From Gammaproteobacteria bacterium (GTDB lineage Bacteria; Pseudomonadota; Gammaproteobacteria; Poriferisulfidales; Poriferisulfidaceae), in the NCBI GenBank assembly GCA_026713705.1, contig JAPONY010000055.1, positions 3,227 through 67,226 on the forward strand: a stretch of DNA of 64,000 nucleotides. Direction: 5' to 3'. Position 1 is the first letter of the stretch; the number at the start of each line of letters is the position of its first letter. This document shows, piece by piece, positions 1 to 64,000 of the stretch. A program made the position numbers and the translations under genes. A model generated the notes under the pieces. The model did no database searches, was not told where the DNA came from, and saw only the letters and a program-made list of their open reading frames with translations.

Positions 1-1
1 A

Positions 2-742
2 TCCGAAGCAGAAGGCCTCGTCCATCGGTCGCTTCGCGAGGGAGGGGCATTTGAAGCCCATGATCACGATGCCGGGGAAGGTCATGGAAATCACGAAAAA
101 GATGAACATTCGGATAGGGAAGAGCACCATGGTCATAAATCAGATGACGATCATGGACACCACGAGCACGGGAGTCATTCCGACGAAAGTGCGAGTGCCC
201 ACGAAGACAAGGAACATGCCGCTGTCGACCTGCATCTCTGGCTCGACCCAGTGAATGCGGGGGCGATGGTCCGCATGATCGCCGGCACTCTGTCGGAAGC
301 CGACCCTGCCAACGCCAAGACTTACACGGCCAATGCCGAGGCACTCCTCAATCGTCTGGATGACCTGATTGCGGAAATCGCCGAGGATGTGGCTCCAGTG
401 CGTGACAGGCCTTTCATAGTATTCCACGATGCCTATCGGCATTTCGAGGATCGTTTTGGCTTGACCGCAGTCGGCTCGGTCGTAGTGAGTGCAGAACAAA
501 CGCCGGGTGTCCGACGCATCATGGAACTGCGCGACAAGATCCATCAGCTCGGCGCGACCTGCGTATTTGCCGAGATTCAGTTCGAACCGCGCCTCGTCGA
601 CACGATTATCGAAGGTACCCAAGCGCAAGCAGGCGTCCTTGACCCTCTCGGTGCTACTGCTGAAAGCGGGCCCGGGGCATACTTCGACTTGATTCGCAAC
701 ATGGCCGCATCGTTTAAAAGTTGCCTGGCACCGGCAGGTTAG
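2..742 (+). CDS. znuA: Zinc ABC transporter substrate-binding protein ZnuA, 5'-truncated at window edge
   Basis: The frame is open from nt 2 with no in-frame stop; the track only reports it from the GTG at 251. It encodes a His/Asp/Glu-rich loop (DHDAGEGHGNHEKDEHSDREEHHGHKSDDDHGHHEHGSHSDES) followed by HLWLDP and FIVFHDAYRHFEDRFGL, which are ZnuA hallmarks. Confidence 0.8.
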   Translation, partial: SEAEGLVHRSLREGGAFEAHDHDAGEGHGNHEKDEHSDREEHHGHKSDDDHGHHEHGSHSDESASAHEDKEHAAVDLHLWLDPVNAGAMVRMIAGTLSEADPANAKTYTANAEALLNRLDDLIAEIAEDVAPVRDRPFIVFHDAYRHFEDRFGLTAVGSVVVSAEQTPGVRRIMELRDKIHQLGATCVFAEIQFEPRLVDTIIEGTQAQAGVLDPLGATAESGPGAYFDLIRNMAASFKSCLAPAG

Positions 743-858
743 AGCCCGAGAGAATATAGAGAAAAACCGGTTGGTTAACCCTCCGAGCTTGAACATCTGA
801 CGCTGGGTGGTCGGCTATACTTCCGACACGGGAAACAGTCAGAAATACAGGCAATAGT

Positions 859-1641
859 GTGAGCCGATTTTCAAGTCGCTACGGGCCTTGGGCTATTGTC
901 GCGGGCGCCTCGGAAGGGCTTGGGGCAGCATTTGCAAAGCAATTGGCAGCGAGAGAGATGAATCTCCTCCTGATTGCCCGGCAGGAGGAATTGCTCTCCA
1001 GCGTCGCGGAAGATCTCCAACACCAACACAAAATCGAAGTGCGGTGCCTGACCCAAGACCTCGCGGATACTGGGCTCGCTCAAATTCTTCAGGCAGCGAC
1101 AGCCGATCTCGAAATCGGAATCGTCGTCTACAACGCGGCCTACGTTCCGACGGGTCGGTTCGTCGACACGGACCCTGAAAGCCTGGAGAAGCTGATTCGG
1201 GTCAACGTTCAAGGTCCGGTGACGGCTGTCCGGACCTTGGCGCCTGCCATGTGTGAGCGGAACAGGGGTGCCATCATCCTGATGTCATCCTTGGCCGGTA
1301 TGCAGGGCGCCCCCGGAGTTGTCGGATACGCGGCAAGCAAGGCGTTCAACACTATCCTTGCCGAAGGGCTCTGGGATGAACTCGGAGAACAGAACATCGA
1401 TGTAGTCGTCTCGTGTGCCGGAGCCATGCTGACACCGGGTTATGAACGTACGTTCAATAGGGACGCCCCCGGCATGCTGGATCCTATGGACGTGGCGGAC
1501 CAGACACTGAAGGCATTGGGACGCGGCCCGCGCTTCATTCCCGGCTGGCTCAACCGGGCTGCGGCGACCCTCACGACTCGCCTGCTGCCTCGAAGGACCG
1601 CCATAAGCCTGATCGGCCGGTCCACTCGGCGTTTGCTATGA
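859..1641 (+). CDS. Short-chain dehydrogenase/reductase (SDR) family oxidoreductase
   Basis: N-terminal Rossmann motif GASEGLG, NAA motif, and catalytic YAASK (YxxxK). 260 aa. Its stop overlaps the next gene start (ATGA). Confidence 0.75.
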   Translation: MSRFSSRYGPWAIVAGASEGLGAAFAKQLAAREMNLLLIARQEELLSSVAEDLQHQHKIEVRCLTQDLADTGLAQILQAATADLEIGIVVYNAAYVPTGRFVDTDPESLEKLIRVNVQGPVTAVRTLAPAMCERNRGAIILMSSLAGMQGAPGVVGYAASKAFNTILAEGLWDELGEQNIDVVVSCAGAMLTPGYERTFNRDAPGMLDPMDVADQTLKALGRGPRFIPGWLNRAAATLTTRLLPRRTAISLIGRSTRRLL

Positions 1642-2723
1642 CCGAGCCCTTGCTCGGATTTTTTGCGCCCTGGGTCATTTTTGGCCTAATCCTGGGGCTT
1701 CAGGCTTTCGTGCCGGCTCGCCGGGTCGAAGGCTATGCCCGGGACGAGGCCTCGAACAAGCCAATCGTCTACCGGCTCAATGGACTCTCCGTCTTCCTGA
1801 TTGTCGTTGCCGCCTGGTTTGCGGCGGGGTACACGGGCGTGATGCCCTACGAGTGGCTTTGGGAACATCGCTGGAGCGGCTTGGCGGGCGCATTCGCCCT
1901 CGGTCTAATTGCTTCCGGCATTGCCATGGTGGGTGTGCCGGCCCGGTCGGCCTCCCGGCTCAAGGACTACTTTCTCGGACGAAGGGAAAACCCAAGCCTG
2001 GCAGGTGGCCGCGTAGACGCGAAGATGTACCTTTACGTGGCCGGTGCCATCCTTCTCGAGCTCAACTTGCTCTCATTCGCGGCGCACCATGTCCTGAGTT
2101 ATCCGACGGACCCTTCTCCGGGCGTGATCCTGTACATCTGCCTGTTCAGTTGGTTTGTCTGCGAATACCTGGTGTACGAACACGTCCATCTGTACACCTA
2201 CGACCTGTTTGCGGAACGGTTGGGTTTCAAACTCATCTGGGGCTGTCTCATGTTTTATCCGTACTGTTACGGGATGGGCTTGTGGGCGGTGGCCGATCTC
2301 GCCAACCCTCATTCACCGGCTTGGTACCTAGTTCTTTCAGCGGTGATTTTCTTTTCAGGCTGGATCTTCGCGCGCGGCGCGAACATGCAGAAATACTACT
2401 TCAAGCGAAATCCTTCGCATGTCTTTTTGGGGTTGTTCAAGCCTCAAAGCATCTCGGACGGAGAGCGGCAGGTGCTGTGCAGCGGCTTCTGGGGCTTGTC
2501 GCGGCACGTCAACTACCTGGGTGAAGTGTTGATGGCGACCGGCCTGACGCTTGCGCTGGGCTGGCCCTGGCTGATCGTGCCCTGGTTGTACCCGCTCTAT
2601 TACGTAGTGCTGCTGACCACGCGCGAACGGGACGATGACCGCCGATGCGAGGAAAAATACGGCGAACTATGGCATCGGTACCGGGAAAAAGTACCGCGGC
2701 GGATCGTGCCGTACATTTACTGA
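1638..2723 (+). CDS. ERG4/ERG24-type sterol reductase-like / DUF1295-like polytopic membrane protein
   Basis: Multiple hydrophobic helices. C-terminal signature GFWGLSRHVNYLGEVLMATGLTLALGW matches the sterol-reductase/7-DHCR family motif (LSRHxNYxGE). Translationally coupled to the upstream SDR. Confidence 0.55.
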   Translation: MTEPLLGFFAPWVIFGLILGLQAFVPARRVEGYARDEASNKPIVYRLNGLSVFLIVVAAWFAAGYTGVMPYEWLWEHRWSGLAGAFALGLIASGIAMVGVPARSASRLKDYFLGRRENPSLAGGRVDAKMYLYVAGAILLELNLLSFAAHHVLSYPTDPSPGVILYICLFSWFVCEYLVYEHVHLYTYDLFAERLGFKLIWGCLMFYPYCYGMGLWAVADLANPHSPAWYLVLSAVIFFSGWIFARGANMQKYYFKRNPSHVFLGLFKPQSISDGERQVLCSGFWGLSRHVNYLGEVLMATGLTLALGWPWLIVPWLYPLYYVVLLTTRERDDDRRCEEKYGELWHRYREKVPRRIVPYIY

Positions 2724-2748
2724 CCGGAGAGTTTCGGGCATCTTCGAT

Positions 2749-4002
2749 TCAATCCAGGTCGGCAGGGTCTGCGACCTCCTTCTTGTTTTTCATTTTTTTC
2801 TGCTGCCAAAGTTCCAGCAGGGGGGCTTGGATCAGTACCGAGAAGAGCACTACCCCGAAGCCGATGGATTCAATGGTCCACCAGTATTCAAGCTCGATCG
2901 GCACACTCAGCGCCAACCCGATGGTGACGGCACCGCGGGCGTTGCTGAAATACAGGATGTTGTGATTCGGCAGCTTCTTCAATGCCTTGTTCGTCCGGGC
3001 CAGCAGTGGCATGACGAGGGCAAGCCCGGCGATGCGGGCCAGGATGACTGCGCCGATACCGATCAGGATCGCCAGGTAGCGGTCGGAGAATATGTCGACC
3101 GCGATGCTCAACCCGAGCATCAGGAATAGCAGGGATTCGGCCAGAGTGGCCATGAGGCGCCAGAATTCGTCCACGAAATGATCCTGTGGAGCATCCAGAT
3201 CCTGGTGCATGGTTCGGCCCATGATCAGCGCCGTCGCCAGCACGGACAGGACGCCGGAGACATTGAGCACGTACTCCGCGACCAGGTAGGCCATGTAAGC
3301 GGTCACCAGGGTGAACAGGGCCACTTCGTGAGGAGAGGGTTGGCGCACCCGGAGGAAGATCAGCGCGAAGAAGCCGATGCCGATCCCGACAATGGCGCCG
3401 CCGACCACCTCCCAGGCGATGTACAACGCAATTTCCTGTGCCCCTAAAGTCAGGTCGGGCTCTAGGGCGAACGCCAGCAGCAGGGTGAACAGCACAATGC
3501 TGAATGCGTTGTTCAGCAAACTCTCGCCTCTGATCAGCGTGCGCAGGTCCGAGGGCAGATTCAGATGTATGAACACCTGCTGGAGAGCCTGGCTGTGGGT
3601 GGCGATCAGCATGGTGCCGGTCAGGAGGGCCGCGATCCACGGGAACCCGGTGGGGTGACCCATGCCGTAATAGATCAATACGGTGGTGAACACCAGAGAA
3701 ATCAGTGCCAGCGGCATCGCCAGCAGGATGATGCCGAACAGGTTCCGCCCGAAGCTCGGAGCGTCCATGCTGTAGGCCGCGGAGAAGATCAGGACTGGCA
3801 GGAAAACGTAGAAGACCAAGTCACGCAATATGCCGCTGTGGAGGCCCAGCTGGTCGGCATCGACCAGTTGGCTGCCGAAGGCGAAGCCCAGAAGCAGGAG
3901 CAGTGCCTCGAATGGAAACCTCAGGTGGCTGGCGAGAGGTTTCAGCACCAAGCCCAGGAGCAGCAGGCCCGCGAGGCTCGAAATCAGCAAAACCAGTTCC
4001 AT
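2749..4002 (-). CDS. nhaP: Na+/H+ antiporter, CPA1 (NhaP-type) family
   Basis: About 12 TM helices, start MELVLLISSLAGLLLLG. Resembles CPA1 exchangers. The track ORF extends 115 aa upstream (to 4347) through the neighbouring gene and is not credible there; the ATG at 4002 follows the stop of the upstream gene by 8 nt. Confidence 0.65.
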   Translation of the reverse strand: MELVLLISSLAGLLLLGLVLKPLASHLRFPFEALLLLLGFAFGSQLVDADQLGLHSGILRDLVFYVFLPVLIFSAAYSMDAPSFGRNLFGIILLAMPLALISLVFTTVLIYYGMGHPTGFPWIAALLTGTMLIATHSQALQQVFIHLNLPSDLRTLIRGESLLNNAFSIVLFTLLLAFALEPDLTLGAQEIALYIAWEVVGGAIVGIGIGFFALIFLRVRQPSPHEVALFTLVTAYMAYLVAEYVLNVSGVLSVLATALIMGRTMHQDLDAPQDHFVDEFWRLMATLAESLLFLMLGLSIAVDIFSDRYLAILIGIGAVILARIAGLALVMPLLARTNKALKKLPNHNILYFSNARGAVTIGLALSVPIELEYWWTIESIGFGVVLFSVLIQAPLLELWQQKKMKNKKEVADPADLD

Positions 4003-4010
4003 GGGCGAAT

Positions 4011-5522
4011 TCAGGCGGCCCGGACGGGCATGGGATAGAGTTTGTGGAGCGAGATGCTCAAGCCGTTGGGCTGCACGATGCGCGCATGGGTCCGGTTCAG
4101 TGCGCGCGGGTGGGGCACGCCGCAGGAATGGGCGATCATGGCGACTTCCGCTTCCATGTTGCGGGCCAGGTGGGCGACCCGGACGGCCTTGTCCGTCGGG
4201 TTCAGGCCCTGTTGCAGCCGTGGGTTGTGCGTGGTGACGCCGGTCGGGCAGGTATTGCGGTTGCACTGCATGGCCTGGATGCAGCCGAGTGCGAACATGA
4301 ACGCGCGTGCCGAACAGATGAAGTCCGCCCCCAGGCACAGTGCCCAAGCCACGTCAGAAGGGTTGACTTGTTTGCCGGACGCGATGATGCGGATGCGCTC
4401 GCGCAGGCCGCTCTGCTCCAGGCGGTCGACAACCATCGGTAGACTCTCGCGCAGCGGCAGCCCGACCGCGTCGAGCAGCGGCATGGGTGCGGCGCCGCTG
4501 CCGCCGTCGCAGCCGTCGATGGTGATGAAGTCGGGCGCAGAGGCCGGGCCCCGTTTCAGGATTTCCTCGACCCAGTCGTCCAGCACCCGCTCGGACCCGA
4601 CCACGGTCTTGAAGCCGACCGGCTTGCCGGTCAGGTCGCGCACCCGGGCCACCATGTCCAGCAACTGCGCGGGGTTGGCAACCTCGAGGTGCCGGCGCGG
4701 GCTGATCGAGGTCCGGCCTTCCGGGATGCCGCGGATGCGGGCGATTTCCGCGGTCACCTTGACACCCGGCAGGATCCCCCCGAAGCCGGGCTTGGCACCC
4801 TGGGAGAGCTTGATCTCGAACATGCGGATGTTCGGATTTTCGCCCAGTTCACGCAGGCGCGCCTTCGACAGGTCGCCGTGTTCGTCGCGCACGCCGTACT
4901 TGGCGGTGCCGATCTGAAAGACCAGGTCGCAGCCACCTTCCAAATGGTAGGGTGCCAGCCCGCCCTCGCCGGTGTTGAGCCAGCATCCCGCCCGAGCCGC
5001 GCCGCGCGACAGCGCCTGGACGGCAACATTCGAGATGGCGCCGTAGCTCATGGCCGAGATGTGGAAGAAGTGTTCGCTGGAGTAGGGTTCGGAGGTGTCC
5101 GGGCCGATGACCAGAGGAGGGCACTGGGCATCCTTCTGGCTGAGGTCAGGATAAGGGTCGTTGACGAACAGGACCGTGCCGGGGCGCGTCAAATCCCGGG
5201 TCGAGCCGAAAGGCAGCGTGTTGGTGATATTCTTGCTGGCGCGGTAGGCCCAGGAGCGTTGCGCCCGGTTGAACGGCATCTCTTCGCGATCTTGGGCGAA
5301 GAAGTACTGGCGGAAGAATTCGCCCAGATGCTCGAACCAGTACCGGAAACGGCCGATGACGGGATAGTTGCGGCGCACCGCATGGCGGGTCTGCGTGACG
5401 TCGACGATGTAGAGCATCATCGCGACCAGGATCAGCACCCCGATGCCGAACAGCAAGACCGAGGCCAGCAGGTCCACTGCGCCCAGCAGCAGATCCATAG
5501 AGACCGGTGTGATTTCTGTCAT
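4011..5522 (-). CDS. FMN-binding glutamate synthase family protein (GltB domain-2-like)
   Basis: N-terminal TM segment. Central conserved block GEGGLAPYHLEGGCDLVFQIGTAKYGV...ITIDGCDGGSGAAP and CNRNTCPTGVTT, typical of glutamate synthase large-subunit FMN/Fe-S domain homologs. Confidence 0.7.
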   Translation of the reverse strand: MTEITPVSMDLLLGAVDLLASVLLFGIGVLILVAMMLYIVDVTQTRHAVRRNYPVIGRFRYWFEHLGEFFRQYFFAQDREEMPFNRAQRSWAYRASKNITNTLPFGSTRDLTRPGTVLFVNDPYPDLSQKDAQCPPLVIGPDTSEPYSSEHFFHISAMSYGAISNVAVQALSRGAARAGCWLNTGEGGLAPYHLEGGCDLVFQIGTAKYGVRDEHGDLSKARLRELGENPNIRMFEIKLSQGAKPGFGGILPGVKVTAEIARIRGIPEGRTSISPRRHLEVANPAQLLDMVARVRDLTGKPVGFKTVVGSERVLDDWVEEILKRGPASAPDFITIDGCDGGSGAAPMPLLDAVGLPLRESLPMVVDRLEQSGLRERIRIIASGKQVNPSDVAWALCLGADFICSARAFMFALGCIQAMQCNRNTCPTGVTTHNPRLQQGLNPTDKAVRVAHLARNMEAEVAMIAHSCGVPHPRALNRTHARIVQPNGLSISLHKLYPMPVRAA

Positions 5523-5579
5523 CCGCGCCTCCTAGTGGGAGTTACAAAGGGGCGGCATTCGTCAGACTACCTCTGATTA

Positions 5580-8500
5580 CTAGTGTAGCACCGAGAGTGC
5601 CAGTTCCTGCGCCCTGCGCAGGTCTGGTTTGCCGCTGCCGAGAAGCGGCAGGGCCTCGACCGGCAGGATCAGCCGGGGGCGCGCCAATTCCCCCACTCCC
5701 TGTTCGCCCAGGGCCTGCCTCAGCTGGCCTCGGTCCGGTTCCGGATGCTCGGTAATCAGGACCAACTGTTCCCCGCGGGTCGGGTGGTCGATCGCGCAGA
5801 CGATGTGGCGGGATTCCGGCCAGACTTCGCTGACCTGTTGCTCCACATAGGCGAGCGATATCATCTCGCCGCCGATCTTGGCGAATCGCTTGGCCCGCCC
5901 GTGCAGGCTCAGGAACCCGTCATCGTCGAATTCGGCGACATCGCCGGTGTCGTGCCAGCCGTCCTCCGGCGGTGTCAGAAGCCGACTTTCCCCCGGCAGC
6001 CAGTAGCCGGACATCACGTTCGGGCCGCGCAGGAACAATCGGCCGCGGGTGGAGTCGGCGCTGTCCTGGGAATCGTCCAGCGGTTCCAGGCGCGCCTCGA
6101 TTTCCGGCATCAGGCGGCCGACCGACCCAGGCCGATTGCATGCCAATGTATTGACACTGACTGCGGGGGAAGTCTCGGTCACCCCGTAGCCCTCGTGGAC
6201 CGTCAGCCCGAAGCGTTCCTGCCAGAATTTCCGGGTGCTTGACTTGAGCGGTTCGGCTCCCGCCACGATCAGGTGCAAACTTTGCAAGTCTTCCCGGTCT
6301 GCCGCCTGTCCGTAACCGTTCAGGAACGTGTCGGTGGAGAAGAACACGGTAATGCCGAGCTTGCGGATCAGTTCGGGGATCTGCTTGTAATGCAGCGGAC
6401 TGGGATACAGGGTGCAGCGCAATCCCGACATCAGTGGCAGCAGCAGGCCGACGCCCAGGGCGAACGAGTGGAAGGTCGGAAGGCACAGCAGCAAATGATC
6501 CTCGGGAGTCAGGTCGAGCACCGCGCGGACCTGGCAGCGATTGCGCTGCAGGTTGCGGTGGCTCAGCACCACGCCCTTGGGCTCGCCCTCCGATCCGGAA
6601 GTGAACAGCACCACGGCAGGGTCCGAGGCATCTCCGCCCGCCGGCATGCGCACGGCGCGCCAGGCAGCGAGAAGCTTCATGCCGAGACTCAGTTCCGACC
6701 TCAGGTCTTCCAGCCACACCAGGGTGTAGTCCTTGGCGAGAGCATCGGCCAGATCTCCAAGATCGGCCTTTTCAATGAATCGGCGGGAGGTCACGATGTG
6801 GGTGAGCCCTGCGGTGCGGCAGGCGCTGGCGAGATTGGACGGCCCAGCGGTGTAGTTGAGCATGACCGGGATGCGGTGCAGCGCATGCAGGGCGAAGAAG
6901 GTGATCGGCGTGGCGACGGCATTCGGCAACAGGATGCCGACCGTGTCTTGCGTCTTCGGCAAGGCGCGTTCAAGCAGTTGGGCGACGGCGTGGGCCGCCC
7001 GCAGCAGTTGGCGATAGGTCAAGGTCCGCTCCAGATCGGCCAGAATGGAGCGATTGCCTCCAAGTCTCTGGACGGCCCCATACAGGGATTGCAGCGTCGT
7101 GCACTCCTTGCTGTGCATCCGGTATTCCAGCTCGCACAGCAGGTCGTAGATCTTCAAGGCGTCACGGCGGGTGGTTCCGGGCTCGTCGGCTGCACGGGGC
7201 GGCAACGGACAACTCTCGAATCCCACCCGGATGCGCGGGTAGAAGCGGGGCATGTAGAGCTCCGGGTCACTGACGTGCGCAACTTCAACGGGTCGGCCCG
7301 AACGCTGCCGGGCGATCTGCATCAGTTCGAGCAGCGAGGCCTGACCTTCCGGGCCGGCCGAAGGGAGGATCAGCGTGACATGCGAAGGCTCATCCTCGCC
7401 CCCTGGCCATTGGGAATCCAGGGCGGAGGGATTCAGCGGTCTCAGGCGAACCCAGCAGGCCAGCAGTCGCAGGCTTGCGCGGCGCAGCAGCGAGGGCTCG
7501 AGATAGATTTCAAGCTTGCCGGGAATGGTTGCCGCAAGGGCCCAGGCGGCCCATGCGCTCCCCCGGCGGACGAACACCAGCGAACCGGGTGGCGGTGTCT
7601 CCGAGGTCAGCGTGACCGATGCAACCGGCCAAAGCAGGATATGGCGGAAACTGCCCTGCGTGATATGCAGCAGGATCAGGGCCGTCGCGGCTGCGGTGGT
7701 GGCCATGGCCAGCCACACGGTGACGATCGTGCCGCCGGACTGGAAGATGACGATGGACCCCACCGAGGCCAGCGCCATGAAGATGGAGTTGAGGATGTTG
7801 TTGCAGGCGATGATCCGTGCACGCCGTTCTTCCGGCGCGCGCTGCTGCACCATGGTGTACAGGGGCGTGACGTAGAAGCCTCCTGCCACGGCAACTGCCA
7901 GCAGGATTCCGAGAGTCGTCACGGCTTGCGGATCTTCCAGCAACGCATCGAATCCGCGAAGCGGAACTTCGGCCGGAGGGACGAGGCCGAGCAGTACGAA
8001 TCCGGCCCCGAGGCCCGCTGCGGCCAGCGGTGCCCAGGTCGCCCGAGCCGTGCCTCCGAGCCAGCGATTGCAAAGCAAGGCACCAAGACCGATCCCGACG
8101 GTGAAGATCGCGAGCGCCCCGGCCAACGCCTGCTCGTTGCCGGCCAGGACATCCCGGACGAACAGGGGCAGCTGTATAAGCAGGCCCACCCCGATCATCC
8201 AGAACCAACTGATGGAGAGCATCAGCCAGGCCAGACGCGGCTGGTTCAGGCCTTCGCGCAGGATTCGCGAGGTTTCGCTGAATGGCTCGAAAGAGAGTCG
8301 CAACGCAGTGTTGCCGGAAGGTTGCGCCGGAATCCGGTGGCTCGCCAGATAGCCTGCAGCGGCACTGACCACCAGGATGCCAGGCACCCAGAGGGAGGCG
8401 TCGGGGACGCCCATCAGAAGAGTGCCGGTCAGGCTTCCGGCAAGGATGGAGATGAACGTGCCAACTGCCACCCAGGCATTGCCGGCCAGCAGTTCGGCTC

Positions 8501-8915
8501 GGGGCAACAGGTTCGGCAGGATGGCATATTTCACTGGCCCGAACAGGGCGGATTGCAGTCCGGTCAGGAACAGGATCGCGAACAGGAAACCGACCGACCC
8601 GGTGACGAAGCCGATCCAAGTCAGCGCCATCAGGGCGCACTCCGCCAGTTTGATGTGCTGGATCAGCCGGTGGCGGGGAAAGTGATCGGCCAGTTTCCCC
8701 CCTAGGGCGGAAAAAAGCAGGAAGGGAAGCAGGAATACGCCTGCGGAAGCGGCAACCAATTCTTCGCTGCCGAACCCGGCCAGTTCGGTGATGCGGTAGG
8801 TGATCAGAACGACCAGCGCGTTACGGAAGACGTTGTCGTTGTAGGCCCCGGTCAGTTGGGTGAAGAAAAAAGGCCCGAGCCGTCGTGTCAGCAGCAGACG
8901 GAAAGTCGAGGACAT
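5580..8915 (-). CDS. aas: Tri-domain fusion: MFS lysophospholipid transporter (LplT-like) + 1-acyl-glycerol-3-phosphate acyltransferase domain + acyl-ACP/CoA synthetase (AMP-binding) domain (Aas-like)
   Basis: The N-terminal ~400 aa has 12 TM helices in an MFS pattern. The middle has a PlsC-type acyltransferase region. The C-terminus has AMP-binding motifs (FTSGSEGEPKGVVLSHRNL, GYGVTETSP, GRAKRFAKIGGEMISL). 1111 aa, close to LplT plus Aas of E. coli combined. Confidence 0.7.
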   Translation of the reverse strand: MSSTFRLLLTRRLGPFFFTQLTGAYNDNVFRNALVVLITYRITELAGFGSEELVAASAGVFLLPFLLFSALGGKLADHFPRHRLIQHIKLAECALMALTWIGFVTGSVGFLFAILFLTGLQSALFGPVKYAILPNLLPRAELLAGNAWVAVGTFISILAGSLTGTLLMGVPDASLWVPGILVVSAAAGYLASHRIPAQPSGNTALRLSFEPFSETSRILREGLNQPRLAWLMLSISWFWMIGVGLLIQLPLFVRDVLAGNEQALAGALAIFTVGIGLGALLCNRWLGGTARATWAPLAAAGLGAGFVLLGLVPPAEVPLRGFDALLEDPQAVTTLGILLAVAVAGGFYVTPLYTMVQQRAPEERRARIIACNNILNSIFMALASVGSIVIFQSGGTIVTVWLAMATTAAATALILLHITQGSFRHILLWPVASVTLTSETPPPGSLVFVRRGSAWAAWALAATIPGKLEIYLEPSLLRRASLRLLACWVRLRPLNPSALDSQWPGGEDEPSHVTLILPSAGPEGQASLLELMQIARQRSGRPVEVAHVSDPELYMPRFYPRIRVGFESCPLPPRAADEPGTTRRDALKIYDLLCELEYRMHSKECTTLQSLYGAVQRLGGNRSILADLERTLTYRQLLRAAHAVAQLLERALPKTQDTVGILLPNAVATPITFFALHALHRIPVMLNYTAGPSNLASACRTAGLTHIVTSRRFIEKADLGDLADALAKDYTLVWLEDLRSELSLGMKLLAAWRAVRMPAGGDASDPAVVLFTSGSEGEPKGVVLSHRNLQRNRCQVRAVLDLTPEDHLLLCLPTFHSFALGVGLLLPLMSGLRCTLYPSPLHYKQIPELIRKLGITVFFSTDTFLNGYGQAADREDLQSLHLIVAGAEPLKSSTRKFWQERFGLTVHEGYGVTETSPAVSVNTLACNRPGSVGRLMPEIEARLEPLDDSQDSADSTRGRLFLRGPNVMSGYWLPGESRLLTPPEDGWHDTGDVAEFDDDGFLSLHGRAKRFAKIGGEMISLAYVEQQVSEVWPESRHIVCAIDHPTRGEQLVLITEHPEPDRGQLRQALGEQGVGELARPRLILPVEALPLLGSGKPDLRRAQELALSVLH

Positions 8916-8930
8916 GGGCGGACGTCTGGA

Positions 8931-9401
8931 TTACAGTTGGGTCGGATTCTCAGCGTCGCCGTAGACTTCCTCAGGGTCGAAAGTTTTCTCGCGTTCCAAG
9001 TTCTCCAGCGCCTGCCCGGCCGAGTCCCCCGTCGGCACCTTCCGGTAGAAACAGGATCGGTAGCCGACGTGGCAGCTGGCGCCGGAGCCCTCCACCGTCA
9101 CGCGCATCCAGACCGTGTCCTGGTCGTCGTCGATGCGCAGTTCGCGCACCTTTTGCACCAATCCGCTGGTGGCACCCTTATGCCACAGGCACTGGCGGCT
9201 GCGGCTGTAATACCAAGCCTCGCCGCTTCGGATGGTTCGTTCCAGCGCCTCGGCGTTCTGATACGCGACCATCAGCACTTCGCCGGACTCGTAATCGGTG
9301 GTGACGACAGGAATCAGGCCGTTCTCATCGAACTTCGGAGCCAATTGATCGCCTTCTTCGACCTGCTCGACACTCTCCCGCGGAGAAAATAATGAAGCCA
9401 T
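8931..9401 (-). CDS. hisI: Phosphoribosyl-AMP cyclohydrolase (monofunctional HisI)
   Basis: 156 aa. Conserved HisI core ([46 protein letters not shown], metal-binding C..C/H region). Confidence 0.8.
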
Positions 9402-9432
9402 GTTGTAAAGAAAAACTTTTGAACGATACAGT

Positions 9433-10806
9433 CTACATGACGCGCCGCCAGTGGCTGCCGTCCGCCAGGTCTTCCACCGCGACCCCGGCCTCCAGCAACT
9501 GGTCTCGAATGCGGTCGGCCGCCGCGTAGTCCCCGTTCTGTCGGGCGGATTGCCGCTCGGCCAGCAGGGCTTCGATCTCGGCGTCGGTCAGGTCGTCGGA
9601 AGTCGCGCCGGCGTGGAACCATTCCTCGGCAGAGGATTCGAGCAGCCCGAGCATCCGGGCGCCGGCGTACAGCCGCCGGGCGGCCTCCGTCCGTTGCTCT
9701 CCCTGTAGATGAGCCAGGGCCGCGGCTTCGTGCCGCAGGCACCGCAGGGCCAGCGGAGTGTTGAGGTCGTCGTGCAGGGCCTGCAGGAATTCCGCACCCG
9801 GCTCGGTTCCGTCGGCTTCCGGGCTTCCCGCATCCTGCCAGGCGCGGTAGAGACGGTCCAGGGTCTGGCGGGCCTCGACGATCAGGTCGTCCGTCCAGTC
9901 CAGCGGCTTGCGGTAATGCGCATGCAGCAGGGCAAGGCGCAGCAGTTCGCCCGGGTGCCGCTCGAGCAATTCCCGGACCTGGCGGACGTTGCCGATGGAC
10001 TTGGCCATCTTTTCGCCGTCGACCGTGACGTAGCCGTTGTGCATCCACAGTCGTACGAACGATTCGCCGGGATAGGCGCAGCAGCTCTGCGCGCGTTCGT
10101 TCTCATGGTGGGGGAACACCAGGTCCTGGCCGCCACCGTGGATGTCGATGGTCGGGCCCAGGTGATGCGCGATCATGCACGAGCATTCCAGGTGCCAGCC
10201 CGGCCGGCCCCGCCCGAACGGGCTGTCCCAGCCTGCCTGCTCCGGCGTCGAGGGCTTCCACAGGACGAAATCCGCCGGATTGCGCTTGTAGTCGGCCACT
10301 TCCACCCGGGCGCCGGGATTCATTTCTTCCACTCGCCGCCCCGACAGCTCGCCGTAGCCGTCGAAACGGTCCACCGCGAACAGGATGTGTCCGTCCGCTT
10401 GGTACGCATGGCCTGAATCCAGCAGGGTCTGAATCATCGTCAGCATGGCCGGGATGGTTTCGGTCGCGCGCGGTTCCAGATCCACCGGGAGCCCTCCGAG
10501 CGAGGCGCAGACTTCATGGAAAGCGCCGATGTAGCGGGCGGTCAGTTCGTCGTACCGGCAATTCTCCTGTTTGGCCCGATCCAGGATCTTGTCGTCGATG
10601 TCGGTCAGGTTGCGCGCATAGACGACCTGGGGGTAGAGGCGACGCAGCACGCGGGTCAGCACATCGAACACCACCAGCGGGCGGGCATTGCCGATGTGGA
10701 TGTGGTCGTAGACGGTAGGGCCGCAGACGTACAGGGTGACGCGTTCGGGGTCGAGCGGGGCGAAGGCAACCTTCTTGCGGGTTGCGGTGTCGTGCAGGTG
10801 GAGCAT
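9433..10806 (-). CDS. cysS: Cysteine--tRNA ligase
   Basis: Class I aaRS HIGH motif (HIGN in [16 protein letters not shown]), KMSKS-like motif (KMAKSIGN), and a zinc/cysteine-binding region. 457 aa. Confidence 0.9.
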
Positions 10807-10808
10807 GG

Positions 10809-11132
10809 TCAGTCGCTGAGTTTGCGTTCCTGCAGATCGATGTCACGCTGCTGCTCGCCAACGTGTCCGGCCAGGTAGAGGGCGATGGTGAGTGCCGCGG
10901 CCGTACCGACCGCCATGGACTGCTGCCAGATCGAGGGCCCGCCGCTCAGAAGCCGAAGAAGCCATAGCAGGCTCAGGTATGCCAGATAGAAAAACCAGAA
11001 TGCGACGGGCACCAGCGCAGGGTAAGGTGGATCATTGAACTGGATCAGGTACAGAGCCGCCAGCGCCACCCCCACGGCCAGCAGGATTACCTGGGACAGA
11101 TAATTCGAAATGAGGGTGCGAATGCGGGACAT
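10809..11132 (-). CDS. Small hypothetical membrane protein (3 predicted TM helices)
   Basis: Hydrophobic segments. Its stop lies 2 nt before the cysS start, so it is likely co-transcribed. Confidence 0.4.
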   Translation of the reverse strand: MSRIRTLISNYLSQVILLAVGVALAALYLIQFNDPPYPALVPVAFWFFYLAYLSLLWLLRLLSGGPSIWQQSMAVGTAAALTIALYLAGHVGEQQRDIDLQERKLSD

Positions 11133-11287
11133 CAGGTCAGAAGGGAGCCACCTGTCGAAAGGACAATTTTAGAACAGAGCGCATCGGCGTCTCTCGCCGG
11201 TTCTTCGATCCAAGACCGAATCGCTGAGCAAACCGGGAGCGGACATGAGATAAAATGGCGTTCCTCACAAGGAGTAGGTAGCACTCA

Positions 11288-11479
11288 ATGGATCAAATCT
11301 ATCGAGACGCGGTCACCCGCATGGAAGAACTGGGCGTCGATCCCGAGTACATTCTCGGCTGGCAGGGCGGTTATCTAGGCCACCCGACGCGAGAGGAGCA
11401 ACGCCTCACCGAGGCCTATCAGGCCGGATTTGAGGACGGTCAGGAAAAGGAAACCGGTAATTTCGAGAACTGGGCGTAA
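11288..11479 (+). CDS. Hypothetical small protein (63 aa)
   Basis: A good SD (AAGGAG) lies 10 nt upstream of the ATG. No recognisable family. Confidence 0.35.
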   Translation: MDQIYRDAVTRMEELGVDPEYILGWQGGYLGHPTREEQRLTEAYQAGFEDGQEKETGNFENWA

Positions 11480-11530
11480 TCGGGTCCATTAATCTCCATC
11501 TGGCCCATCGGCCTTTTGCAACAGGAAACG

Positions 11531-11548
11531 GGGCACTTCAAAGTGCCG
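11531..11548. terminator. Possible bidirectional hairpin between convergent genes
   Basis: GGCAC-ttcaaa-GTGCC inverted repeat between the 3' ends of 11288..11479(+) and 11551..12111(-). Short stem and weak U-tract. Confidence 0.2.
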
Positions 11549-11550
11549 AG

Positions 11551-12111
11551 TTACGCTCTGCCTGAAACCAGGCTTCGGAGGGTTCGCCGAAGCGCGGTTG
11601 CGAGCTTTGGTGCCTCGCGGTCGATGACATAGGTGGCGATCCATTCCTGATCCTTCTCTCCCATGCTGTCGGCCACCGCATCGCCGAGTTCCCGGCACAG
11701 AGCAAACCCTGGCCCTTCTCCCTCGGACCATTGACAGTCGGCATAGGCTTCGGTCTGCGCATTGAGTTGTTCGATGAAGCGGGCCGCGTGTTCTCCCGGG
11801 CCGTCGCATTCCAGCCGGTTGTCCTGCATCAGCGCGGCCAGGTGCTTGGCCAGCGAGGGGATCAGCAGGCCTCGCTCTTCGTCGGACAGCCGTGATTGGG
11901 TTTCGCGGTCGACCAGATGCACGCCGAAGACCGCGAATTGCCCGATCACGTCCAGTCGCTGCGACCAGTCGGCGGTTTCGAATCCTTCGTTCTCGAGCGC
12001 CAGCAGGGCATCGCTGGCGAGCCGCCAGATATTGACGGACAGGGCGCTGGCCGTCTGGCTCGCGCTGCGCGGCGTTTCACGCAGGTTCCAGTGTCGGGAA
12101 AGACGGGGCAT
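11551..12111 (-). CDS. Hypothetical protein
   Basis: 186 aa ORF with coding-like composition. No family recognised. Confidence 0.4.
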   Translation of the reverse strand: MPRLSRHWNLRETPRSASQTASALSVNIWRLASDALLALENEGFETADWSQRLDVIGQFAVFGVHLVDRETQSRLSDEERGLLIPSLAKHLAALMQDNRLECDGPGEHAARFIEQLNAQTEAYADCQWSEGEGPGFALCRELGDAVADSMGEKDQEWIATYVIDREAPKLATALRRTLRSLVSGRA

Positions 12112-12200
12112 GGTGGGACTCCGGTCGCGATGCTAACACGCTTTGCCTTGACGATTTTGCGTTTTTCGCCACTATAGTTAGTAGGAATCATCTTATTCTG

Positions 12201-13253
12201 TTGCCGAGACTGGAAATGCCGCCGATCGAACCCTTGTGTGAGCGCGTTCAGGCCAACTGCGACATCGCCGATGCCCGTCATGCGGGTGCCCTGACCATGT
12301 GCGTGTACCTGCTGAAGATGCGCGAATACTTCCGTTGGGAGATGGGCCTGGATTTCACGGCACGCCTGCCGAACGACGCGGTAGGGCGCTGGATCCAGGA
12401 ACGGGAGGAGCGTTGGGAGGAATTGGGCGAGGAATCTTACCGCCCGGTGTCGATCCGGGGGCGGGAATACGACCCGTTCGATACCGAGGGCATCAATGAA
12501 GCGCTGTTGCCGGAGGGCTACGTGTACAGCGCGGGGCTGGGCCTGCACAAGGTGCCGCACTTTTTCCTGGGCCGGTTGCTGGGCGAGCAGGGTCAAGGAG
12601 GCTATCGGATCTATGAGGCCCGGGAAGAGTGCGCACGGGATCTGGCCGCGCCGCCCGCGATGACTCTGGGCCAGACCATCTTCGTGCGTCGGGAGTCCTT
12701 GCGCCGCATGCTGTGGGAGCGCTTGCAGGAATGGCGTTGGAACCGGCAGGAAAACGCATTGGGCGAGGCTTTGCGCTGTTATCCGTTCGACGAGGACCTG
12801 GAATCGGCGCTTGATGCGATGACGGAATGCGAAGCGCGGACTCTGATCCTGCATGAAATCGGCGAGATCGAGGTCGGCCGGGAGTTGGGAGAGGACTGGC
12901 ACGAACTGTTGCATGCCCTGCCCCGCGGGATGGCGGAATTGGGCCTGCGCGCGGTGCGCGACCACTGGGCCGATTGCCAGGTGACATTGCCGGCCTTGCT
13001 GGAAGACGGCAATCGTGCGGCACTGCTGTTCTATCGAGCCGGCCTGACGGCCATGCGCCGGCAGTTGTTCCCGGAGTTGGTGGAAGCGTTTGACTGCTGG
13101 CGGGACGAGCATGATGAAGGCGTCCTGCTGAAAACGGTCGATCGGGGCCGTGCTCACTGGGGAGAAACCGCGAAACAACTGCTGCATGCCGGCAGCCGGA
13201 GCCGGACCCCTGCGAAAAAGTTGACGAGCATTCTGGAAGCGGCGGCGCTGTGA
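12201..13253 (+). CDS. Hypothetical protein (first gene of operon leading into fad genes)
   Basis: 350 aa. Its stop overlaps the start of the next gene (ATGA). No recognisable motifs. Confidence 0.45.
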   Translation: MPRLEMPPIEPLCERVQANCDIADARHAGALTMCVYLLKMREYFRWEMGLDFTARLPNDAVGRWIQEREERWEELGEESYRPVSIRGREYDPFDTEGINEALLPEGYVYSAGLGLHKVPHFFLGRLLGEQGQGGYRIYEAREECARDLAAPPAMTLGQTIFVRRESLRRMLWERLQEWRWNRQENALGEALRCYPFDEDLESALDAMTECEARTLILHEIGEIEVGRELGEDWHELLHALPRGMAELGLRAVRDHWADCQVTLPALLEDGNRAALLFYRAGLTAMRRQLFPELVEAFDCWRDEHDEGVLLKTVDRGRAHWGETAKQLLHAGSRSRTPAKKLTSILEAAAL

Positions 13254-13834
13254 GCGCGTCTCCGTCCGAGCTGCGCGAAGTTCTTCCCGGAAGTTTCATC
13301 TGGCAGCAGGACGGCGTCCTGGCGCCGGAGCAGTGCCAGGCCGTCATCGAGCGCTTCGAGGCGCATCCGGGCAAGGTGTCCGGACGCACGGGCGCCGACG
13401 CGAGCGAGCGGCCTGAACTCAAGCAATCGACCGACCTGGCTCTGGTCGGGCCGGAGTGGGAGGATGTTGATCGCTGGCTGTTTTCCTCCCTGTCCGCCGC
13501 GTTGCGGGAACTGCAGCGTCACCACCCGTATTTTCGCGGGCGGTTCAAGGATCAGGGATATGCGGTGCAGCGCACCGACGAGGGCGAGTACTATCACTGG
13601 CATGTGGATGCGGACAGTACGGCCTTGGCGGATCGGCAGTTGGTGGCAATCTGGTATCTCAACGACGTGGGGGGGCCGGGCGGGGAGACCGAATTCCTGC
13701 ACCAGGAAGTGAAGATCACGCCGGCGGCCGGTCGGCTGATCCTGTTCCCGCCGTTCTGGACCCATCAGCACCGAGGCGTCACCCTGCGCCAGGGCGTCAA
13801 GTACCTGGCAACCACCTGGATTGTTTTCGCTTAA
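13250..13834 (+). CDS. 2OG-Fe(II) oxygenase superfamily protein (prolyl-4-hydroxylase-like)
   Basis: HxD...H facial triad candidates (HWHVDAD and THQHRG) and an RxS-like 2OG-binding region (GVTLRQGVKY). 194 aa. Confidence 0.6.
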   Translation: MSASPSELREVLPGSFIWQQDGVLAPEQCQAVIERFEAHPGKVSGRTGADASERPELKQSTDLALVGPEWEDVDRWLFSSLSAALRELQRHHPYFRGRFKDQGYAVQRTDEGEYYHWHVDADSTALADRQLVAIWYLNDVGGPGGETEFLHQEVKITPAAGRLILFPPFWTHQHRGVTLRQGVKYLATTWIVFA

Positions 13835-13869
13835 GATGGGGTGGGGCGCGCCGACTAGAATAGTCGAGT

Positions 13870-14859
13870 ATGCGCTTGACTTCTTATCTACGTCTTCCAG
13901 ACCCGGCAATTTGGCGGCGGGTCGCGGGGCGTTGGTTGCACCGGGGCCGGATTTATGTGGCTCGTGCGCTCGAATTCTGGCGGTGGGCGGTGGAGTGGCT
14001 GGAGCGCCGGGCCATCGTCTGGCTGCTGGTCGAGAAGAGGAAAGGGGAGATCTTGTCGCCGATCAACTTCGAACACCTTCTGGCCGAGGTCCGCATGGGC
14101 GATGTGCTGTTGGTCGAAGGACGTACCCGGGTGTCGCACGCGGTGCGAAACATCACGAAGAGCGTGTGGACGCATTCGGCACTGGTCATCGGCACCCTGG
14201 ACAAGATCCGGGACCCAGCCCTGCGCGCGGTTGCGCGCAGCTATCTCCAGGACGATGAGCTGGAGGACCCGCTGATCGTGGAGTCCGAGCTCGGCTGCGG
14301 CACGATCATTTCCTCGATCCTGCGCTACCGCGACCACCACCTTCGCCTGTGCCGGCCGCAGAGGTTGAGCTATGCGGATGCCCGCCGAGTCTCGACCTAC
14401 GCTCTGCTGCACCTGGGTGCCGGCTACAACGTCCGGCAGATCCTGGACCTCGCGCGTTTCCTGGTGCCTTGGTGGACGGTGGTCCCGCGCCGCTGGCATT
14501 CGTCCCTGTTCGAACACAACTACCGGGATCCCACCCGGCTGATCTGTTCGACGATGATCGCCAATGCGTTCAGCCGGGTCCGCTTCCCCGTGGTCCCGCT
14601 GGTCGTCCAGGACGAAGGACAATTCCGTATGCTGCAACGCAATCCGCGCCTGGTTACGCCGCGCGACTTCGATCACTCTCCGTACTTCTCGATCATCAAG
14701 TACCCGCTGCTCGGCGAGGACGACATCGGGTTCTACAAGAAATTGCCGTGGTCGGAGCAGGGCCTGGCCGAAGAGGCCCAGGACAGTCTGGAAGACTGCA
14801 GCATCATGCATGTCAAACTGAACCAGCCGGAACCCGAGGATAGCGAGGAGAAAGACTGA
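13870..14859 (+). CDS. YiiX/DUF830-like permuted papain-fold (NlpC/P60-like) putative lipid-directed hydrolase
   Basis: N-terminal GDVLLVEG...SHAVRNIT...THSALVIG resembles the YiiX family. A conserved Cys lies in LICSTMIANAF. The stop overlaps the fadE start. Confidence 0.45.
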   Translation: MRLTSYLRLPDPAIWRRVAGRWLHRGRIYVARALEFWRWAVEWLERRAIVWLLVEKRKGEILSPINFEHLLAEVRMGDVLLVEGRTRVSHAVRNITKSVWTHSALVIGTLDKIRDPALRAVARSYLQDDELEDPLIVESELGCGTIISSILRYRDHHLRLCRPQRLSYADARRVSTYALLHLGAGYNVRQILDLARFLVPWWTVVPRRWHSSLFEHNYRDPTRLICSTMIANAFSRVRFPVVPLVVQDEGQFRMLQRNPRLVTPRDFDHSPYFSIIKYPLLGEDDIGFYKKLPWSEQGLAEEAQDSLEDCSIMHVKLNQPEPEDSEEKD

Positions 14860-17348
14860 TGGGCGGTTTTCTGGGCGCACTCTTCTGCCAGCTGGCCGGG
14901 CTCGTCCTGCTGCTTGCGGGCTTGGCGTTGATCACGGTTCATGCGGCGAACTTCTGGGTCTGGGTGGCCGCGGCGGGGCTGGCGCTGCTGCTGTGGATGC
15001 TGACTTTCGCGCCGCCGTTCTGGTGGGCCTTCCTGGTGGTTGCGGCGTGGGCGGTGCCGGTGCTGATGTGGGTGCATTCGGGCTGGCGGCAATCCGTGAT
15101 CGTCCAGCCTGCCTGGCACCGGTTGCGCAAGGCATTGCCGCCCTTGTCCGATACCGAGCGCGAAGCGCTGCAGGCGGGGGCCGCGGGTTGGGAAGAGGCA
15201 TTGTTCACCGGATCGCCCGATTGGGACGGGATCCTGCGCGGGAAGCCTGCGGAACTCACCGAGACGGAGCAGGAGTTTCTTGAAGGTCCGGTCGAGCGCC
15301 TGTGCGCATTGCTGGACGACTGGCGCATCACGACGGCCGACTACGACCTGCCGCCGGAAGCCTGGCAGCTGATCCGGGAGGAGAAGTTTTTCGGCATGGT
15401 CTTGCCGGAACAATACGGCGGCCTGGGATTTTCGGCGCTCGCCCACTCCGAAGTGGTCATGAAGATCGCCAGCCGCAGCGTCACCGCGGCGGTCACGGTC
15501 ATGGTGCCCAACTCGCTCGGCCCGGGCAAGTTGCTGCTGCGCTATGGCACGCAGGAGCAGAAGGACCACTACCTGCCTAGGCTTGCGCGAGGGGAAGAGA
15601 CGCCCTGTTTCGGCTTGACCGGGCCGCATGCCGGATCGGATGCGGCCTCCCTGCAGGATAGCGGCGTGGTCTGCCAATGGGAGGAGGACGGCGAAAGCGT
15701 CCTGGGCATCCGACTCAACTGGGAGAAGCGCTACATCACTCTGGCGCCGGTGGCGACGCTGATCGGTCTGGCCTTCCGCCTGTACGACCCGGACGGCCTT
15801 CTGGGCGGTGCGCGGGATCTGGGAATCACGCTGGCACTGATCCCGGCGGACACGCCGGGGGTTGAAGCCGGACAACGGCACATGCCCCTGCAAGTCCCGT
15901 TCATGAACGGGCCGGTTCTGGGACGCAACGTGCGGATTCCCATGGACCAGGTCATCGGCGGGCGCGAGGGTGCCGGACGTGGTTGGCAGATGCTGATGGA
16001 ATGCCTGGGCGAGGGGCGGGGCATTTCGCTTCCCGCCTTGGCGGTGGCCGCCGGCAAGACGGCGACCCGCCGCACAGGGGCCTATGCCGCCGTCCGGCGC
16101 CAATTCTCGTTGCCGATCGCCCGGTTCGAGGGGGTCGAGGAAGTGCTTGGCGGGATCGGCGGGAACACGTACCTGATGGATGCCGTGCGAACCGAGATCG
16201 CGCGTCAGGAAGATTGCGACGAATGTTCTTCCGTAGCATCGGCGATCGCCAAGCAGCAGCTGACCGAGCGCATGCGCCAGGTCGTCAATGGAGCCATGGA
16301 TATCAATGCCGGCGCGGGAATCTGCATGGGCCCCCGCAACCAAGTGGCCCGCCTGTACCAGGCGGTGCCGATTGCGATCACGGTGGAAGGCGCCAACCTG
16401 CTGACCCGCAACATGATAATTTTCGGGCAGGGACTGGTGCGTTGCCACCCCTACCTGCTGCAGGAGATGGAGTGCCTGCAGATGGAGGAAGAGGGCGAGG
16501 CACTGGAACGGTTCGACCTGATCTTGGGTCGGCATGCAGGCACTACTTTCCGCAGCGTCAGCCGCGCGTTCGTGCTGGGCCTCAGCGGCGGGCGTTATCC
16601 TCTATCGGACCTGCCTCCGGCGCCATACCGGGCCTTGGCCTGGCAGAGTGCTTGCTTTGCCTGGGTGGTTGACGTGCTGCTGCTGCGCTACGGGGGAGTG
16701 CTCAAACGCCGAGAACGCCTGTCGGCGCGCTTGGCGGACATGTTTTCGGCCCAGTACATGGCGGTATGCGTGATTCGCCGGTTTCAAGCGCGGGGCGGCC
16801 GCGCGGAAGAGGTCCCTTTGCGCGACTGGGCCCTGATGGAATGCCGACAGCACTTCATTACGGCGCTGGACGGACTGATCCGCAATCTGGACAACATCTG
16901 GCTGCGTGCTTTGCTGCGTGCCTCCACCCTCCCGCTGGGGCGCCTGGGCCAGTTCCGGGCCGACAAGGGGGACAGCGCCGTGGCTCGTTTGATCACGACG
17001 CCGGGTGAGGAACGCGACCGCTTGTGCGAAGGGATTTATTTGGGCGAAGACCCTGACGATCCCTCTGTCCGGCTGGAGCGAGGCCTGATCGAGGCGGAAA
17101 AGTTGGAGCCGGTCCGGCGCGCATTGCGCCGTGCGGTGCAGGAGGGGAAAGTCACGGTGGGTGAAGAGGGCGTCGACCTGGATCAAGCGGTAGAGGTTGG
17201 AGTCATGACCTCGGAACAGGCGGAGCAGTTGCGCGAAGCCGACCGCCGGGTGGACGAGATCATCGCGGTCGACGCATTTGCGCCGGAGGATTGGGCGCGC
17301 GCTGTACCCATTCTGCCGAGCGACCCGCCGGATCGTGCAGCGCAATGA
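14859..17348 (+). CDS. fadE: Acyl-CoA dehydrogenase, FadE type (large, N-terminal membrane anchor)
   Basis: 829 aa. N-terminal TM helices, then an ACAD fold (MVLPEQYGGLGFS, FGLTGPHAGSDAASL, catalytic region) and a DUF1974-like C-terminus, matching E. coli FadE architecture. Confidence 0.8.
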   Translation: MGGFLGALFCQLAGLVLLLAGLALITVHAANFWVWVAAAGLALLLWMLTFAPPFWWAFLVVAAWAVPVLMWVHSGWRQSVIVQPAWHRLRKALPPLSDTEREALQAGAAGWEEALFTGSPDWDGILRGKPAELTETEQEFLEGPVERLCALLDDWRITTADYDLPPEAWQLIREEKFFGMVLPEQYGGLGFSALAHSEVVMKIASRSVTAAVTVMVPNSLGPGKLLLRYGTQEQKDHYLPRLARGEETPCFGLTGPHAGSDAASLQDSGVVCQWEEDGESVLGIRLNWEKRYITLAPVATLIGLAFRLYDPDGLLGGARDLGITLALIPADTPGVEAGQRHMPLQVPFMNGPVLGRNVRIPMDQVIGGREGAGRGWQMLMECLGEGRGISLPALAVAAGKTATRRTGAYAAVRRQFSLPIARFEGVEEVLGGIGGNTYLMDAVRTEIARQEDCDECSSVASAIAKQQLTERMRQVVNGAMDINAGAGICMGPRNQVARLYQAVPIAITVEGANLLTRNMIIFGQGLVRCHPYLLQEMECLQMEEEGEALERFDLILGRHAGTTFRSVSRAFVLGLSGGRYPLSDLPPAPYRALAWQSACFAWVVDVLLLRYGGVLKRRERLSARLADMFSAQYMAVCVIRRFQARGGRAEEVPLRDWALMECRQHFITALDGLIRNLDNIWLRALLRASTLPLGRLGQFRADKGDSAVARLITTPGEERDRLCEGIYLGEDPDDPSVRLERGLIEAEKLEPVRRALRRAVQEGKVTVGEEGVDLDQAVEVGVMTSEQAEQLREADRRVDEIIAVDAFAPEDWARAVPILPSDPPDRAAQ

Positions 17349-17368
17349 ATTATCGGGCGATATGAGCC

Positions 17369-18670
17369 ATGCAACTGAGTTACGGGCGCACAGTCTACGT
17401 CGTTGATGGTCGGCGAACGCCGATCCTCAAGGCCTCCGGTTCTCCGGGGCCGTTCTCCGCGAGCGATCTGGCGGTAGCCTGCAGCCGGGATCTTCTTATG
17501 CGGCACCCGAAGGCCCGGGAGAACATACAGGAGGTGGTCTGGGGCTGCGTGATGCCCAGCGAGTCCGAAGCCAATATCTCCCGAATCATCGGCCTTCGCC
17601 TGGGGCTCGGCCTCGGCGTGCCCGCCCACACGGTCCAGCGCAACTGCGCATCCGGAATGCAGGCGCTGGATGCGGCGGCGCATCGCATCGCACAGGGTGC
17701 CGCGGACCTGGTTCTCGCCGGAGGGGTCGAGGCGATGAGCCGTGCACCTGTCCTCTTCGGGCCGGACGCCGTGGCTTGGCTTGGGGGTTTCAGCCGGGCG
17801 AGGGGCCGGTGGGCCCGGTTGCGCATGCTGGCGAAGCTAAGGCCCCGGATGTTGCATCCGGTCATCGCCCTCAAGTGCGGCCTGACCGATCCGGTGGTGA
17901 ACCTCAACATGGGCCAGACTGCGGAGGAACTGGCCTATCGTTTCCAGATTTCCCGCCGGGCCATGGACACTTTTGCGCTGGAAAGCCACGAACTTGCCGC
18001 ACGGGCGCAGGATGCGGGGGTTTTCGACGATGAAATAACACCTCTCTACGAGGGGGTGACCGGCAAAATCTATGCTCAGGACAACGGGGTGCGCCGCGAT
18101 TCTTCCCTGGAGCAACTGGGCCGGTTGCGCCCGGCGTTCGACCGTCCGAGCGGCAACGTGACGGCCGGAAACAGTGCGCAGATCAGCGATGGCGCGGCCG
18201 CGTTATTGCTGGCTTCGGGCGAGGCGGTCGAGCAATATGATTTGCCGATCCTCGGCATTCTGCATCACATTAGCTGGGCGGCGCTGGATCCGGCGGTGAT
18301 GGGGCTGGGCCCAGTGCACGCGATGCGGGATCTGTTCGACCGGACCGAAGTCGCGGTTCCCGAAATCGACTGCTTCGAGATCAACGAGGCGTTTGCGGTG
18401 CAGGTCCTGGCGTGTCTGCAAGCCTGGCAAGACGAAACTTACATGCATGAGGTACTGGGCCGGGGCGGTTGTCTCGCGCCGATCGACAAGGAACGGCTCA
18501 ATCCGCACGGGGGCGCAGTGGCCATCGGCCATCCGGTGGGCATGACCGGGGCGCGGATCGTGTTGCACGTGCTCAAGCAGCTGCAGCGCATGAAAGGACG
18601 GTTCGGAGTCGCGAGCCTGTGCATCGGCGGAGGGCAGGGCGGCGCGGCATTGCTGGAGCGCGTGTCATGA
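17369..18670 (+). CDS. fadI: 3-ketoacyl-CoA thiolase (FadI/FadA type)
   Basis: Thiolase motifs: NCASGMQAL (active Cys), GNSAQISDGAAA, CIGGGQGGA. 433 aa, typical FadI size. Confidence 0.8.
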   Translation: MQLSYGRTVYVVDGRRTPILKASGSPGPFSASDLAVACSRDLLMRHPKARENIQEVVWGCVMPSESEANISRIIGLRLGLGLGVPAHTVQRNCASGMQALDAAAHRIAQGAADLVLAGGVEAMSRAPVLFGPDAVAWLGGFSRARGRWARLRMLAKLRPRMLHPVIALKCGLTDPVVNLNMGQTAEELAYRFQISRRAMDTFALESHELAARAQDAGVFDDEITPLYEGVTGKIYAQDNGVRRDSSLEQLGRLRPAFDRPSGNVTAGNSAQISDGAAALLLASGEAVEQYDLPILGILHHISWAALDPAVMGLGPVHAMRDLFDRTEVAVPEIDCFEINEAFAVQVLACLQAWQDETYMHEVLGRGGCLAPIDKERLNPHGGAVAIGHPVGMTGARIVLHVLKQLQRMKGRFGVASLCIGGGQGGAALLERVS

Positions 18671-20691
18671 GCGATTGGCGGCACTGGCGGCTTACGGCGG
18701 GCGAGGGAGGGAACCTGGAGTTGTTCCTGGCGGTGGACGACCGCTCGGTCAATGTGTTGCACAGCGGGGTGCTGGACGAACTGGAGGATGTGCTGGAGCG
18801 CCTGTACACCGAGAGCCCTCCGGGCGTCATTCTCGGCTCGGATCCGGAACGCGCGTTCGCGATGGGTGCGGACGTGACCGAATTCGCGAAACTGGAAAAC
18901 CGAGACCAAGCCTTGGCGATGCTGCACCGAGGGCAGAAACTGTTCGAGGACTGGGCGAATCTGGAGTGTCCGACCGTTGCTGCAATCCGAGGGCACTGCC
19001 TGGGCGGGGGGCTGGAACTGGCGCTGGCTTGCGACTACCGGATCGTGGAGAGCGAACCGCAGGTCCAGATCGGGTTGCCCGAGGTGCGGCTCGGCATCCA
19101 CCCGGGATATGGGGGGTCCGTGAGATTGCCGGCCTTGGTCGGTGACCTGAAGGCATTGCGGATGATGGTCACCGGCAAAACCGTGTCCGGCGCGGCGGCG
19201 ATGAAGTTGCGGTTGGTGGATGCGATGGTGCCGCGGCGACAATTGTATGCGGCAGCGCGAGAGATGATCCGGCGTCGCCCCGCCCCGCACCGCCCGTCAT
19301 GGCGCGACCGGTTGCCCCACGTGCCGGCGTTGCGCGGCGCGGTGACATGGGCCTATGCCCGTGGTATGAAATCGGTCGCTCCGGAGGAACATTTCCCGGC
19401 GCCGTACCGTCTGCTCAAGCACTGGCAGGATTTGAGCAAGGATTCCTCTGAGGCGCTCGAGTCTGAAGCACAATCGGTGGCAAACCTTTTCGAATCGCCG
19501 CAGGCGCGCCAGATGACCCGGATATTCCTGCTCCGCCAGGAACTCAAGAGCCATGCCTCCAACGGCAAGAAGACCTCCAGCGTGCATGTCGTCGGGGCCG
19601 GCGTGATGGGAGGTGACATTGCTACTTGGTGTGCCCTGAACAGGCTGCGGGTGACGTTGCAGGATACGGACCCGGAACGGATCGCTCCGGTGATCCGACG
19701 TGCCCGCCGGATGCTCGACCGTCGTCCGGAAGACACGCAAGCCACGCTGGACCGTCTGATTCCAGATCCGGAGGGGCATGGTGCCAAATCAGCAGACCTC
19801 GTGATCGAGGCGATTCCCGAGAACCTTGAGGCGAAGCAGGAACTGTACCGCCAACTGCAATCCCGGATGCGTTCGGACGCCTTGCTCGCGACCAACACGT
19901 CGAGCCTTCCTCTCGAAGGGCTCGCGGAGGTCCTGGACGATCCCACCCGGCTGGTCGGCATTCATTTCTTCAACCCGGTATCCAAGATGCCGCTGGTGGA
20001 GGTCATCTACCATGACTCCGAGCAGCAGCCCTTGATCAACCAGGCCGCCGGGTTTGTCCGGCACATCCGGCGAGTGCCGCTGGTGGTGAAATCCTCACCG
20101 GGTTTCCTGGTCAACCGGGTGCTCATGCCCTACCTTCTGGAGGCGGTTCGCCTCCGGGAAGAGGGGATGTCGGTGGCCACCATCGATCGGGCGGCGACGG
20201 AGTTCGGCATGCCCATGGGTCCGCTGAAGCTGGCAGACATGGTGGGGCTGGATGTCTGCCTTGCCGCCGGTTCAGTCCTTGCCGGGGCCCATGGGGCGGA
20301 GATTCCCGGCTCTTTGGCCGAGGCGGTCGAAGCCGGCAACCTGGGGCGCAAGACCGGCCGGGGCTTTTACCACTGGAAGAACGGAGAGGCGAAACGCCTG
20401 CACGGCAGAAAGCCGTCGCAGGATTGCGGGGACCGGCTCGTCCTCAGCATGGTGCGCGAAGCGGTGCATTGTCTGCATGAAGGCCTGGTGGAGCGTGCGG
20501 ACTGGATTGATGCGGGGCTGATTCTGGGGACCGGCTTTGCTCCTTTCACCGGCGGGCCGTTGGAACTGGTGCGTCGAAGGGGCACGGATGCAGTCTGTCG
20601 CCGCTTGGAAGCGCTCGAGAAACGTTATGGGCCGAGGTTCGCCCCTGGACCGGGTTGGGACTCGGAGCACCTGCGCAAGACGGCTCCATGA
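18667..20691 (+). CDS. fadJ: Fatty acid oxidation complex alpha subunit (enoyl-CoA hydratase / 3-hydroxyacyl-CoA dehydrogenase)
   Basis: N-terminal crotonase fold (GHCLGGGLELALACDYRI), then NAD-binding VVGAGVMGGDIA and 3HCDH domains. Start taken at the ATG overlapping the thiolase stop (ATGA); the track ORF from 18469 overlaps the thiolase and is not credible. Confidence 0.8.
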   Translation: MSDWRHWRLTAGEGGNLELFLAVDDRSVNVLHSGVLDELEDVLERLYTESPPGVILGSDPERAFAMGADVTEFAKLENRDQALAMLHRGQKLFEDWANLECPTVAAIRGHCLGGGLELALACDYRIVESEPQVQIGLPEVRLGIHPGYGGSVRLPALVGDLKALRMMVTGKTVSGAAAMKLRLVDAMVPRRQLYAAAREMIRRRPAPHRPSWRDRLPHVPALRGAVTWAYARGMKSVAPEEHFPAPYRLLKHWQDLSKDSSEALESEAQSVANLFESPQARQMTRIFLLRQELKSHASNGKKTSSVHVVGAGVMGGDIATWCALNRLRVTLQDTDPERIAPVIRRARRMLDRRPEDTQATLDRLIPDPEGHGAKSADLVIEAIPENLEAKQELYRQLQSRMRSDALLATNTSSLPLEGLAEVLDDPTRLVGIHFFNPVSKMPLVEVIYHDSEQQPLINQAAGFVRHIRRVPLVVKSSPGFLVNRVLMPYLLEAVRLREEGMSVATIDRAATEFGMPMGPLKLADMVGLDVCLAAGSVLAGAHGAEIPGSLAEAVEAGNLGRKTGRGFYHWKNGEAKRLHGRKPSQDCGDRLVLSMVREAVHCLHEGLVERADWIDAGLILGTGFAPFTGGPLELVRRRGTDAVCRRLEALEKRYGPRFAPGPGWDSEHLRKTAP

Positions 20692-22376
20692 GCATTCTGG
20701 AACGGATTTCGCACGACCACACTCTGGGGCAGTTGTTCGAAGAGCGAGTCGCGGCCACGCCGGACGCGGTGGCCTACATCGAATACAGCCACGTGCTGGG
20801 GAAATGGTTCAACCACAGTTGGGAGTCGGTCCATCAACAGGCTGGCCGTGCCCAGTTTCTGCTCAAGGGATTGGGCCTTGGGCCCGGCGATCGGATCGGC
20901 ATCATGGCGCATGGCGGGACTTACTGGGTCACCCTGGATGTGGCTGCGGCGGGTCTCGGAATCGTGACCGTCCCGCTTTACCACCGGGATCGAGGGGGCA
21001 ATGTTGCCTACGTGGCCGAACGCAGTCGCATGCGTGCCCTGTTCATCGGTGGACATGCCCAATGGGAGGCCATCGGGGATGAGCGCGGTCGGATGCCCGG
21101 TGTCAAGCACATCTTCAGCGCGGTCCAGATACCAGACACGGAAGTCCAACCGTTTTTGCTGGAACTTTCTTCCGCGCAGCCATCGCCGTACCAAGTGATG
21201 CAGAAAGACCCCGCTTCCATTGCGACCATCGTGTTCACTTCGGGCACCACCGGTCGGCCCAAGGGGGTACAACTAACTCATGGCAACATTTTGAGCAACG
21301 CCATAGCGGCGACTGCCGCAGTTCCAGTCGGGCCGGAGGATCGACTGTTGTCTTTCCTGCCGCTGTCGCATATGTTCGAGCGGACGGTGGGCTACTACTC
21401 GCCCATGCTGCGGGGTTCTACGGTGGCATTCGCCCGTTCCATTGCCACTTTGCGCGAGGATCTTCGCCTGCAGCCGCCCACCGTCATGGTGTCGGTGCCG
21501 CGCGTCTACGAAAAAATCTATCGTGCCATGACTTCAAGGCGGCCGCTGAACAGTCCGGTCGGACGGTTGCTGGTGTCCCTGAGCCGCAAGGCAGGTCGTG
21601 CGGGTCCCTCCCCTTTATGGCGAGTCCTGGGCCTGTTGCCGCGCCGCTTGATCGGGCGGAAGGTCCTGCAGGGATTGGGTGGAAATTTGCGCATCGCCAT
21701 CACCGGCGGTGCGGCGATGAATTCCAGGGTGGCGGATTTCTTCGCCGGCATCGGGCTGAAGGTAGTGCAGGGCTATGGCTTGACGGAGACCTCTCCGGTG
21801 GTCAGCGTCAACCGGGAAGCAGATATCCGGCGTGGTTCGGTCGGCCCGCCGATCGAAGGGGTGGAAGTGCGGCTGGCCGAAGACCAGGAACTGCTGGTGA
21901 GGGGGAGAGGGATCATGCAGGGTTACTTGGAGGACCCGGAAGCAACCCAGGCAGCCATTGACCCTGAAGGGTGGTTCCATACGGGTGACCTGGCCCGCAT
22001 TGAGGAAGACCATATCTACATCATCGGGCGGGCGAAGGAAATCATCGTGCTGTCCAACGGGGAGAAAGTCCCGCCGGAGGATCTGGAAAGCGCCCTGTGC
22101 AACGACCCCCGAATCAGTCAGGCTTGGGTCGCAGGAGAAGGGCGGCCATTCCTGTCGGCGGTGGTCGTGGTCGAGGAGCCAGTGGACGAGGGTCAGCTGC
22201 TAGATTCGATCGACAGCCTGCTGCACGATTTTCCTGGATATGCGCACATCAGGCGCCTGCATGTCGAAACCGAGCCATGGACCGAACAGAATGGTTTCCT
22301 TACAGCGACGCTGAAGTTGCGCCGCCGCGCCCTTCACGAGAAATACGACGAGATTGTTTCCGCGTTTTACGGCTAG
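20688..22376 (+). CDS. fadD: Long-chain fatty acid--CoA ligase (AMP-binding, FadD-like)
   Basis: AMP-binding motif TSGTTGRPKGVQLTHGNI, motif GYGLTETSP, and a C-terminal domain. Start chosen at the ATG overlapping the fadJ stop. Confidence 0.75.
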   Translation: MSILERISHDHTLGQLFEERVAATPDAVAYIEYSHVLGKWFNHSWESVHQQAGRAQFLLKGLGLGPGDRIGIMAHGGTYWVTLDVAAAGLGIVTVPLYHRDRGGNVAYVAERSRMRALFIGGHAQWEAIGDERGRMPGVKHIFSAVQIPDTEVQPFLLELSSAQPSPYQVMQKDPASIATIVFTSGTTGRPKGVQLTHGNILSNAIAATAAVPVGPEDRLLSFLPLSHMFERTVGYYSPMLRGSTVAFARSIATLREDLRLQPPTVMVSVPRVYEKIYRAMTSRRPLNSPVGRLLVSLSRKAGRAGPSPLWRVLGLLPRRLIGRKVLQGLGGNLRIAITGGAAMNSRVADFFAGIGLKVVQGYGLTETSPVVSVNREADIRRGSVGPPIEGVEVRLAEDQELLVRGRGIMQGYLEDPEATQAAIDPEGWFHTGDLARIEEDHIYIIGRAKEIIVLSNGEKVPPEDLESALCNDPRISQAWVAGEGRPFLSAVVVVEEPVDEGQLLDSIDSLLHDFPGYAHIRRLHVETEPWTEQNGFLTATLKLRRRALHEKYDEIVSAFYG

Positions 22377-22403
22377 GCTCGCGCTTTCAGTTCGGGCTTG
22401 AGT

Positions 22404-24344
22404 CTATTCGAATTCCTCGGGCGCCCAGCGCCAGCCCATTTCCGGAAGGGTCTCGACCACCTCGAAGGGTTGCACATGCCGGAAGCTCCGGCCGTAGCGA
22501 TCAACGGTGGTGACCTCAAGCACATGCGGGCCGATCGGCAGGGACTTTGGCAGGTCGGCGCGCCACAGATGACTGGATTTCCGGGTCAGCATCCAGGGTT
22601 TGAACGGGCCGGGCGCGCCTTCCCAGGCGCCCCCCCGCCACGTTGTAAAACCGGCGGTCGCGTCTTTCCCTTCCTCGCTCCGAACCGCCAGGCGGGCGTT
22701 AGTCGATTGTTTGGCCAGGGCGAGCGGATCAGCATATTCGGGACCCTCAAGCCATCCCTCTCCCTCGCCCGGCTGGGTTCTTGCGGCTTGGATCGCTTCT
22801 CCGCCGTCGATAGATACGGAACCCCGGCTCTCCTTCGAGCCGTTCCAGACATTGACCGCGACCCAGCTGCCGCCTTCGAGGTCATCGAGCGTCAGCATGT
22901 TCATGTCGCCGAGGTCCGCGACCGTGACCGGCGGGAGAGTGTCGGCCGGAATCTCGTGGGTGTCGGCATAAAAGAACAAGGTCTCGGCCCACCGACGGAA
23001 ACGCGGCGTGTTGAAGGAAGCATGCATCTGATCTTCCTCCGTGCCGCCGAAGGCCACGTAGGTGTCGGTATAGGCGGTTCCGTCGAAGTCGATCACGTAG
23101 TAGCCGCGCGGCGCGCCCAGGCGCTGGGTCGCGTGCGGGATACCTTGATCGTTGAGGTCGCCTGCCCACCAGGAACCGGCGACGCTGCCAGTGACGATCT
23201 GGTGGAACGGGGCCGGGCCGACCCCCGTGATTTCCTGCCAGCCGTGGAAGTGCTCGCCCGGCATGATCTGCTCGGTGGTGTGGGTATGGCCGAACAATCC
23301 CAGACTCGGGCGGTCGCCGATGATCGCGTAGAGGTCGGCCAGATTGTCGACCTGACGCTTCTGCGTTGTCGCGTCCGCATAGCTGGCGAACGGGATATGT
23401 GCATTTACGACCAAAAGCTTGTCCTCGGGCACATGAGCCAGATCGTTGCGCAGCCAGTCGAGCTGGCGCCCGTGAATCACGCCGTTGTAGGCGGGTTCTC
23501 CCGCAGGGTCGCAGAAGGCATGGTCATCGACCCCGTTGCACGGGTATCGCACATCGTCCAGGACGACGAAATGGACCTGGCCTATGTCGAAAGAATAGTA
23601 CTCGGGTCCCCATTCGCGTCTGAAAGTGTCGAAGGAATGGGCATCGTCCGGGGCGTCGAAATCGAGATCGTGATTGCCGGCGACATAGTATTGGGGCACA
23701 CCGCCGGCCGAGACGATCTTCTTGAAACGCCCGTAAAGGGACAGGTCATCGCCGACGATGTCCCCCTCGAAGATCAGGCATTCGGTGGAATCGTGATTAC
23801 GATTGACGAGCATCTTGCCGACGGTGTCCCGGACATAGGAGACTTCCCGGTTTGTATAGGGCTGGGTGTCGCCGAACACCAGGCACCGGAATCGATCGCC
23901 GACCGGATCCCTGATCAGCGGGAAGTTGATTGCCTGGGGGAGGGGACCGGTCGGGTCGATTCCTCCGAAACGCAGGTCGGGCGAGCCTGCGACCTTATGG
24001 AGGTAGTTGAACTGAGGGACCAGATCCGCATCGACGGGTGTGGCATAGCCGGCGGGCTTGGTGATAAAAAGGTTCATGTCGTCATAGACCGGCAGCGTGT
24101 AGGCGCCGGCTGCGTCGGTCACGACGACCTCTCGGCCGTTGGAGACCATGACGCCCGCGATTCCGGCTTCGCCTGCGTCAAGCTCCGAGTTGCGGTTGGC
24201 GTCCAAGAACACGGTGCCGCGTGCGGCATCTGCAGGGGCACCGCGCACAACATGAACCGAGCCAATGTAGCTCGGGTCTTTCGCGTAAGATCCGGTTGCA
24301 GCCAAGGCCAGAATTGCGGCGAGGGTGAAAGCGGGGTGAGGCAT
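22404..24344 (-). CDS. Secreted calcineurin-like metallophosphoesterase with N-terminal Ig-like/carboxypeptidase-regulatory-like domain
   Basis: Signal peptide (MPHPAFTLAAILALAATGSYA). Metallophosphatase motifs GDTQ, GDIVGDD, GNHD, GHTH. 646 aa. Confidence 0.7.
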   Translation of the reverse strand: MPHPAFTLAAILALAATGSYAKDPSYIGSVHVVRGAPADAARGTVFLDANRNSELDAGEAGIAGVMVSNGREVVVTDAAGAYTLPVYDDMNLFITKPAGYATPVDADLVPQFNYLHKVAGSPDLRFGGIDPTGPLPQAINFPLIRDPVGDRFRCLVFGDTQPYTNREVSYVRDTVGKMLVNRNHDSTECLIFEGDIVGDDLSLYGRFKKIVSAGGVPQYYVAGNHDLDFDAPDDAHSFDTFRREWGPEYYSFDIGQVHFVVLDDVRYPCNGVDDHAFCDPAGEPAYNGVIHGRQLDWLRNDLAHVPEDKLLVVNAHIPFASYADATTQKRQVDNLADLYAIIGDRPSLGLFGHTHTTEQIMPGEHFHGWQEITGVGPAPFHQIVTGSVAGSWWAGDLNDQGIPHATQRLGAPRGYYVIDFDGTAYTDTYVAFGGTEEDQMHASFNTPRFRRWAETLFFYADTHEIPADTLPPVTVADLGDMNMLTLDDLEGGSWVAVNVWNGSKESRGSVSIDGGEAIQAARTQPGEGEGWLEGPEYADPLALAKQSTNARLAVRSEEGKDATAGFTTWRGGAWEGAPGPFKPWMLTRKSSHLWRADLPKSLPIGPHVLEVTTVDRYGRSFRHVQPFEVVETLPEMGWRWAPEEFE

Positions 24345-24384
24345 GAGTCGGTCTCCAGTGCACTCAATTGGAGGAAAATGTCAA

Positions 24385-24408
24385 TTAAGACAAGTCAACT
24401 TGTCTTAA
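24385..24408. promoter_or_regulatory. Perfect 24-bp palindrome in AT-rich promoter region of the metallophosphoesterase gene
   Basis: TTAAGACAAGT-CA-ACTTGTCTTAA, 11-bp arms. It lies 40 nt upstream of the start codon on the minus strand, in a ~130 bp AT-rich island. Confidence 0.4.
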
Positions 24409-24487
24409 CGGCAAAAATCGATGAAATTTATGCTATTTCAAATAGATATATACGCAAGATAATTCAGGAGAAGCGGAATTACCAATT

Positions 24488-24853
24488 TTACGGTTGAGCC
24501 CCGCGCTCGATCCGGGTCTGCGTCATGTCTCCATCGGTGTCGATCACGACCTCCCGGACATCGGGGGTCCGTGCCACGATGTAGGCGGCCATCATCGTGG
24601 CCAGTTCCTGATTTTGGTTTTCCATGGCTGTCAGCAGCCGGTCGGCGACGATCTGGCAGCGCTGGAGAGTGTCCGGATGATCTACCCAGACCCGGGACAT
24701 TTGCCAGCCCTGGTTCATGTCGGCATCCATGCGGGCGAACATATCGGCGGCTTCTTCGGGCATGCCGTCCGGAATCCGGATCGGATAGGCGTGTTCGTTG
24801 ATGGTGACGTTCAGAATCATGTCATCGGCCGGGAGGCCGTGCCATCCTAACAT
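24488..24853 (-). CDS. Hypothetical protein
   Basis: Coding-like ORF. The track start at 24877 is TTG; the ATG at 24853 or 24820 (MILNVTINEH...) is more plausible. No family recognised. Confidence 0.35.
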   Translation of the reverse strand: MLGWHGLPADDMILNVTINEHAYPIRIPDGMPEEAADMFARMDADMNQGWQMSRVWVDHPDTLQRCQIVADRLLTAMENQNQELATMMAAYIVARTPDVREVVIDTDGDMTQTRIERGAQP

Positions 24854-24947
24854 TCCTCGTGCGTACCTCTGATGCAATCGGGGTTAAAATAGAAAGTTCC
24901 ACAAGTGATAACTGTTACAGGCTTCCAGCTTCTCTGAAAATCCCTTC

Positions 24948-26915
24948 ATGCCGCGCCGCAGATCCTCACGGCGATCCACTCGTCAGTCTACTTCTTCCAA
25001 GCCGGTCCACGGGCGCCTCTCCGCGCACCGCGACGGCTACGGCTTCGTGACGCCGGACAGCGGAGGGGAAGACATCTTCCTGCCTCAGGCGCAGATGCAT
25101 ACTGCCATGCATGGCGATTACATTTCGGTCTGGCCGGGGGTGCCCGGCCGGCAGGGGAAGGTCAGCGGGATGTTCCATGAGATCCTGGAACGCAGCCACG
25201 AGACCGTAGTCGGGCGGTTTAAGGCGGCAGGCGAGCGCAAGGCGATGATCATCCCGGAGGATCCTCGGATCCAGCATGCCTTCGAAGCTGCAAAACATGC
25301 CAGTGCGAAGGCTGGGGACCTGGTGGTGGCCGACATCACGGACTTTCCGCAGCAGGGGTATCCCGGCAAGGCCCAGGTCAACCGCGTACTCGGCACCGCC
25401 GAGCAGAACACTGACATCGATTTCGCCATTGTTTCGTTCAGCCTGCCGAACACCTGGTCGCGCCGGGTTCGGGAGGAATTGCCCGGCCTGTCCGAACTTG
25501 AGGACGAGTTGCCGCGGCGAGACCTGACGGACCTACCATTCGTGACCATCGACGGCGCGGATGCGAAGGATTTCGACGATGCCGTCTGTGCGCGAGAGAA
25601 TAAGTCTGGCTGGACTTTGTGGGTGGCGATCGCGGATGTTGCGCACTACATCCGCCCAGGCAGTACGCTGGATGCCGAGGCGCGCAAGCGTGGCACTTCA
25701 GTCTATTTTCCGAACCGGGTCATCCCGATGCTTCCGCCGGATCTGTCGGAAGATCTGTGTTCCCTGCGTCCGGATGTGGAACGCAAGACGTTGGTCTGCG
25801 AGATGGAACTCGGCCCTCGCGGGGCACTGCAGTCGTTCCAGTTCTATCCGGCACAGATCCGCTCAAAGGCTCGGCTGACCTATTCGGCGGTGGAGCAGGC
25901 CGTATTTCAGAGCCAGCCCGATGCACGCGGGCGCCTTGAACAACATCTGCCCGCACTGGAGAAGCTCGTTACCCTGTACCGGCTCCTTCACGCCCGGCGC
26001 TTGCATCGTGGGGCACTGGATTTCAACAGCACCGAATGCCGCTTCAAATTCGATGGTCAGGGACAGGTCAAGGGCATTCGCCCCGTCATCCGGCTCGAAG
26101 CCCACCGGCTGATCGAGGAGTGCATGATTCTGGCCAATGTCGCGGCAGCCGAGCAACTGGATCGACACAAACAGCACGGACTGTATCGCATCCACGACCA
26201 GCCCCAGCAGGAGAAAATCGACACCCTGCGCGCCTTGGTAGCAGGTCTCGGTCTCAAGTTCCCGTTCAAAGATCCTGTCACTCCGAGCGATTGCGCCGAC
26301 CTGCTTGAGCAAGTTCAAGATACCGAACACCAGGCGCTGGTCGAGCGCGCCCTGCTGCGCTGTCAGAGCCTGTCTGTCTATTCGCCCGACAATATCGGGC
26401 ATTTCGGCTTGGCCCTGGAGCGCTACGCGCACTTCACTTCGCCCATCCGTCGCTATCCGGATCTTGCAGTACACCGGGCCATCCGCCATACGTTGAAAGG
26501 GGGCAAGCGGTTTGGCCCTGCACCGTCCCATGGCGAGATGACCGTTCTTGGAGAACACTGCTCCATGACGGAGCGGCGGGCTGATGAAGCCGTATGGGAT
26601 GTCGAGGGGGCCTACAAGTGCCGGCTTGCGGAAAAACACCTCGGGGAGCATTTCAGCGGAACCGTCACCACGGTGACGCAGTTCGGGCTGTTCGTGGAAC
26701 TGGACGGCTTATATACGGACGGTTTGCTCCACGTCAAGCAGATGGGGAGAGACTACTATCACTACGACCCTGACTCGCAGCAGTTGAGAGGGGAACGTAA
26801 CGGCGAGACCTGGCAGGCCGGCGACCGCATCGAAGTGACCCTCCAGGAGGTCAGCCTGCGGGAGCGCAGGATTGTGCTGGTGCCGCATGCCGGCCACCGT
26901 CGGGGCCGGGCGTGA
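24948..26915 (+). CDS. rnr: Ribonuclease R (RNB-family 3'-5' exoribonuclease), apparently lacking the N-terminal HTH region
   Basis: Cold-shock domain (HRDGYGFV), RNB catalytic domain (FVTIDGADAKDFDDAV, HFGLALERYAHFTSPIRRYPD) and a C-terminal S1 domain. It is followed by rlmB, as in E. coli. Confidence 0.85.
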   Translation: MPRRRSSRRSTRQSTSSKPVHGRLSAHRDGYGFVTPDSGGEDIFLPQAQMHTAMHGDYISVWPGVPGRQGKVSGMFHEILERSHETVVGRFKAAGERKAMIIPEDPRIQHAFEAAKHASAKAGDLVVADITDFPQQGYPGKAQVNRVLGTAEQNTDIDFAIVSFSLPNTWSRRVREELPGLSELEDELPRRDLTDLPFVTIDGADAKDFDDAVCARENKSGWTLWVAIADVAHYIRPGSTLDAEARKRGTSVYFPNRVIPMLPPDLSEDLCSLRPDVERKTLVCEMELGPRGALQSFQFYPAQIRSKARLTYSAVEQAVFQSQPDARGRLEQHLPALEKLVTLYRLLHARRLHRGALDFNSTECRFKFDGQGQVKGIRPVIRLEAHRLIEECMILANVAAAEQLDRHKQHGLYRIHDQPQQEKIDTLRALVAGLGLKFPFKDPVTPSDCADLLEQVQDTEHQALVERALLRCQSLSVYSPDNIGHFGLALERYAHFTSPIRRYPDLAVHRAIRHTLKGGKRFGPAPSHGEMTVLGEHCSMTERRADEAVWDVEGAYKCRLAEKHLGEHFSGTVTTVTQFGLFVELDGLYTDGLLHVKQMGRDYYHYDPDSQQLRGERNGETWQAGDRIEVTLQEVSLRERRIVLVPHAGHRRGRA

Positions 26916-27667
26916 GTTCGCCGGAACTGATCTACGGTCGCCATGCCGTGCTGGCCGCCCTGCAGGCGCGCCCCGGAGACATTCGCGAACTCTGGCTGCA
27001 GAACGAGGAGAGCACCTCGTCGACCGACCCGCTGGTGGCCCGCGCCAAAGAATTGCGCATTCCGGTCCAACGCGTCAATGCCGCCACATTACGTCGCCAC
27101 ACCCGGGACGCGGTGCATCAGGGCGTGGTCGCTCGGATTCGGTCTCAAGGATCCGGCCCGGAACTGGATTTATCCGTATTCTTGAAAGACGATCTTGAGA
27201 CTTCCCGCTTTCTCGTGTTGGATGGGGTGACCGACCCACACAATCTAGGAGCCTGTCTGCGTGTCGCCGAAGCGGCGGGAATCCGCGCCGTCATCGTGCC
27301 GGCCCACAATCAGGCCCGCCTGACGGGCAGTGCTCTCAAATCGGCATCCGGCTCGGCCGAACGGATTCCCTTGGTCCGGGTTTCCAACTTGGCACGCAGC
27401 CTGCAGCAACTCAAACAGGCCGGAGTCTGGCTCTACGCGGCGGCGGCAGATTCTGGCGAGAATCTTTGGCGGACGACGTTCCGTCTGCCTTGGGCCATTG
27501 TCGTGGGAGGCGAGGGAGGCGGCATTCGCGCCCGCACTCGCGCCTTATGCGATTTTTCCGTGGGTATCCCGATGCAGGGCGAAATCGAAAGCCTCAATGT
27601 AGCCACCGCCTCCAGCGTATTGCTGTTCGAGGCTGATCGGCAAACGCGGGAGCGGGAAGAACCATGA
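26912..27667 (+). CDS. rlmB: 23S rRNA (guanosine-2'-O)-methyltransferase RlmB (SpoU/TrmH family)
   Basis: SPOUT motifs (LVLDGVTDPHNLGACLRVAEAAG; IPMQGEIESLNVATASSVLLFE). Conserved rnr-rlmB synteny. Confidence 0.85.
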   Translation: MSSPELIYGRHAVLAALQARPGDIRELWLQNEESTSSTDPLVARAKELRIPVQRVNAATLRRHTRDAVHQGVVARIRSQGSGPELDLSVFLKDDLETSRFLVLDGVTDPHNLGACLRVAEAAGIRAVIVPAHNQARLTGSALKSASGSAERIPLVRVSNLARSLQQLKQAGVWLYAAAADSGENLWRTTFRLPWAIVVGGEGGGIRARTRALCDFSVGIPMQGEIESLNVATASSVLLFEADRQTREREEP

Positions 27668-28944
27668 AGGTGCTGGTGATCGGCGGGGGTGGCCGCGAGC
27701 ACGCCTTGGCGTGGAAACTGGCGCAATCGAAGGATGCGGAGCAGGTTTTCGTTGCGCCCGGCAATGCGGGAACGGCCCGGGAAGCCGGGATGCGGAATGT
27801 GCCGATTGCCGCCACGGATATTGAGGCCCTGCTGGAGTTCGCAAAGTCGGGGGGCATCGACCTGACCGTGGTCGGGCCGGAGGACCCGCTGGCGGCCGGA
27901 TTGGTCGACCGGTTCGAGGCGGAAGGTTGCCGGGTGCTTGGACCCCGCAGGGAAGCGGCCCAGCTGGAGAGTTCCAAGGGGTTCAGCAAGGATTTCATGG
28001 CCCGCCACGGCATTCCCACCGCGCGTTATGAGCGCTTTACCGATTTTGACCAGGCCCGTCGCTATCTGTCCGGGCAGACGGCCCCGATCGTCGTCAAGGC
28101 CGATGGCCTTGCGGCCGGCAAGGGAGTCGTGGTGGCCGCCTCCATCTCCGAAGCTGAACAAGCGGCCTCGGCGATGCTGCAGGAAGCGCAGTTCAAGGAA
28201 GCCGGCCAAGCCATCGTGATCGAGGAGTACCTGGAAGGGCAGGAGGCCAGCTTCATCTGCCTGGTGGACGGGACCGACGTAGTGCCGCTGGCCACGTCAC
28301 AGGATCATAAAGCGCGCGACGACGGCAACCGCGGCCCCAACACGGGCGGCATGGGTGCCTATTCGCCGACGCCGCTAATCACGCCGGACCTGCATCGCCG
28401 CGTCCTTGAGGAAGTCATCCAGCCCACGGTCCGCGGGCTAGCCTCGGAAGGGGCAAACTACCGAGGTTTTCTGTATGCCGGGCTTATGCTGGACGCAGAG
28501 GGAAACCCGAAAGTGCTCGAATACAACTGCCGTTTCGGCGACCCCGAGACCCAGCCGATCATGCTGCGACTGGATTCCGACCTGCTTGACCTCTGCTTTG
28601 CTGCCACCGAGGGGCGCCTGAACGAAACCACTCCGAACTGGGATCCTCGTCCCACGCTGGGCGTGGTGCTGGCCATCCGGGATTATCCGGGGGGCTATCC
28701 CAAGGGCGTTCCCATCACTGGTCTCGACGAAGCGGAAGAGGAGATCGATGTAAAAGTCTTCCACGCGGGGACCATGCTGGACAACGGGCGAGTGGTGACG
28801 AACGGTGGCAGGGTGCTTTGCGTCGGTGCGAAAGGGGATACGCTGGCCCTCTCCAAGGAAAAAGCCTACCGGGCGGCGGAGAAGATTCAGTTCGAGGGGA
28901 AATTCTGCCGAAGCGACATCGGCGCGGCCGCGCTGGCGGCGTGA
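27664..28944 (+). CDS. purD: Phosphoribosylamine--glycine ligase
   Basis: MKVLVIGGGGREHALAWKL N-terminus and an ATP-grasp fold. 426 aa. Confidence 0.9.
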   Translation: MKVLVIGGGGREHALAWKLAQSKDAEQVFVAPGNAGTAREAGMRNVPIAATDIEALLEFAKSGGIDLTVVGPEDPLAAGLVDRFEAEGCRVLGPRREAAQLESSKGFSKDFMARHGIPTARYERFTDFDQARRYLSGQTAPIVVKADGLAAGKGVVVAASISEAEQAASAMLQEAQFKEAGQAIVIEEYLEGQEASFICLVDGTDVVPLATSQDHKARDDGNRGPNTGGMGAYSPTPLITPDLHRRVLEEVIQPTVRGLASEGANYRGFLYAGLMLDAEGNPKVLEYNCRFGDPETQPIMLRLDSDLLDLCFAATEGRLNETTPNWDPRPTLGVVLAIRDYPGGYPKGVPITGLDEAEEEIDVKVFHAGTMLDNGRVVTNGGRVLCVGAKGDTLALSKEKAYRAAEKIQFEGKFCRSDIGAAALAA

Positions 28945-28964
28945 GAAGGCGCTGACTCTCTGTC

Positions 28965-30221
28965 TTAGCGCTTCATCGCCTCGAAAAACTCGTCGTTGGT
29001 CTTGGTGGCCTGCAGCTTGCCGAGCAGGAATTCCATGGCCGCGATCTCGTCCATGGAGTGGATGAACTTGCGCAGCACCCAGATCTTCTGCAGCTCGGCC
29101 GGGTCCATCAAGAGTTCTTCGCGGCGGGTTCCGGAACGGTTGATGTTGATGGCCGGGTAGACCCGTTTCTCGGCAATTCGCCGGTCCAGATGGATTTCCA
29201 AGTTGCCGGTGCCCTTGAATTCTTCATAGATCACTTCGTCCATCTTCGAGCCCGTGTCGACCAGGGCGGTGGCGATGATGGTCAGGCTGCCGCCTTCCTC
29301 GATGTTGCGGGCAGCGCCGAAGAACCGCTTGGGTCGTTGCAGGGCATTGGCGTCCACGCCACCGGTCAGCACCTTGCCGGACGAGGGTGCGACCGTGTTG
29401 TAAGCGCGTGCCAGGCGCGTGATCGAATCCAGCAGAATGACCACGTCACGCCGATGCTCCACCAAGCGGCGCGCCTTTTCGATCACCATATCCGACACCT
29501 GGACGTGCCGACTCGCCGACTCGTCGAAGGTGCTTGAGATCACGTCGCCCTGGACCATCCGCTCCATCTCGGTGACCTCTTCCGGCCGCTCGTCGATCAG
29601 CAGCACGATCAGATAGCATTCCGGTGAGTTGGCGGCGATGCTCTGCGCGATGTTCTGCAGCAGGATGGTCTTTCCCGCCTTGGGCGGCGAGACGATCAGG
29701 CCGCGCTGGCCCTTGCCGATCGGTGCGGTCAGGTCGATGATCCGGGCCGTGATGTCCTCGGTGCTGCCGTTGCCGCGTTCGAGCTTCAGGCAACTGTCCG
29801 GGTGCAGCGGGGTCAGGTTCTCGAACAGCGTCTTGTTGCGGGATTTTTCCGGGGGCTCGTAGTTGATTTCCGAGACTTTAAGAAGGGCGAAGTAACGCTC
29901 GCTTTCCTTGGGGGGACGGATTTTTCCCGACACCGTGTCGCCGGAGCGAAGGCCGAAGCGCCGAATCTGGTTGGGGGAGACGTAGATGTCGTCAACGCCT
30001 GCCTGATACGACACGTCAGGAGAGCGCAGGAAGCCGAATCCTTCCTGAAGGATTTCCAGCACGCCTTCTCCGAAGATGTCTTCCCCGTTTCGGGCATGCG
30101 ATTTCAGAAGCTGGAAGATAAGGTCTTGCTTGCGTGCGCGTGAGGCGTTTTCGATGCCGGCCTGTTCGGCCATTTCTAGCAGTTTCGTAATGGGGGTGCG
30201 TTTGAGTTCCGTAAGGTTCAT
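28965..30221 (-). CDS. rho: Transcription termination factor Rho
   Basis: N-terminal RNA-binding domain ([18 protein letters not shown]...), Walker A ([12 protein letters not shown]), Q and R loops. 418 aa. Confidence 0.95.
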
Positions 30222-30475
30222 GTCGGTATAGAAAGATCAGTGAAGTGAAAAGTGTTTGGGGGAAAATGCAGCGCTTTGCTGCATCGGGTAGAGGGAATGC
30301 CCCGCTTGCGGCAAAGTTCCCTGAAATTGTTATGGGCCGCAGGGCGAATGCCCTGCACGGAAAGGTTTCCTAGTCTAGCACATTCGGCACATCGCTTTTC
30401 GCCGAATTCGTCCGACCGTCAAAACCTCCAGAATCCGGTCGATAGCAAGATCCTCCTTCCGCTGCGAACCGGAAC
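30222..30475 (-). promoter_or_regulatory. rho leader / 5' UTR region (site of Rho autoregulation in enterics)
   Basis: A 254-nt non-coding gap between trxA and rho, as in E. coli where the rho leader contains Rho-dependent attenuators. Assigned by position only. Confidence 0.35.
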
Positions 30476-30802
30476 TTACAGATGTTCCTCGATGAACGCG
30501 GTCAACTGAGATTTGGACAGGGCGCCGACCCGTTGCCCGGCCACCTCCCCGTTCTTGAAGAGAATCAAGGTCGGAATCCCCCGGATGCCGTATTTCGGCG
30601 GGGTTTGCGGGTTATCGTCCACGTTCAGCTTCGCCACCTTGAGGCGATCCTTGTACAGGTCCGCGAGTTCGTCGAGAATCGGCGCGACCATCCGGCAGGG
30701 TCCGCACCATTCGGCCCAAAAATCCACCAGTACGGGTTCATCTCCGGAGAGAACCACGCTGCCGAAATCCTCATCGCCGACAGCCACAATGTTGCCGCTC
30801 AA
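30476..30802 (-). CDS. trxA: Thioredoxin 1
   Basis: WCGPC active site and conserved thioredoxin fold. 108 aa. trxA-rho synteny. Confidence 0.95.
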
Positions 30803-30942
30803 AGAAGCCTCCTAGTTTGGCGGGTTGTTCCGAAGTCGGATATTTTGGCCAGATATTGGCCGCGCCTCATTGTATCACCGCCGTCAGACCGCTTTCTGCT
30901 CCCGAAAGACGCGTAGCAAGGAAAGGGGCGCGGCCATGCTCT

Positions 30943-30971
30943 TTCTGAGAGATTCCCGCCTCAGGTATAAT
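30943..30971 (+). promoter_or_regulatory. Putative sigma70 promoter for rpoZ-spoT
   Basis: A perfect -10 TATAAT at 30966-30971, with TTCTGA 17 nt upstream as a weak -35. It lies 30 nt before the rpoZ start. Confidence 0.3.
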
Positions 30972-31001
30972 TATTACCCCATTTTTCAGGTTTGATTAGC
31001 A

Positions 31002-31460
31002 ATGGCTCGCATTACTGTAGAAGATTGTCTGGAGCGGATCGACAACCGTTTCGATCTGGTATTGGTGGCGGCCCGTCGAGCCCATATGCTCAAAAACGGG
31101 GCCTCCGAGTTGTTGCCTTGGGACAACGACAAGCCTGCCGTACTCGCCCTGCGGGAAATCGCCGCAGGAAAAGTGACGCCCGACATCCTGGATCAGCCGC
31201 TGCAGGCGCCGGATGACGAGATCGACCCTTCGGATCTGGAGGCGATACATCAACAGGCGGCAGAAATGGTTGTCGAGGATGTGTCTGCGGCGCATGACGA
31301 CGACGAAGATTTCGACGACGAATTCGACGTGAGCGAGGAGGATGCGGAGCTTTCCGCAAACGCCGCGCCTGCGGAGGCCAAGGCGGAGGCCAAGGTGGCT
31401 GAGGACGCGAAACCTCTTGGCGATTCTGGTTCGAGCGAAGAGCCTGCGAAGGGAGCCTAA
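31002..31460 (+). CDS. rpoZ: DNA-directed RNA polymerase subunit omega with long acidic C-terminal extension
   Basis: N-terminus [30 protein letters not shown] is canonical omega. A ~70 aa D/E/A-rich tail follows. 152 aa; it precedes spoT as in E. coli. Confidence 0.9.
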
Positions 31461-31479
31461 CCCGCTGGTTCCTTGAGCC

Positions 31480-33669
31480 ATGCCCGCGGCGATCGAATCG
31501 GCTCCTACGCCGGTTGACGAAACCTCGCCGAACCCTGTTCGCTTCCATACGCTCTGCGATCAGCTTGATCAGTACCTAGAACTGGATCAGGTCCGGCGAG
31601 TCTACCGCGCATATATTTTCAGTGCCGAGCGGCATGCCGAGCAATATCGGCTGTCTGGCGAGCCCTACATTACTCATCCGCTGTCGGTGGCCTGCACCTT
31701 GGCCGACCTGCACCTGGATGGGGACACCATCGTGGCGGCTCTACTGCACGATGTCATCGAAGATACACCGACCGCCCGCGACCAGATCCGGCAGGAATTC
31801 GGCGAGGACGTTGCCCATCTGGTCGACGGGGTCAGCAAGCTAACGCACTTGGACGGCGTCTCGAGAAGCGAGGCGCAGGCGGCCAATTTCAGCAAGATGA
31901 TGCTGGCGATGGTACGCGATATCCGGGTGATGCTGGTCAAGCTGGCCGACCGCCAGCACAACATGCGGACGCTGGATGTGCTGCCGAAAGAAAAACAGCA
32001 GCGCATCGCGCGCGAGACCCTTGAAGTCTATGTACCGATCACGCGTCGCTTGGGCATGAATGTACTCTGCCTGGAGTTGGAAGGGCGCGCCTTCGAGGCG
32101 CTGTACCCGATGCGCAGCCGTGTTCTCAAGGATGCTATCCGGGCGCACCGCGGCCGACAGCACGACCGGGTCGAAAAAATCAGGGGGAACCTGATTCAGC
32201 GCATCGAGGAACGAGGCATCAAGGCGCAGATCGAGGGGCGGGAGAAAAGCGTCTACAGCATCTACAGCAAGATGCGGGAGAAGCGCCTGTCGTTCAACGA
32301 GGTCTTCGATGTCCATGGGTTCCGGGTGATTGTGGATACGGCAGACCAATGCTACCGGGTGTTGGGTATCGTCCATGGCCTGTACAAGCCGCTGCCGGGC
32401 AAGTTCAAGGATTACATCGCAATCCCGAAAGCCAATGGCTACCAGTCCTTGCACACCGCGTTGCAGGGCCCGGACGCGGTGCCCCTGGAGATCCAAGTTC
32501 GCACGCAGGAGATGGAGCAGGTGGCCGAGGGCGGAGTCGCGGCGCACTGGAACTACAAATCCGGCACGAACCTGTCCCTGCCGGCGCACGCCAAGACCTG
32601 GATGCAGAACATTCTGGACATCCGGCGCCTCGCCCCGGATTCCGTGGAGTTTCTGGAACACGTCAAGGTGGATCTCTTCCCTCACGAGGTGTATGTATTC
32701 ACGCCGGCGGGAGACATTCTGCGTCTGCCGCAGGGGTCCACCGCACTGGATTTCGCGTATGCGGTCCATTCCGGTGTCGGCAACGCCTGCGTCGGGGTGA
32801 AAATCGACCGCATTGCCTCTCCCCTGAGTACGGAACTGAGCAGCGGGCAGACGGTCGAGATCCTGACCGCCTCACACGGCAAGCCTTCTCCGGCCTGGCT
32901 GGATTTCGTTGTGACGGCCAAGGCTCGCTCGTCCATTCGCCAGTATCTGAAGGGCTTGAAAGAGGAGCAGGCGGAGGAATTGGGTATGCGGTTGTTGGAC
33001 AAGGCGTTGTCCCGTTTCGAAGAGACCTTCAAGGAACTGCCGGGTGAGCAGGTGTCGGAAGCACTCGAGACCATGGAGGTGGAGGATGCCCAGCAACTGT
33101 TCCGAGACATTGGGCTGGGTCGCCTGATGGCGCCGATCGTGGCGCATCAGTTGATGGGATCGGAGGAATCTCCTCGGCGTTCGACTCGTTGGTTGGGTCG
33201 CATGTTGGGGCGGAAGCAGGATCAGCCCGTTGCGCTGCAGGGCACGGAGGGAATGGCGGTCACGTTTGCCAAATGTTGTCGACCAATCCCGGGCGACACG
33301 GTTACCGGCATCGCTTCGGTCGGACAGGGACTGGTCATCCACCGCGGCAACTGTCCGAACCTCAAACGGTTCCGCAAGTCTCCAGAGCAGTGGATTCCCT
33401 GCGAATGGGCGGAAAAGGTGGATGGCGAGTATCCGGTTTCGATCCGGGTCTCCACCAAGAACCGCCGAGGGTTGCTGGCCCGCGTCGCCGCTGCCATTGC
33501 CGAGGAGGGAAGCAACATCGCGGGGGTCAATCTGGACGAGGCGCAGGGCACGGCCAATATCAACATGAGATTCATCTTGAACGTCCGCGACCGGATTCAT
33601 CTGGCGGCGATCATCAAGGCGGTTCGGCGGCTGCCCGACGTGCACAAGGTAGTGCGCCTGTCGGGTTAG
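31480..33669 (+). CDS. spoT: Bifunctional (p)ppGpp synthetase/hydrolase
   Basis: HD hydrolase domain (HD motif in LLHDVIEDT), synthetase domain, TGS and C-terminal ACT domain. 729 aa; rpoZ-spoT synteny. Confidence 0.9.
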   Translation: MPAAIESAPTPVDETSPNPVRFHTLCDQLDQYLELDQVRRVYRAYIFSAERHAEQYRLSGEPYITHPLSVACTLADLHLDGDTIVAALLHDVIEDTPTARDQIRQEFGEDVAHLVDGVSKLTHLDGVSRSEAQAANFSKMMLAMVRDIRVMLVKLADRQHNMRTLDVLPKEKQQRIARETLEVYVPITRRLGMNVLCLELEGRAFEALYPMRSRVLKDAIRAHRGRQHDRVEKIRGNLIQRIEERGIKAQIEGREKSVYSIYSKMREKRLSFNEVFDVHGFRVIVDTADQCYRVLGIVHGLYKPLPGKFKDYIAIPKANGYQSLHTALQGPDAVPLEIQVRTQEMEQVAEGGVAAHWNYKSGTNLSLPAHAKTWMQNILDIRRLAPDSVEFLEHVKVDLFPHEVYVFTPAGDILRLPQGSTALDFAYAVHSGVGNACVGVKIDRIASPLSTELSSGQTVEILTASHGKPSPAWLDFVVTAKARSSIRQYLKGLKEEQAEELGMRLLDKALSRFEETFKELPGEQVSEALETMEVEDAQQLFRDIGLGRLMAPIVAHQLMGSEESPRRSTRWLGRMLGRKQDQPVALQGTEGMAVTFAKCCRPIPGDTVTGIASVGQGLVIHRGNCPNLKRFRKSPEQWIPCEWAEKVDGEYPVSIRVSTKNRRGLLARVAAAIAEEGSNIAGVNLDEAQGTANINMRFILNVRDRIHLAAIIKAVRRLPDVHKVVRLSG

Positions 33670-33698
33670 ATGCAAGTCGGGGGGAGCCCTTCCGGCCC

Positions 33699-33820
33699 CA
33701 GACTTTACATAATTTAAAAAACTTTACATTTCTCAAGTCTTTACAAATAAAACCATTTATTATCAAAGACTTGAATGGCAAAAAAATGGTCTAAAAAAAC
33801 TGACCATTTTCCCTTGCATC
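33699..33820 (+). repeat. AT-rich repeated regulatory element, copy A (3x CTTTACA direct repeats + IR AAAATGGTC-N10-GACCATTTT)
   Basis: Three CTTTACA repeats at ~33705, 33724 and 33741, and the inverted repeat at 33785-33812. About 80% identical to copy B at 47478-47600. Confidence 0.7.
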
Positions 33821-33974
33821 GGGGAATGGTTTTCGGGTACAACAGGGGCTTCCGCCATTTCGACCCAGAGGTGTTATATTTATGGCTGCGCCCCATCAGA
33901 CTCCGGAGATTGAATCTTCCGCAACCGCTTCGGTCTCCAAGCGTCCAGGCATTCGGGAGCACAGGAAACATCCT

Positions 33975-34313
33975 ATGTTCGATACCCTGCAAGTCACCAA
34001 CGACCTGAAAAGAGGCGGACTGGCTGAACCGCAAGCAGAGGCGATAGTCTCCGCGTTCAGCACCGTCTTCCAGGACATGGTGACGAAAGACGACCTGAAG
34101 GCTGCCTTGAAAGACTACCCGACGAGAGAAGAATTGAGGGCCGAAGTGAAGGCCGCTTTGGAAGGCTATCCGACGAGGGCCGGAATAGAGAAAGGATTCA
34201 AGGATTTCTATCGCCGGTTTGTGTATATTGCAGTCGCTATTGTTGGCGTCAATGCGACGGTCACGGCCATGTTGTTCGGGGCTTTCAGCATGATGATCCG
34301 CTCTCATCTGTGA
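33975..34313 (+). CDS. DUF1640-like (CCDC90-like) small coiled-coil protein with C-terminal TM helix, paralog A
   Basis: MFDTLQVTNDLKRGGLAEPQAEAIVSAF...TKDDLKAALKDYPTREELRAEVKAALEGYPT, with a hydrophobic C-terminus. Paralogous to 34786..35013 and 59967..60479. The track start at 33882 lies over a non-coding block that is conserved upstream of paralog B, so the ATG at 33975 is preferred. Confidence 0.55.
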   Translation: MFDTLQVTNDLKRGGLAEPQAEAIVSAFSTVFQDMVTKDDLKAALKDYPTREELRAEVKAALEGYPTRAGIEKGFKDFYRRFVYIAVAIVGVNATVTAMLFGAFSMMIRSHL

Positions 34314-34320
34314 GCGTGAT

Positions 34321-34501
34321 AGACGTCATTGCCGAGGAAGGGAGCAGCATTGCGGGGGTTAATCTGGACGAGGCGCAGGGCACGGCCAATATCAACATGA
34401 GATTCATCCTGAACGTCCGCGACCGGATTCATCTGGCGGCGATCATCAAGGCGGTCCGGCGGCTGCCCGACGTGCACAAGGTGGTGCGCTTGTCGGGTTA
34501 G
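34321..34501 (+). pseudogene. Duplicated fragment of spoT 3' end (ACT domain, last ~60 codons)
   Basis: Near-identical direct repeat of 33490-33669 at nucleotide level. Encodes IAEEGSSIAGVNLDEAQGTANINMRFILNVRDRIHLAAIIKAVRRLPDVHKVVRLSG, which equals the SpoT C-terminus. There is no upstream gene body. Confidence 0.8.
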
Positions 34502-34505
34502 GTGT

Positions 34506-34640
34506 AAATTGCAAGAAAGAAACTTTACATTTCTAAAACCATTACAAATAAAAATTTTATTTATCAATATTTTATATTAGATAAAGGCAGTTATAAAAAC
34601 CGGCTGTTTTTCCTAAAATTGAAAGAAAGTTATACATCAC
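34506..34640 (+). repeat. Degenerate copy C of the AT-rich repeated element
   Basis: AAACTTTACATTTCTAAAACCATTACAAATAAAA...AACCGGCTGTTTTTCC aligns with copy A, including a decayed inverted repeat. The downstream block CAGAGGTGTTATATTTAT (34662-34679) is also shared with copy A (33866-33883). Confidence 0.5.
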
Positions 34641-34785
34641 AATAGATGTGCCAACTATTCTAATCAGAGGTGTTATATTTATAGTTAGCCCTACTAGGTT
34701 CTGAAGGCGGAACCTGTCGAACCTATAATTTCAATTGCTTTGGTTTCGAATGACTAGACATACGGAATCATAAGGAGAAATTACT

Positions 34786-35013
34786 GTGCTCAACATTTAC
34801 CGGGTTGCCTATGATCTGGAAAAAAGTGGGTTCACCGAGTCGCAGGCCGAAGCGGTGGTCTCCGCCTTGAAGGACATTCAGAAAGACCGCCCAACAAAAC
34901 TCGACGTAAAGGCTGATCTGGCTACTTTAGAGGCGCGCCTGATTTTTGGGTTTGGTTTAGCGATAGTCATCCTCGAGACTGTGGTTATCGCTTTGGTTAT
35001 CAGGGTGTTGTGA
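34786..35013 (+). CDS. DUF1640-like small coiled-coil/TM protein, paralog B (GTG start)
   Basis: SD AAGGAG 8 nt upstream of the GTG. YDLEKSGFTESQAEAVVSAL...PTKLDVKADLATLEARL with a C-terminal TM helix. 75 aa. Confidence 0.5.
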   Translation: MLNIYRVAYDLEKSGFTESQAEAVVSALKDIQKDRPTKLDVKADLATLEARLIFGFGLAIVILETVVIALVIRVL

Positions 35014-35081
35014 GGGTCTGAAGAAAGAAGCGCAAATCGCTTCTTGCGTATAATCCCGGCGAATCTTCTACTTTCTAGCGA

Positions 35082-35468
35082 ATGGCCACCGAACCGATCA
35101 GCACGCCCGATGCGCCCGACGCCATCGGCACCTACTCCCAGGCAGTCCGAAGCGGAGACTGGGTATTTCTGTCCGGCCAGATTCCCTTGGAGCCTCAGAC
35201 CATGCAAATGGTCGAAGGGGATATGCGTGCACAGATCCAAAGAGTTTTCGATAATCTCGGCGCGGTTGCTAGTGCCAGCGGCGGCAGTCTAGCTGATTGC
35301 GTCAAGCTGACGGTATACCTGACCGACCTGAGTCATTTTCCGCTGGTCAACGAAGTGATGGCGGAATATTTCTCTGAGCCGTACCCGGCACGTGCGGCAG
35401 TGGGCGTGGCGGCGCTCCCGAAGGGTGCGGCGGTCGAGATGGATGCGATTCTGAATTTAGGCGCCTGA
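35082..35468 (+). CDS. ridA: RidA family reactive-intermediate deaminase (YjgF/TdcF-like)
   Basis: 128 aa. Conserved YjgF core (GTYSQAV...VFLSGQIP..., C-terminal [22 protein letters not shown]). Confidence 0.8.
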
Positions 35469-35479
35469 CTCCGGCCCGG

Positions 35480-37588
35480 ATGACCCGGACTGATTCACCC
35501 GCTCCCGACCCAGCAGTAGCGGCGCTTCGGGCATTGTCCGGCGTCGGTCCCCGAGTATGCGAGAAGCTTGCGCGGTTGGGCATTACCCGGATCGATCACC
35601 TGCTGCTGCATCTGCCCCGGACTTACGAGGATCGGACCCAGTTGGTGTCTCTGGATGCCCTGCGCCCGGGCATCCGCTGCATGGTCGAGGGAATTGTGCA
35701 GGATGCCCGCGTGGAGTTCTACGGTGGGCGCAGGTTGCGGGTGAAACTGGCCGACGACTCTCCGGGCATGCTGGAGTTGTGCTTCATGCGCTTCAGCACT
35801 TTCCAGCAGGAACAACTAACCCCGGGGGCACGGGTGCGTTGTTTCGGGGAAGTCAAGCTATGGCGCCGCTCTTTCCGGATGTTCCATCCGGAGTACGAAC
35901 CTGTCACGCCCGACACTTCTCCCGGTGCTGCAGCTAGTCTGACTCCGGTGTATCCAGCGACGGAGGGGCTCGCGCAGATCTCCCTGCGCAAATTGATTCG
36001 CCGCGCATTGGAGTGGGCCGAAGCCCATCCGGCGCAACTGGAACACCCGGCTTGGGAAGATCTGTTCAGAAGTCAGGGTCTGCCCGGCTTCACCGAAGCG
36101 CTGCGTCACCTCCATGAGCCGGATGTAGGACTGAGTGTGGAGAGTCTGCTTTCGGAATCCGAGCCGGCCCGCCAACGGCTGATCGTGGAGGAACTGGCCG
36201 CATACCATCTAAGCTTTATCCGTTTGCGCAACCGGGCGGAACAACGGCCGGCAGATTCGTTTTCAGGTGGCGACGAACTGATTCGCCGGTTTCTGGAACG
36301 CCTGCCTTTCCCGCTGACCCGGGCGCAGGAGAGGGTGATCGAGGAAATCCGGCAGGATTTGGCCCGGAACCATCCCATGATGCGTCTGCTGCAGGGTGAT
36401 GTTGGCTCCGGCAAGACCATCGTGGCGCTGGTTGCCGCGTTGTGCGTCACCGCCTCGGATGCACAGGTGGCGGTGATGGCCCCCACTGAACTGTTGGCCG
36501 AGCAGCATTACCGCAGTTTTTGGGAATGGTTGTTTCCGTTGAACATCCCGGTGGCGTTCTTGTCGAGCAGCCAGACCCGCAAGAAGAGAGAAGAAGAAAA
36601 AGCGCGCATCCGAAGCCACGAGGCCCGCATCGTAATCGGCACGCATGCCCTGATCCAGGAGGATGTGAGTTTCGATCGACTAGGCCTGCTGATCATCGAC
36701 GAGCAGCATCGGTTCGGGGTTCATCAGCGTTTGGCCCTGCGGCGCAAGGGAGAAGATGAAAAAACCTATCCACACCAGTTGATCATGACGGCGACTCCGA
36801 TCCCGCGCAGCCTGGCCATGACGTTCTACGCTGATTTGGATGCATCGATCCTGGATGAGATGCCTCCGGGCCGCAAGCCGGTTCAGACTGCCGTCATGGC
36901 GGAAGATCGACGGGATGAACTGATGCAACGGATCCGGGAGGCCTGTCAGGAGGGGCGACAGGCGTATTGGGTCTGCACGCTGGTGGAAGAATCCGAGGTG
37001 TTGCAGTGCGAGGCGGCGGAAAGCACCTGGGGTCGGCTTCGCCAGGCGTTGCCCGAGCTTGAGGTGGGGCTGATACACGGCCGGATGAAAGCGCTGGACA
37101 AAGATCAGGTCATGCAGCGTTTCAAGAATGGGGAGGTCCAGCTTCTGGTGGCGACCACGGTCATCGAAGTGGGCGTCGACGTCCCGAATGCCTCGCTGAT
37201 GGTGATCGAGAACGCGGAGCGCCTGGGGTTGGCGCAGCTGCATCAACTTCGCGGGCGGGTCGGGCGGAGTTCCGAACAGAGCAGTTGCGTGTTGCTGTAC
37301 AAGTCGCCGTTGTCGGAAAATGCCCGTACTCGCATCCAGATTATGCGGGAGACGACCGATGGGTTCGAGATTGCGCGGCGGGACCTTCGTCTGCGCGGAC
37401 CAGGCCAGTTGCTCGGGGCTCGTCAGGCTGGAGAAATGGTGTTTCGGGTGGCAGATCTTTCGCGGGATGAGCAACAGTTGCAGCGGGTGCAGCGAATCGC
37501 CCAAGACTTCCTCCGGAAGGATCCGGAAGCAGTGGAACCGATCATGGAACGCTGGCTCGGGGATTCCCGGAACCTTGGGTCTGTCTGA
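35480..37588 (+). CDS. recG: ATP-dependent DNA helicase RecG
   Basis: Wedge domain, then SF2 helicase motifs (GDVGSGKT, DEQHRFG, TATPIPR, QLHQLRGRVGR). 702 aa; downstream of spoT as in many gammaproteobacteria. Confidence 0.9.
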   Translation: MTRTDSPAPDPAVAALRALSGVGPRVCEKLARLGITRIDHLLLHLPRTYEDRTQLVSLDALRPGIRCMVEGIVQDARVEFYGGRRLRVKLADDSPGMLELCFMRFSTFQQEQLTPGARVRCFGEVKLWRRSFRMFHPEYEPVTPDTSPGAAASLTPVYPATEGLAQISLRKLIRRALEWAEAHPAQLEHPAWEDLFRSQGLPGFTEALRHLHEPDVGLSVESLLSESEPARQRLIVEELAAYHLSFIRLRNRAEQRPADSFSGGDELIRRFLERLPFPLTRAQERVIEEIRQDLARNHPMMRLLQGDVGSGKTIVALVAALCVTASDAQVAVMAPTELLAEQHYRSFWEWLFPLNIPVAFLSSSQTRKKREEEKARIRSHEARIVIGTHALIQEDVSFDRLGLLIIDEQHRFGVHQRLALRRKGEDEKTYPHQLIMTATPIPRSLAMTFYADLDASILDEMPPGRKPVQTAVMAEDRRDELMQRIREACQEGRQAYWVCTLVEESEVLQCEAAESTWGRLRQALPELEVGLIHGRMKALDKDQVMQRFKNGEVQLLVATTVIEVGVDVPNASLMVIENAERLGLAQLHQLRGRVGRSSEQSSCVLLYKSPLSENARTRIQIMRETTDGFEIARRDLRLRGPGQLLGARQAGEMVFRVADLSRDEQQLQRVQRIAQDFLRKDPEAVEPIMERWLGDSRNLGSV

Positions 37589-37606
37589 GGTCGAGGGTGT
37601 GTGGCC

Positions 37607-38389
37607 CTAGAAGAGGCAGCAGGCTAGTTCAAACTTGACTTCTTGAGTGGTCTGGGCAGGTCGCTGATCCAGGTCGCTTCCCTCGCGGAACACGATGCTG
37701 AAAGAGCGCTTCCCGATGCTGATTTCCGGGTAGAACTCCGAGTCCACCGGCATGCGAATCCGTATCATCTGATGAATTCGGCCGGGATCCAGTATCTGCT
37801 CGAACCAGCCCTCTTTCGCGATTTCGGGAGCGAACGAAGCGCTATTCCGGACCATCTCCAACACGGTTCGCGCAATCTGGATGATGGGGGCGAACGGCTC
37901 GTACCACTGTTGCAGTTGGGCCGCATGATCGGCCTGCCGGCTGGCCAGCCAGTTGTGGTACAGCGGAATGTCGGTTTCACTGGTGCAGCCGGGCATGCGG
38001 ATGCGCTGGCTGACAGTGTTGAGCATGTCGTGCCGGGTCAGGTGCTGGTGCACGGGATACTGCAAGCCATGTGCGTCATCGCGCAGGTTCTGATGCAGTT
38101 CGATGATTTCCTTGAGGAGATCCAGGTTCGCGTTGTCGGATGAACTCAACATTTCGAGCCAAGCGAGGCGTTGATCCAGCTCGCGTATCAGTTCGACCTT
38201 AATGTTGTGCCGGCTGATTAGGCTGACGAATTCCAGCAGAGTGGCGACGGTGGAGCGGGTTCCCCACAACGAAGGCTGAGCATAGTGATATTCGAACTGT
38301 CGCGCCAGAAAGTCGATTCGCAGAAACGTGCGCATCCGCTCGTTGACGGCCTGCTCGTAGATCAAAGGGGAAGGGGAGGTGTCGTTCAT
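37607..38389 (-). CDS. zapD: Cell division protein ZapD
   Basis: 260 aa DUF1342/ZapD-like sequence. It sits downstream of coaE in the coaE-zapD arrangement. Confidence 0.7.
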   Translation of the reverse strand: MNDTSPSPLIYEQAVNERMRTFLRIDFLARQFEYHYAQPSLWGTRSTVATLLEFVSLISRHNIKVELIRELDQRLAWLEMLSSSDNANLDLLKEIIELHQNLRDDAHGLQYPVHQHLTRHDMLNTVSQRIRMPGCTSETDIPLYHNWLASRQADHAAQLQQWYEPFAPIIQIARTVLEMVRNSASFAPEIAKEGWFEQILDPGRIHQMIRIRMPVDSEFYPEISIGKRSFSIVFREGSDLDQRPAQTTQEVKFELACCLF

Positions 38390-38976
38390 GCTGCCATGTA
38401 TTGCTGGTGCAACGCGTCCACCGCCCTGTCCAAGGCATCCATGCTCGCCGCATTTTCGATCACGTCGTCGGCATGCCGCAGACGTTCGGCCGCCGACAAT
38501 TGGGCGGCCAGGACAGCATCGGCCTGCTTATTATCCATTTTAGGAAAACGTTCCTGCAACCGTGCACGCTGCAGGTTCTCAGGGCAATTCACGACCAGAA
38601 TCCGATCCACGTCATCCAGCCAACCCGCCTCGATCAGCAGGGGGACCACCGCAATCGCATAAGACCCTTTCTGCTGCGTGAACCAGGTTCGGATGGCGGT
38701 CCGCACAGGGGGATGCAACAGGGACTCAAGATCCTGGCGCAGGGCTGCATCGCGGAAGAGGCGCGTACGCAGCAGTGCTCGATTCAGGCTGCCGTCGTCT
38801 TGCAGTATTTCCGGGCCGGCCCGCTCGACCACTTCCCCGAGAAGCGGGCCGTCTGGAGCCGTCAACTCCCGCACGATATCGTCGGCATCGATAATGGGCA
38901 CGCCTCGTTCTTCAAAGCACTGGGCAGCCTGCGATTTCCCGCAGGCGATGCCTCCTGTCATGCCGATTCTGATCAT
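38386..38976 (-). CDS. coaE: Dephospho-CoA kinase
   Basis: P-loop GMTGGIACGKS at the N-terminus. 196 aa. pilD-coaE synteny. Confidence 0.9.
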   Translation of the reverse strand: MIRIGMTGGIACGKSQAAQCFEERGVPIIDADDIVRELTAPDGPLLGEVVERAGPEILQDDGSLNRALLRTRLFRDAALRQDLESLLHPPVRTAIRTWFTQQKGSYAIAVVPLLIEAGWLDDVDRILVVNCPENLQRARLQERFPKMDNKQADAVLAAQLSAAERLRHADDVIENAASMDALDRAVDALHQQYMAA

Positions 38977-38986
38977 GTGCAGGTTC

Positions 38987-39781
38987 TCAAAGCCCAGACC
39001 AGCCGACCAGTGACCAGGCGGAATCCCTCCAGATCAGGAAGCCGAACAGCGACAGCGACAAAGCGGGACCAAAGGGCAGTGCACGTTGGGCACGGCCCCA
39101 TGCCCGCCGGGTCAGCCATAGCAGGAGGGTCAGGATTGAAGCACCCAAGGCCACCCAAGGAAGTATCATCCAGCCAAGCCAAGCCCCGCACACGGCAAAC
39201 ATCTTGAAATCACCGTAACCCATGCCGGCCTCTTTCTTGAAAAAGTAGAACAGGTGATTCAGCAACCACAGCGACAGGTAGCCCGCTACGGCTCCGATGA
39301 CCGCTTCGTGCAATGGCGCAAACAGTTCGTACGTGTTCACCAGCAGTCCCAGCCATAGCAGCGGATAGACAAGCAAATCCGGCAACAATTGTGTCTGCCA
39401 GTCGATCAAGGCAAGTGCCAGAAGTCCCCAACCCAGTATGGCATAGGCGCTGGCTTCCGGGAGGCTGTCCGTGCTCAGGAGCGCACCCATCGCGAGCAAT
39501 CCTGCCACCAGTTCCAGGAGAGGGTATTGCAACGAAATGGGGACGTTGCAGAAGGCGCAACGGCCCCGCAGGGCGAGGTATCCGAGGATTGGAATCAGAT
39601 GGGGGAGGCGGATCGTCCGATGGCAATGGGGACAGTGAGAGCGTGGAGACCACAGGGTTAATTCGGGGTTTTCTCCACGCACCATGACAGGGAGCCGGAA
39701 TACTATCACGTTCAGAAAACTGCCCACGGCAGTCCCGACGACAAATGCGATACAGAGCCAGAAGATCTCGGAGTGTGGCAT
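38987..39781 (-). CDS. pilD: Prepilin peptidase / N-methyltransferase (A24 family)
   Basis: Tetra-Cys motif CPHCHRTI...CAFCNVPI. Multiple TM helices with conserved catalytic Asp regions. 264 aa. Confidence 0.85.
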   Translation of the reverse strand: MPHSEIFWLCIAFVVGTAVGSFLNVIVFRLPVMVRGENPELTLWSPRSHCPHCHRTIRLPHLIPILGYLALRGRCAFCNVPISLQYPLLELVAGLLAMGALLSTDSLPEASAYAILGWGLLALALIDWQTQLLPDLLVYPLLWLGLLVNTYELFAPLHEAVIGAVAGYLSLWLLNHLFYFFKKEAGMGYGDFKMFAVCGAWLGWMILPWVALGASILTLLLWLTRRAWGRAQRALPFGPALSLSLFGFLIWRDSAWSLVGWSGL

Positions 39782-39812
39782 CGATGTGACCGAGGGCTTG
39801 TGGTGTTATTGT

Positions 39813-40991
39813 ATGGGGATTATGAGAGGCAGTATTACTCTCCTTTGTGGAGAGACGGCCCCAGGCTTATTTTTACGGTTGTTCTGCGCCGGGGTGATCC
39901 TGCTTGCGGCGGGGATGTTCGCGCCGAAGGCTTTGATGGCAGAGTCGGAGGGTCCGGCGTATCGGATCGAAACTCTAGAGGGAGGACTGGAATACCCATG
40001 GAGCTTGGTACAACTGCCGGACGGTTCCCTGCTGATTACGGAAAAACCCGGACGCCTGCTCCACCTGGATGCCGACTTCGCCGGTCGCGATCTCATCGAA
40101 GGGGTGCCGGAGGTGGCTTGGGTCGGGCAGGGAGGGCTTTTGGATGTGGTCCTGCATCCGGAATACGGGCAGGCGGACAATCGCTGGATCTACCTCAGCT
40201 ATAGCAAATCCTGCTCTGCGGGATTCACAACGGCGCTGAGCCGTTACCGCCTGCAAGGCAATCGACTTGAGAACGGCCAGCTGCTGTTCGAGGCTCGTCC
40301 GTGCGGGGGATTGACCTGGCATTTCGGGGGGCGGCTGGCATTCGATGCGAACGGACACCTGTTTCTGACTATTGGGGATCGGGGTGAGCGCGAGAATGCG
40401 CAGGCATTAGACAGCCACTGGGGCAAATTGATTCGCCTGCATGCGGACGGGCGGATCCCGGCGGACAATCCGTTTACCGGGAACTCCGATGCCTTGCCGG
40501 AAGTGTATTCCTATGGCCACCGAAACCCGCAGGGACTTGCGTGGAACCCTTTCGATGAAAAGCTCTGGTTGCACGAGCACGGCCCGAAAGGCGGAGACGA
40601 ACTGAACCGGATTCGCGCGGGAGCCAATTACGGCTGGCCCCAGGTGACGCATGGACGCGAGTACACCGGCGGGATCATCAGCGAGCAGACGCATGCGCCG
40701 GGGATGGAGCCGCCCGTGCAACACTGGACGCCGTCAATCGCCCCGTCGGGGTTTGCGGTCTACGACGGCGCCTCTTTTGCCGAATGGCGCGGAGATTTCC
40801 TGGTGGGTGCACTGAAGTTCCGAAGCGTGTACCGAGTACAGTTGCGAGCGGAGGGCGGGGTGCATGAGCAGGTCCTGCCGGAACCCAAGGAGCACCGCAT
40901 CCGCGATGTGCGGGTGCTGGCGGACGGCCTGATTTACTTGCTGACGGACGATTCGAATGGGCAACTGCTGAGATTGGTACCCAACAATTAA
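39813..40991 (+). CDS. PQQ-dependent soluble sugar (glucose/sorbosone) dehydrogenase, YliI-like
   Basis: Signal peptide, then beta-propeller sGDH motifs (PWSLVQLPDGSLLITEKPGRL, HFGGRLAFD, YSYGHRNPQGLAWNP). Start taken at an internal ATG, since the track start lies inside the pilD upstream region. Confidence 0.7.
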   Translation: MGIMRGSITLLCGETAPGLFLRLFCAGVILLAAGMFAPKALMAESEGPAYRIETLEGGLEYPWSLVQLPDGSLLITEKPGRLLHLDADFAGRDLIEGVPEVAWVGQGGLLDVVLHPEYGQADNRWIYLSYSKSCSAGFTTALSRYRLQGNRLENGQLLFEARPCGGLTWHFGGRLAFDANGHLFLTIGDRGERENAQALDSHWGKLIRLHADGRIPADNPFTGNSDALPEVYSYGHRNPQGLAWNPFDEKLWLHEHGPKGGDELNRIRAGANYGWPQVTHGREYTGGIISEQTHAPGMEPPVQHWTPSIAPSGFAVYDGASFAEWRGDFLVGALKFRSVYRVQLRAEGGVHEQVLPEPKEHRIRDVRVLADGLIYLLTDDSNGQLLRLVPNN

Positions 40992-41028
40992 GCTGATGAA
41001 GGCAATTGCAAAAGGGGTTGCATGCGTA

Positions 41029-41049
41029 GTTAATATTAAGTATATTAAC
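41029..41049 (+). promoter_or_regulatory. Putative parDE operator/promoter inverted repeat
   Basis: GTTAATAT-taagt-ATATTAAC, a perfect 8-bp inverted repeat 25 nt upstream of the parD start in an AT-rich stretch. Confidence 0.45.
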
Positions 41050-41073
41050 TACATTCCTTGTGGCTAAACCGTT

Positions 41074-41328
41074 ATGGCACGCACGACAACAATGACAGTT
41101 CGCCTCAGTGGCGCACTCAGTGATTTCGTTTCAGCGAATGTCAGTGAGACTGGATCTTACGAGAATGTAAGTGAGTACGTTCGCGACTTGATTCGACGTG
41201 ATAAAGAGCGGGTGGAGCTGGAGGCCTTTCAACGCCTCAAAGCTGAACTGGAACACGCTTTTGCAGCACCAGATAGTTCATTTCACCCTCTTTCGGCCTC
41301 GGATGTCATCGCACGGAACAAAACCTAG
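41074..41328 (+). CDS. parD: Type II antitoxin, ParD family (ribbon-helix-helix)
   Basis: 84 aa; MARTTTMTVRLSGALSDFV...SEYVRDLIRRDKER is typical of ParD. It lies immediately upstream of the toxin gene. Confidence 0.75.
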   Translation: MARTTTMTVRLSGALSDFVSANVSETGSYENVSEYVRDLIRRDKERVELEAFQRLKAELEHAFAAPDSSFHPLSASDVIARNKT

Positions 41329-41336
41329 GCTTGTGC

Positions 41337-41663
41337 ATGGCGTCGATCCGCGTTCAAGAGGCGGCTTCTCTCCGCATTGATGAGATTTATCGATATTCCC
41401 AAGACAAGTGGGGGAGCGATCAGGCTGATGCTTATATCATGGGATTGTTCGAGGTATTTGCCGCAATTGCGGCGGGTAGCGTTCTGTCCCGCCCGATCCC
41501 GGCAGAATTTGGAATAGATGGTTATTTTTATAGATATGAGAGACACTATATCTATTGGAAGAAACTAAATAATGGAGACGTTGGCATCGTTACTATTCTG
41601 CATGAGCGTATGCACCAGATCGACAGGTTTCAAGAAGATTTTAAAAATGAATTTTCCGCATAA
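41337..41663 (+). CDS. parE: Type II toxin, ParE/RelE family
   Basis: ~108 aa; IDEIYRYSQDKWGSDQADAYIMGLFEVF...YIYWKKLNNGDVGIVTILHERMHQ is typical of ParE plasmid-stabilisation toxins. Its start sits 9 nt after the parD stop. Confidence 0.7.
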   Translation: MASIRVQEAASLRIDEIYRYSQDKWGSDQADAYIMGLFEVFAAIAAGSVLSRPIPAEFGIDGYFYRYERHYIYWKKLNNGDVGIVTILHERMHQIDRFQEDFKNEFSA

Positions 41664-41714
41664 TCCTCCATAATTAGTGGGCATCTACATCATCCGCGCC
41701 CGCTACTTTATTTC

Positions 41715-43313
41715 ATGACTAATCTTCCGCCCGCCCGACTCGTCCAGTTCAACCCGCTGGTCGGCGACATCGACGGCAACCGTGCCCGCATCGAGGCGCG
41801 GCTGGAAGGTCAGGACCAACCTTCGATCTGGGTGTTTCCGGAACTGGCATTGTGTGGCTATCCCCCGGAAGACCTCCTGCTGCGTGATGATTTCATCAAT
41901 CGCATCGACGAGGCTCTGGAGGAACTGGCGCGCTGCAGCGGAGAGCATTGGGTGATCGTCGGGGCTCCGGTGCGTGAGAATGGCGCCTTGTTCAACGCCG
42001 CCTGCGTACTGCATCAGGGCCAACGGGTCGGCTTTGCCCGCAAGAGGCTGCTGCCGCAGTATGACGTCTTTGATGAGCAGCGCTACTTTGTTCCGGGCTC
42101 GGAGCCTTTCATCGTTGAAGCCGGGAGACGGCTGGGATTGCTGGTTTGCGAGGACTTGTGGCAGCCGGAGCCGGCTGCGGACTTGGCGGCGGCCGGGGCG
42201 GAAGTCCTGGTTTGCCTGAACGCCTCTCCGTTCGATCTCCACAAGGCCTCCAAGCGCTTGGAGGCCGCGCGTGCGCGCGCAATGGAAACTGGCTGCCCGG
42301 TCTGGTACGTCAACCAGGTCGGCGGACAGGACGAACTGGTTTTCGATGGGGCGAGTTTTGTGCTGGATGCTTCCGGGCAGCGAACGGCACAACTGCCTTC
42401 TTTTGTTGAAGCCGAAGCGGAACTGGTGCCCGAGGGCTTGGACTGGGGCGGTTCCCGGCAAGAGATCGAAGACTTGGACGAGAATGCGTCCTTATACCAG
42501 GCATTGGTGTTGGGAGTGCGCGACTACGTGAACAAGCACCGTGCCCCCGGCGCGTTGCTCGGCCTGTCTGGCGGTATTGATTCGGCTTTGGCGCTGGTCG
42601 TCGCGGTGGATGCTTTGGGTCCCGAGAGGCTGGAGGCAGTGCTGATGCCTTCGAGATACACGTCGCAGGCCAGCGTGGAGGACGCGGTGCTACTGTGCGA
42701 ACGCTTGGGCGTTTCCTCTCTGGCATTGTCGATCGAGCCAGCCTTCCAGGCTTTGCTTGAGACCTTGGGCCCGGAAGCCGAGCAAGACGATATAGTTTGT
42801 CAGAACCTACAGGCGCGCGTCCGCGGCCTGTTGTTGATGGCACGCTCGAACCACAGCGGGAAACTGCTTCTGACGACCGGAAACAAGAGCGAAATGGCGG
42901 TCGGCTACGCGACCCTGTACGGCGATATGGCGGGAGGGTTTGCGCCGCTCAAGGACATATTCAAGACCCGTGTGTACCAGTTGACCCGCTATCGCAACCG
43001 CGACGAGGAAGTCATCCCGGAGAGGATCCTGACTCGCCCACCGTCGGCGGAATTGAAGGCGGATCAGAAAGACTCCGATTCATTGCCGGATTACGCCGTA
43101 CTGGATGCCATTCTGCGCCTGTTCATCGAGGAAGACTGTTCGCTTTCGGAAATCGTGGCACAGGGGTTTGATGCCGACCTGGTCCATGATGTGGTCGCCC
43201 GGGTGCTCGGAAGCGAGCATAAACGCAGGCAGGCGCCGCCGGGAGTGAAAACGACGGAACGGGCATTTGGACGGGATCGGCGTTACCCGATCACGTCCGG
43301 CTACAAAGCCTGA
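41715..43313 (+). CDS. nadE: Glutamine-dependent NAD+ synthetase (N-terminal CN-hydrolase domain + NAD synthetase domain)
   Basis: Nitrilase-like N-terminus (VFPELALCGYPPEDLLL; catalytic C in LVCEDLW). PP-loop SGGIDSAL in the C-terminal domain. 532 aa. Confidence 0.9.
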   Translation: MTNLPPARLVQFNPLVGDIDGNRARIEARLEGQDQPSIWVFPELALCGYPPEDLLLRDDFINRIDEALEELARCSGEHWVIVGAPVRENGALFNAACVLHQGQRVGFARKRLLPQYDVFDEQRYFVPGSEPFIVEAGRRLGLLVCEDLWQPEPAADLAAAGAEVLVCLNASPFDLHKASKRLEAARARAMETGCPVWYVNQVGGQDELVFDGASFVLDASGQRTAQLPSFVEAEAELVPEGLDWGGSRQEIEDLDENASLYQALVLGVRDYVNKHRAPGALLGLSGGIDSALALVVAVDALGPERLEAVLMPSRYTSQASVEDAVLLCERLGVSSLALSIEPAFQALLETLGPEAEQDDIVCQNLQARVRGLLLMARSNHSGKLLLTTGNKSEMAVGYATLYGDMAGGFAPLKDIFKTRVYQLTRYRNRDEEVIPERILTRPPSAELKADQKDSDSLPDYAVLDAILRLFIEEDCSLSEIVAQGFDADLVHDVVARVLGSEHKRRQAPPGVKTTERAFGRDRRYPITSGYKA

Positions 43314-43324
43314 ATTGACCGGAT

Positions 43325-44485
43325 TCAGTTCGACGGCGCCGGGTCCGGCGCACTTTCTTCCGGCGATGTGTCCGAGGTTTCCGAGGTCACGGTGGGCTCG
43401 GGGATGTCCTCCGGGGCACTCGGGAGATCTTCATCGTCGGACAGGCTCAGCAGCCTGCGCAACTGATACCAGAGATCCTGGGAGTCGATGTCCGACGTCG
43501 GGACATGGCCGCTTGGGACCTCGCTGACCACGACCTTGTCCGGTTCGTGTGCCGCGACGAATTCCTCGGCTTCGCCGAGATTGAGTACGACTCTCTGGTA
43601 CTTGCCGCTGAATTCGGGCGGCGGGAACTCTTCGATGTCGAACCCGACCATGATGGCGGCGCTGTCGACCGTGTCGCTGATCCAGTCGCCCGTGTTTGAC
43701 AGCCAGGTTGGCTCTTCCACTTCGGCTGCCTTTCGGGCTTCATAATTCGGGAAGTTGAGATCCCGGACACTCCGCGTGTCGTCTGCGAGTTGGTGCATTT
43801 CCAGATGGCGGTAACCCTCTTCCAGGTACCACAGCATATCGTCCATGTTTGGCGCACCATGGTAGCGCTTCAGCGCGTGTTTGCTTCGGTTGACGACCGC
43901 GACGTAGGCTTTGCGGCGTAAATAGAAATCCGCGACATGCAGTTCATAGCGGGCCAGCAGATTGCGCAGGAAGATGGTGTGCTGGCGAGAGTCCGCCGCA
44001 TATCGCGATTCTGGAAATTTCGTCACGACCAAGGAAAAGTTCTTGAACGCATGCAGCCACGGGGTTGGGTCTTTGTTGTGTCGGATGTAGGGCAGGACAT
44101 AATGCATCAGGGTTCGGCCGTAATCCAGATAGGCAACGCCCTGCATGTAGTGTGCATACGCGATATGCGTGTGTAGCGGGTTTTGCTCCATAAAGCGATT
44201 GAGCACGACGATTGCTTCGTTATATTCCTCTTGCCGGTAAAAGGAGTAGGCCATCTCCAGCAGGCCTTGCTGGGCATAGGGATCAAATGGATACCCGGAC
44301 TCCAGATGTTCGAAAGCCTCGATCGCCTTGGTGAAATCGCCGCCTCGACGATAGGAAAGGCCCATGGCATACAACTGTGCCGCGGATTTGCCCTCGTATT
44401 CGGTTTCCGGCGCGTCCGGCAACAGCCCGCAACCGGCCATCATCAACAACGACGCAAAAGAAAGAACGACAGGGAGAAAACGCAT
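43325..44485 (-). CDS. bamD: Outer membrane protein assembly factor BamD (TPR lipoprotein) with acidic/Pro-rich C-terminal extension
   Basis: Lipobox (LLMMAGCG). TPR repeats. bamD/rluD divergent synteny. 386 aa versus the typical ~245, with a C-terminal D/E/P/S-rich tail. Confidence 0.8.
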   Translation of the reverse strand: MRFLPVVLSFASLLMMAGCGLLPDAPETEYEGKSAAQLYAMGLSYRRGGDFTKAIEAFEHLESGYPFDPYAQQGLLEMAYSFYRQEEYNEAIVVLNRFMEQNPLHTHIAYAHYMQGVAYLDYGRTLMHYVLPYIRHNKDPTPWLHAFKNFSLVVTKFPESRYAADSRQHTIFLRNLLARYELHVADFYLRRKAYVAVVNRSKHALKRYHGAPNMDDMLWYLEEGYRHLEMHQLADDTRSVRDLNFPNYEARKAAEVEEPTWLSNTGDWISDTVDSAAIMVGFDIEEFPPPEFSGKYQRVVLNLGEAEEFVAAHEPDKVVVSEVPSGHVPTSDIDSQDLWYQLRRLLSLSDDEDLPSAPEDIPEPTVTSETSDTSPEESAPDPAPSN

Positions 44486-44545
44486 TACAGGGGATTGGAT
44501 TCAACTGCAAAATTATATAACGGCAGTGATAGGATGGGATTTTTA

Positions 44546-45514
44546 ATGGTTGGCTGGAGCGGGCAATTGGACGGTTTGCCTCTGGTGGGGGAAGTGCCGG
44601 AAGACTTGGCGGGGAAGCGCCTGGACGTTGCGCTGGCACAGATGTTCAGCCAGTTTTCCCGGCGGCAGTTGCAGGACTGGATTCGGGCGGGGCGCGTGCT
44701 GGTGGAAGGAGAAATGGCTCGCCCCCGGGATCCGGTGGGGGGCTGTGAGCGGGTCGAGGTCTGGCCGCAGGCCGCCACACCCTCCCAGTGCGAGCCTCAG
44801 GATCTGCCTCTGGCCGTCGTGTTTGCCGATGATGACCTGATTGTTTTGAACAAGGCGGCCGGACAGGTTATGCATCCGGCCCCCGGGCACCCGGACGGGA
44901 CGATCCAGAACGCGCTCTTGTTCCACTTCCCGGCGACCGCTAAAGTGCCACGAGCAGGAATCGTGCACCGGCTGGACCGTGACACGACCGGGCTCGTAGT
45001 GGTGGCGCATAACCTTGAATCCTGCACGGCACTGACCCGGCAGCTTCAGATGCGCGAGATTCAACGGCGATATCAGGCTCTGGTCCAGGGTGAACTGATC
45101 GCAGGAGGGACGATAGAGGAGCCGATCGGGCGGCACCCAAGGCAGCGACAGCGCATGTGTGTACGCGAAGGCGGTCGGGAGGCCATCACGCATTATCGGC
45201 TTCGGCGAAAATTCCGCGGCCTGACCCTGCTCGATGTCCGTCTTGAGACCGGACGTACGCACCAGATCCGGGTGCATTTGGCGCATCTGGGCCATCCAGT
45301 AGTCGGGGATCCGGTGTACGGCGGACGCGCAAGAAGTCCATCAGACGCATCTGTCGCCGTACGCGACGCAGTTCGAGGATTCGGGCGACAGGCATTACAT
45401 GCCTGCTCCCTACAACTCCGGCATCCGACTCGAGGAACCCTAGTCGACTGGAACGCAGACTTGCCGGAAGACTTTCGGGGTTTGTTGGCGCAACTGGAAG
45501 GCGACCGTGACTGA
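44546..45514 (+). CDS. rluD: 23S rRNA pseudouridine synthase D
   Basis: S4 domain, then RluA-family catalytic motif HRLDRDTTGLVVVA. Alternative start at 44534. Synteny with bamD and pgeF. Confidence 0.85.
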   Translation: MVGWSGQLDGLPLVGEVPEDLAGKRLDVALAQMFSQFSRRQLQDWIRAGRVLVEGEMARPRDPVGGCERVEVWPQAATPSQCEPQDLPLAVVFADDDLIVLNKAAGQVMHPAPGHPDGTIQNALLFHFPATAKVPRAGIVHRLDRDTTGLVVVAHNLESCTALTRQLQMREIQRRYQALVQGELIAGGTIEEPIGRHPRQRQRMCVREGGREAITHYRLRRKFRGLTLLDVRLETGRTHQIRVHLAHLGHPVVGDPVYGGRARSPSDASVAVRDAVRGFGRQALHACSLQLRHPTRGTLVDWNADLPEDFRGLLAQLEGDRD

Positions 45515-46247
45515 GCCGGAATTCGTCTATCCGGATTGGCCCGCGCCTGACCACGTGCGAGCGGCGACGAGCACTCGGGCCGGGGGGGTCAGTCGGAACG
45601 CTTATGCAGGATTCAACCTTGCCGCGCATGTGGACGACCGGCCTGAGGATGTACAGCAGAACCGGGAGATTTTGGCGCAGACCCTTCGGTTGCCTGGCGA
45701 ACCGTATTGGCTGGATCAGCAACATGGTGCCATGGTTCAGGAGGCGCGGATCACACCAGAATTGGTCAAGGCAGACGCGAGCTACACCACCTGCGCGGGA
45801 CCGATCTGTGTTGTCCAGACAGCAGACTGCTTGCCGGTTTTGCTGTGCTCACGAAAAGGCGATTGGGTGGCTGCAGCACATGCCGGTTGGAAGGGCATTG
45901 CTGCGAATGTCCTGCAGGCGGCAATTCATGCCTACCCGGGACCGCCAGAGGATCTGCTAGTTTGGCTCGGCCCGGCAATCAGTATGGAATTCTATGAGGT
46001 GGATGAGCTGGTGCGGGCGGCATTGGGCAAGGAACTTGCTTCGGTGGCATTCCGTCCGTCTGGGCGTGCTGGACACTGGTTGTTGGATCTGACGTCTGCC
46101 GCCGCATGGCAGTTAGAGCGGGCCGGTGTCGAGCACTGTTACGGTGCCGAAGAATGTACTTTTCAGGATGAGCGCCGTTTTTATTCGTACCGCCGAGATC
46201 GGATAACTGGGCGTATGGCGACGTTGATCTGGATGGAAAAGCATTAA
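45507..46247 (+). CDS. pgeF: Peptidoglycan editing factor PgeF (YfiH/DUF152, purine nucleoside phosphorylase-like)
   Basis: 246 aa. Conserved H/C/H residues (DQQHG, TADCLPVLL, AAHAGWKG). GTG start overlapping rluD by 8 nt. Confidence 0.8.
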   Translation: MTEPEFVYPDWPAPDHVRAATSTRAGGVSRNAYAGFNLAAHVDDRPEDVQQNREILAQTLRLPGEPYWLDQQHGAMVQEARITPELVKADASYTTCAGPICVVQTADCLPVLLCSRKGDWVAAAHAGWKGIAANVLQAAIHAYPGPPEDLLVWLGPAISMEFYEVDELVRAALGKELASVAFRPSGRAGHWLLDLTSAAAWQLERAGVEHCYGAEECTFQDERRFYSYRRDRITGRMATLIWMEKH

Positions 46248-46355
46248 TTCCAGCCAAAATCAAACTGATGAGCCGGATAGCAATCAGGTGAAGGTTTCAG
46301 CAGGCCGATCCGGCCAAGATGCCTAAATGTAAGTAATTGATTCATGAGTGAGAAA

Positions 46356-46383
46356 AATGGTCTAAAAAATCTGACCATTTTTT
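46356..46383 (+). repeat. Partial copy D of the repeated element (inverted-repeat part only)
   Basis: AAAATGGTC-TAAAAAATCT-GACCATTTT lies 60 nt upstream of the first T4SS-module gene. Confidence 0.6.
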
Positions 46384-46446
46384 GTTTACTTCTCGGAAAC
46401 TTTGCGGTAGAACCAAATTCTTTGCAAATTTCTCTAGGAGGCACGG

Positions 46447-47097
46447 ATGAATTTCCAAAAATCATCCCGGACACGCTGGCGGGTGTGGTTGGCAGGCGGA
46501 GTCTTTTCTCTGTTATTACTGGCTGCGCTTGTCCACGAGATGTTACGAGGTTCGAACGAGACATTTGCATTTTCTGATCCAGGTGTTCAGCTACTTCAGC
46601 CAACAGAGCTTCCGTCGGCGGCAAGTGCAATTCCCGAAATCGATATGAAACTGTTGTCGGAATCTTTGGCACAGACTCTGGACAACCGTCTTAACAAATG
46701 GGATCAACGCAACCTTGAAGTGTTCGAAAAAACCTTTCTGTCTCAGATGCGAACATTCGAAAAATGGAGGGAAGGGCTTGACGAGAAACTCAAAACACAA
46801 TCCTCCAGGCTACAGGGCATGGACCAGAAGCTGCACTTGCTTGAGCGTGGCATGAACCGGTTGCTAGGTTCCCTTGAAGACGAAGCGATTCAGGTGTCCA
46901 TGGAGCCTGAGTTCATTTTTCGGGGCATTGAAGTCTGGCATGGGCAAGCGTATGCGCTGCTTGAGCACCAAGGGCGGATTTTGCCAGCACGGCAGGGAGA
47001 CTCTCGGCTAGGCTGGAGAATCAACGCCATTGACCGCGATAATCAGAAATTACACATCAGCGACGGTATGACGAAACTTATCCTGGAGGAACAATGA
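46447..47097 (+). CDS. ICE/T4SS-module protein: N-terminal TM anchor, coiled coil, C-terminal beta-rich domain (function unknown)
   Basis: 216 aa. First gene of the co-directional cluster. Its stop overlaps the next start (ATGA). Confidence 0.45.
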   Translation: MNFQKSSRTRWRVWLAGGVFSLLLLAALVHEMLRGSNETFAFSDPGVQLLQPTELPSAASAIPEIDMKLLSESLAQTLDNRLNKWDQRNLEVFEKTFLSQMRTFEKWREGLDEKLKTQSSRLQGMDQKLHLLERGMNRLLGSLEDEAIQVSMEPEFIFRGIEVWHGQAYALLEHQGRILPARQGDSRLGWRINAIDRDNQKLHISDGMTKLILEEQ

Positions 47098-47480
47098 GCA
47101 GGGTGTGGCGCCGGGAAGCCGGATGGTTGATAGGGCTTACGGCCCTAGCTGGAGTTGCGGCATCCGTAATTCTTGATGTGCAGGCGGCGCGCGAAGAAGC
47201 GAGTCAGTGGCAGAAAACCGACCTCCGTGTGCTTCGCTGGCTGGAATTGAGCGAGGAGGAATGGCGTCAATATCAATCGTGGCGCTCCTTGATTGGCAAG
47301 CCACTGGCCGAAATGACTCCATACGAGGTCTTAGGGATTTATGCGGATGATGCAGAACAGCGGCGCCGGTTTGCTAGAGAGAATGCCCGTTTTATGCTTG
47401 ATTTCTACCGACGAACTATGGAATTTGAACAGATTTACCGAGAAGAATTGGGAAAGCTTTCGGGCGAACAAAGGCCTTAA
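47094..47480 (+). CDS. ICE/T4SS-module small protein with N-terminal TM helix
   Basis: 128 aa. Translationally coupled to the upstream gene. Confidence 0.4.
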   Translation: MSRVWRREAGWLIGLTALAGVAASVILDVQAAREEASQWQKTDLRVLRWLELSEEEWRQYQSWRSLIGKPLAEMTPYEVLGIYADDAEQRRRFARENARFMLDFYRRTMEFEQIYREELGKLSGEQRP

Positions 47481-47600
47481 ACTTTACATAAGATAAAAAA
47501 CTTTACATTTCCCAAAGCTTTACAGATAAATTTATTATTTATCAGTATGTTAATAAGCAAATAAATGGTCAAAAAAAACTGACCATTTTTCCTTGCTTTC
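47478..47600 (+). repeat. AT-rich repeated regulatory element, copy B (3x CTTTACA + IR AAATGGTC-N10-GACCATTTT)
   Basis: AACTTTACATAAGATAAAAAACTTTACATTTCCCAAAGCTTTACAGATAAA...AAATGGTCAAAAAAAACTGACCATTTTTCCTTGC. Collinear with copy A at 33699-33820. Confidence 0.7.
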
Positions 47601-47651
47601 TGGCAATGAGTGTTAGAGACTGCACAGGCGGTAATTACTCCCACGGATGGG

Positions 47652-47676
47652 GGGCCGTGTAGGGCCGCCCAGCCTT
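47652..47676 (+). promoter_or_regulatory. GC-rich hairpin in 5' leader of the main T4SS operon
   Basis: GGGCCGCCC-agcctta-GGGCGGCCC, a perfect 9-bp stem 35 nt upstream of the 47711 start. No U-tract follows. Confidence 0.35.
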
Positions 47677-47710
47677 AGGGCGGCCCTCAACTCCGCCCGG
47701 AGGCCTAAGA

Positions 47711-48124
47711 ATGAGACATGCTGAATGGCTGATTGGCACAACTGCGGCATTACTAGTGGCAGGGTGCGAGATGTTGCACTATGCGGTTCCGGTTTCGCAG
47801 CCCCGGGAACTGAGTCACATCCCGCGGCCAGGGTTGATTGACCATTCGGCATCTTCAAGGCTGACTCCCGACTATCTAGTGCGCCCGGACATGGGCGAGA
47901 GGCAGGTTCTTGGGCAACTTCTGCACGAATTGCAATTAGCCCGACACCTGATTGACGATGCTTACGAGCGCCGCGATGAGCGTGCTCGAGTGCGGGTGGA
48001 CTACGTGCGCTTAGCGGACGAATTCGACCGGATCGTGATCGGTTTGAGGCGCACTCTAACGGTGGCCGAAACGACACCGCGCGATCGCATGGACATCACC
48101 GGAGACTATCAATTGTATGAGTGA
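47711..48124 (+). CDS. ICE RAQPRD-family conjugative-transfer lipoprotein
   Basis: Lipobox (LLVAGC). Pattern L..L..ARHLIDDAYERRDERARVRVDY.RLADEFDRIVIGLRR....ETTPRDRMDITGDY matches the RAQPRD family consensus layout. Confidence 0.55.
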   Translation: MRHAEWLIGTTAALLVAGCEMLHYAVPVSQPRELSHIPRPGLIDHSASSRLTPDYLVRPDMGERQVLGQLLHELQLARHLIDDAYERRDERARVRVDYVRLADEFDRIVIGLRRTLTVAETTPRDRMDITGDYQLYE

Positions 48125-48356
48125 TTCCATGCTTGGTCAGTTCGAGGTAACTTCCGGCATCTCGGGCGAAGTTCTGGCGGAAATAACTGCTGCGACTTGC
48201 CTGCTAGTCGTGACTCTTTGGGTGTCGTGGGTGGCCGTCTCTAGTCTGCGGCAGTTACGTGACGAGACCTTAGCAGTCGGCGAAGTCGCCACTCGAATCC
48301 TGTGGGCCGGCTTGATGTTTTGCATGGTGGTCGCCCTGATTGCCTTTGTGGAGTAA
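48117..48356 (+). CDS. ICE small inner-membrane protein (PFL_4701/TIGR03758-like)
   Basis: 79 aa, two TM helices. Position and size match the small membrane proteins of GI-type T4SS. Confidence 0.4.
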   Translation: MSDSMLGQFEVTSGISGEVLAEITAATCLLVVTLWVSWVAVSSLRQLRDETLAVGEVATRILWAGLMFCMVVALIAFVE

Positions 48357-48359
48357 ATC

Positions 48360-48710
48360 ATGAGGAAACTTATTCTTGTTTTAGCGTGTGCTCTAGCGCT
48401 TCATCCGCGCTGGGGAATTGCTGTAAACACACTGGATTTGCCTGTCTTCGACGGTATTGCCGCTGATGCGACCGATCCCTTTTCATTTATTAAGTCCGTT
48501 GCGATCACAGGTATGGCTTTGGTGTTCGGCTTTCTTGTGGTGGGTGCCTTCCTCGGCTACGGCGGCGGTCTGATCGCAAAACTTAACCAAGCGCGCGTTA
48601 AGGGGGACTGGGGAAGCCTTGGAATTTACTTGGGCACCGGTTTGCTGGTCGTGATCATCATTGCCCTGATGGGCTACATGGGGGGGCAGATTCTGTCCGA
48701 CTTCGAATGA
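48360..48710 (+). CDS. ICE pilin-like membrane protein (TrbC/VirB2-like; PFL_4702/TIGR03745-like)
   Basis: Signal peptide plus two hydrophobic helices with a Gly-rich region (AFLGYGGGLIAKL). 116 aa. Confidence 0.45.
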   Translation: MRKLILVLACALALHPRWGIAVNTLDLPVFDGIAADATDPFSFIKSVAITGMALVFGFLVVGAFLGYGGGLIAKLNQARVKGDWGSLGIYLGTGLLVVIIIALMGYMGGQILSDFE

Positions 48711-49030
48711 CGCGCCCAGCTTCTCCACTCGGTTTTGAGCCGCCGATGTTTCGAGGGCTCAGTGGCACCGAATTGACCGCGGCAATAGTGTTATCGGTGG
48801 CACCAGGCACGGTGGGGGCAGGCATATTTTGTTTGTGGACTGGTTCCCTGTTGTGGGCTCTTCCGGTGCTGGTGCTGAATGCTTTCATCACGGTGTTGCT
48901 TGCAGGCACAGCGCTGAGGCACCTCAAGCGGAACCGGCCGCCCAACTGTTATCTGCAACGCGTTGCTCGCCACTTCAGACGAAGCGCCAATATCATCTGG
49001 CGGGAAGGATCCTGGAGGGTGGAGCGGTGA
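48707..49030 (+). CDS. ICE membrane protein (VirB3-like; TIGR03750-like)
   Basis: 107 aa, two TM helices. Translationally coupled on both sides. Confidence 0.4.
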   Translation: MTRPASPLGFEPPMFRGLSGTELTAAIVLSVAPGTVGAGIFCLWTGSLLWALPVLVLNAFITVLLAGTALRHLKRNRPPNCYLQRVARHFRRSANIIWREGSWRVER

Positions 49031-49659
49031 CACCTTGTAGCTTCCGTGACGAAGAACTGAACCGCCGTCGCTATGTCCGGGCACTGCAGGTCGGTCTGGT
49101 GTTTCTGGCAGTGTCACAGTTACTTGCTTACGCCGGCTGGTGGCATGCATCCGGGACGCAACGCCTGAGTCTGCCGCCCCAATTGCGCTATGGCGCAACT
49201 CTCCATGGTGATGTGGTGCATCCATGGGAAGTGTATGTTTTCGCCGGATACATCCACCAGCAGATTAACAATTGGACCGACAATGGCGCCATTGATAATT
49301 TGGAAAATATTCAACGCTTGGCGGCATTTCTCAGTCCAGACTACCGCTTCTGGCTGACACGTGAACATCAGCGCCATGAGGCTCAGTTCCGAAACCGACA
49401 ACGCAGTGTTAGCCCGGTTCTCGGGAGTTACAGCAATGAATCCGTACATCCATTAGGACAAGACACTTGGCAGGTCATTTTGGATGTTCGCCTCCGGGAC
49501 TATCTGGAGGATCAAATCTACAAAGATATTGATGTCCGTTATTTCTTGGAGGTCGTATTGCTGGATGCTGATCCCGAAACCAATGAGTGGGGATTGGTTC
49601 TGAATCGGCAGTACCAACCTCCTGAACGTTTACGTTCTCACCTGTCGGCTCTCGAATGA
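49027..49659 (+). CDS. ICE protein (PFL_4703/TIGR03746-like), N-terminal TM
   Basis: GTG start overlapping the upstream stop (GTGA); the track ORF from 48829 overlaps the previous gene. 210 aa. Confidence 0.4.
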   Translation: MTPCSFRDEELNRRRYVRALQVGLVFLAVSQLLAYAGWWHASGTQRLSLPPQLRYGATLHGDVVHPWEVYVFAGYIHQQINNWTDNGAIDNLENIQRLAAFLSPDYRFWLTREHQRHEAQFRNRQRSVSPVLGSYSNESVHPLGQDTWQVILDVRLRDYLEDQIYKDIDVRYFLEVVLLDADPETNEWGLVLNRQYQPPERLRSHLSALE

Positions 49660-50420
49660 GGTGGTTTCTAGCACTGCTGCTGTGCTTGGCGTCATCGACG
49701 GTTCTGGCGTCGTCGTCGCGGGTCTACACTGGTGATCCGCTTCCGGTACTGCTGCCGCTTGGTAAAGAGCGGCGAATCGAAATCGAGGGCGCACAGGAAG
49801 TTCGTGTCGGATTGTCTGCGGTACTGAAGGAAAGCTTGCGTGCCGAAAGCGCTGGTCCTCATGTTTGGTTAACTGCCCGGGATGCTTTGTCCCTGCAGCG
49901 TGTATACCTCAAAACCGAGACCGAGCTGTTGGTGTTGAAAGTTCGGACGGATCCCCAGGCACCGACGGAGCCGCTGAGCATCACGGTAGATCTGAAGGGC
50001 TCCAGATCTTCTCCTTCGTTTTCACCGGACAGACAGCCAAGCTATGTGGCGCTGATGCGTTATGCCATCCAAGCCTTGTATGCGCCCGACTACCGTGAAG
50101 ATCTGGTTTCCAAAATCCGGCAGGTTCTTATCGATGAACAGCCGGTGGCCCTGTTTCGTTGTCGGGAAACATATCCGTCCGCGTGTGGGGATGCGGTCGA
50201 GTCTATTCCCCATGCTGCATGGGAGGCACTTCCTTATTACATAACCGCAGTCACGGTACGCAATCGCCTGCCTGAATCCCTGACGCTTGACCCTCGCGAT
50301 CTCCGCGGGCGATTTGCGGCATCCGCCATCGTACACCCTCGTTTGGAGGCATCTGGAAGCGTCCGAGATACGACGACTGTGGTGCTGATTTCGAGTATCC
50401 CGTTTGAGCACGCCCAATGA
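49656..50420 (+). CDS. ICE periplasmic protein with signal peptide (PFL_4704/TIGR03749-like; VirB9-like role possible)
   Basis: Signal peptide MRWFLALLLCLASSTVLA. 254 aa. Coupled starts on both sides. Confidence 0.4.
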   Translation: MRWFLALLLCLASSTVLASSSRVYTGDPLPVLLPLGKERRIEIEGAQEVRVGLSAVLKESLRAESAGPHVWLTARDALSLQRVYLKTETELLVLKVRTDPQAPTEPLSITVDLKGSRSSPSFSPDRQPSYVALMRYAIQALYAPDYREDLVSKIRQVLIDEQPVALFRCRETYPSACGDAVESIPHAAWEALPYYITAVTVRNRLPESLTLDPRDLRGRFAASAIVHPRLEASGSVRDTTTVVLISSIPFEHAQ

Positions 50421-51649
50421 ACGCGCGCAGCCCGCTGCTTAAGTTGCTTGCCGGGGTTGCCTTGTTGCTTGCACTATCGGTGACATTCCTGTCCACTTCT
50501 CCGCCACCGGCTGAGCCGGAGATTCTAGTTCCCTCCAGTCGAGAACTAGATGAAGCCGCTGAGGAAGTCCGAGCCGCGGCGACCGGCATGCGCCGCTTGG
50601 AGCAAAAGATTTCAGATCAGGCGGAACAAATCCGGGAACTGGACGAATCACTTGTTGAGTTGTCCTCCCGCGTTGAACAACTGGTGCAACACAGGCGGCG
50701 GCAAGAGGAGGCGCAGACATCCAAATCATCTCCACTCTCATCGGGCGAGGCACCCGAGAAAGGGGAAGCATTTGATCTGGACACCTTGACCTATGAGCCT
50801 CCATCCAACACGGAGGCCGAGCTTTCGACGCCTCAATTTGACTTGCCACTGACTTGGGTAGAGCCGATTGATAGTGACAGGGCGTTACAGCGCAATTTGG
50901 CGGCAGTTTCGGGCAATCTGGTCGCGGGGGAAGAGACCGATAAACCACCAAGGTTCTACATCCCGCCGTCTATCCTGTCCGGATTGTCCCTGACTGCTTT
51001 GGTTGGACGCATCCCGCGTGGCGGGGCCGTGCAGGACCCGTGGCCATTCGTCGTGGTGAGCCAAGCCGACAATTTGACGGCAAACGGCGTGCGCCTTCCT
51101 CAATTGCGTGGCATCCTGTGGCGTGGCGTCGTCCGTGGCGACGCAGTGCTGTCCTGTGCAAGCGCGTCCATCCGGAGCCTGGTCTATGTGTTCGATGATG
51201 GAACATTTCATGTTGCAAAGGCGCCAGCGCAGGAGGGTTTCGGCTATCTAGCCGATAAGTCTGGCAATCCCTGCCTGGTGGGAGAGATTCATACCACGGC
51301 CCCAGAGGATATGGGCACGCATCTGTTGGCCGGTGTTCTGGCCGGCATGGGTGGGGCTTTTGCTGAGTCTCAGGTGCGGCGCAATGTCTCCGGGGGAACC
51401 GAAACGTCTCAAGTGGAGGGAGATGCTTTCAGCTACCTGCTAGGCCAGACGGTTCAAGGTGCAGCCTCCGCATACGGCGACTATCTGCTGCGGTTTGCCA
51501 ACGATACTTGGGATGCAGTGGTAGTCCCGGCCGGTCGCGAAGTGGACATCCATATCACGGACAGCATCCCTGTCATCCATTCACCAACCCGGACGATCTA
51601 TGACGATCCGATTCCTTCCTTGGCTGTGTCTTTTGGCGGTCTGGATTAG
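50417..51649 (+). CDS. ICE protein (PFL_4705/TIGR03752-like; VirB10-like topology: N-terminal TM, coiled coil, C-terminal beta domain)
   Basis: 410 aa. Has a TM helix, a coiled-coil segment (EEVRAAATGMRRLEQKISDQAEQIRELDESLVELSSRVEQL), a Pro/Ser-rich linker and a conserved C-terminal domain. Confidence 0.45.
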   Translation: MNARSPLLKLLAGVALLLALSVTFLSTSPPPAEPEILVPSSRELDEAAEEVRAAATGMRRLEQKISDQAEQIRELDESLVELSSRVEQLVQHRRRQEEAQTSKSSPLSSGEAPEKGEAFDLDTLTYEPPSNTEAELSTPQFDLPLTWVEPIDSDRALQRNLAAVSGNLVAGEETDKPPRFYIPPSILSGLSLTALVGRIPRGGAVQDPWPFVVVSQADNLTANGVRLPQLRGILWRGVVRGDAVLSCASASIRSLVYVFDDGTFHVAKAPAQEGFGYLADKSGNPCLVGEIHTTAPEDMGTHLLAGVLAGMGGAFAESQVRRNVSGGTETSQVEGDAFSYLLGQTVQGAASAYGDYLLRFANDTWDAVVVPAGREVDIHITDSIPVIHSPTRTIYDDPIPSLAVSFGGLD

Positions 51650-51953
51650 TGCCTGTGCTGCTCCGGCCGAACTCCCGGAAACCGCGAGCACGGTGCGTGA
51701 TCTATACCGGCAGGCTATGCCGTCTGGAACGCCTGCGCCCATGCCTCGCCCGCTGCCAGTCCAACCGGGCATGGGTAGCCCCTTCATGGCCGAAGTGGAC
51801 CGACAGTTGCGTCGAGACTTCAGGGAGTTCCCCAACCCGCGACTGATCCTGTATGTCTATCCACACCTTACAGCCGATGGAACCCCGGTTCCCGGGTATG
51901 CCACTTGGTTCAACGTCTTCGAGCGCGGCCCGACCCTGAAGGTTGTGCGTTGA
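51600..51953 (+). CDS. ICE conjugative-transfer-region lipoprotein (TIGR03751-like)
   Basis: Lipobox LLAVWISAC. 117 aa. Overlaps the upstream gene by 50 nt. Confidence 0.45.
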   Translation: MTIRFLPWLCLLAVWISACAAPAELPETASTVRDLYRQAMPSGTPAPMPRPLPVQPGMGSPFMAEVDRQLRRDFREFPNPRLILYVYPHLTADGTPVPGYATWFNVFERGPTLKVVR

Positions 51954-52079
51954 AAAGTCAAGAAAAATGAATAACAAAAAATCATCACACCCAAGGAATA
52001 GGGATCCTAGAAGAAACGGTTATTGCCCTGTTTGTCTTCGATGTGGCTTTGCCACTGTGTTTCTGCCGAGGACGGGGCC

Positions 52080-52367
52080 ATGCTGAGTATTCGCGTTTTT
52101 CAGCTCTTGGCTGTCGGGCTGTGCCTGCTTCTGATCGCGAAGTACATGCAGTTCATGCAGGCGACGGTTCGTGGGCTGGATCGTCTGATGATGCGGCGCT
52201 TCTTCGACGTGGATGGATTGACAAACGAGATTCGGGCCAGAGTGGAACGCAATGGCGGGGACCCACCAACTCGACACTCCTCGGAAGGATTCATGTGCCG
52301 CGCTGCTTATTTGTGGCTTTGTCGTCGCCTGCGGCAGGTGGCTGGCTTGGATTCTAGGGTCGACTGA
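52080..52367 (+). CDS. ICE small membrane protein
   Basis: Start uncertain (52023 or 52080). One TM helix. Its stop overlaps the TraU-like start. Confidence 0.3.
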   Translation: MLSIRVFQLLAVGLCLLLIAKYMQFMQATVRGLDRLMMRRFFDVDGLTNEIRARVERNGGDPPTRHSSEGFMCRAAYLWLCRRLRQVAGLDSRVD

Positions 52368-53473
52368 TGCGCTTTCCGGTCCTGGCCAGTTTGTTCTTGT
52401 GCAGCCTTTCTATGGCAATGGCCGAGACGTTCAGTACGGCGGACGTGGCGCGGCGTTCACTCCAATCCAACTGCTTGGACTGGAAGATAGTCGGAGTATG
52501 CCTGTGGCTTCATTGCAAATACGGGCGCTGCCGAATCAATACCACGCCACGAGTCCGACACTATTTGCCGGACTTGGTTTTCACTGCATACGACCAGACC
52601 GGGGCTCCACCTTGGACGGAACTTCGCACCCTGTTGGATTTGGATTCTCCTTTGGGAGACCTGTTGCAGGGAGGATCGTTTCCGTCCACGGATGCCTCGG
52701 ACGGTCACACCCTGCGATTCAAGGAAGTCGATGCAGTTGGGCATCCGTTCCCGCTACGGCAGAAAGTCTTCAATGTGGTCTACCTGTGCCGCTCTCAGGC
52801 CAAGCCGATGTTTCCGTACTTTGTATCTGCACTCGACCACATGGAGTGGCGAGGTGGATTGGAATCTGCACGTCCAGAGAGCCTAACCCCGGGCTTGCGT
52901 GAAATCGGCGATTGGCCAAGAAATTCGTGGGGGTCGGTCTTTCCGCGCACCGGTTTCGTGTGGCAGGCTGAAGATGTAAAGGCGGCCGCCGTGGCCGTAC
53001 AGCGCGCTGCCGACATCGTGACTCAACCGAATCAGGCCCGGGTGTACGTGCCGTTCGGCTATGACGGCCACCGCCGGGTCACGCACGGAAACCCAAATGC
53101 CCCAAACCGCGAAGCCTGCGAACGGTCAGGAGGATTGTGGCGTTCTGATTCTCCAGTTCCAGAGCCTTCCCACTGTGCATCCACGGCCCCGCTGGAGGAG
53201 TGCATGACTGCCGCACCCCCGCCGTCGCACACACAATCCGGACATTGCCGCCAGCAGGCGCAATTGGCTTGGCTGCCCTCGATCAACGAGCGCAACGCGC
53301 GCTGGCAGATGATCAGCCCGCGCACGCAGTCGCGTTGCGAAACCTTCGGATCTCCCTCGAATTGGTCGTTCGACAAGACCAGCGAAGACGGGAGTTATGC
53401 CTGGAACCTGTGGCGTCCCTACGAATGTTGCGCCCCGGGCAAAGGGAAATTCATTGGCCACAAAACTTTCTGA
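52367..53473 (+). CDS. ICE TraU-like conjugal transfer protein (PFL_4710 family), Cys-rich, secreted
   Basis: Signal peptide. Many conserved Cys residues (CLDWKIVGVCLWLHC, CC near the C-terminus). 368 aa; size and composition match TraU homologs of GI-type T4SS. Confidence 0.5.
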   Translation: MRFPVLASLFLCSLSMAMAETFSTADVARRSLQSNCLDWKIVGVCLWLHCKYGRCRINTTPRVRHYLPDLVFTAYDQTGAPPWTELRTLLDLDSPLGDLLQGGSFPSTDASDGHTLRFKEVDAVGHPFPLRQKVFNVVYLCRSQAKPMFPYFVSALDHMEWRGGLESARPESLTPGLREIGDWPRNSWGSVFPRTGFVWQAEDVKAAAVAVQRAADIVTQPNQARVYVPFGYDGHRRVTHGNPNAPNREACERSGGLWRSDSPVPEPSHCASTAPLEECMTAAPPPSHTQSGHCRQQAQLAWLPSINERNARWQMISPRTQSRCETFGSPSNWSFDKTSEDGSYAWNLWRPYECCAPGKGKFIGHKTF

Positions 53474-53533
53474 GGAGGAACCATCGTGGGCAAAAAGAAA
53501 AAATCAAAAAAGAAAGTCACTCTGGAACGCATC

Positions 53534-53722
53534 ATGGCCCAGCCGATCGCCAAGCGGCTGTATGTGTCGTTAATCCCGATTGATAACCTGCTGGGCGACA
53601 TGAGGATGGAAATCGATGAAGGAGAACGTGCCGAGGATGATTCCTACTACGTTCGAATTCAGGAATTGCGTGAAGGTTTGGTCCAGACTCTGGACGAGGT
53701 ATTACAGGACTGCGATGAGTGA
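53534..53722 (+). CDS. Small acidic hypothetical protein
   Basis: 62-78 aa; the start could be 53486 (Lys-rich N-terminus) or 53534. Its stop overlaps the TraC start. Confidence 0.3.
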   Translation: MAQPIAKRLYVSLIPIDNLLGDMRMEIDEGERAEDDSYYVRIQELREGLVQTLDEVLQDCDE

Positions 53723-56507
53723 TCGCAAGCGGAATGCGTTTGACCGCTGGCTCGCCGGACTTCGTCCGGCGTTGCCAGCGGATCCAAGACACGCGCCGAA
53801 TGCGGGAGCTAGTTGCTGGAGCGGGCAGGGCCGCCGACCTTTAACCCGGGCACAATTTGCGCGTCCGATAGCGGGGAGTAAATCCGTTTTGCAGGAGATA
53901 AGAACTTCGGCATCCTTTGCGGAGTTACTGTTCCCCAAGGCCGCACTTGGGCCGGAGATGATTCTGATGAAGGATCTATGCAGTGTCGGCCGTTTGTTCG
54001 ATCTGGCTCCCGCACATACCGAAGGAAGGCCGGACAACATTATCGAGGACCTCCACCAGCGCCTGATGCCTTTGTTGCGTGACGTATTTCCGCAAAACCA
54101 GCGCAGGCCATGGGTGGCACAGTTTTTTGTGTATGACCGCCATCACCTAGCCGACGATCTTCAGGCACTTGAGCAGTATCTAAACTCGATGACTCGGAAT
54201 TCGGTCTATTCGCAGCACTGGATGGAAGTGTTACGCGAACACTACCAAGATGCCTGTAAAAAGAATGGTTTTTTCTTTGATCCGGTTAGTCAAACGCCGT
54301 GGAAAGGGAAAATACGATGCATACGATTGTGTGTTTGGCGCATTGAGGAGCCGGGTGGGGTCCCGGATGGACAGCACCTCGACGATCTATGCGAACGCCT
54401 GACTCATTCATTAGCTCAGGTGGGCATTCGTTTGATGCCTTTGAGTGGCGAGGATCTCTGCCGTTGGCTGGATGACTGGTTCGGCCCAGCCCAAGAAGCC
54501 GCGGATACCCCCAAGGTGCCACTGGCCGCTACACCGTTGACCTTGCTAAAAGGCACGGCCTTGGGAGATTTGGCGCATCGGGCCCTGCGGCGCGGTGCTC
54601 CATGGTCCTCAGCCAGTAATAACTGCTGGTATTTCCATGGTCGTCCACATCGCTTTCTGACGGTCAACGCGATCCTAGGGGAACCACGAATCGGACACTT
54701 GACTGCTGAGCGAATGATCGGGGACCGCCGGCAGACGCTCTGGGATCAGATGCCAGAAGAGGCAATCTGGATGATGGCTGTGGTGTTTGCCCCGCAGGAT
54801 GACATTTTGGAACATGTCGCCCGTGTTAAGCGTAATGCGGTCGGCGGTGATCCGCAGGCGATGGCCATCCGCACCCTTGCAGAAGAAGCAGTGCAGCAAG
54901 TGTCCGATGGCAATCCGATCATGCCGGTGTTTAGTGGCGTCTTCATTTCAGCACCGGATGACGACATTCTGGAGCAGCGGGTCCGGGGATTGTCTGCCAC
55001 TCTAATGGCTCACGGTATTGCGTTGATTCCCCCAAGGGATGATCCCTTGGCTCAGGATTCCTATATTCGTGCACTGCCATTCAATTTCAGCCCAGAGCAA
55101 GATCAGCGCTTCTACGTACGCCGTTCCCGTCTGTGGTTCATGGATCATGTGGTGAGGTGCCTGCCGGTATACGGACGCTCCACCGGAACGCGGCATCCGG
55201 GCCTAATGGCATGGAATCGTGGCGCAGAGCCGCTGTCATTCGATCCGCTTAATCCGGTGGATAGGACCAAGAATGCGCACTTATTCGTATTCGGACCGAC
55301 TGGCTCCGGAAAAACCGCTTTTCTCGTCAATACATTACTGCATACAGTCGCAGTACACCGTCCCCGGCTGTACCTAATAACGGCATTGCCAACATTTGGC
55401 TTGCTCGCGAAACACTTCAAGTCGCAAGGCTTATCGGTGAATCATGTCAACGGAGATCGGACCTCGATTCCTCCGTTTGCAGATGCCCGATTGCTCTTGG
55501 GTGCCGGCTCGGCACCCGCCGCCGACAGGGTGGAGGACGAGGTCGAGCGTGACCTTCTGGGCGAAATGGAGATACAGGCAAGGCTGATGGTTACGGGTGG
55601 AGATCCGAAAGAAGAGCAGCGCTTCACGCGCGAGGACCTGAATCTGATTCGAAAGTCATTGTTGGCGGTCGCTAATGCTGCTGCGAATCACCCGGACACA
55701 CCAGTGTTAACCCAGAATTTGTCGGACTTGATGCACCGGGCAGCCGAATCCGGACGACTGCAGGACGACATGCTGAGCGAGGATCAGCGGCGCAGCCTGA
55801 GTCGGATGGCTAATTCGATTGAACTGTTCTGCACTGGGCAGGCGGGGGAGATATTCAACCGCCCAGGAGAAACTTGGGTCGAGTCCGATGTGACCGTGGT
55901 GGAACTGGGGGCGTTGGCGCATCGGCGCAATGAGGCGTGGTTGGCAGTGGCAATGAGTGGGCTGCTGTCCCGCATCAATGACCAAGTACAGGCTCAGCAA
56001 TATTCTGCCCGGCAGACCGTCGTGGTTCTGGACGAAGCGCATCTGCTCCTGAAGAATCCATTAATTTCTCCCTACATCCTGTCAATTTCCGCAATGTGGC
56101 GCACATATGGCGCTTGGTTGTGGATCGCAACTCAAAGCCTGCGTCAGATTCCGGAAACCGCGCGTGAACTTCTAAATCAGCCGGAGTGGTGGATTTGCAT
56201 GGCCATGGAGCAGGACGAGGTAGACATGATCGGACGATTTCGAAGGCTTGACGAAGAGCAGAAAGCGATGATTCTGTCCGCCCGCAAGGAGTCTGGCAAA
56301 TATACCGAAGGTGTGGTGATGTCCGGCAAGTTGATGACTCCGTTTCGCAATGTTGTGCCAGCGTTGTCGCTAGCCCTGAGCCAGACGGAGAAAGATGAGA
56401 AAGCGCATCGGGCCAGTCTCATGCGGCAGCACGGATGCACGGAACTTGAGGCGGTTCACCGGATCAGCGAGTCGATTCGTCAGCAACGCCAAGGGCGGGA
56501 ACCATGA
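53715..56507 (+). CDS. traC: Conjugative transfer ATPase TraC/VirB4 family (ICE PFL_4706-type)
   Basis: 930 aa. Walker A FVFGPTGSGKTAFLVNTLL, Walker B-like VVVLDEAHLLL. Size and domain order match VirB4-class ATPases of GI-type T4SS. Confidence 0.7.
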   Translation: MSDRKRNAFDRWLAGLRPALPADPRHAPNAGASCWSGQGRRPLTRAQFARPIAGSKSVLQEIRTSASFAELLFPKAALGPEMILMKDLCSVGRLFDLAPAHTEGRPDNIIEDLHQRLMPLLRDVFPQNQRRPWVAQFFVYDRHHLADDLQALEQYLNSMTRNSVYSQHWMEVLREHYQDACKKNGFFFDPVSQTPWKGKIRCIRLCVWRIEEPGGVPDGQHLDDLCERLTHSLAQVGIRLMPLSGEDLCRWLDDWFGPAQEAADTPKVPLAATPLTLLKGTALGDLAHRALRRGAPWSSASNNCWYFHGRPHRFLTVNAILGEPRIGHLTAERMIGDRRQTLWDQMPEEAIWMMAVVFAPQDDILEHVARVKRNAVGGDPQAMAIRTLAEEAVQQVSDGNPIMPVFSGVFISAPDDDILEQRVRGLSATLMAHGIALIPPRDDPLAQDSYIRALPFNFSPEQDQRFYVRRSRLWFMDHVVRCLPVYGRSTGTRHPGLMAWNRGAEPLSFDPLNPVDRTKNAHLFVFGPTGSGKTAFLVNTLLHTVAVHRPRLYLITALPTFGLLAKHFKSQGLSVNHVNGDRTSIPPFADARLLLGAGSAPAADRVEDEVERDLLGEMEIQARLMVTGGDPKEEQRFTREDLNLIRKSLLAVANAAANHPDTPVLTQNLSDLMHRAAESGRLQDDMLSEDQRRSLSRMANSIELFCTGQAGEIFNRPGETWVESDVTVVELGALAHRRNEAWLAVAMSGLLSRINDQVQAQQYSARQTVVVLDEAHLLLKNPLISPYILSISAMWRTYGAWLWIATQSLRQIPETARELLNQPEWWICMAMEQDEVDMIGRFRRLDEEQKAMILSARKESGKYTEGVVMSGKLMTPFRNVVPALSLALSQTEKDEKAHRASLMRQHGCTELEAVHRISESIRQQRQGREP

Positions 56508-57832
56508 CTGTTTGGGTTCGCGCTTGTGCGTGGGGTCTGATCCTATCAATAATCCCCACAGTCTCCGATGCGCAAATCAAGCTTCCGAGCAGTGAGGAAT
56601 TGGGTTTGTATTACACGCTTGGGGGTTCGCGTGCGGTTCCCCCGACTCCCGGCCAGACGTTACGCATCAAACTGCTTCCAGACATTCAGGCGGGGGCTAC
56701 CTACAGCTGCGGAAAGTTCGACTTTCGCTTTCAGGTCGAAGAAATCCTAAAACGGTTGGAAGATCAACTAACGACCCTGAAATCGCTTCCGGAACAGATC
56801 CTTTTGGCCTTGCCGGGCGGTTTGTTCTGTCGGGCCTTTCCAGGTGCCTGTCAGTTGATGCAGTACTACACCATCCGCGCGGGTGAAGCATATAAGTTAG
56901 CGCTTGGCTCCTGCCAGGAAATAGAGAAAGGGATTGCCGATCGGGGGCCTGCTGGCGCTTGGACGAAGATTGCCAAGTCGCTGGAGTGGGGGCAGCAGGC
57001 GCATGAGGGAAGCAATGTGCTGGAAGCACAGGAAGAAGCGGAGGAAGCTCCCGAAAAGGGATTGGCTTGGGTTGGCGGCCAACGTGCAGGGGGTGTAGGT
57101 CAGGACTTAATTCGCCCGGTTTATGACAGCACTCGTGCCGGGTGGTGTCTGCTGAACGGTGAGCCGGTCACATGCCGGGAATCCGAACGTACAACTGAAA
57201 TTTCAAGTTTGTTCGAGACTCCAGAAGCTGCAGCGAATTGGTTGGTCGACATCTCTGGTGAACAGGCCATCAGTTTGGTTGACAGTGCGCCGAGTCCGAC
57301 TATTACCGGACATGGTCTGTTGCCTTTGATCGAGACCGAGCGACAACGCATCGAGGAAATTCTGCAGCGGTTGGTCAAAACCGATCTGGTGGAATTAACA
57401 AGCGAAGATTTGACGAACATCTCAAGCCGCAATCTGGCGATGCGTCGGGAAATTATCGACGGTTTGCAAGCCCATCCGGATGCGGAATGGCGTATTCAGC
57501 GCTTGGCGTCGGAGTTGGCGACTGCGCGAATCGTGGAGAAGACCTTTGTTGCTAGGGCCGCCTTGATGGCAGGGCGCCAAGAACCGAATGTTGCGGCATT
57601 GGCTCCAGCCCAGGAGGCGCTGGGCACGGCATTCGAACGCATCAATCATCAGGTGGATTTCGTACTGAATGAAGTGCAAGCTTCGCACCGCTTGGCGTCC
57701 GAAACGATCCGGACCTTTATCGAATACGAAATGCTCGGTGGCGTCCTCAAGCCGATCCGGTTGAGTCCTCCCGAGGATACCGATTCCCGATTGATCGATG
57801 GCGGGTTTCCACTTCCGAAGGAAGAACCCTAA
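56504..57832 (+). CDS. ICE protein with signal peptide (PFL_4711/TIGR03755-like)
   Basis: 442 aa. N-terminal signal peptide. Coupled to traC and the following gene. Confidence 0.4.
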   Translation: MTVWVRACAWGLILSIIPTVSDAQIKLPSSEELGLYYTLGGSRAVPPTPGQTLRIKLLPDIQAGATYSCGKFDFRFQVEEILKRLEDQLTTLKSLPEQILLALPGGLFCRAFPGACQLMQYYTIRAGEAYKLALGSCQEIEKGIADRGPAGAWTKIAKSLEWGQQAHEGSNVLEAQEEAEEAPEKGLAWVGGQRAGGVGQDLIRPVYDSTRAGWCLLNGEPVTCRESERTTEISSLFETPEAAANWLVDISGEQAISLVDSAPSPTITGHGLLPLIETERQRIEEILQRLVKTDLVELTSEDLTNISSRNLAMRREIIDGLQAHPDAEWRIQRLASELATARIVEKTFVARAALMAGRQEPNVAALAPAQEALGTAFERINHQVDFVLNEVQASHRLASETIRTFIEYEMLGGVLKPIRLSPPEDTDSRLIDGGFPLPKEEP

Positions 57833-58203
57833 TGGATAGTTTCCGGGTGCGCCGCATACTTTGGTTCCTGCTGGCTATCTTGGCGGGAGGAACAGTATTT
57901 TTCTATGCGGCACAGCAATTGGCGGATGCGACTCCAGACTCTTTGGGTCGTACGGCCGCCATCATGTCGCGGTGGAAAGACTTCTTTGAGCGCTATGGTC
58001 TCTGGCTTCACCTGGGTGCACACGGGGCAACCTACCTGTACCTGATTTTGCGTTGGCCACAACTGGTCTGCTGGGTCGATCGGCGGCGGGCCGCACGGGG
58101 ATACACGCCGCTGTCGGTGGTCGAGCAGCGCCGGCTGGTGTGGGCCGTGATCACTGTCTGCGTGACTTACGAAGGCTTGTTGATGTTGCGCTATCTGGAT
58201 TGA
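57832..58203 (+). CDS. ICE small membrane protein
   Basis: 123 aa, three hydrophobic helices. Confidence 0.35.
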   Translation: MDSFRVRRILWFLLAILAGGTVFFYAAQQLADATPDSLGRTAAIMSRWKDFFERYGLWLHLGAHGATYLYLILRWPQLVCWVDRRRAARGYTPLSVVEQRRLVWAVITVCVTYEGLLMLRYLD

Positions 58204-58208
58204 CGGGA

Positions 58209-59780
58209 ATGTACGCGACGATCCCCGCGTTCAGCCACATAGAGGTCTACTTGACCATGTTTGGCTGGAGCATGTACGAGCTACTGTTCGAACTGGCCGA
58301 CGACCTCAACCTGCTCCTGATTCCATTTCTGGTGGTGATCGTTCGCAACTTCATTGTTCCGCTTAGCACCGAAAACATTTTCCCTAACAGCGGGGGTTCT
58401 GTCAGTCAGATGAGAGTGGACCTCCCGGTGGCACTGGTGGTGTTCATTTTCATGGTCGTGCCTTATGTCAAGGTTGAGCCGAACTCTATCGAATACACCC
58501 CGGTCTGCCAACTTGGAAGTGTTACTCATACCTACGGGGACACTGGCACTACTTACGACACCACCCAGTTGGCCCGTTTTCATGAGAAACATCCCAGAGT
58601 TCCAATATTCTGGGCCGTGGTGCTGTCGGTCAGTGGTGGCATCACTCAGGCCGTGCTGCAGCATTTGCCATGCTTTCAGGATTACTCTGGGCTCGCATTC
58701 CGAACCCGCCACGCTTTCATCAAGGACCCGGGCATCCGCCAGGAATTTGATCATTTTGCTAGTCAGTGCTTTGTGCCAGCTTGGCGAAAATATGAGATCT
58801 TCCGGCCTTCAGAAGAAATTGTGCCGCGTAAGGATGCAGAGTATCCGGGTAACCGCTATTTTCTGGAAGAGCCTGGATATTACGCTCTATGCAGCGCGGT
58901 CACGGAGCAGGGCGCCTGTTCGTTCGATCCCTACCCCCGGCCTCGAACGACGGTCAAGCGTTGGAAGGGGGATCATCAGTTGCCAGTTTGCCGGGACTGG
59001 TGGCTTGGCAATGGAGAGAATGAGGGCTTGTTGAAAATTCTGGCACGCTTTGTGCCAGATATGGACTGGATTGCGGACTTCACCAAGGGGACTTATAGCC
59101 AGGACTTCATTGAAGAACAAATGGTTCGCAACACTATCCTCAACGGTCCGCGTCGTTATGGCATCGGTGGGCCAGACAATGAGATACTGGCAGGCCTTGC
59201 AGCGTTTGCCGCAGGCTCTGGAATTGCCAGTGGTTTGGCTGCCTGGGCTGCGAGCGGTAGCCTTGCGGCATTCACGCTATCCACTGCGGTTGGCGCAACT
59301 GCTTTCGTCGGGTCCGAAGCACTGGGGCTGTATGCCCGGTTGCATATCATGCGGCGGATTGCGCCCATGGCGCAGAGCCTGATGCTGATGGTGCTGTATA
59401 TGCTTCTGGGAGCGTATTTGTTCCTGACTTTCTACAGCCTAACGGCGGCCCTGAGAATCATGATCATGATAGTGGCGGTCCGGTTGTTTTCAATGATGTT
59501 TGGCATATCGAATTTCCTTGACGATACGCTGATAGATGCAATGTATCCCGGTATGAAGCTTGGCGATGCCGGGCGCTGGGAAGTGGACCGGATCGCTCTT
59601 GGCTACGGCACGATGGCATTACACATGCTGCTGCCCCTGGGAATGTTGTGGGTGATTTATGCAGCGGGTAATGCTGCCATGCGAGGGTTGGATGCGCTGG
59701 GGCCCTCTTCGGATCCGACCGGAGTCGGAAATGCCGGTCGCGTCAGCACTCTAGGGATGGCGCGCAACATCAAACGATGA
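58209..59780 (+). CDS. traG: TraG-N-like polytopic membrane conjugation protein (mating-pair stabilisation family)
   Basis: 523 aa with 8+ TM helices. Last gene of the cluster. The track start at 58053 overlaps the previous gene; the ATG at 58209 is preferred. Confidence 0.45.
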   Translation: MYATIPAFSHIEVYLTMFGWSMYELLFELADDLNLLLIPFLVVIVRNFIVPLSTENIFPNSGGSVSQMRVDLPVALVVFIFMVVPYVKVEPNSIEYTPVCQLGSVTHTYGDTGTTYDTTQLARFHEKHPRVPIFWAVVLSVSGGITQAVLQHLPCFQDYSGLAFRTRHAFIKDPGIRQEFDHFASQCFVPAWRKYEIFRPSEEIVPRKDAEYPGNRYFLEEPGYYALCSAVTEQGACSFDPYPRPRTTVKRWKGDHQLPVCRDWWLGNGENEGLLKILARFVPDMDWIADFTKGTYSQDFIEEQMVRNTILNGPRRYGIGGPDNEILAGLAAFAAGSGIASGLAAWAASGSLAAFTLSTAVGATAFVGSEALGLYARLHIMRRIAPMAQSLMLMVLYMLLGAYLFLTFYSLTAALRIMIMIVAVRLFSMMFGISNFLDDTLIDAMYPGMKLGDAGRWEVDRIALGYGTMALHMLLPLGMLWVIYAAGNAAMRGLDALGPSSDPTGVGNAGRVSTLGMARNIKR

Positions 59781-59966
59781 TACGGAATTCGGAGTAGACA
59801 TGAGGTTCGCACGGACTGTTTTCTTTGAACCAAAGGAGGGTCTATTCGGATTGTTGGGGGCCCGCGTCCACGTGTTTCCCTCTAAGCCATCGCGTATGAG
59901 ATCAATGCGAAGAACCAGCCTATCCGAATCGATGGTTGATCACACTTTCATTCAAGGAGGAATTTT

Positions 59967-60479
59967 ATGACATCACCAAATCCAAAAACCAGCCACACCA
60001 AAAGTGTAGCGAAGCCAACACCGCCACCAAATTTTGATACTATGAGTGCTATGAGAATGCTGACGAAAGCTGGCTTCACTCAGGATCAGGCAAGTGCCAT
60101 AGTTGGGACTGTGCGCGATGCTCAACGTGAACTTGCCACAAAAACCGACTTGGACCAGGCAGTTGGTGAACTGAAGGCTGACTTGGGCCTAGCGTTTAGT
60201 GAACTGAAGGCTGACTTGGGCCTAGCGTTTAATGGACTGAAAGCAGATTCGGACTTGGCGTTGAGTGGATTGAAGGCAGATTCGGGCTTGGCATTTAGTG
60301 GATTGAGGGCAGAGATGGAGGCCATGAAATTTACGTTGCAAAAAAATCTGGAAGAGCAAGACAGTAAGGTAGAGCGACAATTCACTCAACTCTATCGGCA
60401 TCTTTGGATTGGCACGGGCATGACTATCACTGCGGTAACCAGCATCCTCGGCATGATGATAGTTTTTTCTGGCGGATAA
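59967..60479 (+). CDS. DUF1640-like coiled-coil/TM protein, paralog C, with internal 11-aa tandem repeats
   Basis: Strong SD (AAGGAGG) 7 nt upstream. ...TKAGFTQDQASAIVGTVRDAQRELATKTDLDQAVGELKADLGLAFS x4, with a C-terminal TM helix. 170 aa. Confidence 0.55.
   Translation: MTSPNPKTSHTKSVAKPTPPPNFDTMSAMRMLTKAGFTQDQASAIVGTVRDAQRELATKTDLDQAVGELKADLGLAFSELKADLGLAFNGLKADSDLALSGLKADSGLAFSGLRAEMEAMKFTLQKNLEEQDSKVERQFTQLYRHLWIGTGMTITAVTSILGMMIVFSGG
60168..60299 (+). repeat. 4 tandem copies of a 33-bp repeat inside the DUF1640-like gene
   Basis: GAACTGAAGGCTGACTTGGGCCTAGCGTTTAGT repeated; copies 1 and 2 differ by 1 nt, copies 3 and 4 are diverged. The repeat is in-frame, encoding ELKADLGLAFS units. 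Confidence 0.85.
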
Positions 60480-60625
60480 GTAATTTGTGCAACTTCCCCT
60501 TTGGGTTTGGAGAACTCATTCACTTCCAGCTTTAAACTGCTCTTCTGAACTGACCTAATTTTTTGATGAATCTTGGCATACTGAGGTGTACAATCAGGAT
60601 AGCATTCCCGACTAGGAATTTATTT

Positions 60626-61141
60626 ATGGCAGTTCAGGAAATCAAGGCAAGCGAAGCCCGACGTTGGCTGGATGAAGGCCGTGCCGAGTTAATTGATATT
60701 CGTGATTCCGGGGAACGTAGTCAGATGAGAATCCCTGACGCTCGGTGGATACCTTTGACAGGATTGGAAGCGGGGCTAAAGGCCGATCCGCATCAGAAGA
60801 TTGGCATTTTCCACTGCCGCAGTGGCCGTCGGACACAGATGTACGCGGACAAACTAACAAGTGTAGGTTATCCCGAGACATATACTCTAGAGGGAGGCAT
60901 CATGGCTTGGAAAAAGGCCGGTTACCCGGTCGCATCGGATTCCAAGGCTCCTATTGAGATCATGCGCCAAGTCCAGATTGCTGCGGGTAGCTTGGTTCTG
61001 CTTGGCGTAATCTTAGGGGTATGGGTTGATGCTAATTTCTTCTGGTTGTCTGGTTTTATAGGAGCGGGCTTGGTTTTCTCTGGTGCCACTGGCTCCTGTG
61101 GGATGGCTTCGATGCTTTCCAAGTTGCCATTTAATCGCTAA
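60626..61141 (+). CDS. Inner-membrane rhodanese-domain protein (YgaP-like: rhodanese + C-terminal DUF2892 TM domain)
   Basis: Rhodanese active-site loop FHCRSGRRT. C-terminal two TM helices with a GxCG region (GATGSCGMAS). 171 aa. Confidence 0.65.
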   Translation: MAVQEIKASEARRWLDEGRAELIDIRDSGERSQMRIPDARWIPLTGLEAGLKADPHQKIGIFHCRSGRRTQMYADKLTSVGYPETYTLEGGIMAWKKAGYPVASDSKAPIEIMRQVQIAAGSLVLLGVILGVWVDANFFWLSGFIGAGLVFSGATGSCGMASMLSKLPFNR

Positions 61142-61206
61142 AACGATTCCAACGCCGACTACTCTCGGCCGTGAGCGCCGGGTAATTCTCGAAAACCTGT
61201 GCGACA

Positions 61207-62775
61207 TTAATGTCGAAAGTGACGCATTCCAGTAAACATCATTGCTATGCCATGCTCATTGGCTGCAGCAATAACCTCGTCGTCCCTCAGGCTTCCGCCT
61301 GGCTGAATGACCGCTGCGATGCCGACTTCGTGGGCGGCATCAATCCCATCGCGAAACGGGAAAAACGCATCTGAAGCCATTACGGCACCATCCAGCGGCA
61401 GGTTTTCATCCGCAGCTTTGATGGCGGCGATCCGTGCTGAATAGATTCGACTCATCTGCCCCGCTCCAATCCCGACAGTGCATTGGTCGCGTACGTAGAT
61501 AATGGCGTTGGATTTGACGAATTTGGCGATTTTCCAGGCGAATAGAAGGTCGCGATGCTCGTTCTCAGTAGGAGACCGTTCGGTCACCACGCGCATTGCG
61601 CTGGGATCCAAGAGTTCGTGATCAGCAGTTTGCGCAAGTAGTCCACCGCTGATGCTGCGTACGGTTGCGCAATGGTCGCTAGTCTGGGTAGTGCCTGTGG
61701 CGAGCACCCGCACCTTGGGTTTTTCAGCTAGAACCTCCAATGCGTCTTTATGGAAATCCGGTGCAATCAGGACTTCCACGAATTGCCGCTCGATGATTGT
61801 TTGGGCAATCGGACCGGTTACTGTCCGGTTGAATGCGATGATGCCGCCGAATGCCGAAGTGGGGTCAGCCCGATAAGCTCCTTCGTAGGCGGATTCGATG
61901 TTGTCTGTCTCCGCCGCACCACAGGGGTTGGCATGCTTGACGATGACGCAAGCGGGTTTTCCGAATGCTTGAACGCACTCCCAGGCAGCATCCGTGTCAA
62001 CGAGGTTGTTGTACGAGAGTTCCCGTCCCTGATGGAGGGTGGCAGAAGCCAAGGTGCCTGGGGGCGGATTGTCGAAGCGATAAAGTGCTGCTTGTTGGTG
62101 CGGGTTTTCACCATACCGCAGTATCGAGTGCCGGTTCAAAGCCAGATGCATGCCCTGGCCGAAAAAATTGTCTGGCTCAAGCTGGTTGCCGAGGTAGTGC
62201 GCAATGTCCGCATCGTAGGCTGCGACATGTGAAAAGGCTTTGACAGCTAATTCAAACCGCATTTCTCTACTAATGCCTTCTTTAGTGCTGACGATTTCAG
62301 ATATCCTCGAATAATCGGAGGGGTCGACCACTACACAGCAATGTGCATGGTTTTTGGCAGCGCCACGCAACATGGCTGGGCCGCCAATATCAATGTTCTC
62401 GATTGCTTCCTGAAAACTACAATCTAGCCGGGCGATAGTCTGTGCGAAAGGATACAGGTTGACGACCAGAAGGTCGATGGCTTCTATTCCGTGCAGAGCA
62501 CAAACCTCAAGGTCTTGTTCTCCGCGAGACAGCAGGGCACCATGGATTTTAGGGTGGAGGGTCTTGACCCGTCCGTCCATGATCTCCGGGAAGCCGGTCA
62601 ATTCGGAGACTTCTCGGACCGTCAAGCCAGATTCGCGGAGTGTCGCGGCTGTGCCGCCGGTGGAGACTAATTCGACTCCATTTTCAGCCAACACCTGGGC
62701 CAGTTCAACGATGCCGGATTTGTCCGAGACGCTCACAAGCGCTCTCCGTATGGCCAAGAGGTCGGGAGAATTCAT
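61207..62775 (-). CDS. purH: Bifunctional AICAR transformylase / IMP cyclohydrolase
   Basis: MGS-like N-terminus (RRALVSVSDKSGIVELAQVL) and an AICARFT domain. 522 aa. Confidence 0.9.
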   Translation of the reverse strand: MNSPDLLAIRRALVSVSDKSGIVELAQVLAENGVELVSTGGTAATLRESGLTVREVSELTGFPEIMDGRVKTLHPKIHGALLSRGEQDLEVCALHGIEAIDLLVVNLYPFAQTIARLDCSFQEAIENIDIGGPAMLRGAAKNHAHCCVVVDPSDYSRISEIVSTKEGISREMRFELAVKAFSHVAAYDADIAHYLGNQLEPDNFFGQGMHLALNRHSILRYGENPHQQAALYRFDNPPPGTLASATLHQGRELSYNNLVDTDAAWECVQAFGKPACVIVKHANPCGAAETDNIESAYEGAYRADPTSAFGGIIAFNRTVTGPIAQTIIERQFVEVLIAPDFHKDALEVLAEKPKVRVLATGTTQTSDHCATVRSISGGLLAQTADHELLDPSAMRVVTERSPTENEHRDLLFAWKIAKFVKSNAIIYVRDQCTVGIGAGQMSRIYSARIAAIKAADENLPLDGAVMASDAFFPFRDGIDAAHEVGIAAVIQPGGSLRDDEVIAAANEHGIAMMFTGMRHFRH

Positions 62776-62807
62776 GAACCGAGAAAATGCGATGTTTGGC
62801 AGTATGC

Positions 62808-64000
62808 TTACTCTTCCTGGCCTTCACTTTGAGAGGCATGCTGCTCCATCTGAAAAGAGACCCGGAGCAACTGGTCTTTAAGCATCTTGATGGTATTCGG
62901 ATCAAGCTTTGACCGAAGTCGTTGTGCCTGCCACTCAGCGACCGCGTCATAGACGCAGTGCCGGAAGTAGTTGATCAATCCCTGCTCTCCCTCGACGTTC
63001 AAGACGTGTGGGTGCTGAAGATTGATGATAACGATTATCTTACCGTTCTGCCCTGTTTCGCAGACGACGTAGGGGTCATTTGGCCCAAAATCGCCGCTGA
63101 CGATATAAACCCAGACTTCAATCTGATCTAGGACAGCACGAATATCAGGCTGTCTGGTGGATTTCACAGGTTCGGCGATCCGCTCCAAGCTTTCGTTTAA
63201 AGCGCTTTCTTCGGGTAGAACAGTGATTGAAACTTTGTCAATCATTTCCGGTGAGAGAAGCTCATCTTTCAGACCAGCAATCGCTATATCTACTTCACCT
63301 GCCGAGGGCCCACGTGGGTCTTCTTGATCTTTCCAAGGGGTCCGGGCAGTGCTAATCAAGTTGGCAATCTGCTTTTCGAGCTTTTTTTCAACCTGCTCCT
63401 CGTCATCCCCATACCACTGTATGTTGTCCTTGGTATGAGTGACTTCGAACTCATCAAGGTGGATTTCTCCGAGAAGGCGCTGGTTGATCAAGTCGTTGCG
63501 GTTCAGACCGAAAATACACTCAGGTCGCCAAGCATCTGGCCAACCGTAGACAACTCGATTGGCGTGAAGGATCGAAAATCCGGTATCGGCTCGAGCGCCA
63601 CGATCCAAGATGCCTGCCCAACCATATACTGTCTTGCCATTGATCTCGAACGAAAATTCATTCTTAAATGGCTCTCCAGCACGGTTGACCCGTAGACGAT
63701 CCTCAAACTCTTCCCAGGTTAATTGTTCGCCGTTGTAAAAGAGTGCGAGCGAGCCACTGCGAAAGTCTTGACGGTACATCGACTTTAAGTAACTTTTGAT
63801 CTTGCCAATGGTGCGCCCCTTGAATTCGCGATGATGATTAAAGATTTCGAGGCGTGTGTAGTGTGCAGCCGGATCCATGTTCTTCACGATGGTGGTTTTC
63901 AGTTCGGGATCGCCGTTTTCAATCTTTTCCACATCGACCTCAACGGTATACTCTTCTGTTTCTCCGAGCTTCTTGGTAACAATTACCCAGCGATTGCCAA
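62808..64000 (-). CDS. Hypothetical protein, 5'-truncated at window edge; lower GC than surroundings
   Basis: The frame stays open to the window end. No family recognised from the 397 aa seen. Codon usage and GC (~50%) are atypical for this genome. Confidence 0.45.
   Translation of the reverse strand, partial: GNRWVIVTKKLGETEEYTVEVDVEKIENGDPELKTTIVKNMDPAAHYTRLEIFNHHREFKGRTIGKIKSYLKSMYRQDFRSGSLALFYNGEQLTWEEFEDRLRVNRAGEPFKNEFSFEINGKTVYGWAGILDRGARADTGFSILHANRVVYGWPDAWRPECIFGLNRNDLINQRLLGEIHLDEFEVTHTKDNIQWYGDDEEQVEKKLEKQIANLISTARTPWKDQEDPRGPSAGEVDIAIAGLKDELLSPEMIDKVSITVLPEESALNESLERIAEPVKSTRQPDIRAVLDQIEVWVYIVSGDFGPNDPYVVCETGQNGKIIVIINLQHPHVLNVEGEQGLINYFRHCVYDAVAEWQAQRLRSKLDPNTIKMLKDQLLRVSFQMEQHASQSEGQEE

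What the first reader, a model, noticed from the sequence alone, without database searches (positions are those of the whole stretch)
46447..59780. GI/ICE-type (tfc-like, MPF-G) type IV secretion mating-pair-formation module without visible integrase, relaxase or coupling protein
Seventeen co-directional, mostly translationally coupled genes (ATGA/GTGA overlaps). They include a RAQPRD lipoprotein, small membrane proteins, a pilin-like protein, a TraU-like Cys-rich protein, a VirB4/TraC ATPase (Walker A GPTGSGKT), a PFL_4705-like VirB10-topology protein, a TIGR03751-like lipoprotein and a TraG-N-like polytopic protein. This is the gene content and order of genomic-island-type conjugation systems (ICEHin1056/PAPI-1/PFGI-1 class). 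The module lies between pgeF and purH. No tRNA, integrase, TraD-type coupling ATPase or TraI relaxase is present in the window. It may be a partial or remnant ICE, or the rest may lie beyond the window. TraU precedes TraC here, unlike the commonest order.
Basis: partly seen in the sequence, partly recalled or inferred. Interest (0 to 1): 0.6.

Follow-up and report, generated by a model that had tools for sequence, protein, structure and literature searches.

The report
Domesticated conjugation-type secretion machine in sponge symbionts
The 17 genes are a genuine ICE-type (MPF-G) type IV secretion apparatus, but rather than a broken mobile element they are a chromosomal machine without coupling protein, relaxase or integrase nearby that a genus of small-genome sponge symbionts (Candidatus Porisulfidus) has inherited vertically and kept intact.

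Summary
Window 46447-59780 holds 17 co-directional, mostly overlapping genes, and 13 of them match MPF-G/ICE families. These include TraC/VirB4 (840 bits), TraU-like, VirB8/9/10-like proteins, RAQPRD, the TIGR03751 lipoprotein and TraG_N. The 64-kb window has no tRNA, integrase, coupling protein (T4CP) or relaxase.

The "remnant ICE, or the rest lies beyond the window" reading is not supported. The window matches a 1.57-Mb "Candidatus Porisulfidus" chromosome, from a sponge-symbiont genus. The same cluster, with the same rearranged order, occurs in all 11 other related loci examined. These loci lie in five different housekeeping contexts and never sit beside an integrase, relaxase or T4CP.

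Every gene is intact and keeps its length. dN/dS is 0.02-0.35, and dS equals that of the flanking bamD/rluD/pgeF/purH genes. The closest outgroups (44-47% TraC identity) are true conjugative modules with a MOBH relaxase and a T4CP immediately upstream of RAQPRD. In Porisulfidus that position is a 230-bp non-coding spacer.

My best reading is a domesticated, T4CP-less MPF-G machine. It probably builds a TraC-powered envelope complex or pilus used for contact or export rather than for ICE transfer. The function itself is inferred. I could not scan whole genomes for a T4CP or relaxase encoded elsewhere.

The parts
46353..46382 (+). Palindromic, terminator-like repeat AAATGGTC-N10-GACCATTT with flanking A and T runs, between pgeF and the first cluster gene
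   Evidence: Found as a repeat with the copy at 47563. The motif search gave 3 hits in the window against 0 expected. It folds as a hairpin of -15.7 kcal/mol, z = -4.3. It is present at the same place in L001-L005.
46447..47097 (+). g01: inner-membrane-anchored periplasmic protein with a TM segment, a coiled coil and a C-terminal PilP/GspC-HR-like beta domain. It is the positional equivalent of ICEclc orf73029. It is peripheral: absent at the locus in L006, L007 and L012
   Evidence: No Pfam or NCBIfam hit. In the AF2 model residues 155-216 have pLDDT 85-90. Best Foldseek matches are GspC HR domain 3oss_C (TMt 0.76, rmsd 2.4 A) and PilP 2y4y. A homologue lies next to the TIGR03759-like gene in outgroup L010 (E 4e-11). 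dN/dS is 0.18-0.30.
47094..47480 (+). g02: short (128 aa) TIGR03759-like protein that keeps only the N-terminal part of the family. The region Daveri et al. relate to a thiol-disulfide oxidoreductase is missing
   Evidence: TIGR03759 at E 1e-7, covering profile positions 12-88 of 200. Outgroup homologues are 213-220 aa.
47481..47710 (+). Non-coding spacer at the place where canonical MPF-G clusters carry the lytic transglycosylase, DUF2859, TraD T4CP and TIGR03747. It contains three CTTTACA direct repeats, the AAATGGTC/GACCATTT palindrome (47563-47588) and a GC-rich hairpin (47662-47688) just before the RBS of g03
   Evidence: Sequence. Conservation across Porisulfidus loci, including the distant L006 and L007. 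Repeat family. The hairpin has 5 pairs with compensatory changes. Canonical gene orders. No Rfam hit.
47711..48124 (+). g03: RAQPRD-family lipoprotein (lipobox LLVAGC)
   Evidence: TIGR01690 at E 4e-10. PF09686 at 42.5 bits, above its cutoff.
48117..48356 (+). g04: small 2-TM protein, TIGR03758/DUF3262-like
   Evidence: Weak hits at E 9e-4 and 4e-3. Same position as in ICEclc. dN/dS is 0.06-0.15.
48360..48710 (+). g05: candidate major pilin, TIGR03745/DUF2976-like (VirB2 analogue)
   Evidence: DUF2976 at E 4e-3, below cutoff. Position and length match ICEclc iceB2. The HMM finds outgroup homologues at E 1e-16. dN/dS is 0.03-0.11.
48707..49030 (+). g06: TIGR03750/DUF3487, 2-TM, VirB3-like
   Evidence: TIGR03750 at E 1.9e-14. 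PF11990 at 45.5 bits, above its cutoff.
49027..49659 (+). g07: PFL_4703/TIGR03746/DUF2895, VirB8-like
   Evidence: 146 bits, above the 137 cutoff. PF11444 hit. GTG start with a GTGA overlap.
49656..50420 (+). g08: TIGR03749/DUF3438, VirB9/TraK-like
   Evidence: E 1.4e-36. PF11920 at 125 bits.
50417..51649 (+). g09: TIGR03752, VirB10/TraB-like
   Evidence: E 3.8e-56. Weak TrbI match at E 1e-4.
51600..51953 (+). g10: TIGR03751 conjugal-transfer lipoprotein (lipobox WISAC), a possible TraV/VirB7 analogue
   Evidence: E 7.5e-15.
52080..52367 (+). g11: clade-specific 95-aa single-TM protein preceding TraU
   Evidence: No family hit. Conserved in every Porisulfidus-clade locus and not detected in outgroups L010, L011 and L014. 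dN/dS is 0.14-0.33.
52367..53473 (+). g12: TIGR03756 / TraU-like Cys-rich periplasmic protein, relocated upstream of TraC
   Evidence: 262 bits, above the 188 cutoff. PF06834 hit. Order comparison.
53486..53722 (+). g12b: clade-specific small acidic cytoplasmic helical-hairpin protein (62-78 aa), translationally coupled to TraC
   Evidence: Conserved reading frame in all clade loci and absent from the outgroups. AF2 mean pLDDT 88, two long helices. Called as a 78-aa gene in public assemblies. No informative fold match.
53715..56507 (+). g13: TraC/VirB4 ATPase of the PFL_4706 type. It is the only ATPase in the cluster
   Evidence: TIGR03744 at 839.6 bits against a 520.6 cutoff. Walker A and B are conserved in 9 genomes. 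930-aa orthologues. The exhaustive search shows the clade as one 50%-identity cluster, with the next relatives at <=48%.
56504..57832 (+). g14: TIGR03755 periplasmic protein. My inference is that it is the TraH-like Tfc22 equivalent
   Evidence: E 2.1e-76, 257 bits, just under the 270 cutoff. No PDB sequence match. Guglielmini 2014 mapping of Tfc22 to TraH.
57832..58203 (+). g15: small 3-TM protein, positional analogue of ICEclc orf55120
   Evidence: No family hit. Conserved in all clade loci. Position comparison.
58209..59780 (+). g16: TraG_N polytopic inner-membrane protein (VirB6/TraG-like), the most constrained gene of the cluster
   Evidence: PF07916 at 92 bits. dN/dS is 0.02-0.05. It is 96-98% nucleotide-identical to L001 against a background of 86-92%.

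Best explanation
This is a chromosomally fixed, domesticated MPF-G (ICEHin1056/ICEclc/PAPI-1 class) type IV secretion apparatus of the sponge-symbiont genus Candidatus Porisulfidus.

What is shown:
- The genes encode the MPF-G envelope machinery: a pilin candidate, VirB3/6/8/9/10-like proteins, two lipoproteins, TraU- and TIGR03755-type periplasmic factors, and one VirB4/TraC ATPase with intact Walker motifs.
- The block that in canonical elements holds the lytic transglycosylase, DUF2859, the TraD coupling protein and TIGR03747 is replaced by a 230-bp spacer.
- No relaxase, integrase, tRNA or att-like repeat is nearby in any of the 12 loci.
- The cluster has co-diverged with the chromosome under purifying selection.

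What is inferred:
- The machine no longer transfers an ICE.
- MPF-G shares its core with F-type systems. There, from established knowledge of plasmid F, pilus assembly needs TraC but not the coupling protein TraD. By that analogy, the retained set should still assemble the envelope-spanning complex and a pilus.
- It would then serve a non-conjugative role in the sponge. Either it mediates adhesion or cell contact, as the T4CP-less Bartonella Trw system does, or it exports Sec-delivered periplasmic substrates without a T4CP, as Bordetella Ptl does.
- The clade-specific genes g11 and g12b and the relocation of TraU mark this remodelling.
For: Family membership:
- HMM hits for 13 of the 17 genes.

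Organism and genome size:
- The TraC query matches at 100% in a 1.57-Mb Ca. Porisulfidus chromosome, with orthologues in 8 further MAGs of 1.6-1.9 Mb.
- Porisulfidus is described as a sponge symbiont and as an outgroup to SUP05.

Intactness and order:
- Gene lengths and order are identical across the genomes.

Selection and vertical descent:
- dN/dS is 0.02-0.35 for every gene.
- Cluster dS equals flank dS: about 0.32-0.54 for the window against L001, and about 1-2 against L002-L004.
- TraC Walker A and B motifs are conserved in all 9 genomes.

Context:
- All flanks are housekeeping genes in five different contexts, and one genome has the cluster split.

Loss of the DNA-transfer functions:
- Outgroups at 44-47% TraC identity carry a MOBH relaxase, a T4CP, ArdC and integrases. 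Their T4CP lies directly upstream of RAQPRD and their order is TraC then TraU.
- Homology searches seeded with those outgroup T4CP and relaxase proteins returned no protein on any contig that carries a Porisulfidus-type TraC.

Mechanistic background:
- Guglielmini et al. report that small genomes carry relaxase-less T4SS but almost no conjugative systems, that MPF-G occurs almost only as ICEs, and that MPF-G is homologous to MPF-F in core and pilus-assembly proteins.
Against: - Whole Porisulfidus chromosomes could not be scanned. The T4CP and relaxase tests rest on a word-indexed search (top 120 of 391 T4CP hits shown) and on matching contig lengths. A divergent or unrelated T4CP or relaxase elsewhere in the genome is therefore not excluded.
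- Three proteins reported as essential for ICEclc transfer are missing: the PilL/DotD-like lipoprotein, TIGR03747/DUF4400 and IceD4. By that standard the machine might be incomplete.
- g01 and g02 are absent at the locus in L006, L007 and L012. The first ten genes are absent at the L009 locus.
- Cluster GC3 (0.60) is lower than that of the upstream housekeeping genes (0.72). The adjacent pgeF, purH and rhodanese genes are similarly low, however.
- There are no expression data, no identified substrate, and no precedent for a non-conjugative MPF-G system in the literature I searched.
Confidence: 0.6

Rival explanations
1. The apparatus still works in conjugation. The coupling protein, relaxase and oriT are encoded elsewhere in the chromosome, as a split or in-trans system, so the cluster mobilises DNA between symbiont cells.
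For: Only about 64 kb of the window plus about 20 kb per related genome were inspected. Split conjugation loci exist in some bacteria (Guglielmini 2011). The cluster itself is split in L009. Mosaic identity between lineages shows that homologous recombination occurs in these populations.
Against: No T4CP or MOBH relaxase related to those of the nearest outgroups lies on any contig carrying the Porisulfidus TraC. Several of those contigs are 1-2.6 Mb, close to whole chromosomes. The T4CP partner TIGR03747 is also gone. Conjugative systems are nearly absent from genomes this small.
Confidence: 0.17
2. It is a T4CP-independent DNA uptake or DNA release machine, working like Helicobacter ComB, which would feed recombination among symbiont lineages.
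For: ComB is a relaxase-less T4SS derivative used for DNA import; that ComB also lacks a coupling protein is from my own knowledge. Nucleotide identity along the cluster is mosaic: the window against L005 alternates between 100%, 96-98% and 92%, and TraG_N is 96-98% identical to L001 against a background near 89%. That pattern implies DNA exchange between lineages.
Against: No competence genes are linked to the cluster. No MPF-G system has been shown to import DNA. Recombination could equally arise by other routes. None of this was tested directly.
Confidence: 0.12
3. It is a decaying remnant of an ICE that lost its integration and DNA-processing modules and is on its way to deletion. This was one of the first reader's suggestions.
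For: Integrase, relaxase, T4CP and several accessory genes (Dsb/thioredoxin-like proteins, lytic transglycosylase, PilL) are missing. GC3 is lower than in the bulk of the window.
Against: All 17 reading frames are intact and equal in length across genomes whose synonymous sites are saturated. dN/dS is 0.02-0.35. ATPase motifs are conserved. The genomes are strongly reduced, and useless DNA is normally lost from such genomes.
Confidence: 0.03

Closest known systems
ICEclc / PAPI-1 / ICEHin1056 (tfc) conjugation systems, MPF-G class
   Same: The protein families are homologous: TraC_PFL_4706, TIGR03746/49/50/51/52/55/56/58/59, RAQPRD and TraG_N. The order is collinear from RAQPRD to TIGR03751 and from TIGR03755 to TraG_N.
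   Different: TraD T4CP, TIGR03747, lytic transglycosylase, DUF2859, PilL/DotD-like lipoprotein, DUF1525/DsbA-type genes, relaxase and integrase are absent. TraU has moved upstream of TraC, together with two new small genes (g11, g12b). TIGR03759 is truncated. TraC is only about 36% identical to plasmid and ICE TraC. The cluster is inherited vertically rather than horizontally.
Uncultured marine conjugative modules L011 and L015 (nearest outgroups, TraC 44-47% identical)
   Same: They are the closest relatives of every core gene. They have the same compact RAQPRD-to-TraG_N layout.
   Different: They keep a MOBH relaxase, a T4CP directly upstream of RAQPRD, ArdC, integrases, DUF1525 and the canonical TraC-then-TraU order.
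Bartonella Trw, Bordetella Ptl, Brucella VirB and Helicobacter ComB (T4CP-less exapted T4SS)
   Same: The comparison is functional: chromosomal, vertically inherited T4SS lacking both coupling protein and relaxase, in host-associated bacteria, and used for adhesion, toxin export or DNA uptake. This is from established knowledge; Ptl, Brucella and ComB are cited.
   Different: Those systems are all MPF-T (VirB-like), not MPF-G, and most have a VirB11 ATPase. No homology beyond the generic VirB4/8/9/10 level was found. No substrate or adhesin has been identified here.
F-plasmid pilus-assembly subset (TraA, L, E, K, B, V, C, W, U, F, H, G-N)
   Same: According to Guglielmini 2014, MPF-G shares homologues of TraK/B/V, TraL, TraE, TraG, TraU and TraH. 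F pili are made without the coupling protein TraD (established knowledge).
   Different: It belongs to a different VirB4 clade and has a different pilin family. No TraW, TrbC or TraF homologues were detected here.

Membership tests
MPF-G type IV secretion system (mating-pair-formation module) | VirB4 ATPase of the TraC_PFL_4706 (TIGR03744) clade | tested here: met
   839.6 bits against a curated cutoff of 520.6, covering profile positions 29-891 of 892. Walker A and B motifs are intact.
MPF-G type IV secretion system (mating-pair-formation module) | Several MPF-G-specific accessory families clustered with VirB4 | tested here: met
   Twelve further families were detected. TIGR03746 and TIGR03756 are above NCBIfam cutoffs. 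RAQPRD, DUF3487, DUF2895, DUF3438, TraU and TraG_N are above Pfam cutoffs. The rest are significant but below cutoff, indicating a divergent lineage.
MPF-G type IV secretion system (mating-pair-formation module) | Canonical gene order (... TIGR03751, TraC, [Dsb], TIGR03757, TraU, TIGR03755, x, TraG_N) | tested here: not met
   TraU, with g11 and g12b, lies between TIGR03751 and TraC, and TIGR03757 is absent. The rest of the cluster is collinear with ICEclc and the Pseudomonas plasmid.
MPF-G type IV secretion system (mating-pair-formation module) | PilL/DotD-like outer-membrane lipoprotein and TIGR03747/DUF4400 membrane protein (both essential in ICEclc) | tested here: not met
   No hit in the cluster or window. 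g01 is PilP/GspC-HR-like and is not a lipoprotein.
Integrative and conjugative element (self-transmissible ICE) | TraD/VirD4-type coupling protein | tested here: not met
   Absent from the 64-kb window and from all 12 loci. The canonical site is a 230-bp spacer. The search seeded with the outgroup T4CP found none on Porisulfidus contigs. Whole genomes were not scanned.
Integrative and conjugative element (self-transmissible ICE) | Relaxase (MOBH/TraI_2 in this class) | tested here: not met
   None in the window or the loci. All 77 hits of the search seeded with the outgroup relaxase lie on other contigs. Whole genomes were not scanned.
Integrative and conjugative element (self-transmissible ICE) | Integrase plus an attachment site (tRNA or flanking direct repeats) | tested here: not met
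   No tRNA. No Phage_integrase or recombinase hit among the scanned ORFs. No boundary direct repeats.
Integrative and conjugative element (self-transmissible ICE) | Horizontal, patchy inheritance relative to the host chromosome | tested here: not met
   Cluster dS equals flank dS. Protein identities track those of purH and pgeF. The cluster is present in all 12 clade loci examined.
Exapted, T4CP-independent T4SS (works like Trw, Ptl or ComB; not homologous membership) | Chromosomal, relaxase-less and T4CP-less, vertically maintained under selection in a host-associated lineage | tested here: met
   with the caveat that whole genomes were not scanned.
Exapted, T4CP-independent T4SS (works like Trw, Ptl or ComB; not homologous membership) | Demonstrated non-conjugative output (pilus or adhesin, secreted substrate, or DNA uptake) | not testable with these tools
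   This needs expression data, imaging or genetics. No substrate gene is recognisable next to the cluster.

The most novel reading that the evidence does not exclude
This would be the first recognised exaptation of an MPF-G (ICE-type) T4SS. An ancestor of the sponge symbiont genus Ca. Porisulfidus captured a compact conjugative module and deleted its coupling protein, relaxase and integrase. It remodelled the operon by relocating TraU and adding two new small genes. The symbionts have since used the TraC-powered pilus or channel as a symbiosis organelle, for host-cell or matrix adhesion or for T4CP-independent export, throughout the radiation of the genus.
Probability: 0.45. Interest if true: 0.75.

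Novelty: new variant of a known kind. Interest (0 to 1): 0.6.

Why it matters
MPF-G systems are known almost exclusively as the transfer machinery of ICEs. In 2013, protein delivery had been shown experimentally only for MPF-T and MPF-I systems. A T4CP-less, relaxase-less MPF-G apparatus that a reduced-genome animal symbiont has kept under strong purifying selection would extend T4SS exaptation to a third proteobacterial class.

It would also give a concrete candidate for how abundant sulfur-oxidising sponge symbionts contact their host or each other. The genome papers I could search do not mention it.

The comparison also yields a natural deletion series: true conjugative outgroups, then L010, then the Porisulfidus core (15 genes in every clade locus but L009). 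The series indicates which MPF-G parts belong to the envelope and pilus machine and which to DNA transfer. The biological role is still an inference, so this is a lead and not a demonstrated new function.

Tried and rejected
- Rfam scan of 45800-61300 at E <= 1 gave only two chance-level hits.
- Promoter and terminator consensus scans did not exceed shuffled expectation.
- A search for att-like direct repeats around the cluster found none. It did reveal the palindromic repeat family.
- HMMs of g01, g11 and g15 against the Pseudomonas veronii plasmid gave no significant hit, so only positional analogy is available.
- A PDB sequence-profile search for g01 returned mostly coiled-coil noise and a weak DotF match (E 0.086).
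- The same search for g14/TIGR03755 found nothing.
- A fold search for g12b matched only generic helical hairpins and designed proteins, so it was uninformative.
- Literature searches for Porisulfidus, sponge sulfur-oxidising symbionts, T4SS, or MPF-G with symbiont or exaptation found no description of this cluster.
- The NCBI taxonomy has no entry starting with "Candidatus Porisulfidus".
- I considered whether the palindrome with CTTTACA repeats is a T4SS-specific operator. I rejected that as specific, because a full copy also follows spoT at 33696-33825.
- I considered the remnant-ICE reading and rejected it on dN/dS and intactness.

Full report
**Observation**

Window 46447-59780 contains 17 co-directional genes with 1-8 nt overlaps at most junctions. 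NCBIfam and Pfam place 13 of them in the families that define genomic-island-type (MPF-G) conjugation systems:
- TIGR03759 (weak, N-terminal part only)
- RAQPRD
- TIGR03758 (weak)
- a DUF2976-like pilin candidate (weak)
- TIGR03750/DUF3487
- TIGR03746/DUF2895
- TIGR03749/DUF3438
- TIGR03752
- the TIGR03751 lipoprotein
- TIGR03756/TraU
- TIGR03744 TraC (839.6 bits, cutoff 520.6)
- TIGR03755
- TraG_N

Only TraC, TIGR03746 and TIGR03756 pass NCBIfam's curated cutoffs, so the lineage is divergent.

The other four genes have no family hit:
- g01, 46447
- g11, 52080
- g12b, 53486
- g15, 57832

The true TraC start is 53715 (930 aa). The 53616 ORF start overlaps g12b, a conserved small gene in another frame.

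The rest of the window is housekeeping. It includes cysS, the fad genes, RNase R, purD, rho, spoT, recG, pilD-coaE-zapD, nadE and bamD-rluD-pgeF, with purH downstream. It contains no tRNA, integrase, coupling protein or relaxase.

**Origin**

One scan of GTDB species genomes with TraC returned nine loci.
- The TraC query matches at 100% in the 1.57-Mb chromosome of an uncultured "Candidatus Porisulfidus" (OZ220694.1).
- The region is 99.07% nucleotide-identical to that chromosome over 43616-59782.
- It is 100% identical to JGI metagenome contig Ga0209021_1001866.
- The other eight loci are Porisulfidus or unnamed gammaproteobacterial sponge MAGs with chromosomes of 1.6-1.9 Mb and TraC 67-93% identical.
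- Two further clade members came from protein look-ups, one of them on a 2.63-Mb contig.

Porisulfidus is described in the literature as a sponge symbiont and is used as an outgroup to SUP05.

**Conservation**

- Every cluster gene is present, intact and of nearly identical length in L001-L005 and L008.
- Genes g03-g16 are conserved in L006, L012 and L013, and in L007 up to the contig end, which cuts TraG_N.
- L009 carries only g11-g16 at its locus.
- Nei-Gojobori dN/dS is 0.02-0.35 for all genes, the same range as bamD, rluD, pgeF and purH.
- dS of most cluster genes equals dS of the flanks. It is about 0.32-0.54 against L001 and 1-2 or saturated against L002-L004.
- TraG_N is the most constrained gene (dN/dS 0.02-0.05).
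- TraC Walker A and B motifs are invariant in nine genomes.

This pattern shows vertical co-divergence under purifying selection and excludes a decaying remnant.

**Context**

The cluster lies in five different housekeeping contexts:

| Loci | Upstream | Downstream |
|---|---|---|
| Window, L001, L002, L005 (L004: upstream beyond contig end) | bamD-rluD-pgeF | rhodanese-purH |
| L003 | pgeF | mscS-plsX-fabH-uvrC |
| L006 | msrA | gshA |
| L012 | msrA | rimP-nusA-infB |
| L008 | not identified | hisS-der |

In L009 the second half of the cluster follows metG and a sulfur-transport gene. No locus has an integrase, relaxase or T4CP within 7-10 kb. No att-like repeats flank the window copy.

**What was lost and what was changed**

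The ICEclc order is taken from Daveri et al. 2023, Table 1: pilL, orf73029, TIGR03759, iceB1, DUF2859, iceD4 (T4CP), TIGR03747, orf67800, RAQPRD... TIGR03751, iceB4, dsbA, radC, TIGR03757, iceU, TIGR03755, orf55120, traG. A Pseudomonas veronii plasmid shows the same order, with a MobH relaxase nearby.

The nearest relatives of the Porisulfidus TraC (44-47% identity) are real conjugative modules.
- L015 has a TraI_2 relaxase, two ORFs, a T4CP, a DtrJ-like gene and then RAQPRD.
- L011 has ArdC, a T4CP, RAQPRD ... and two integrases.
- Wherever a gene follows TraC in the outgroup loci that show it (L010, L011, L016), the order is TraC, DUF1525, TraU.

In Porisulfidus the following differences are seen.
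- The block from iceB1 to orf67800, which includes the T4CP and TIGR03747, is replaced by the 230-bp spacer 47481-47710.
- PilL and all Dsb/thioredoxin-type genes are absent.
- TIGR03759 is reduced to its N-terminal 128 aa.
- TraU has moved in front of TraC, flanked by two genes found only in this clade. g11 is a single-TM protein. g12b is an acidic helical hairpin with AF2 pLDDT 88, translationally coupled to TraC.

g01 has a TM segment, a coiled coil and a C-terminal beta domain that matches the GspC HR domain and PilP (TMt 0.76). This agrees with the PilP-like assignment of its positional equivalent, ICEclc orf73029.

L010 is another outgroup. It also lacks a T4CP at the canonical site but keeps type IVb pilus genes, DUF1525 and an integrase.

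**Is a T4CP or relaxase encoded elsewhere?**

I could not fetch whole chromosomes. As a proxy I searched the protein collection with two seeds:
- the L011 T4CP (391 hits, best 120 listed, down to 38% identity)
- the L015 relaxase (all 77 hits listed)

No listed hit lies on a contig whose length matches any of the contigs carrying Porisulfidus-type TraC. Several of those contigs are 1.05-2.63 Mb. This is weak to moderate evidence of absence. The search is word-indexed and would miss a divergent or unrelated T4CP.

**Position in the family**

The exhaustive HMMER search against 1.84 billion representatives gave the following.
- 220 proteins score at E <= 1e-30.
- The Porisulfidus clade collapses into one full-length 50%-identity cluster (84% identity to the query).
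- The next relatives fall at 48%, 44% and 42-43% identity.
- The bulk of ICE and plasmid TraC lies at 30-40%.

Plasmid TraC proteins are about 36% identical.

**Mechanism**

*Shown.* The cluster is a complete-looking MPF-G envelope set with a single, catalytically competent-looking VirB4 ATPase. It is chromosomally fixed, under selection, and lacks the DNA-processing and coupling genes at the locus.

*Inferred.* It no longer transfers an ICE. Guglielmini et al. 2014 show that MPF-G shares TraK/B/V-, TraL-, TraE-, TraG-, TraU- and TraH-like components with F-type systems. In F, pilus assembly needs TraC but not the coupling protein TraD (established knowledge). The retained genes should therefore suffice for an envelope-spanning complex and a pilus.

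Known T4CP-less T4SS give the plausible outputs:
- adhesion (Bartonella Trw)
- export of periplasmic substrates (Bordetella Ptl, Brucella VirB)
- DNA uptake (Helicobacter ComB)

I favour contact/adhesion or T4CP-independent export in the sponge. My confidence that the system is non-conjugative and functional is about 0.6, and the specific output is unresolved.

The rivals are in-trans conjugation (0.17), DNA uptake or release (0.12) and a remnant (0.03).

**Points against or unresolved**

- PilL/DotD and TIGR03747, both essential for ICEclc transfer, are missing.
- g01 and g02 are dispensable in some genomes.
- The first half of the cluster is not at the L009 locus.
- GC3 of the cluster (0.60) is below that of the upstream genes (0.72). 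The adjacent pgeF, purH and rhodanese genes are equally low, so this may be a regional effect.
- No expression data or substrates are available.

**Novelty**

Guglielmini et al. noted three relevant points.
- Relaxase-less T4SS are common in small genomes, while conjugative systems are not.
- MPF-G is found almost exclusively as ICEs.
- Only MPF-T and MPF-I had been shown to deliver proteins.

I found no paper describing this cluster or any non-conjugative MPF-G system.

I rate it a new variant of a known kind: a remodelled, T4CP-less, vertically inherited MPF-G system in an animal symbiont. Interest is 0.6. The comparative evidence for domestication is strong, but the function is inferred and whole-genome absence of a T4CP and relaxase remains to be checked.

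Noticed in passing
window 33696-33825 and 47481-47610 (full copies); 46353-46382 and 34520-34566 (partial copies): A repeated intergenic module of about 120 bp. It has three CTTTACA direct repeats about 18 bp apart, followed by the palindrome AAATGGTC-N8-10-GACCATTT with flanking A and T runs. It starts right after the stop codons of spoT and g02. The palindrome arms are invariant even in distant species, while the spacer varies. It may be a bidirectional terminator, an operator or a small mobile repeat. It is not specific to the T4SS.
   Followed up: partly
window 47662-47688 (and the same position in L001-L004, L006, L007, L012): A GC-rich hairpin immediately upstream of the ribosome-binding site of the RAQPRD gene. 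Five pairs show compensatory changes across species. There is no Rfam match. It may be a 5'-UTR stabiliser or attenuator for the main operon.
   Followed up: partly
window 33670-35020: The last ~190 nt (63 codons) of spoT are duplicated at 34310-34501. Between and after the copies lie two small DUF1640/CCDC90-like tail-anchored coiled-coil genes (33882-34313 and 34786-35013), in a low-GC stretch (0.52). It looks like an insertion of a small gene cassette with duplication of the target end.
   Followed up: no
window 59967-60479 (g17), with 33-nt tandem repeats at 60147-60311: A third DUF1640-like gene sits just after TraG_N. It contains five 11-aa repeats. The gene is absent from the otherwise 99%-identical L005, nearly identical in L001 (dS 0.04) and only about 40% identical in L002 and L004. 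It is a strain-variable gene and not part of the conserved cluster.
   Followed up: partly
window 43616-62800 compared with L005 and L001: Nucleotide identity is mosaic. Against L005 it alternates between 100% stretches, 96-98% patches (52.6-53.1, 56.6-57.6 and 58.1-59.6 kb) and 92% downstream of TraG_N. Against L001 the background is 86-92%, but TraG_N is 96-98% identical. This suggests homologous recombination among co-existing symbiont lineages.
   Followed up: partly
L010 (ENA ERZ25070917 contig ctg125033, 332 kb), positions 1-22835: A relative with 46% TraC identity that may represent an intermediate state. Type IVb pilus genes (T2SSE, T2SSF, PilS, prepilin peptidase) are followed by g01-like and TIGR03759-like genes and then directly by RAQPRD, with no T4CP at the canonical site. 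The order is the canonical TraC-DUF1525-TraU. Four metabolic genes are inserted before TIGR03755-TraG_N, and an integrase lies at the end.
   Followed up: partly
L009 (OY764335.1), positions 4701-16016: In this Porisulfidus genome only the second half of the cluster (g11 to TraG_N) is at the locus. It lies directly after metG and a sulfur-transport gene. The first half (RAQPRD to TIGR03751) must be elsewhere in the genome or lost.
   Followed up: no
window 1638-2723: An ERG4/ERG24-family sterol reductase-like gene (E 1.8e-43) in a bacterial symbiont genome. This family is unusual in bacteria.
   Followed up: no
window ~45500-64000: GC3 drops from about 0.72 in the genes before 45 kb to 0.51-0.66 in pgeF, the whole cluster, the rhodanese gene and purH. 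The compositional shift therefore covers housekeeping neighbours as well as the T4SS.
   Followed up: partly

Follow-up and report, generated by a model that had tools for sequence, protein, structure and literature searches.

The stretch of DNA analysed here (the window, 64,000 nucleotides) carries, at the far end of an ICE-derived T4SS cluster, a short gene whose product is built around in-frame tandem repeats. The question it raises is whether this gene, here called gene C, belongs to the secretion system beside it or to the chromosome around that system, and what a protein of such variable length might do. We think it likely that gene C encodes a chromosomal, tail-anchored inner-membrane stalk protein of the MCUR1/CCDC90B family, in which the number of hendecads varies and which functions as a scaffold or spacer, with the T4SS as an incidental neighbour.

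The open reading frame, observed directly, begins with an ATG behind a GGAGG ribosome-binding site and encodes 170 aa (Table 1). Its product would run from a head of about 35 residues with two helices, through a single β-layer neck (LATKTD), into one long α-helix and a C-terminal TM segment. The AF2 monomer has residues 1-21 disordered, then two helices (25-34 and 39-56); after a break at 57-58, a single uninterrupted helix runs from 59 to 168. The pLDDT is 84-93 in the repeats and 56-74 in the head. Together with the a/d/e/h pattern of the repeats and a hydropathy maximum at the C-terminus, these predictions agree with the coiled-coil and TM architecture proposed in an earlier, sequence-only reading of this DNA. 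The TM segment itself is only moderately hydrophobic (best 19-aa Kyte-Doolittle window, 1.73). Gene C and its two paralogs in the window, A and B, each have a single C-terminal hydrophobic segment (aa 148-166, 114-132 and 54-72 in C, A and B, respectively), with 3-11 residues beyond it. Lys and Arg residues on the N-side versus the C-side of this segment number 3 versus 0 in C, 5 versus 1 in A and 2 versus 1 in B, and sequence analysis of the gene C protein found no signal peptide or N-terminal hydrophobic segment. Given that the positive charges sit on the N-side of the C-terminal TM segment, the positive-inside rule predicts that the head and stalk of gene C face the cytoplasm and not the cell surface. 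The surface or entry-exclusion role once suggested for these proteins is not supported, given this predicted orientation, the lack of a signal peptide and the location of the TM segment at the extreme C-terminus.

Table 1. Features of gene C, its paralogs and the island, in window coordinates
Feature	Position	Strand	Description and basis
spoT 3' end, copy 1 of 181-nt direct repeat	33495..33675	+	94% identity between copies, spacing 832 nt
Promoter-palindrome-leader module upstream of paralog A	33703..33881	+	Three CTTTACA boxes, palindrome (ATGGTC-N10-GACCAT at 33786-33807), leader CGGTACAACAGGGG
Paralog A	33882..34313	+	143 aa: head, neck MVTKDD, stalk of 17-aa repeats (a single full unit in the window), TM anchor
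Duplicated spoT 3' end, copy 2	34327..34507	+	Encodes 63-aa ACT-domain fragment (ORF 34310..34501)
Degenerate module copy upstream of paralog B	34517..34682	+	
Paralog B	34786..35013	+	75 aa, minimal: head, RPTKLD, TM
ICE-derived MPF-G-type T4SS island	46343..59817	+	13.5 kb, between yfiH and gene C; Pfam, NCBIfam, junctions versus L002
Palindrome copy	46357..46378	+	Upstream of ORF 46447..47097 and 14 nt inside the left junction of the island; also conserved in L018-L021, L023 and L025
Promoter-palindrome module of T4SS operon	47480..47600	+	Upstream of RAQPRD-family ORF (47711..48124)
Gene C leader, conserved	59818..59966	+	149 nt, outside island, retained with either island; homology starts versus L001/L002
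Gene C	59967..60479	+	DUF1640/CCDC90-like tail-anchored protein (head, neck, stalk, anchor); ORF, PF07798, orthologs P0001-P0006, AF2
N-terminal tail of gene C, aa 1-21	59967..60029	+	Lys/Pro/Thr-rich, predicted disordered; AF2 pLDDT <50
Head of gene C, aa 23-56	60033..60134	+	Two short helices, FDT...L..GF..QA.AIV motif; 6h9m alignment, AF2
Neck of gene C, LATKTD	60132..60149	+	Fits β-layer consensus [aliphatic]-A-T-K-[polar]-[DE]; motif from PMC4786415, family alignment
33-bp (11-aa hendecad) in-frame array of gene C	60168..60332	+	TRF, unit identities, 99-bp indel versus L001
Array subdivision	60168-60299; 60300-60332	+	Four clear units; degenerate fifth
C-terminal TM anchor of gene C, aa 148-166	60408..60464	+	Followed by four residues (FSGG); Kyte-Doolittle

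The assignment of the three proteins to DUF1640, proposed from the sequence alone, holds up. A search with PF07798 matched C (E=6e-6, 26.6 bits), A (E=1.5e-5, 25.4 bits) and B (E=1.2e-4, 22.4 bits), although all three miss its gathering score of 33.5 bits, an operational cut-off that does not mark a biological feature. The match spans the head and neck part alone (profile positions 1-66), and in precomputed annotation PF07798 is weak or faint on the orthologs P0001-P0006. A profile built from 35 family sequences matched the PDB entry 6h9m (CCDC90B residues 43-125 fused to GCN4) with E=7.2e-5, aligning FDT..L..GF..QAE.IVSA, and also matched 6h9l (E=1.3e-3) and the α/β coiled coil of Tcar0761 (5apz, E=2.6e-3); a profile of C-type sequences only matched 6h9m with E=0.33. 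Foldseek with the AF2 monomer also ranked 6h9m at the top of the PDB matches, with an E of 2.1 that is not significant and TM values of 0.23/0.40, an elongated single helix being poorly suited to fold searches. DUF1640 proteins are membrane proteins whose stalk begins with a β-layer neck motif (PMC4786415). The neck motif is L56-A-T-K-T-D61 in C, MVTKDD in A (V replaces A) and a partial RPTKLD in B, and the alignment of 35 family sequences shows little or no variation at T58, K59 and D61. Judged on these matches, A, B and C are members of a DUF1640/CCDC90-like family with a head, neck, stalk and anchor. With 5,740 cluster representatives at E<=1e-3, most of them 105-200 aa long and matched over their whole length, this is a large family, and its distant relatives are stand-alone chromosomal genes. 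NCBIfam has no family for C, A or B, and the searchable literature yielded no experimental function for prokaryotic DUF1640-family members.

Gene C had been described as sitting at the far end of the T4SS module, which is correct as a position; as a statement of membership it fails, since the island ends at 59817. The right junction (59817/59818) lies 149 nt upstream of the gene C start codon, before its leader. Homology between the window and L002 begins at 59818, and homology between L001 and L002 begins 148 nt before the ATG; downstream of that point the flanks of L001 and L002 are 99.5% identical. The same 203-aa ortholog (P0001) adjoins a T4SS in L001 but, in L002 and L003, a methyltransferase cluster; another ortholog (P0003) lies beside an MmeI-like gene in L004. 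The T4SS is the upstream neighbour in the window, L001, L005, L007 and L017, in each case with a TraG_N gene directly upstream of gene C. The genes downstream (rhodanese/YgaP, purH and groES) are constant. Island ORFs near gene C match the NCBIfam families TIGR03752, TIGR03755, TIGR03759 and TIGR01690. Given that a tRNA scan and an Rfam gathering scan of the whole window found nothing, the island appears to be without a tRNA attachment site; a search of 45400-60000 for island-flanking direct repeats gave short, chance-level pairs only and no att-like repeat. The site is a hotspot for island insertion, and gene C is the first gene conserved on its right flank (gene order yfiH / island / gene C - rhodanese/YgaP - purH - groES). 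From its place on this conserved flank, outside the island, gene C is by all appearances an ordinary chromosomal gene, with the T4SS as a merely incidental neighbour.

The paralogs are distant. In BLASTP, A, B and C share 29-41% identity over the N-terminal 50-68 aa, and profile-profile comparison of the C-type with the A-type gives a probability of 97% (E=6e-11, 47 columns). The head domain is the sole region conserved among all three. The shared N-terminal block and C-terminal TM segment reported earlier are thus present, but the start given then for paralog A (33975) is not: its 31-aa N-terminal extension and GAGGTG ribosome-binding site are kept in all orthologs, which places the start at 33882. 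Paralog B has an ancestral upstream ATG that is now ATA, and its palindrome is degenerate. The 181-nt direct repeat marks, on sequence grounds, a tandem duplication of a unit made up of the spoT 3' end, the promoter module and a DUF1640 gene. An equivalent arrangement occurs in L009, where the 63-aa product matches PF13291. A and B are flanked by spoT on one side and ridA/recG on the other, in a housekeeping locus that is conserved in other genomes as well, and sister paralogs likewise occupy the housekeeping loci spoT-recG and rph-parE.

In the sequences and collections searched, the promoter-palindrome module is common to only the A-type paralogs, the paralogs with 9-aa repeats and two ICE operons. 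Gene C is without it. Because the module is shared with two island operons, the association of A and B with the ICE is real at the sequence level. The wider claim that all copies are associated with the ICE or T4SS therefore stands for A and B in this limited sense, while their locus is a housekeeping one and C lies outside the island. Scans for sigma-70 promoter and terminator consensus sequences around C and A/B gave sites no commoner than in shuffled sequence.

The repeats of gene C were observed directly. Tandem Repeats Finder reports a period of 33 with 4.5 copies, 85% matches and a score of 149 at 60166..60313, and the in-frame units read ELKADLGLAFS, ELKADLGLAFN, GLKADSDLALS and GLKADSGLAFS, followed by a degenerate fifth, GLRAEMEAMKF. 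Between units 1 and 2, 32 of 33 nucleotides are identical, and between units 3 and 4, 28 of 33, in agreement with the at least four units, two of them nearly identical, noted earlier. Gly is present in most of the stalk units, a point against the stalk model, as is the moderate hydrophobicity of the TM segment. Across 41 units, positions 2, 6, 9 and 10 are hydrophobic in 98, 68, 88 and 66%, respectively, as expected for a hendecad core of the a/d/e/h type. P0001 and P0004 have a 22-aa super-period over the 11-aa periodicity, and the hydrophobic moment peaks near 3.6 residues per turn.

That the length of the coiled coil is prone to recombinational variation was also borne out when orthologs were compared, mostly on metagenome contigs since a scan of reference genomes gave one locus only. 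The lengths of C-type orthologs run from 109 to 203 aa, with 0 to 7 clear 11-aa units; the differences are all confined to the array, and the flanks are conserved. Between the window and L001 there is an exact, in-frame difference of 99 bp within the array. Lineages that differ by whole units are about 90% identical in DNA. Sister paralog lineages vary in 17-aa and 9-aa units (the ortholog P0007 of paralog A equals 143 + 4x17 aa), and the nonad-type relatives P0021-P0043 and P0063 have tandem 9-residue units, each with an ATK(D/E) β-layer motif. The lineage thus holds stalk series of 0 to 5 17-residue units and roughly 1 to 15 nonads beside the 0 to 7 hendecads. With adjacent units almost identical at the DNA level, whole units would be gained or lost through replication slippage or unequal recombination, and each 11-residue unit would alter the length of the rod by about 1.6 nm. 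The length variation may be adaptive or merely tolerated. Gene C has a GC content of 0.48, compared with about 0.60 for spoT and recG, and one allele, in L017, is disrupted by an IS. Given this disruption and the low GC, the gene is dispensable and possibly fast-evolving.

Several other explanations of the locus were weighed. A tempting one, that gene C is an ICE or T4SS accessory such as an entry-exclusion or surface stalk protein of varied length, draws on the recurrent TraG_N neighbour and on the module that A and B share with two ICE operons. It is largely refuted by synteny: the island stops short of the gene, gene C lacks the module, and P0001 and P0003 lie beside DNA other than a T4SS. 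With the predicted cytoplasmic orientation, the missing signal peptide and a tblastn search of 72,556 plasmids that returned no match to gene C, we regard this explanation as extremely improbable. It is very doubtful, though less so, that the paralogous stalk proteins of this sponge-symbiont lineage make up, with a vertically inherited T4SS of ICE origin, a co-regulated apparatus of the envelope under a private module, with repeat-encoded stalk lengths (periods of 9, 11 and 17 residues) tuned by selection and C as a diverged member from which the module has been lost. A slim chance, somewhat better than these, attaches to gene C as a conflict factor (in superinfection exclusion or phage defence, or as a phage target) whose repeats are under diversifying selection. 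The gene borders a hotspot holding methyltransferase, restriction-modification or ICE DNA and is low in GC, several fast-varying paralogs occur per small genome, and the phage families phrog_17872 and phrog_9415 match with E=4e-7 to 5e-9. In addition, tblastn of C against phages gave weak matches in five Bordetella phages only, and in temperate ones the homolog is a lone, opposite-strand, moron-like gene; the same search with A gave no match. However, the phage matches are weak and without assigned function, the best PADLOC result was PDC-M40C at E=0.028 for C with nothing for A or B, the sister paralogs sit in housekeeping loci far from defence islands, and gene C itself is on a conserved flank.

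Two further alternatives concern the repeats. Their 11-residue period, 22-residue super-period and hydrophobic moment would also suit an amphipathic helix that lies along the membrane on its cytoplasmic side, as in the 11-mers of apolipoprotein, perilipin and synuclein, with the number of units setting the contact area and no rigid trimeric rod. Apolipoprotein A-IV is matched by the family profile (E=1.3e-4) and the C-type profile (E=0.017), and there is a weak match to Pfam Apolipoprotein. These matches are, however, confined to the repeats, may reflect composition and come without Pro punctuation; the a/d/e/h pattern fits a hendecad coiled coil equally well, and the relatives with solved structures (6h9m and 5apz; PMC4786415) are coiled-coil constructs that include a β-layer neck. 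We consider an amphipathic helix of this kind unlikely. The near-identity of adjacent units, and the whole-unit differences between lineages about 90% identical, could instead point to a programmed, fast-switching contingency of the phase-variation type in place of slow strain polymorphism, which strikes us as very unlikely. The array has few units, each of them long at 33 bp, and P0002, 97% identical to the window gene, has the same number of them. All copy-number changes are in frame, which rules out on/off switching, and a single 203-aa allele is common to L001, L002 and L003, which argues that the array is stable on short time-scales.

We thus return to gene C as a membrane-tethered member of the MCUR1/CCDC90B family. 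Its helix would most likely form a parallel homotrimeric coiled coil, as judged by homology with the solved relatives. Our best guess, after the mitochondrial relatives, which are scaffold proteins that face the matrix, is that the protein acts as a scaffold or spacer that presents its head away from the membrane to a putative partner. If correct, this corrects the annotation of gene C, from a conjugation or entry-exclusion factor to a bacterial member of the MCUR1/CCDC90B family. The natural series of stalk lengths on conserved heads and anchors could be used to test whether length matters in the DUF1640 family, and for the study of non-heptad coiled-coil periodicities. The promoter-palindrome module is a testable lead to a regulator that links stalk genes with the domesticated T4SS.

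From the perspective of known systems, it is useful to set gene C beside its mitochondrial relatives. CCDC90B and MCUR1 have a β-layer neck, a long coiled-coil stalk and a C-terminal membrane anchor, with the bulk of the protein facing the matrix. These eukaryotic proteins also have a mitochondrial targeting sequence, and their stalk is heptad-based, without a strain-variable tandem array. Gene C shares with the human proteins (PF07798; PDB 6H9M) the aligned head motif FDT...L...GF..QAE.IV as well as the succession of neck, stalk and anchor, the mitochondrial matrix corresponding to the bacterial cytoplasm. It differs in the copy-variable hendecad array of its stalk, and its partner cannot be MCU. 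The structural work on CCDC90B/MCUR1 is reportedly that of Adlakha et al. (2019, Structure 27:464).

Tcar0761 of Thermosinus carboxydivorans is an α/β coiled coil with 14 MATKDDIAN nonads (PDB 5APZ; PMC4786415). The ATK-type β-layer motif is common to it and gene C, and the nonad-type sister paralogs (FATKDDLxN, about 1 to 15 copies) have the same kind of repeat. Unlike Tcar0761, gene C has a single ATK motif, and A and B also are without nonad repeats. Given that the 11-residue period of gene C has no ATK signature, its repeats are predicted to form a continuous helix and not α/β layers. The yeast proteins Put6 and Put7 (Fmp32 and Ylr283w) are matrix-facing DUF1640 proteins (PMC7519068), in line with the cytoplasmic orientation predicted for gene C. 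Nothing evident in gene C corresponds to their part in mitochondrial proline metabolism, and they have no repeat polymorphism.

Apolipoproteins A-I and A-IV resemble gene C in their 11-residue period, 22-residue super-period and amphipathic helix, with weak profile matches. The homology is limited to the repeats, and gene C is unlike them in having a head and a membrane anchor and no Pro-punctuated 22-mers. Braun's lipoprotein Lpp and the stalks of trimeric autotransporter adhesins are trimeric coiled-coil rods, anchored at one end and built on non-heptad periodicities, whose length sets a distance. Those rods are periplasmic or on the surface and have signal peptides, whereas a cytoplasmic location and a tail anchor are predicted for gene C. 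With no sequence homology beyond β-layer and coiled-coil features, the likeness of gene C to them is one of functional analogy.

The repeat-bearing gene at 59967..60479 on the forward strand, gene C, is an uninterrupted reading frame of 170 aa preceded by the ribosome-binding site GGAGG. The sequence-only reading described in-frame 33-bp tandem repeats here, two of them near-identical, and these are confirmed by a single array at 60166..60313 (Tandem Repeats Finder; period 33, 4.5 copies, 85% matches, no indels, score 149). The in-frame units are, in order, ELKADLGLAFS, ELKADLGLAFN, GLKADSDLALS and GLKADSGLAFS; a degenerate GLRAEMEAMKF comes last. At the DNA level units 1 and 2 agree at 32 of 33 nt and units 3 and 4 at 28 of 33, with 23-25 of 33 between the pairs. 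Gene C also has the lowest GC content (0.48) of a low-GC stretch that includes core genes (rhodanese/YgaP, 0.52; purH, 0.55), GC being about 0.60-0.65 over the window's first 45 kb and only 0.49-0.54 past 60 kb.

The two further copies reported in the window, A and B, do exist, but they are distant: identity is 29-41%, confined to the N-terminal 50-68 residues (BLASTP). A hydrophobic C-terminal segment is present in all three. Profile-profile comparison of the C-type lineage (11-residue units) with the A-type lineage (17-residue units) gave 97% probability and E=6e-11 over 47 columns, and A and B are distant paralogs of gene C. The coordinates proposed for gene C stand, but the start of paralog A has to be moved from 33975 to 33882 (143 aa), because every ortholog keeps the additional 31 residues and, ahead of them, the ribosome-binding site GAGGTG. 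Upstream of B (34658-34800) the conserved start context ...GAGGTGTTATATTTATG reads ...TTTATAG and the ancestral ATG is gone; B instead begins at a GTG about 100 nt further on, for which AAGGAG serves as ribosome-binding site. B lacks the N-terminal extension, has a Glu within its transmembrane (TM) segment, and may be a decaying or minimal copy.

The proposed DUF1640 assignment is upheld. The best Pfam match of C, A and B alike is PF07798 (CCDC90-like, formerly DUF1640), although the scores (26.6, 25.4 and 22.4 bits; E=6e-6 to 1.2e-4) are below the gathering score of 33.5 and cover only the first third of the model. When a family profile built from 35 aligned sequences (the three window proteins and relatives) was searched against the PDB, it matched the head-neck fragment of human CCDC90B (6h9m, E=7.2e-5), superposing the head motifs (PmFDtlqvtkeLkksGlaepQAeAiVsaf on one side); further matches were 6h9l (E=1.3e-3) and 5apz, the Tcar0761 α/β coiled coil (E=2.6e-3). 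The neck motifs are L56-A-T-K-T-D61 in gene C, MVTKDD in A and RPTKLD in B; the β-layer consensus is [aliphatic]-A-T-K-[polar]-[DE], as defined by Hartmann et al. 2016 (PMC4786415), who list DUF1640 among the membrane proteins that have this motif where the stalk begins. An AlphaFold2 monomer model of gene C (mean pLDDT 72.7) has disordered residues 1-21, short head helices at 25-34 and 39-56, a break at A57-T58 and then one helix from 59 to 168, with pLDDT 84-93 across the repeats. For this model 6h9m was top-ranked by Foldseek but not significant (E=2.1). Searched exhaustively with HMMER, 1.84 billion representatives yielded 5,740 matches at E<=1e-3, of which 294 reach E<=1e-10; almost all measure 105-200 aa, with the match spanning head to anchor.

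Repeat number varies in all three related lineages found. The copy-number differences among strains foreseen in the sequence-only reading were borne out: C-type orthologs measure 203, 182, 170, 164, 143, 125 and 109 aa, with every difference inside the 11-residue array and head, neck, distal stalk and anchor conserved. The 203-aa ortholog P0001 is the window protein extended by exactly three units, which at the DNA level is one 99-bp in-frame indel with near-identical flanks. Several C-type alleles have a 22-residue super-period of alternating ADL- and ADS-type units. A-type orthologs vary by the 17-residue unit KDYPTKEELRADLKAAL, from one copy in window paralog A to five in P0007 (211 = 143 + 4x17 aa), and the nonad-type lineage has 1 to about 15 copies of FATKDDLxN, P0034 and P0035 differing by exactly one. 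The distant relatives P0075 (181 aa) and P0093 (146 aa) are syntenic between genomes and differ in repeat number. Rapid switching is argued against by the identical 203-aa allele of P0001 in three contigs and by the ortholog P0002, whose number of units matches that of the window protein. Of 41 C-type units, 98, 68, 88 and 66% have a hydrophobic residue at positions 2, 6, 9 and 10, respectively, which is the a/d/e/h core that a hendecad coiled coil should show. A helix rises about 0.148 nm per residue, so each 11-residue unit adds about 1.6 nm. Stalks with 11- or 22-residue tandem units (ADLQELRSEMK x2; DMADLKTELKGDMSALKAEFKS-type) were also seen in family representatives P0205 and P0207, from unrelated branches, so that expansion of hendecad repeats is recurrent among DUF1640 proteins.

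The genes upstream of gene C form an MPF-G (genomic-island-type) T4SS set: DUF2895, DUF3438, TIGR03752, TraU, TraC, TIGR03755, TraG_N and a RAQPRD-family protein. Gene C had been placed at the distal end of this module, and it is adjacent to it in the window, but it is not a member, since other islands take the upstream position elsewhere (Table). Downstream of the C-type gene we always find rhodanese/YgaP, purH and groES/EL. Loci L001 and L002 encode an identical 203-aa C-type protein and share 99.5% DNA identity over 5.2 kb downstream, with homology beginning 148 nt upstream of the start codon. The island ends upstream of gene C and its leader of 149 nt, and gene C is therefore the first conserved flank gene of an insertion hotspot. 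The interval between yfiH and gene C is this island hotspot, with methyltransferase or R-M genes in place of the T4SS in L002-L004.

Table. Variable neighbours, hotspot features and promoter-palindrome modules (L-numbers are compared loci from other genomes, metagenome contigs and phage)
Feature	Locus	Position	Details
Upstream neighbour of C-type gene: T4SS	window, L001, L005, L007, L017		
Upstream neighbour of C-type gene: three-gene methyltransferase cluster	L002, L003		
Upstream neighbour of C-type gene: MmeI-like gene	L004		
yfiH	window	45507..46247	other side of hotspot from gene C
Island	window	46343..59817	13.5 kb; mapped onto window from alignments
Module upstream of A	window	33703-33881	three CTTTACA boxes, palindrome ATGGTC-N10-GACCAT, conserved leader
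Degenerate module copy upstream of B	window	34517-34682	
Module before both spoT-linked genes	L009	7905 and 8940	
Module before nonad-type gene	L010	7907	
Module before nonad-type gene	L011	7908	
Promoter + palindrome part in island	window	46357-46378	14 nt inside left junction
Promoter + palindrome part in island	window	47480-47600	site at 47565; upstream of RAQPRD-family gene

No integrase, relaxase or coupling-protein genes were found inside the island, and its flanks carry no direct repeats. Identity between the window and L001 is 90.3% in the island and 90.5% in the core flank, and at least 22 contigs carry the island at this same position next to yfiH. Given the missing integrase and relaxase, the core-like divergence and the shared site, it resembles an ancient, vertically inherited remnant of an ICE, possibly a domesticated, partial T4SS. 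The window has one reference-genome relative, the MAG 'candidatus Porisulfidus sp.' (OY288106.1, 1.59 Mb), and is 100% identical over 12.4 kb to JGI 3300027327 Ga0209543_1000485 and to the Logan assembly of SRR8092709.

On the question whether the paralogs cluster with ICEs elsewhere, the comparison placed them in housekeeping loci: A and B are located between spoT and ridA/recG, an arrangement repeated in L009, in two genomes the nonad-type gene is flanked by rph and parE/parC, and more distant relatives are stand-alone chromosomal genes. A search of the plasmid collection turned up no gene C homolog, and the only links of the family as a whole to mobile elements are two PHROG families of unknown function and a weak homolog in five Bordetella phages. 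In one of these, vB_BaM-IFTN1, the homolog (28308-28694; 31.7% identity, E=6e-4) is a lone opposite-strand gene among early genes of a temperate phage, between antirepressor and HNH endonuclease genes, an arrangement like that of a moron.

At the spoT locus, the last 181 nt of spoT (33495-33675) recur 832 nt downstream at 34327-34507 with 94% identity, the mark of an event in which a unit of spoT 3' end, promoter module and DUF1640 gene was duplicated in tandem. It leaves a free-standing 63-aa ACT-domain fragment ORF (34310..34501), and the arrangement is conserved in L009 (8633-8824). The two DUF1640 genes of L009 have nearly identical heads and different TM anchors, a pattern that suggests gene conversion of 5' parts or module shuffling.

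The tie to an 'ICE-linked regulatory element' drawn in the sequence-only reading holds for A and B, whose promoter-palindrome module is shared with the T4SS island, but not for C. The CTTTACA boxes plausibly provide a TTTACA -35 with a TATAAA-like -10, and before the genes of L009, L010 and L011 the palindrome lies a fixed 93-96 nt from the start codon. Both island copies are kept in other copies of the island; further contigs with the module are L022-L027. A metagenome scan for the exact pattern gave just seven sites, of which three precede DUF1640-type genes, three fall at the two ICE positions and one is cut by a contig end. In every genome or contig examined, the module is limited to A-type/nonad-type DUF1640 genes and two T4SS island positions. 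Folded as RNA, the palindrome has an energy of -14 to -21 kcal/mol (z = -2.3 to -5.5), and a U-run comes after it, so that it could be an operator or a leader hairpin/terminator. We suspect that the module is a lineage-specific regulatory link between A-/nonad-type genes and the island; it gives no grounds for counting gene C as part of the ICE.

C, A and B have no N-terminal hydrophobic segment; their sole TM helix is at the extreme C-terminus, followed by 3-11 residues. Given that K/R residues are enriched on its N-side (3 vs 0 in C, 5 vs 1 in A, 2 vs 1 in B), head and stalk should be cytoplasmic, and this topology speaks against the surface or entry-exclusion role once offered. The companion idea of a membrane-tethered stalk of varied length survives in its stalk and length variation, but not in its surface and ICE association. 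Most likely the protein is a tail-anchored, probably trimeric rod that would hold a small head away from the inner membrane and may act as a scaffold or spacer toward a putative partner, and unequal recombination or slippage at the DNA repeats would change its length.

Other readings are less probable. It is possible that the 11/22-mer repeats form an amphipathic helix lying on the membrane surface, in keeping with their periodicity and with weak matches to apolipoprotein A-IV. The position beside the hotspot, the low GC (0.48 vs about 0.60 for spoT and recG) and the phage homologs suggest a conflict-related factor, although gene C has no defence-family match. An ICE accessory is essentially excluded by synteny, as the same downstream genes accompany changing upstream islands. 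For the rod that we prefer, length variation may be either adaptive or merely tolerated. In L017, a 1.96-Mb relative, the repeats and anchor of the gene (equivalent to window 60153-60556) have given way, at 9001-10960, to about 1.8 kb with an rve-family transposase gene, leaving a 91-aa C-type stump; the gene is thus dispensable in at least one genome.

The C-type alleles are an instructive natural repeat-length series. By its sequence matches, the gene C protein belongs to an already known protein kind, the DUF1640/CCDC90-like family. Adlakha et al. (2019, Structure 27:464) are said to have described the CCDC90B-type group as trimeric 'head-neck-stalk-anchor' proteins. The FATKDDLxN nonads of the nonad-type lineage are the same repeat type as in Tcar0761, and the predicted cytoplasmic head and stalk of C, A and B agree with the yeast relatives Put6 and Put7, which are matrix-facing (PMC7519068).
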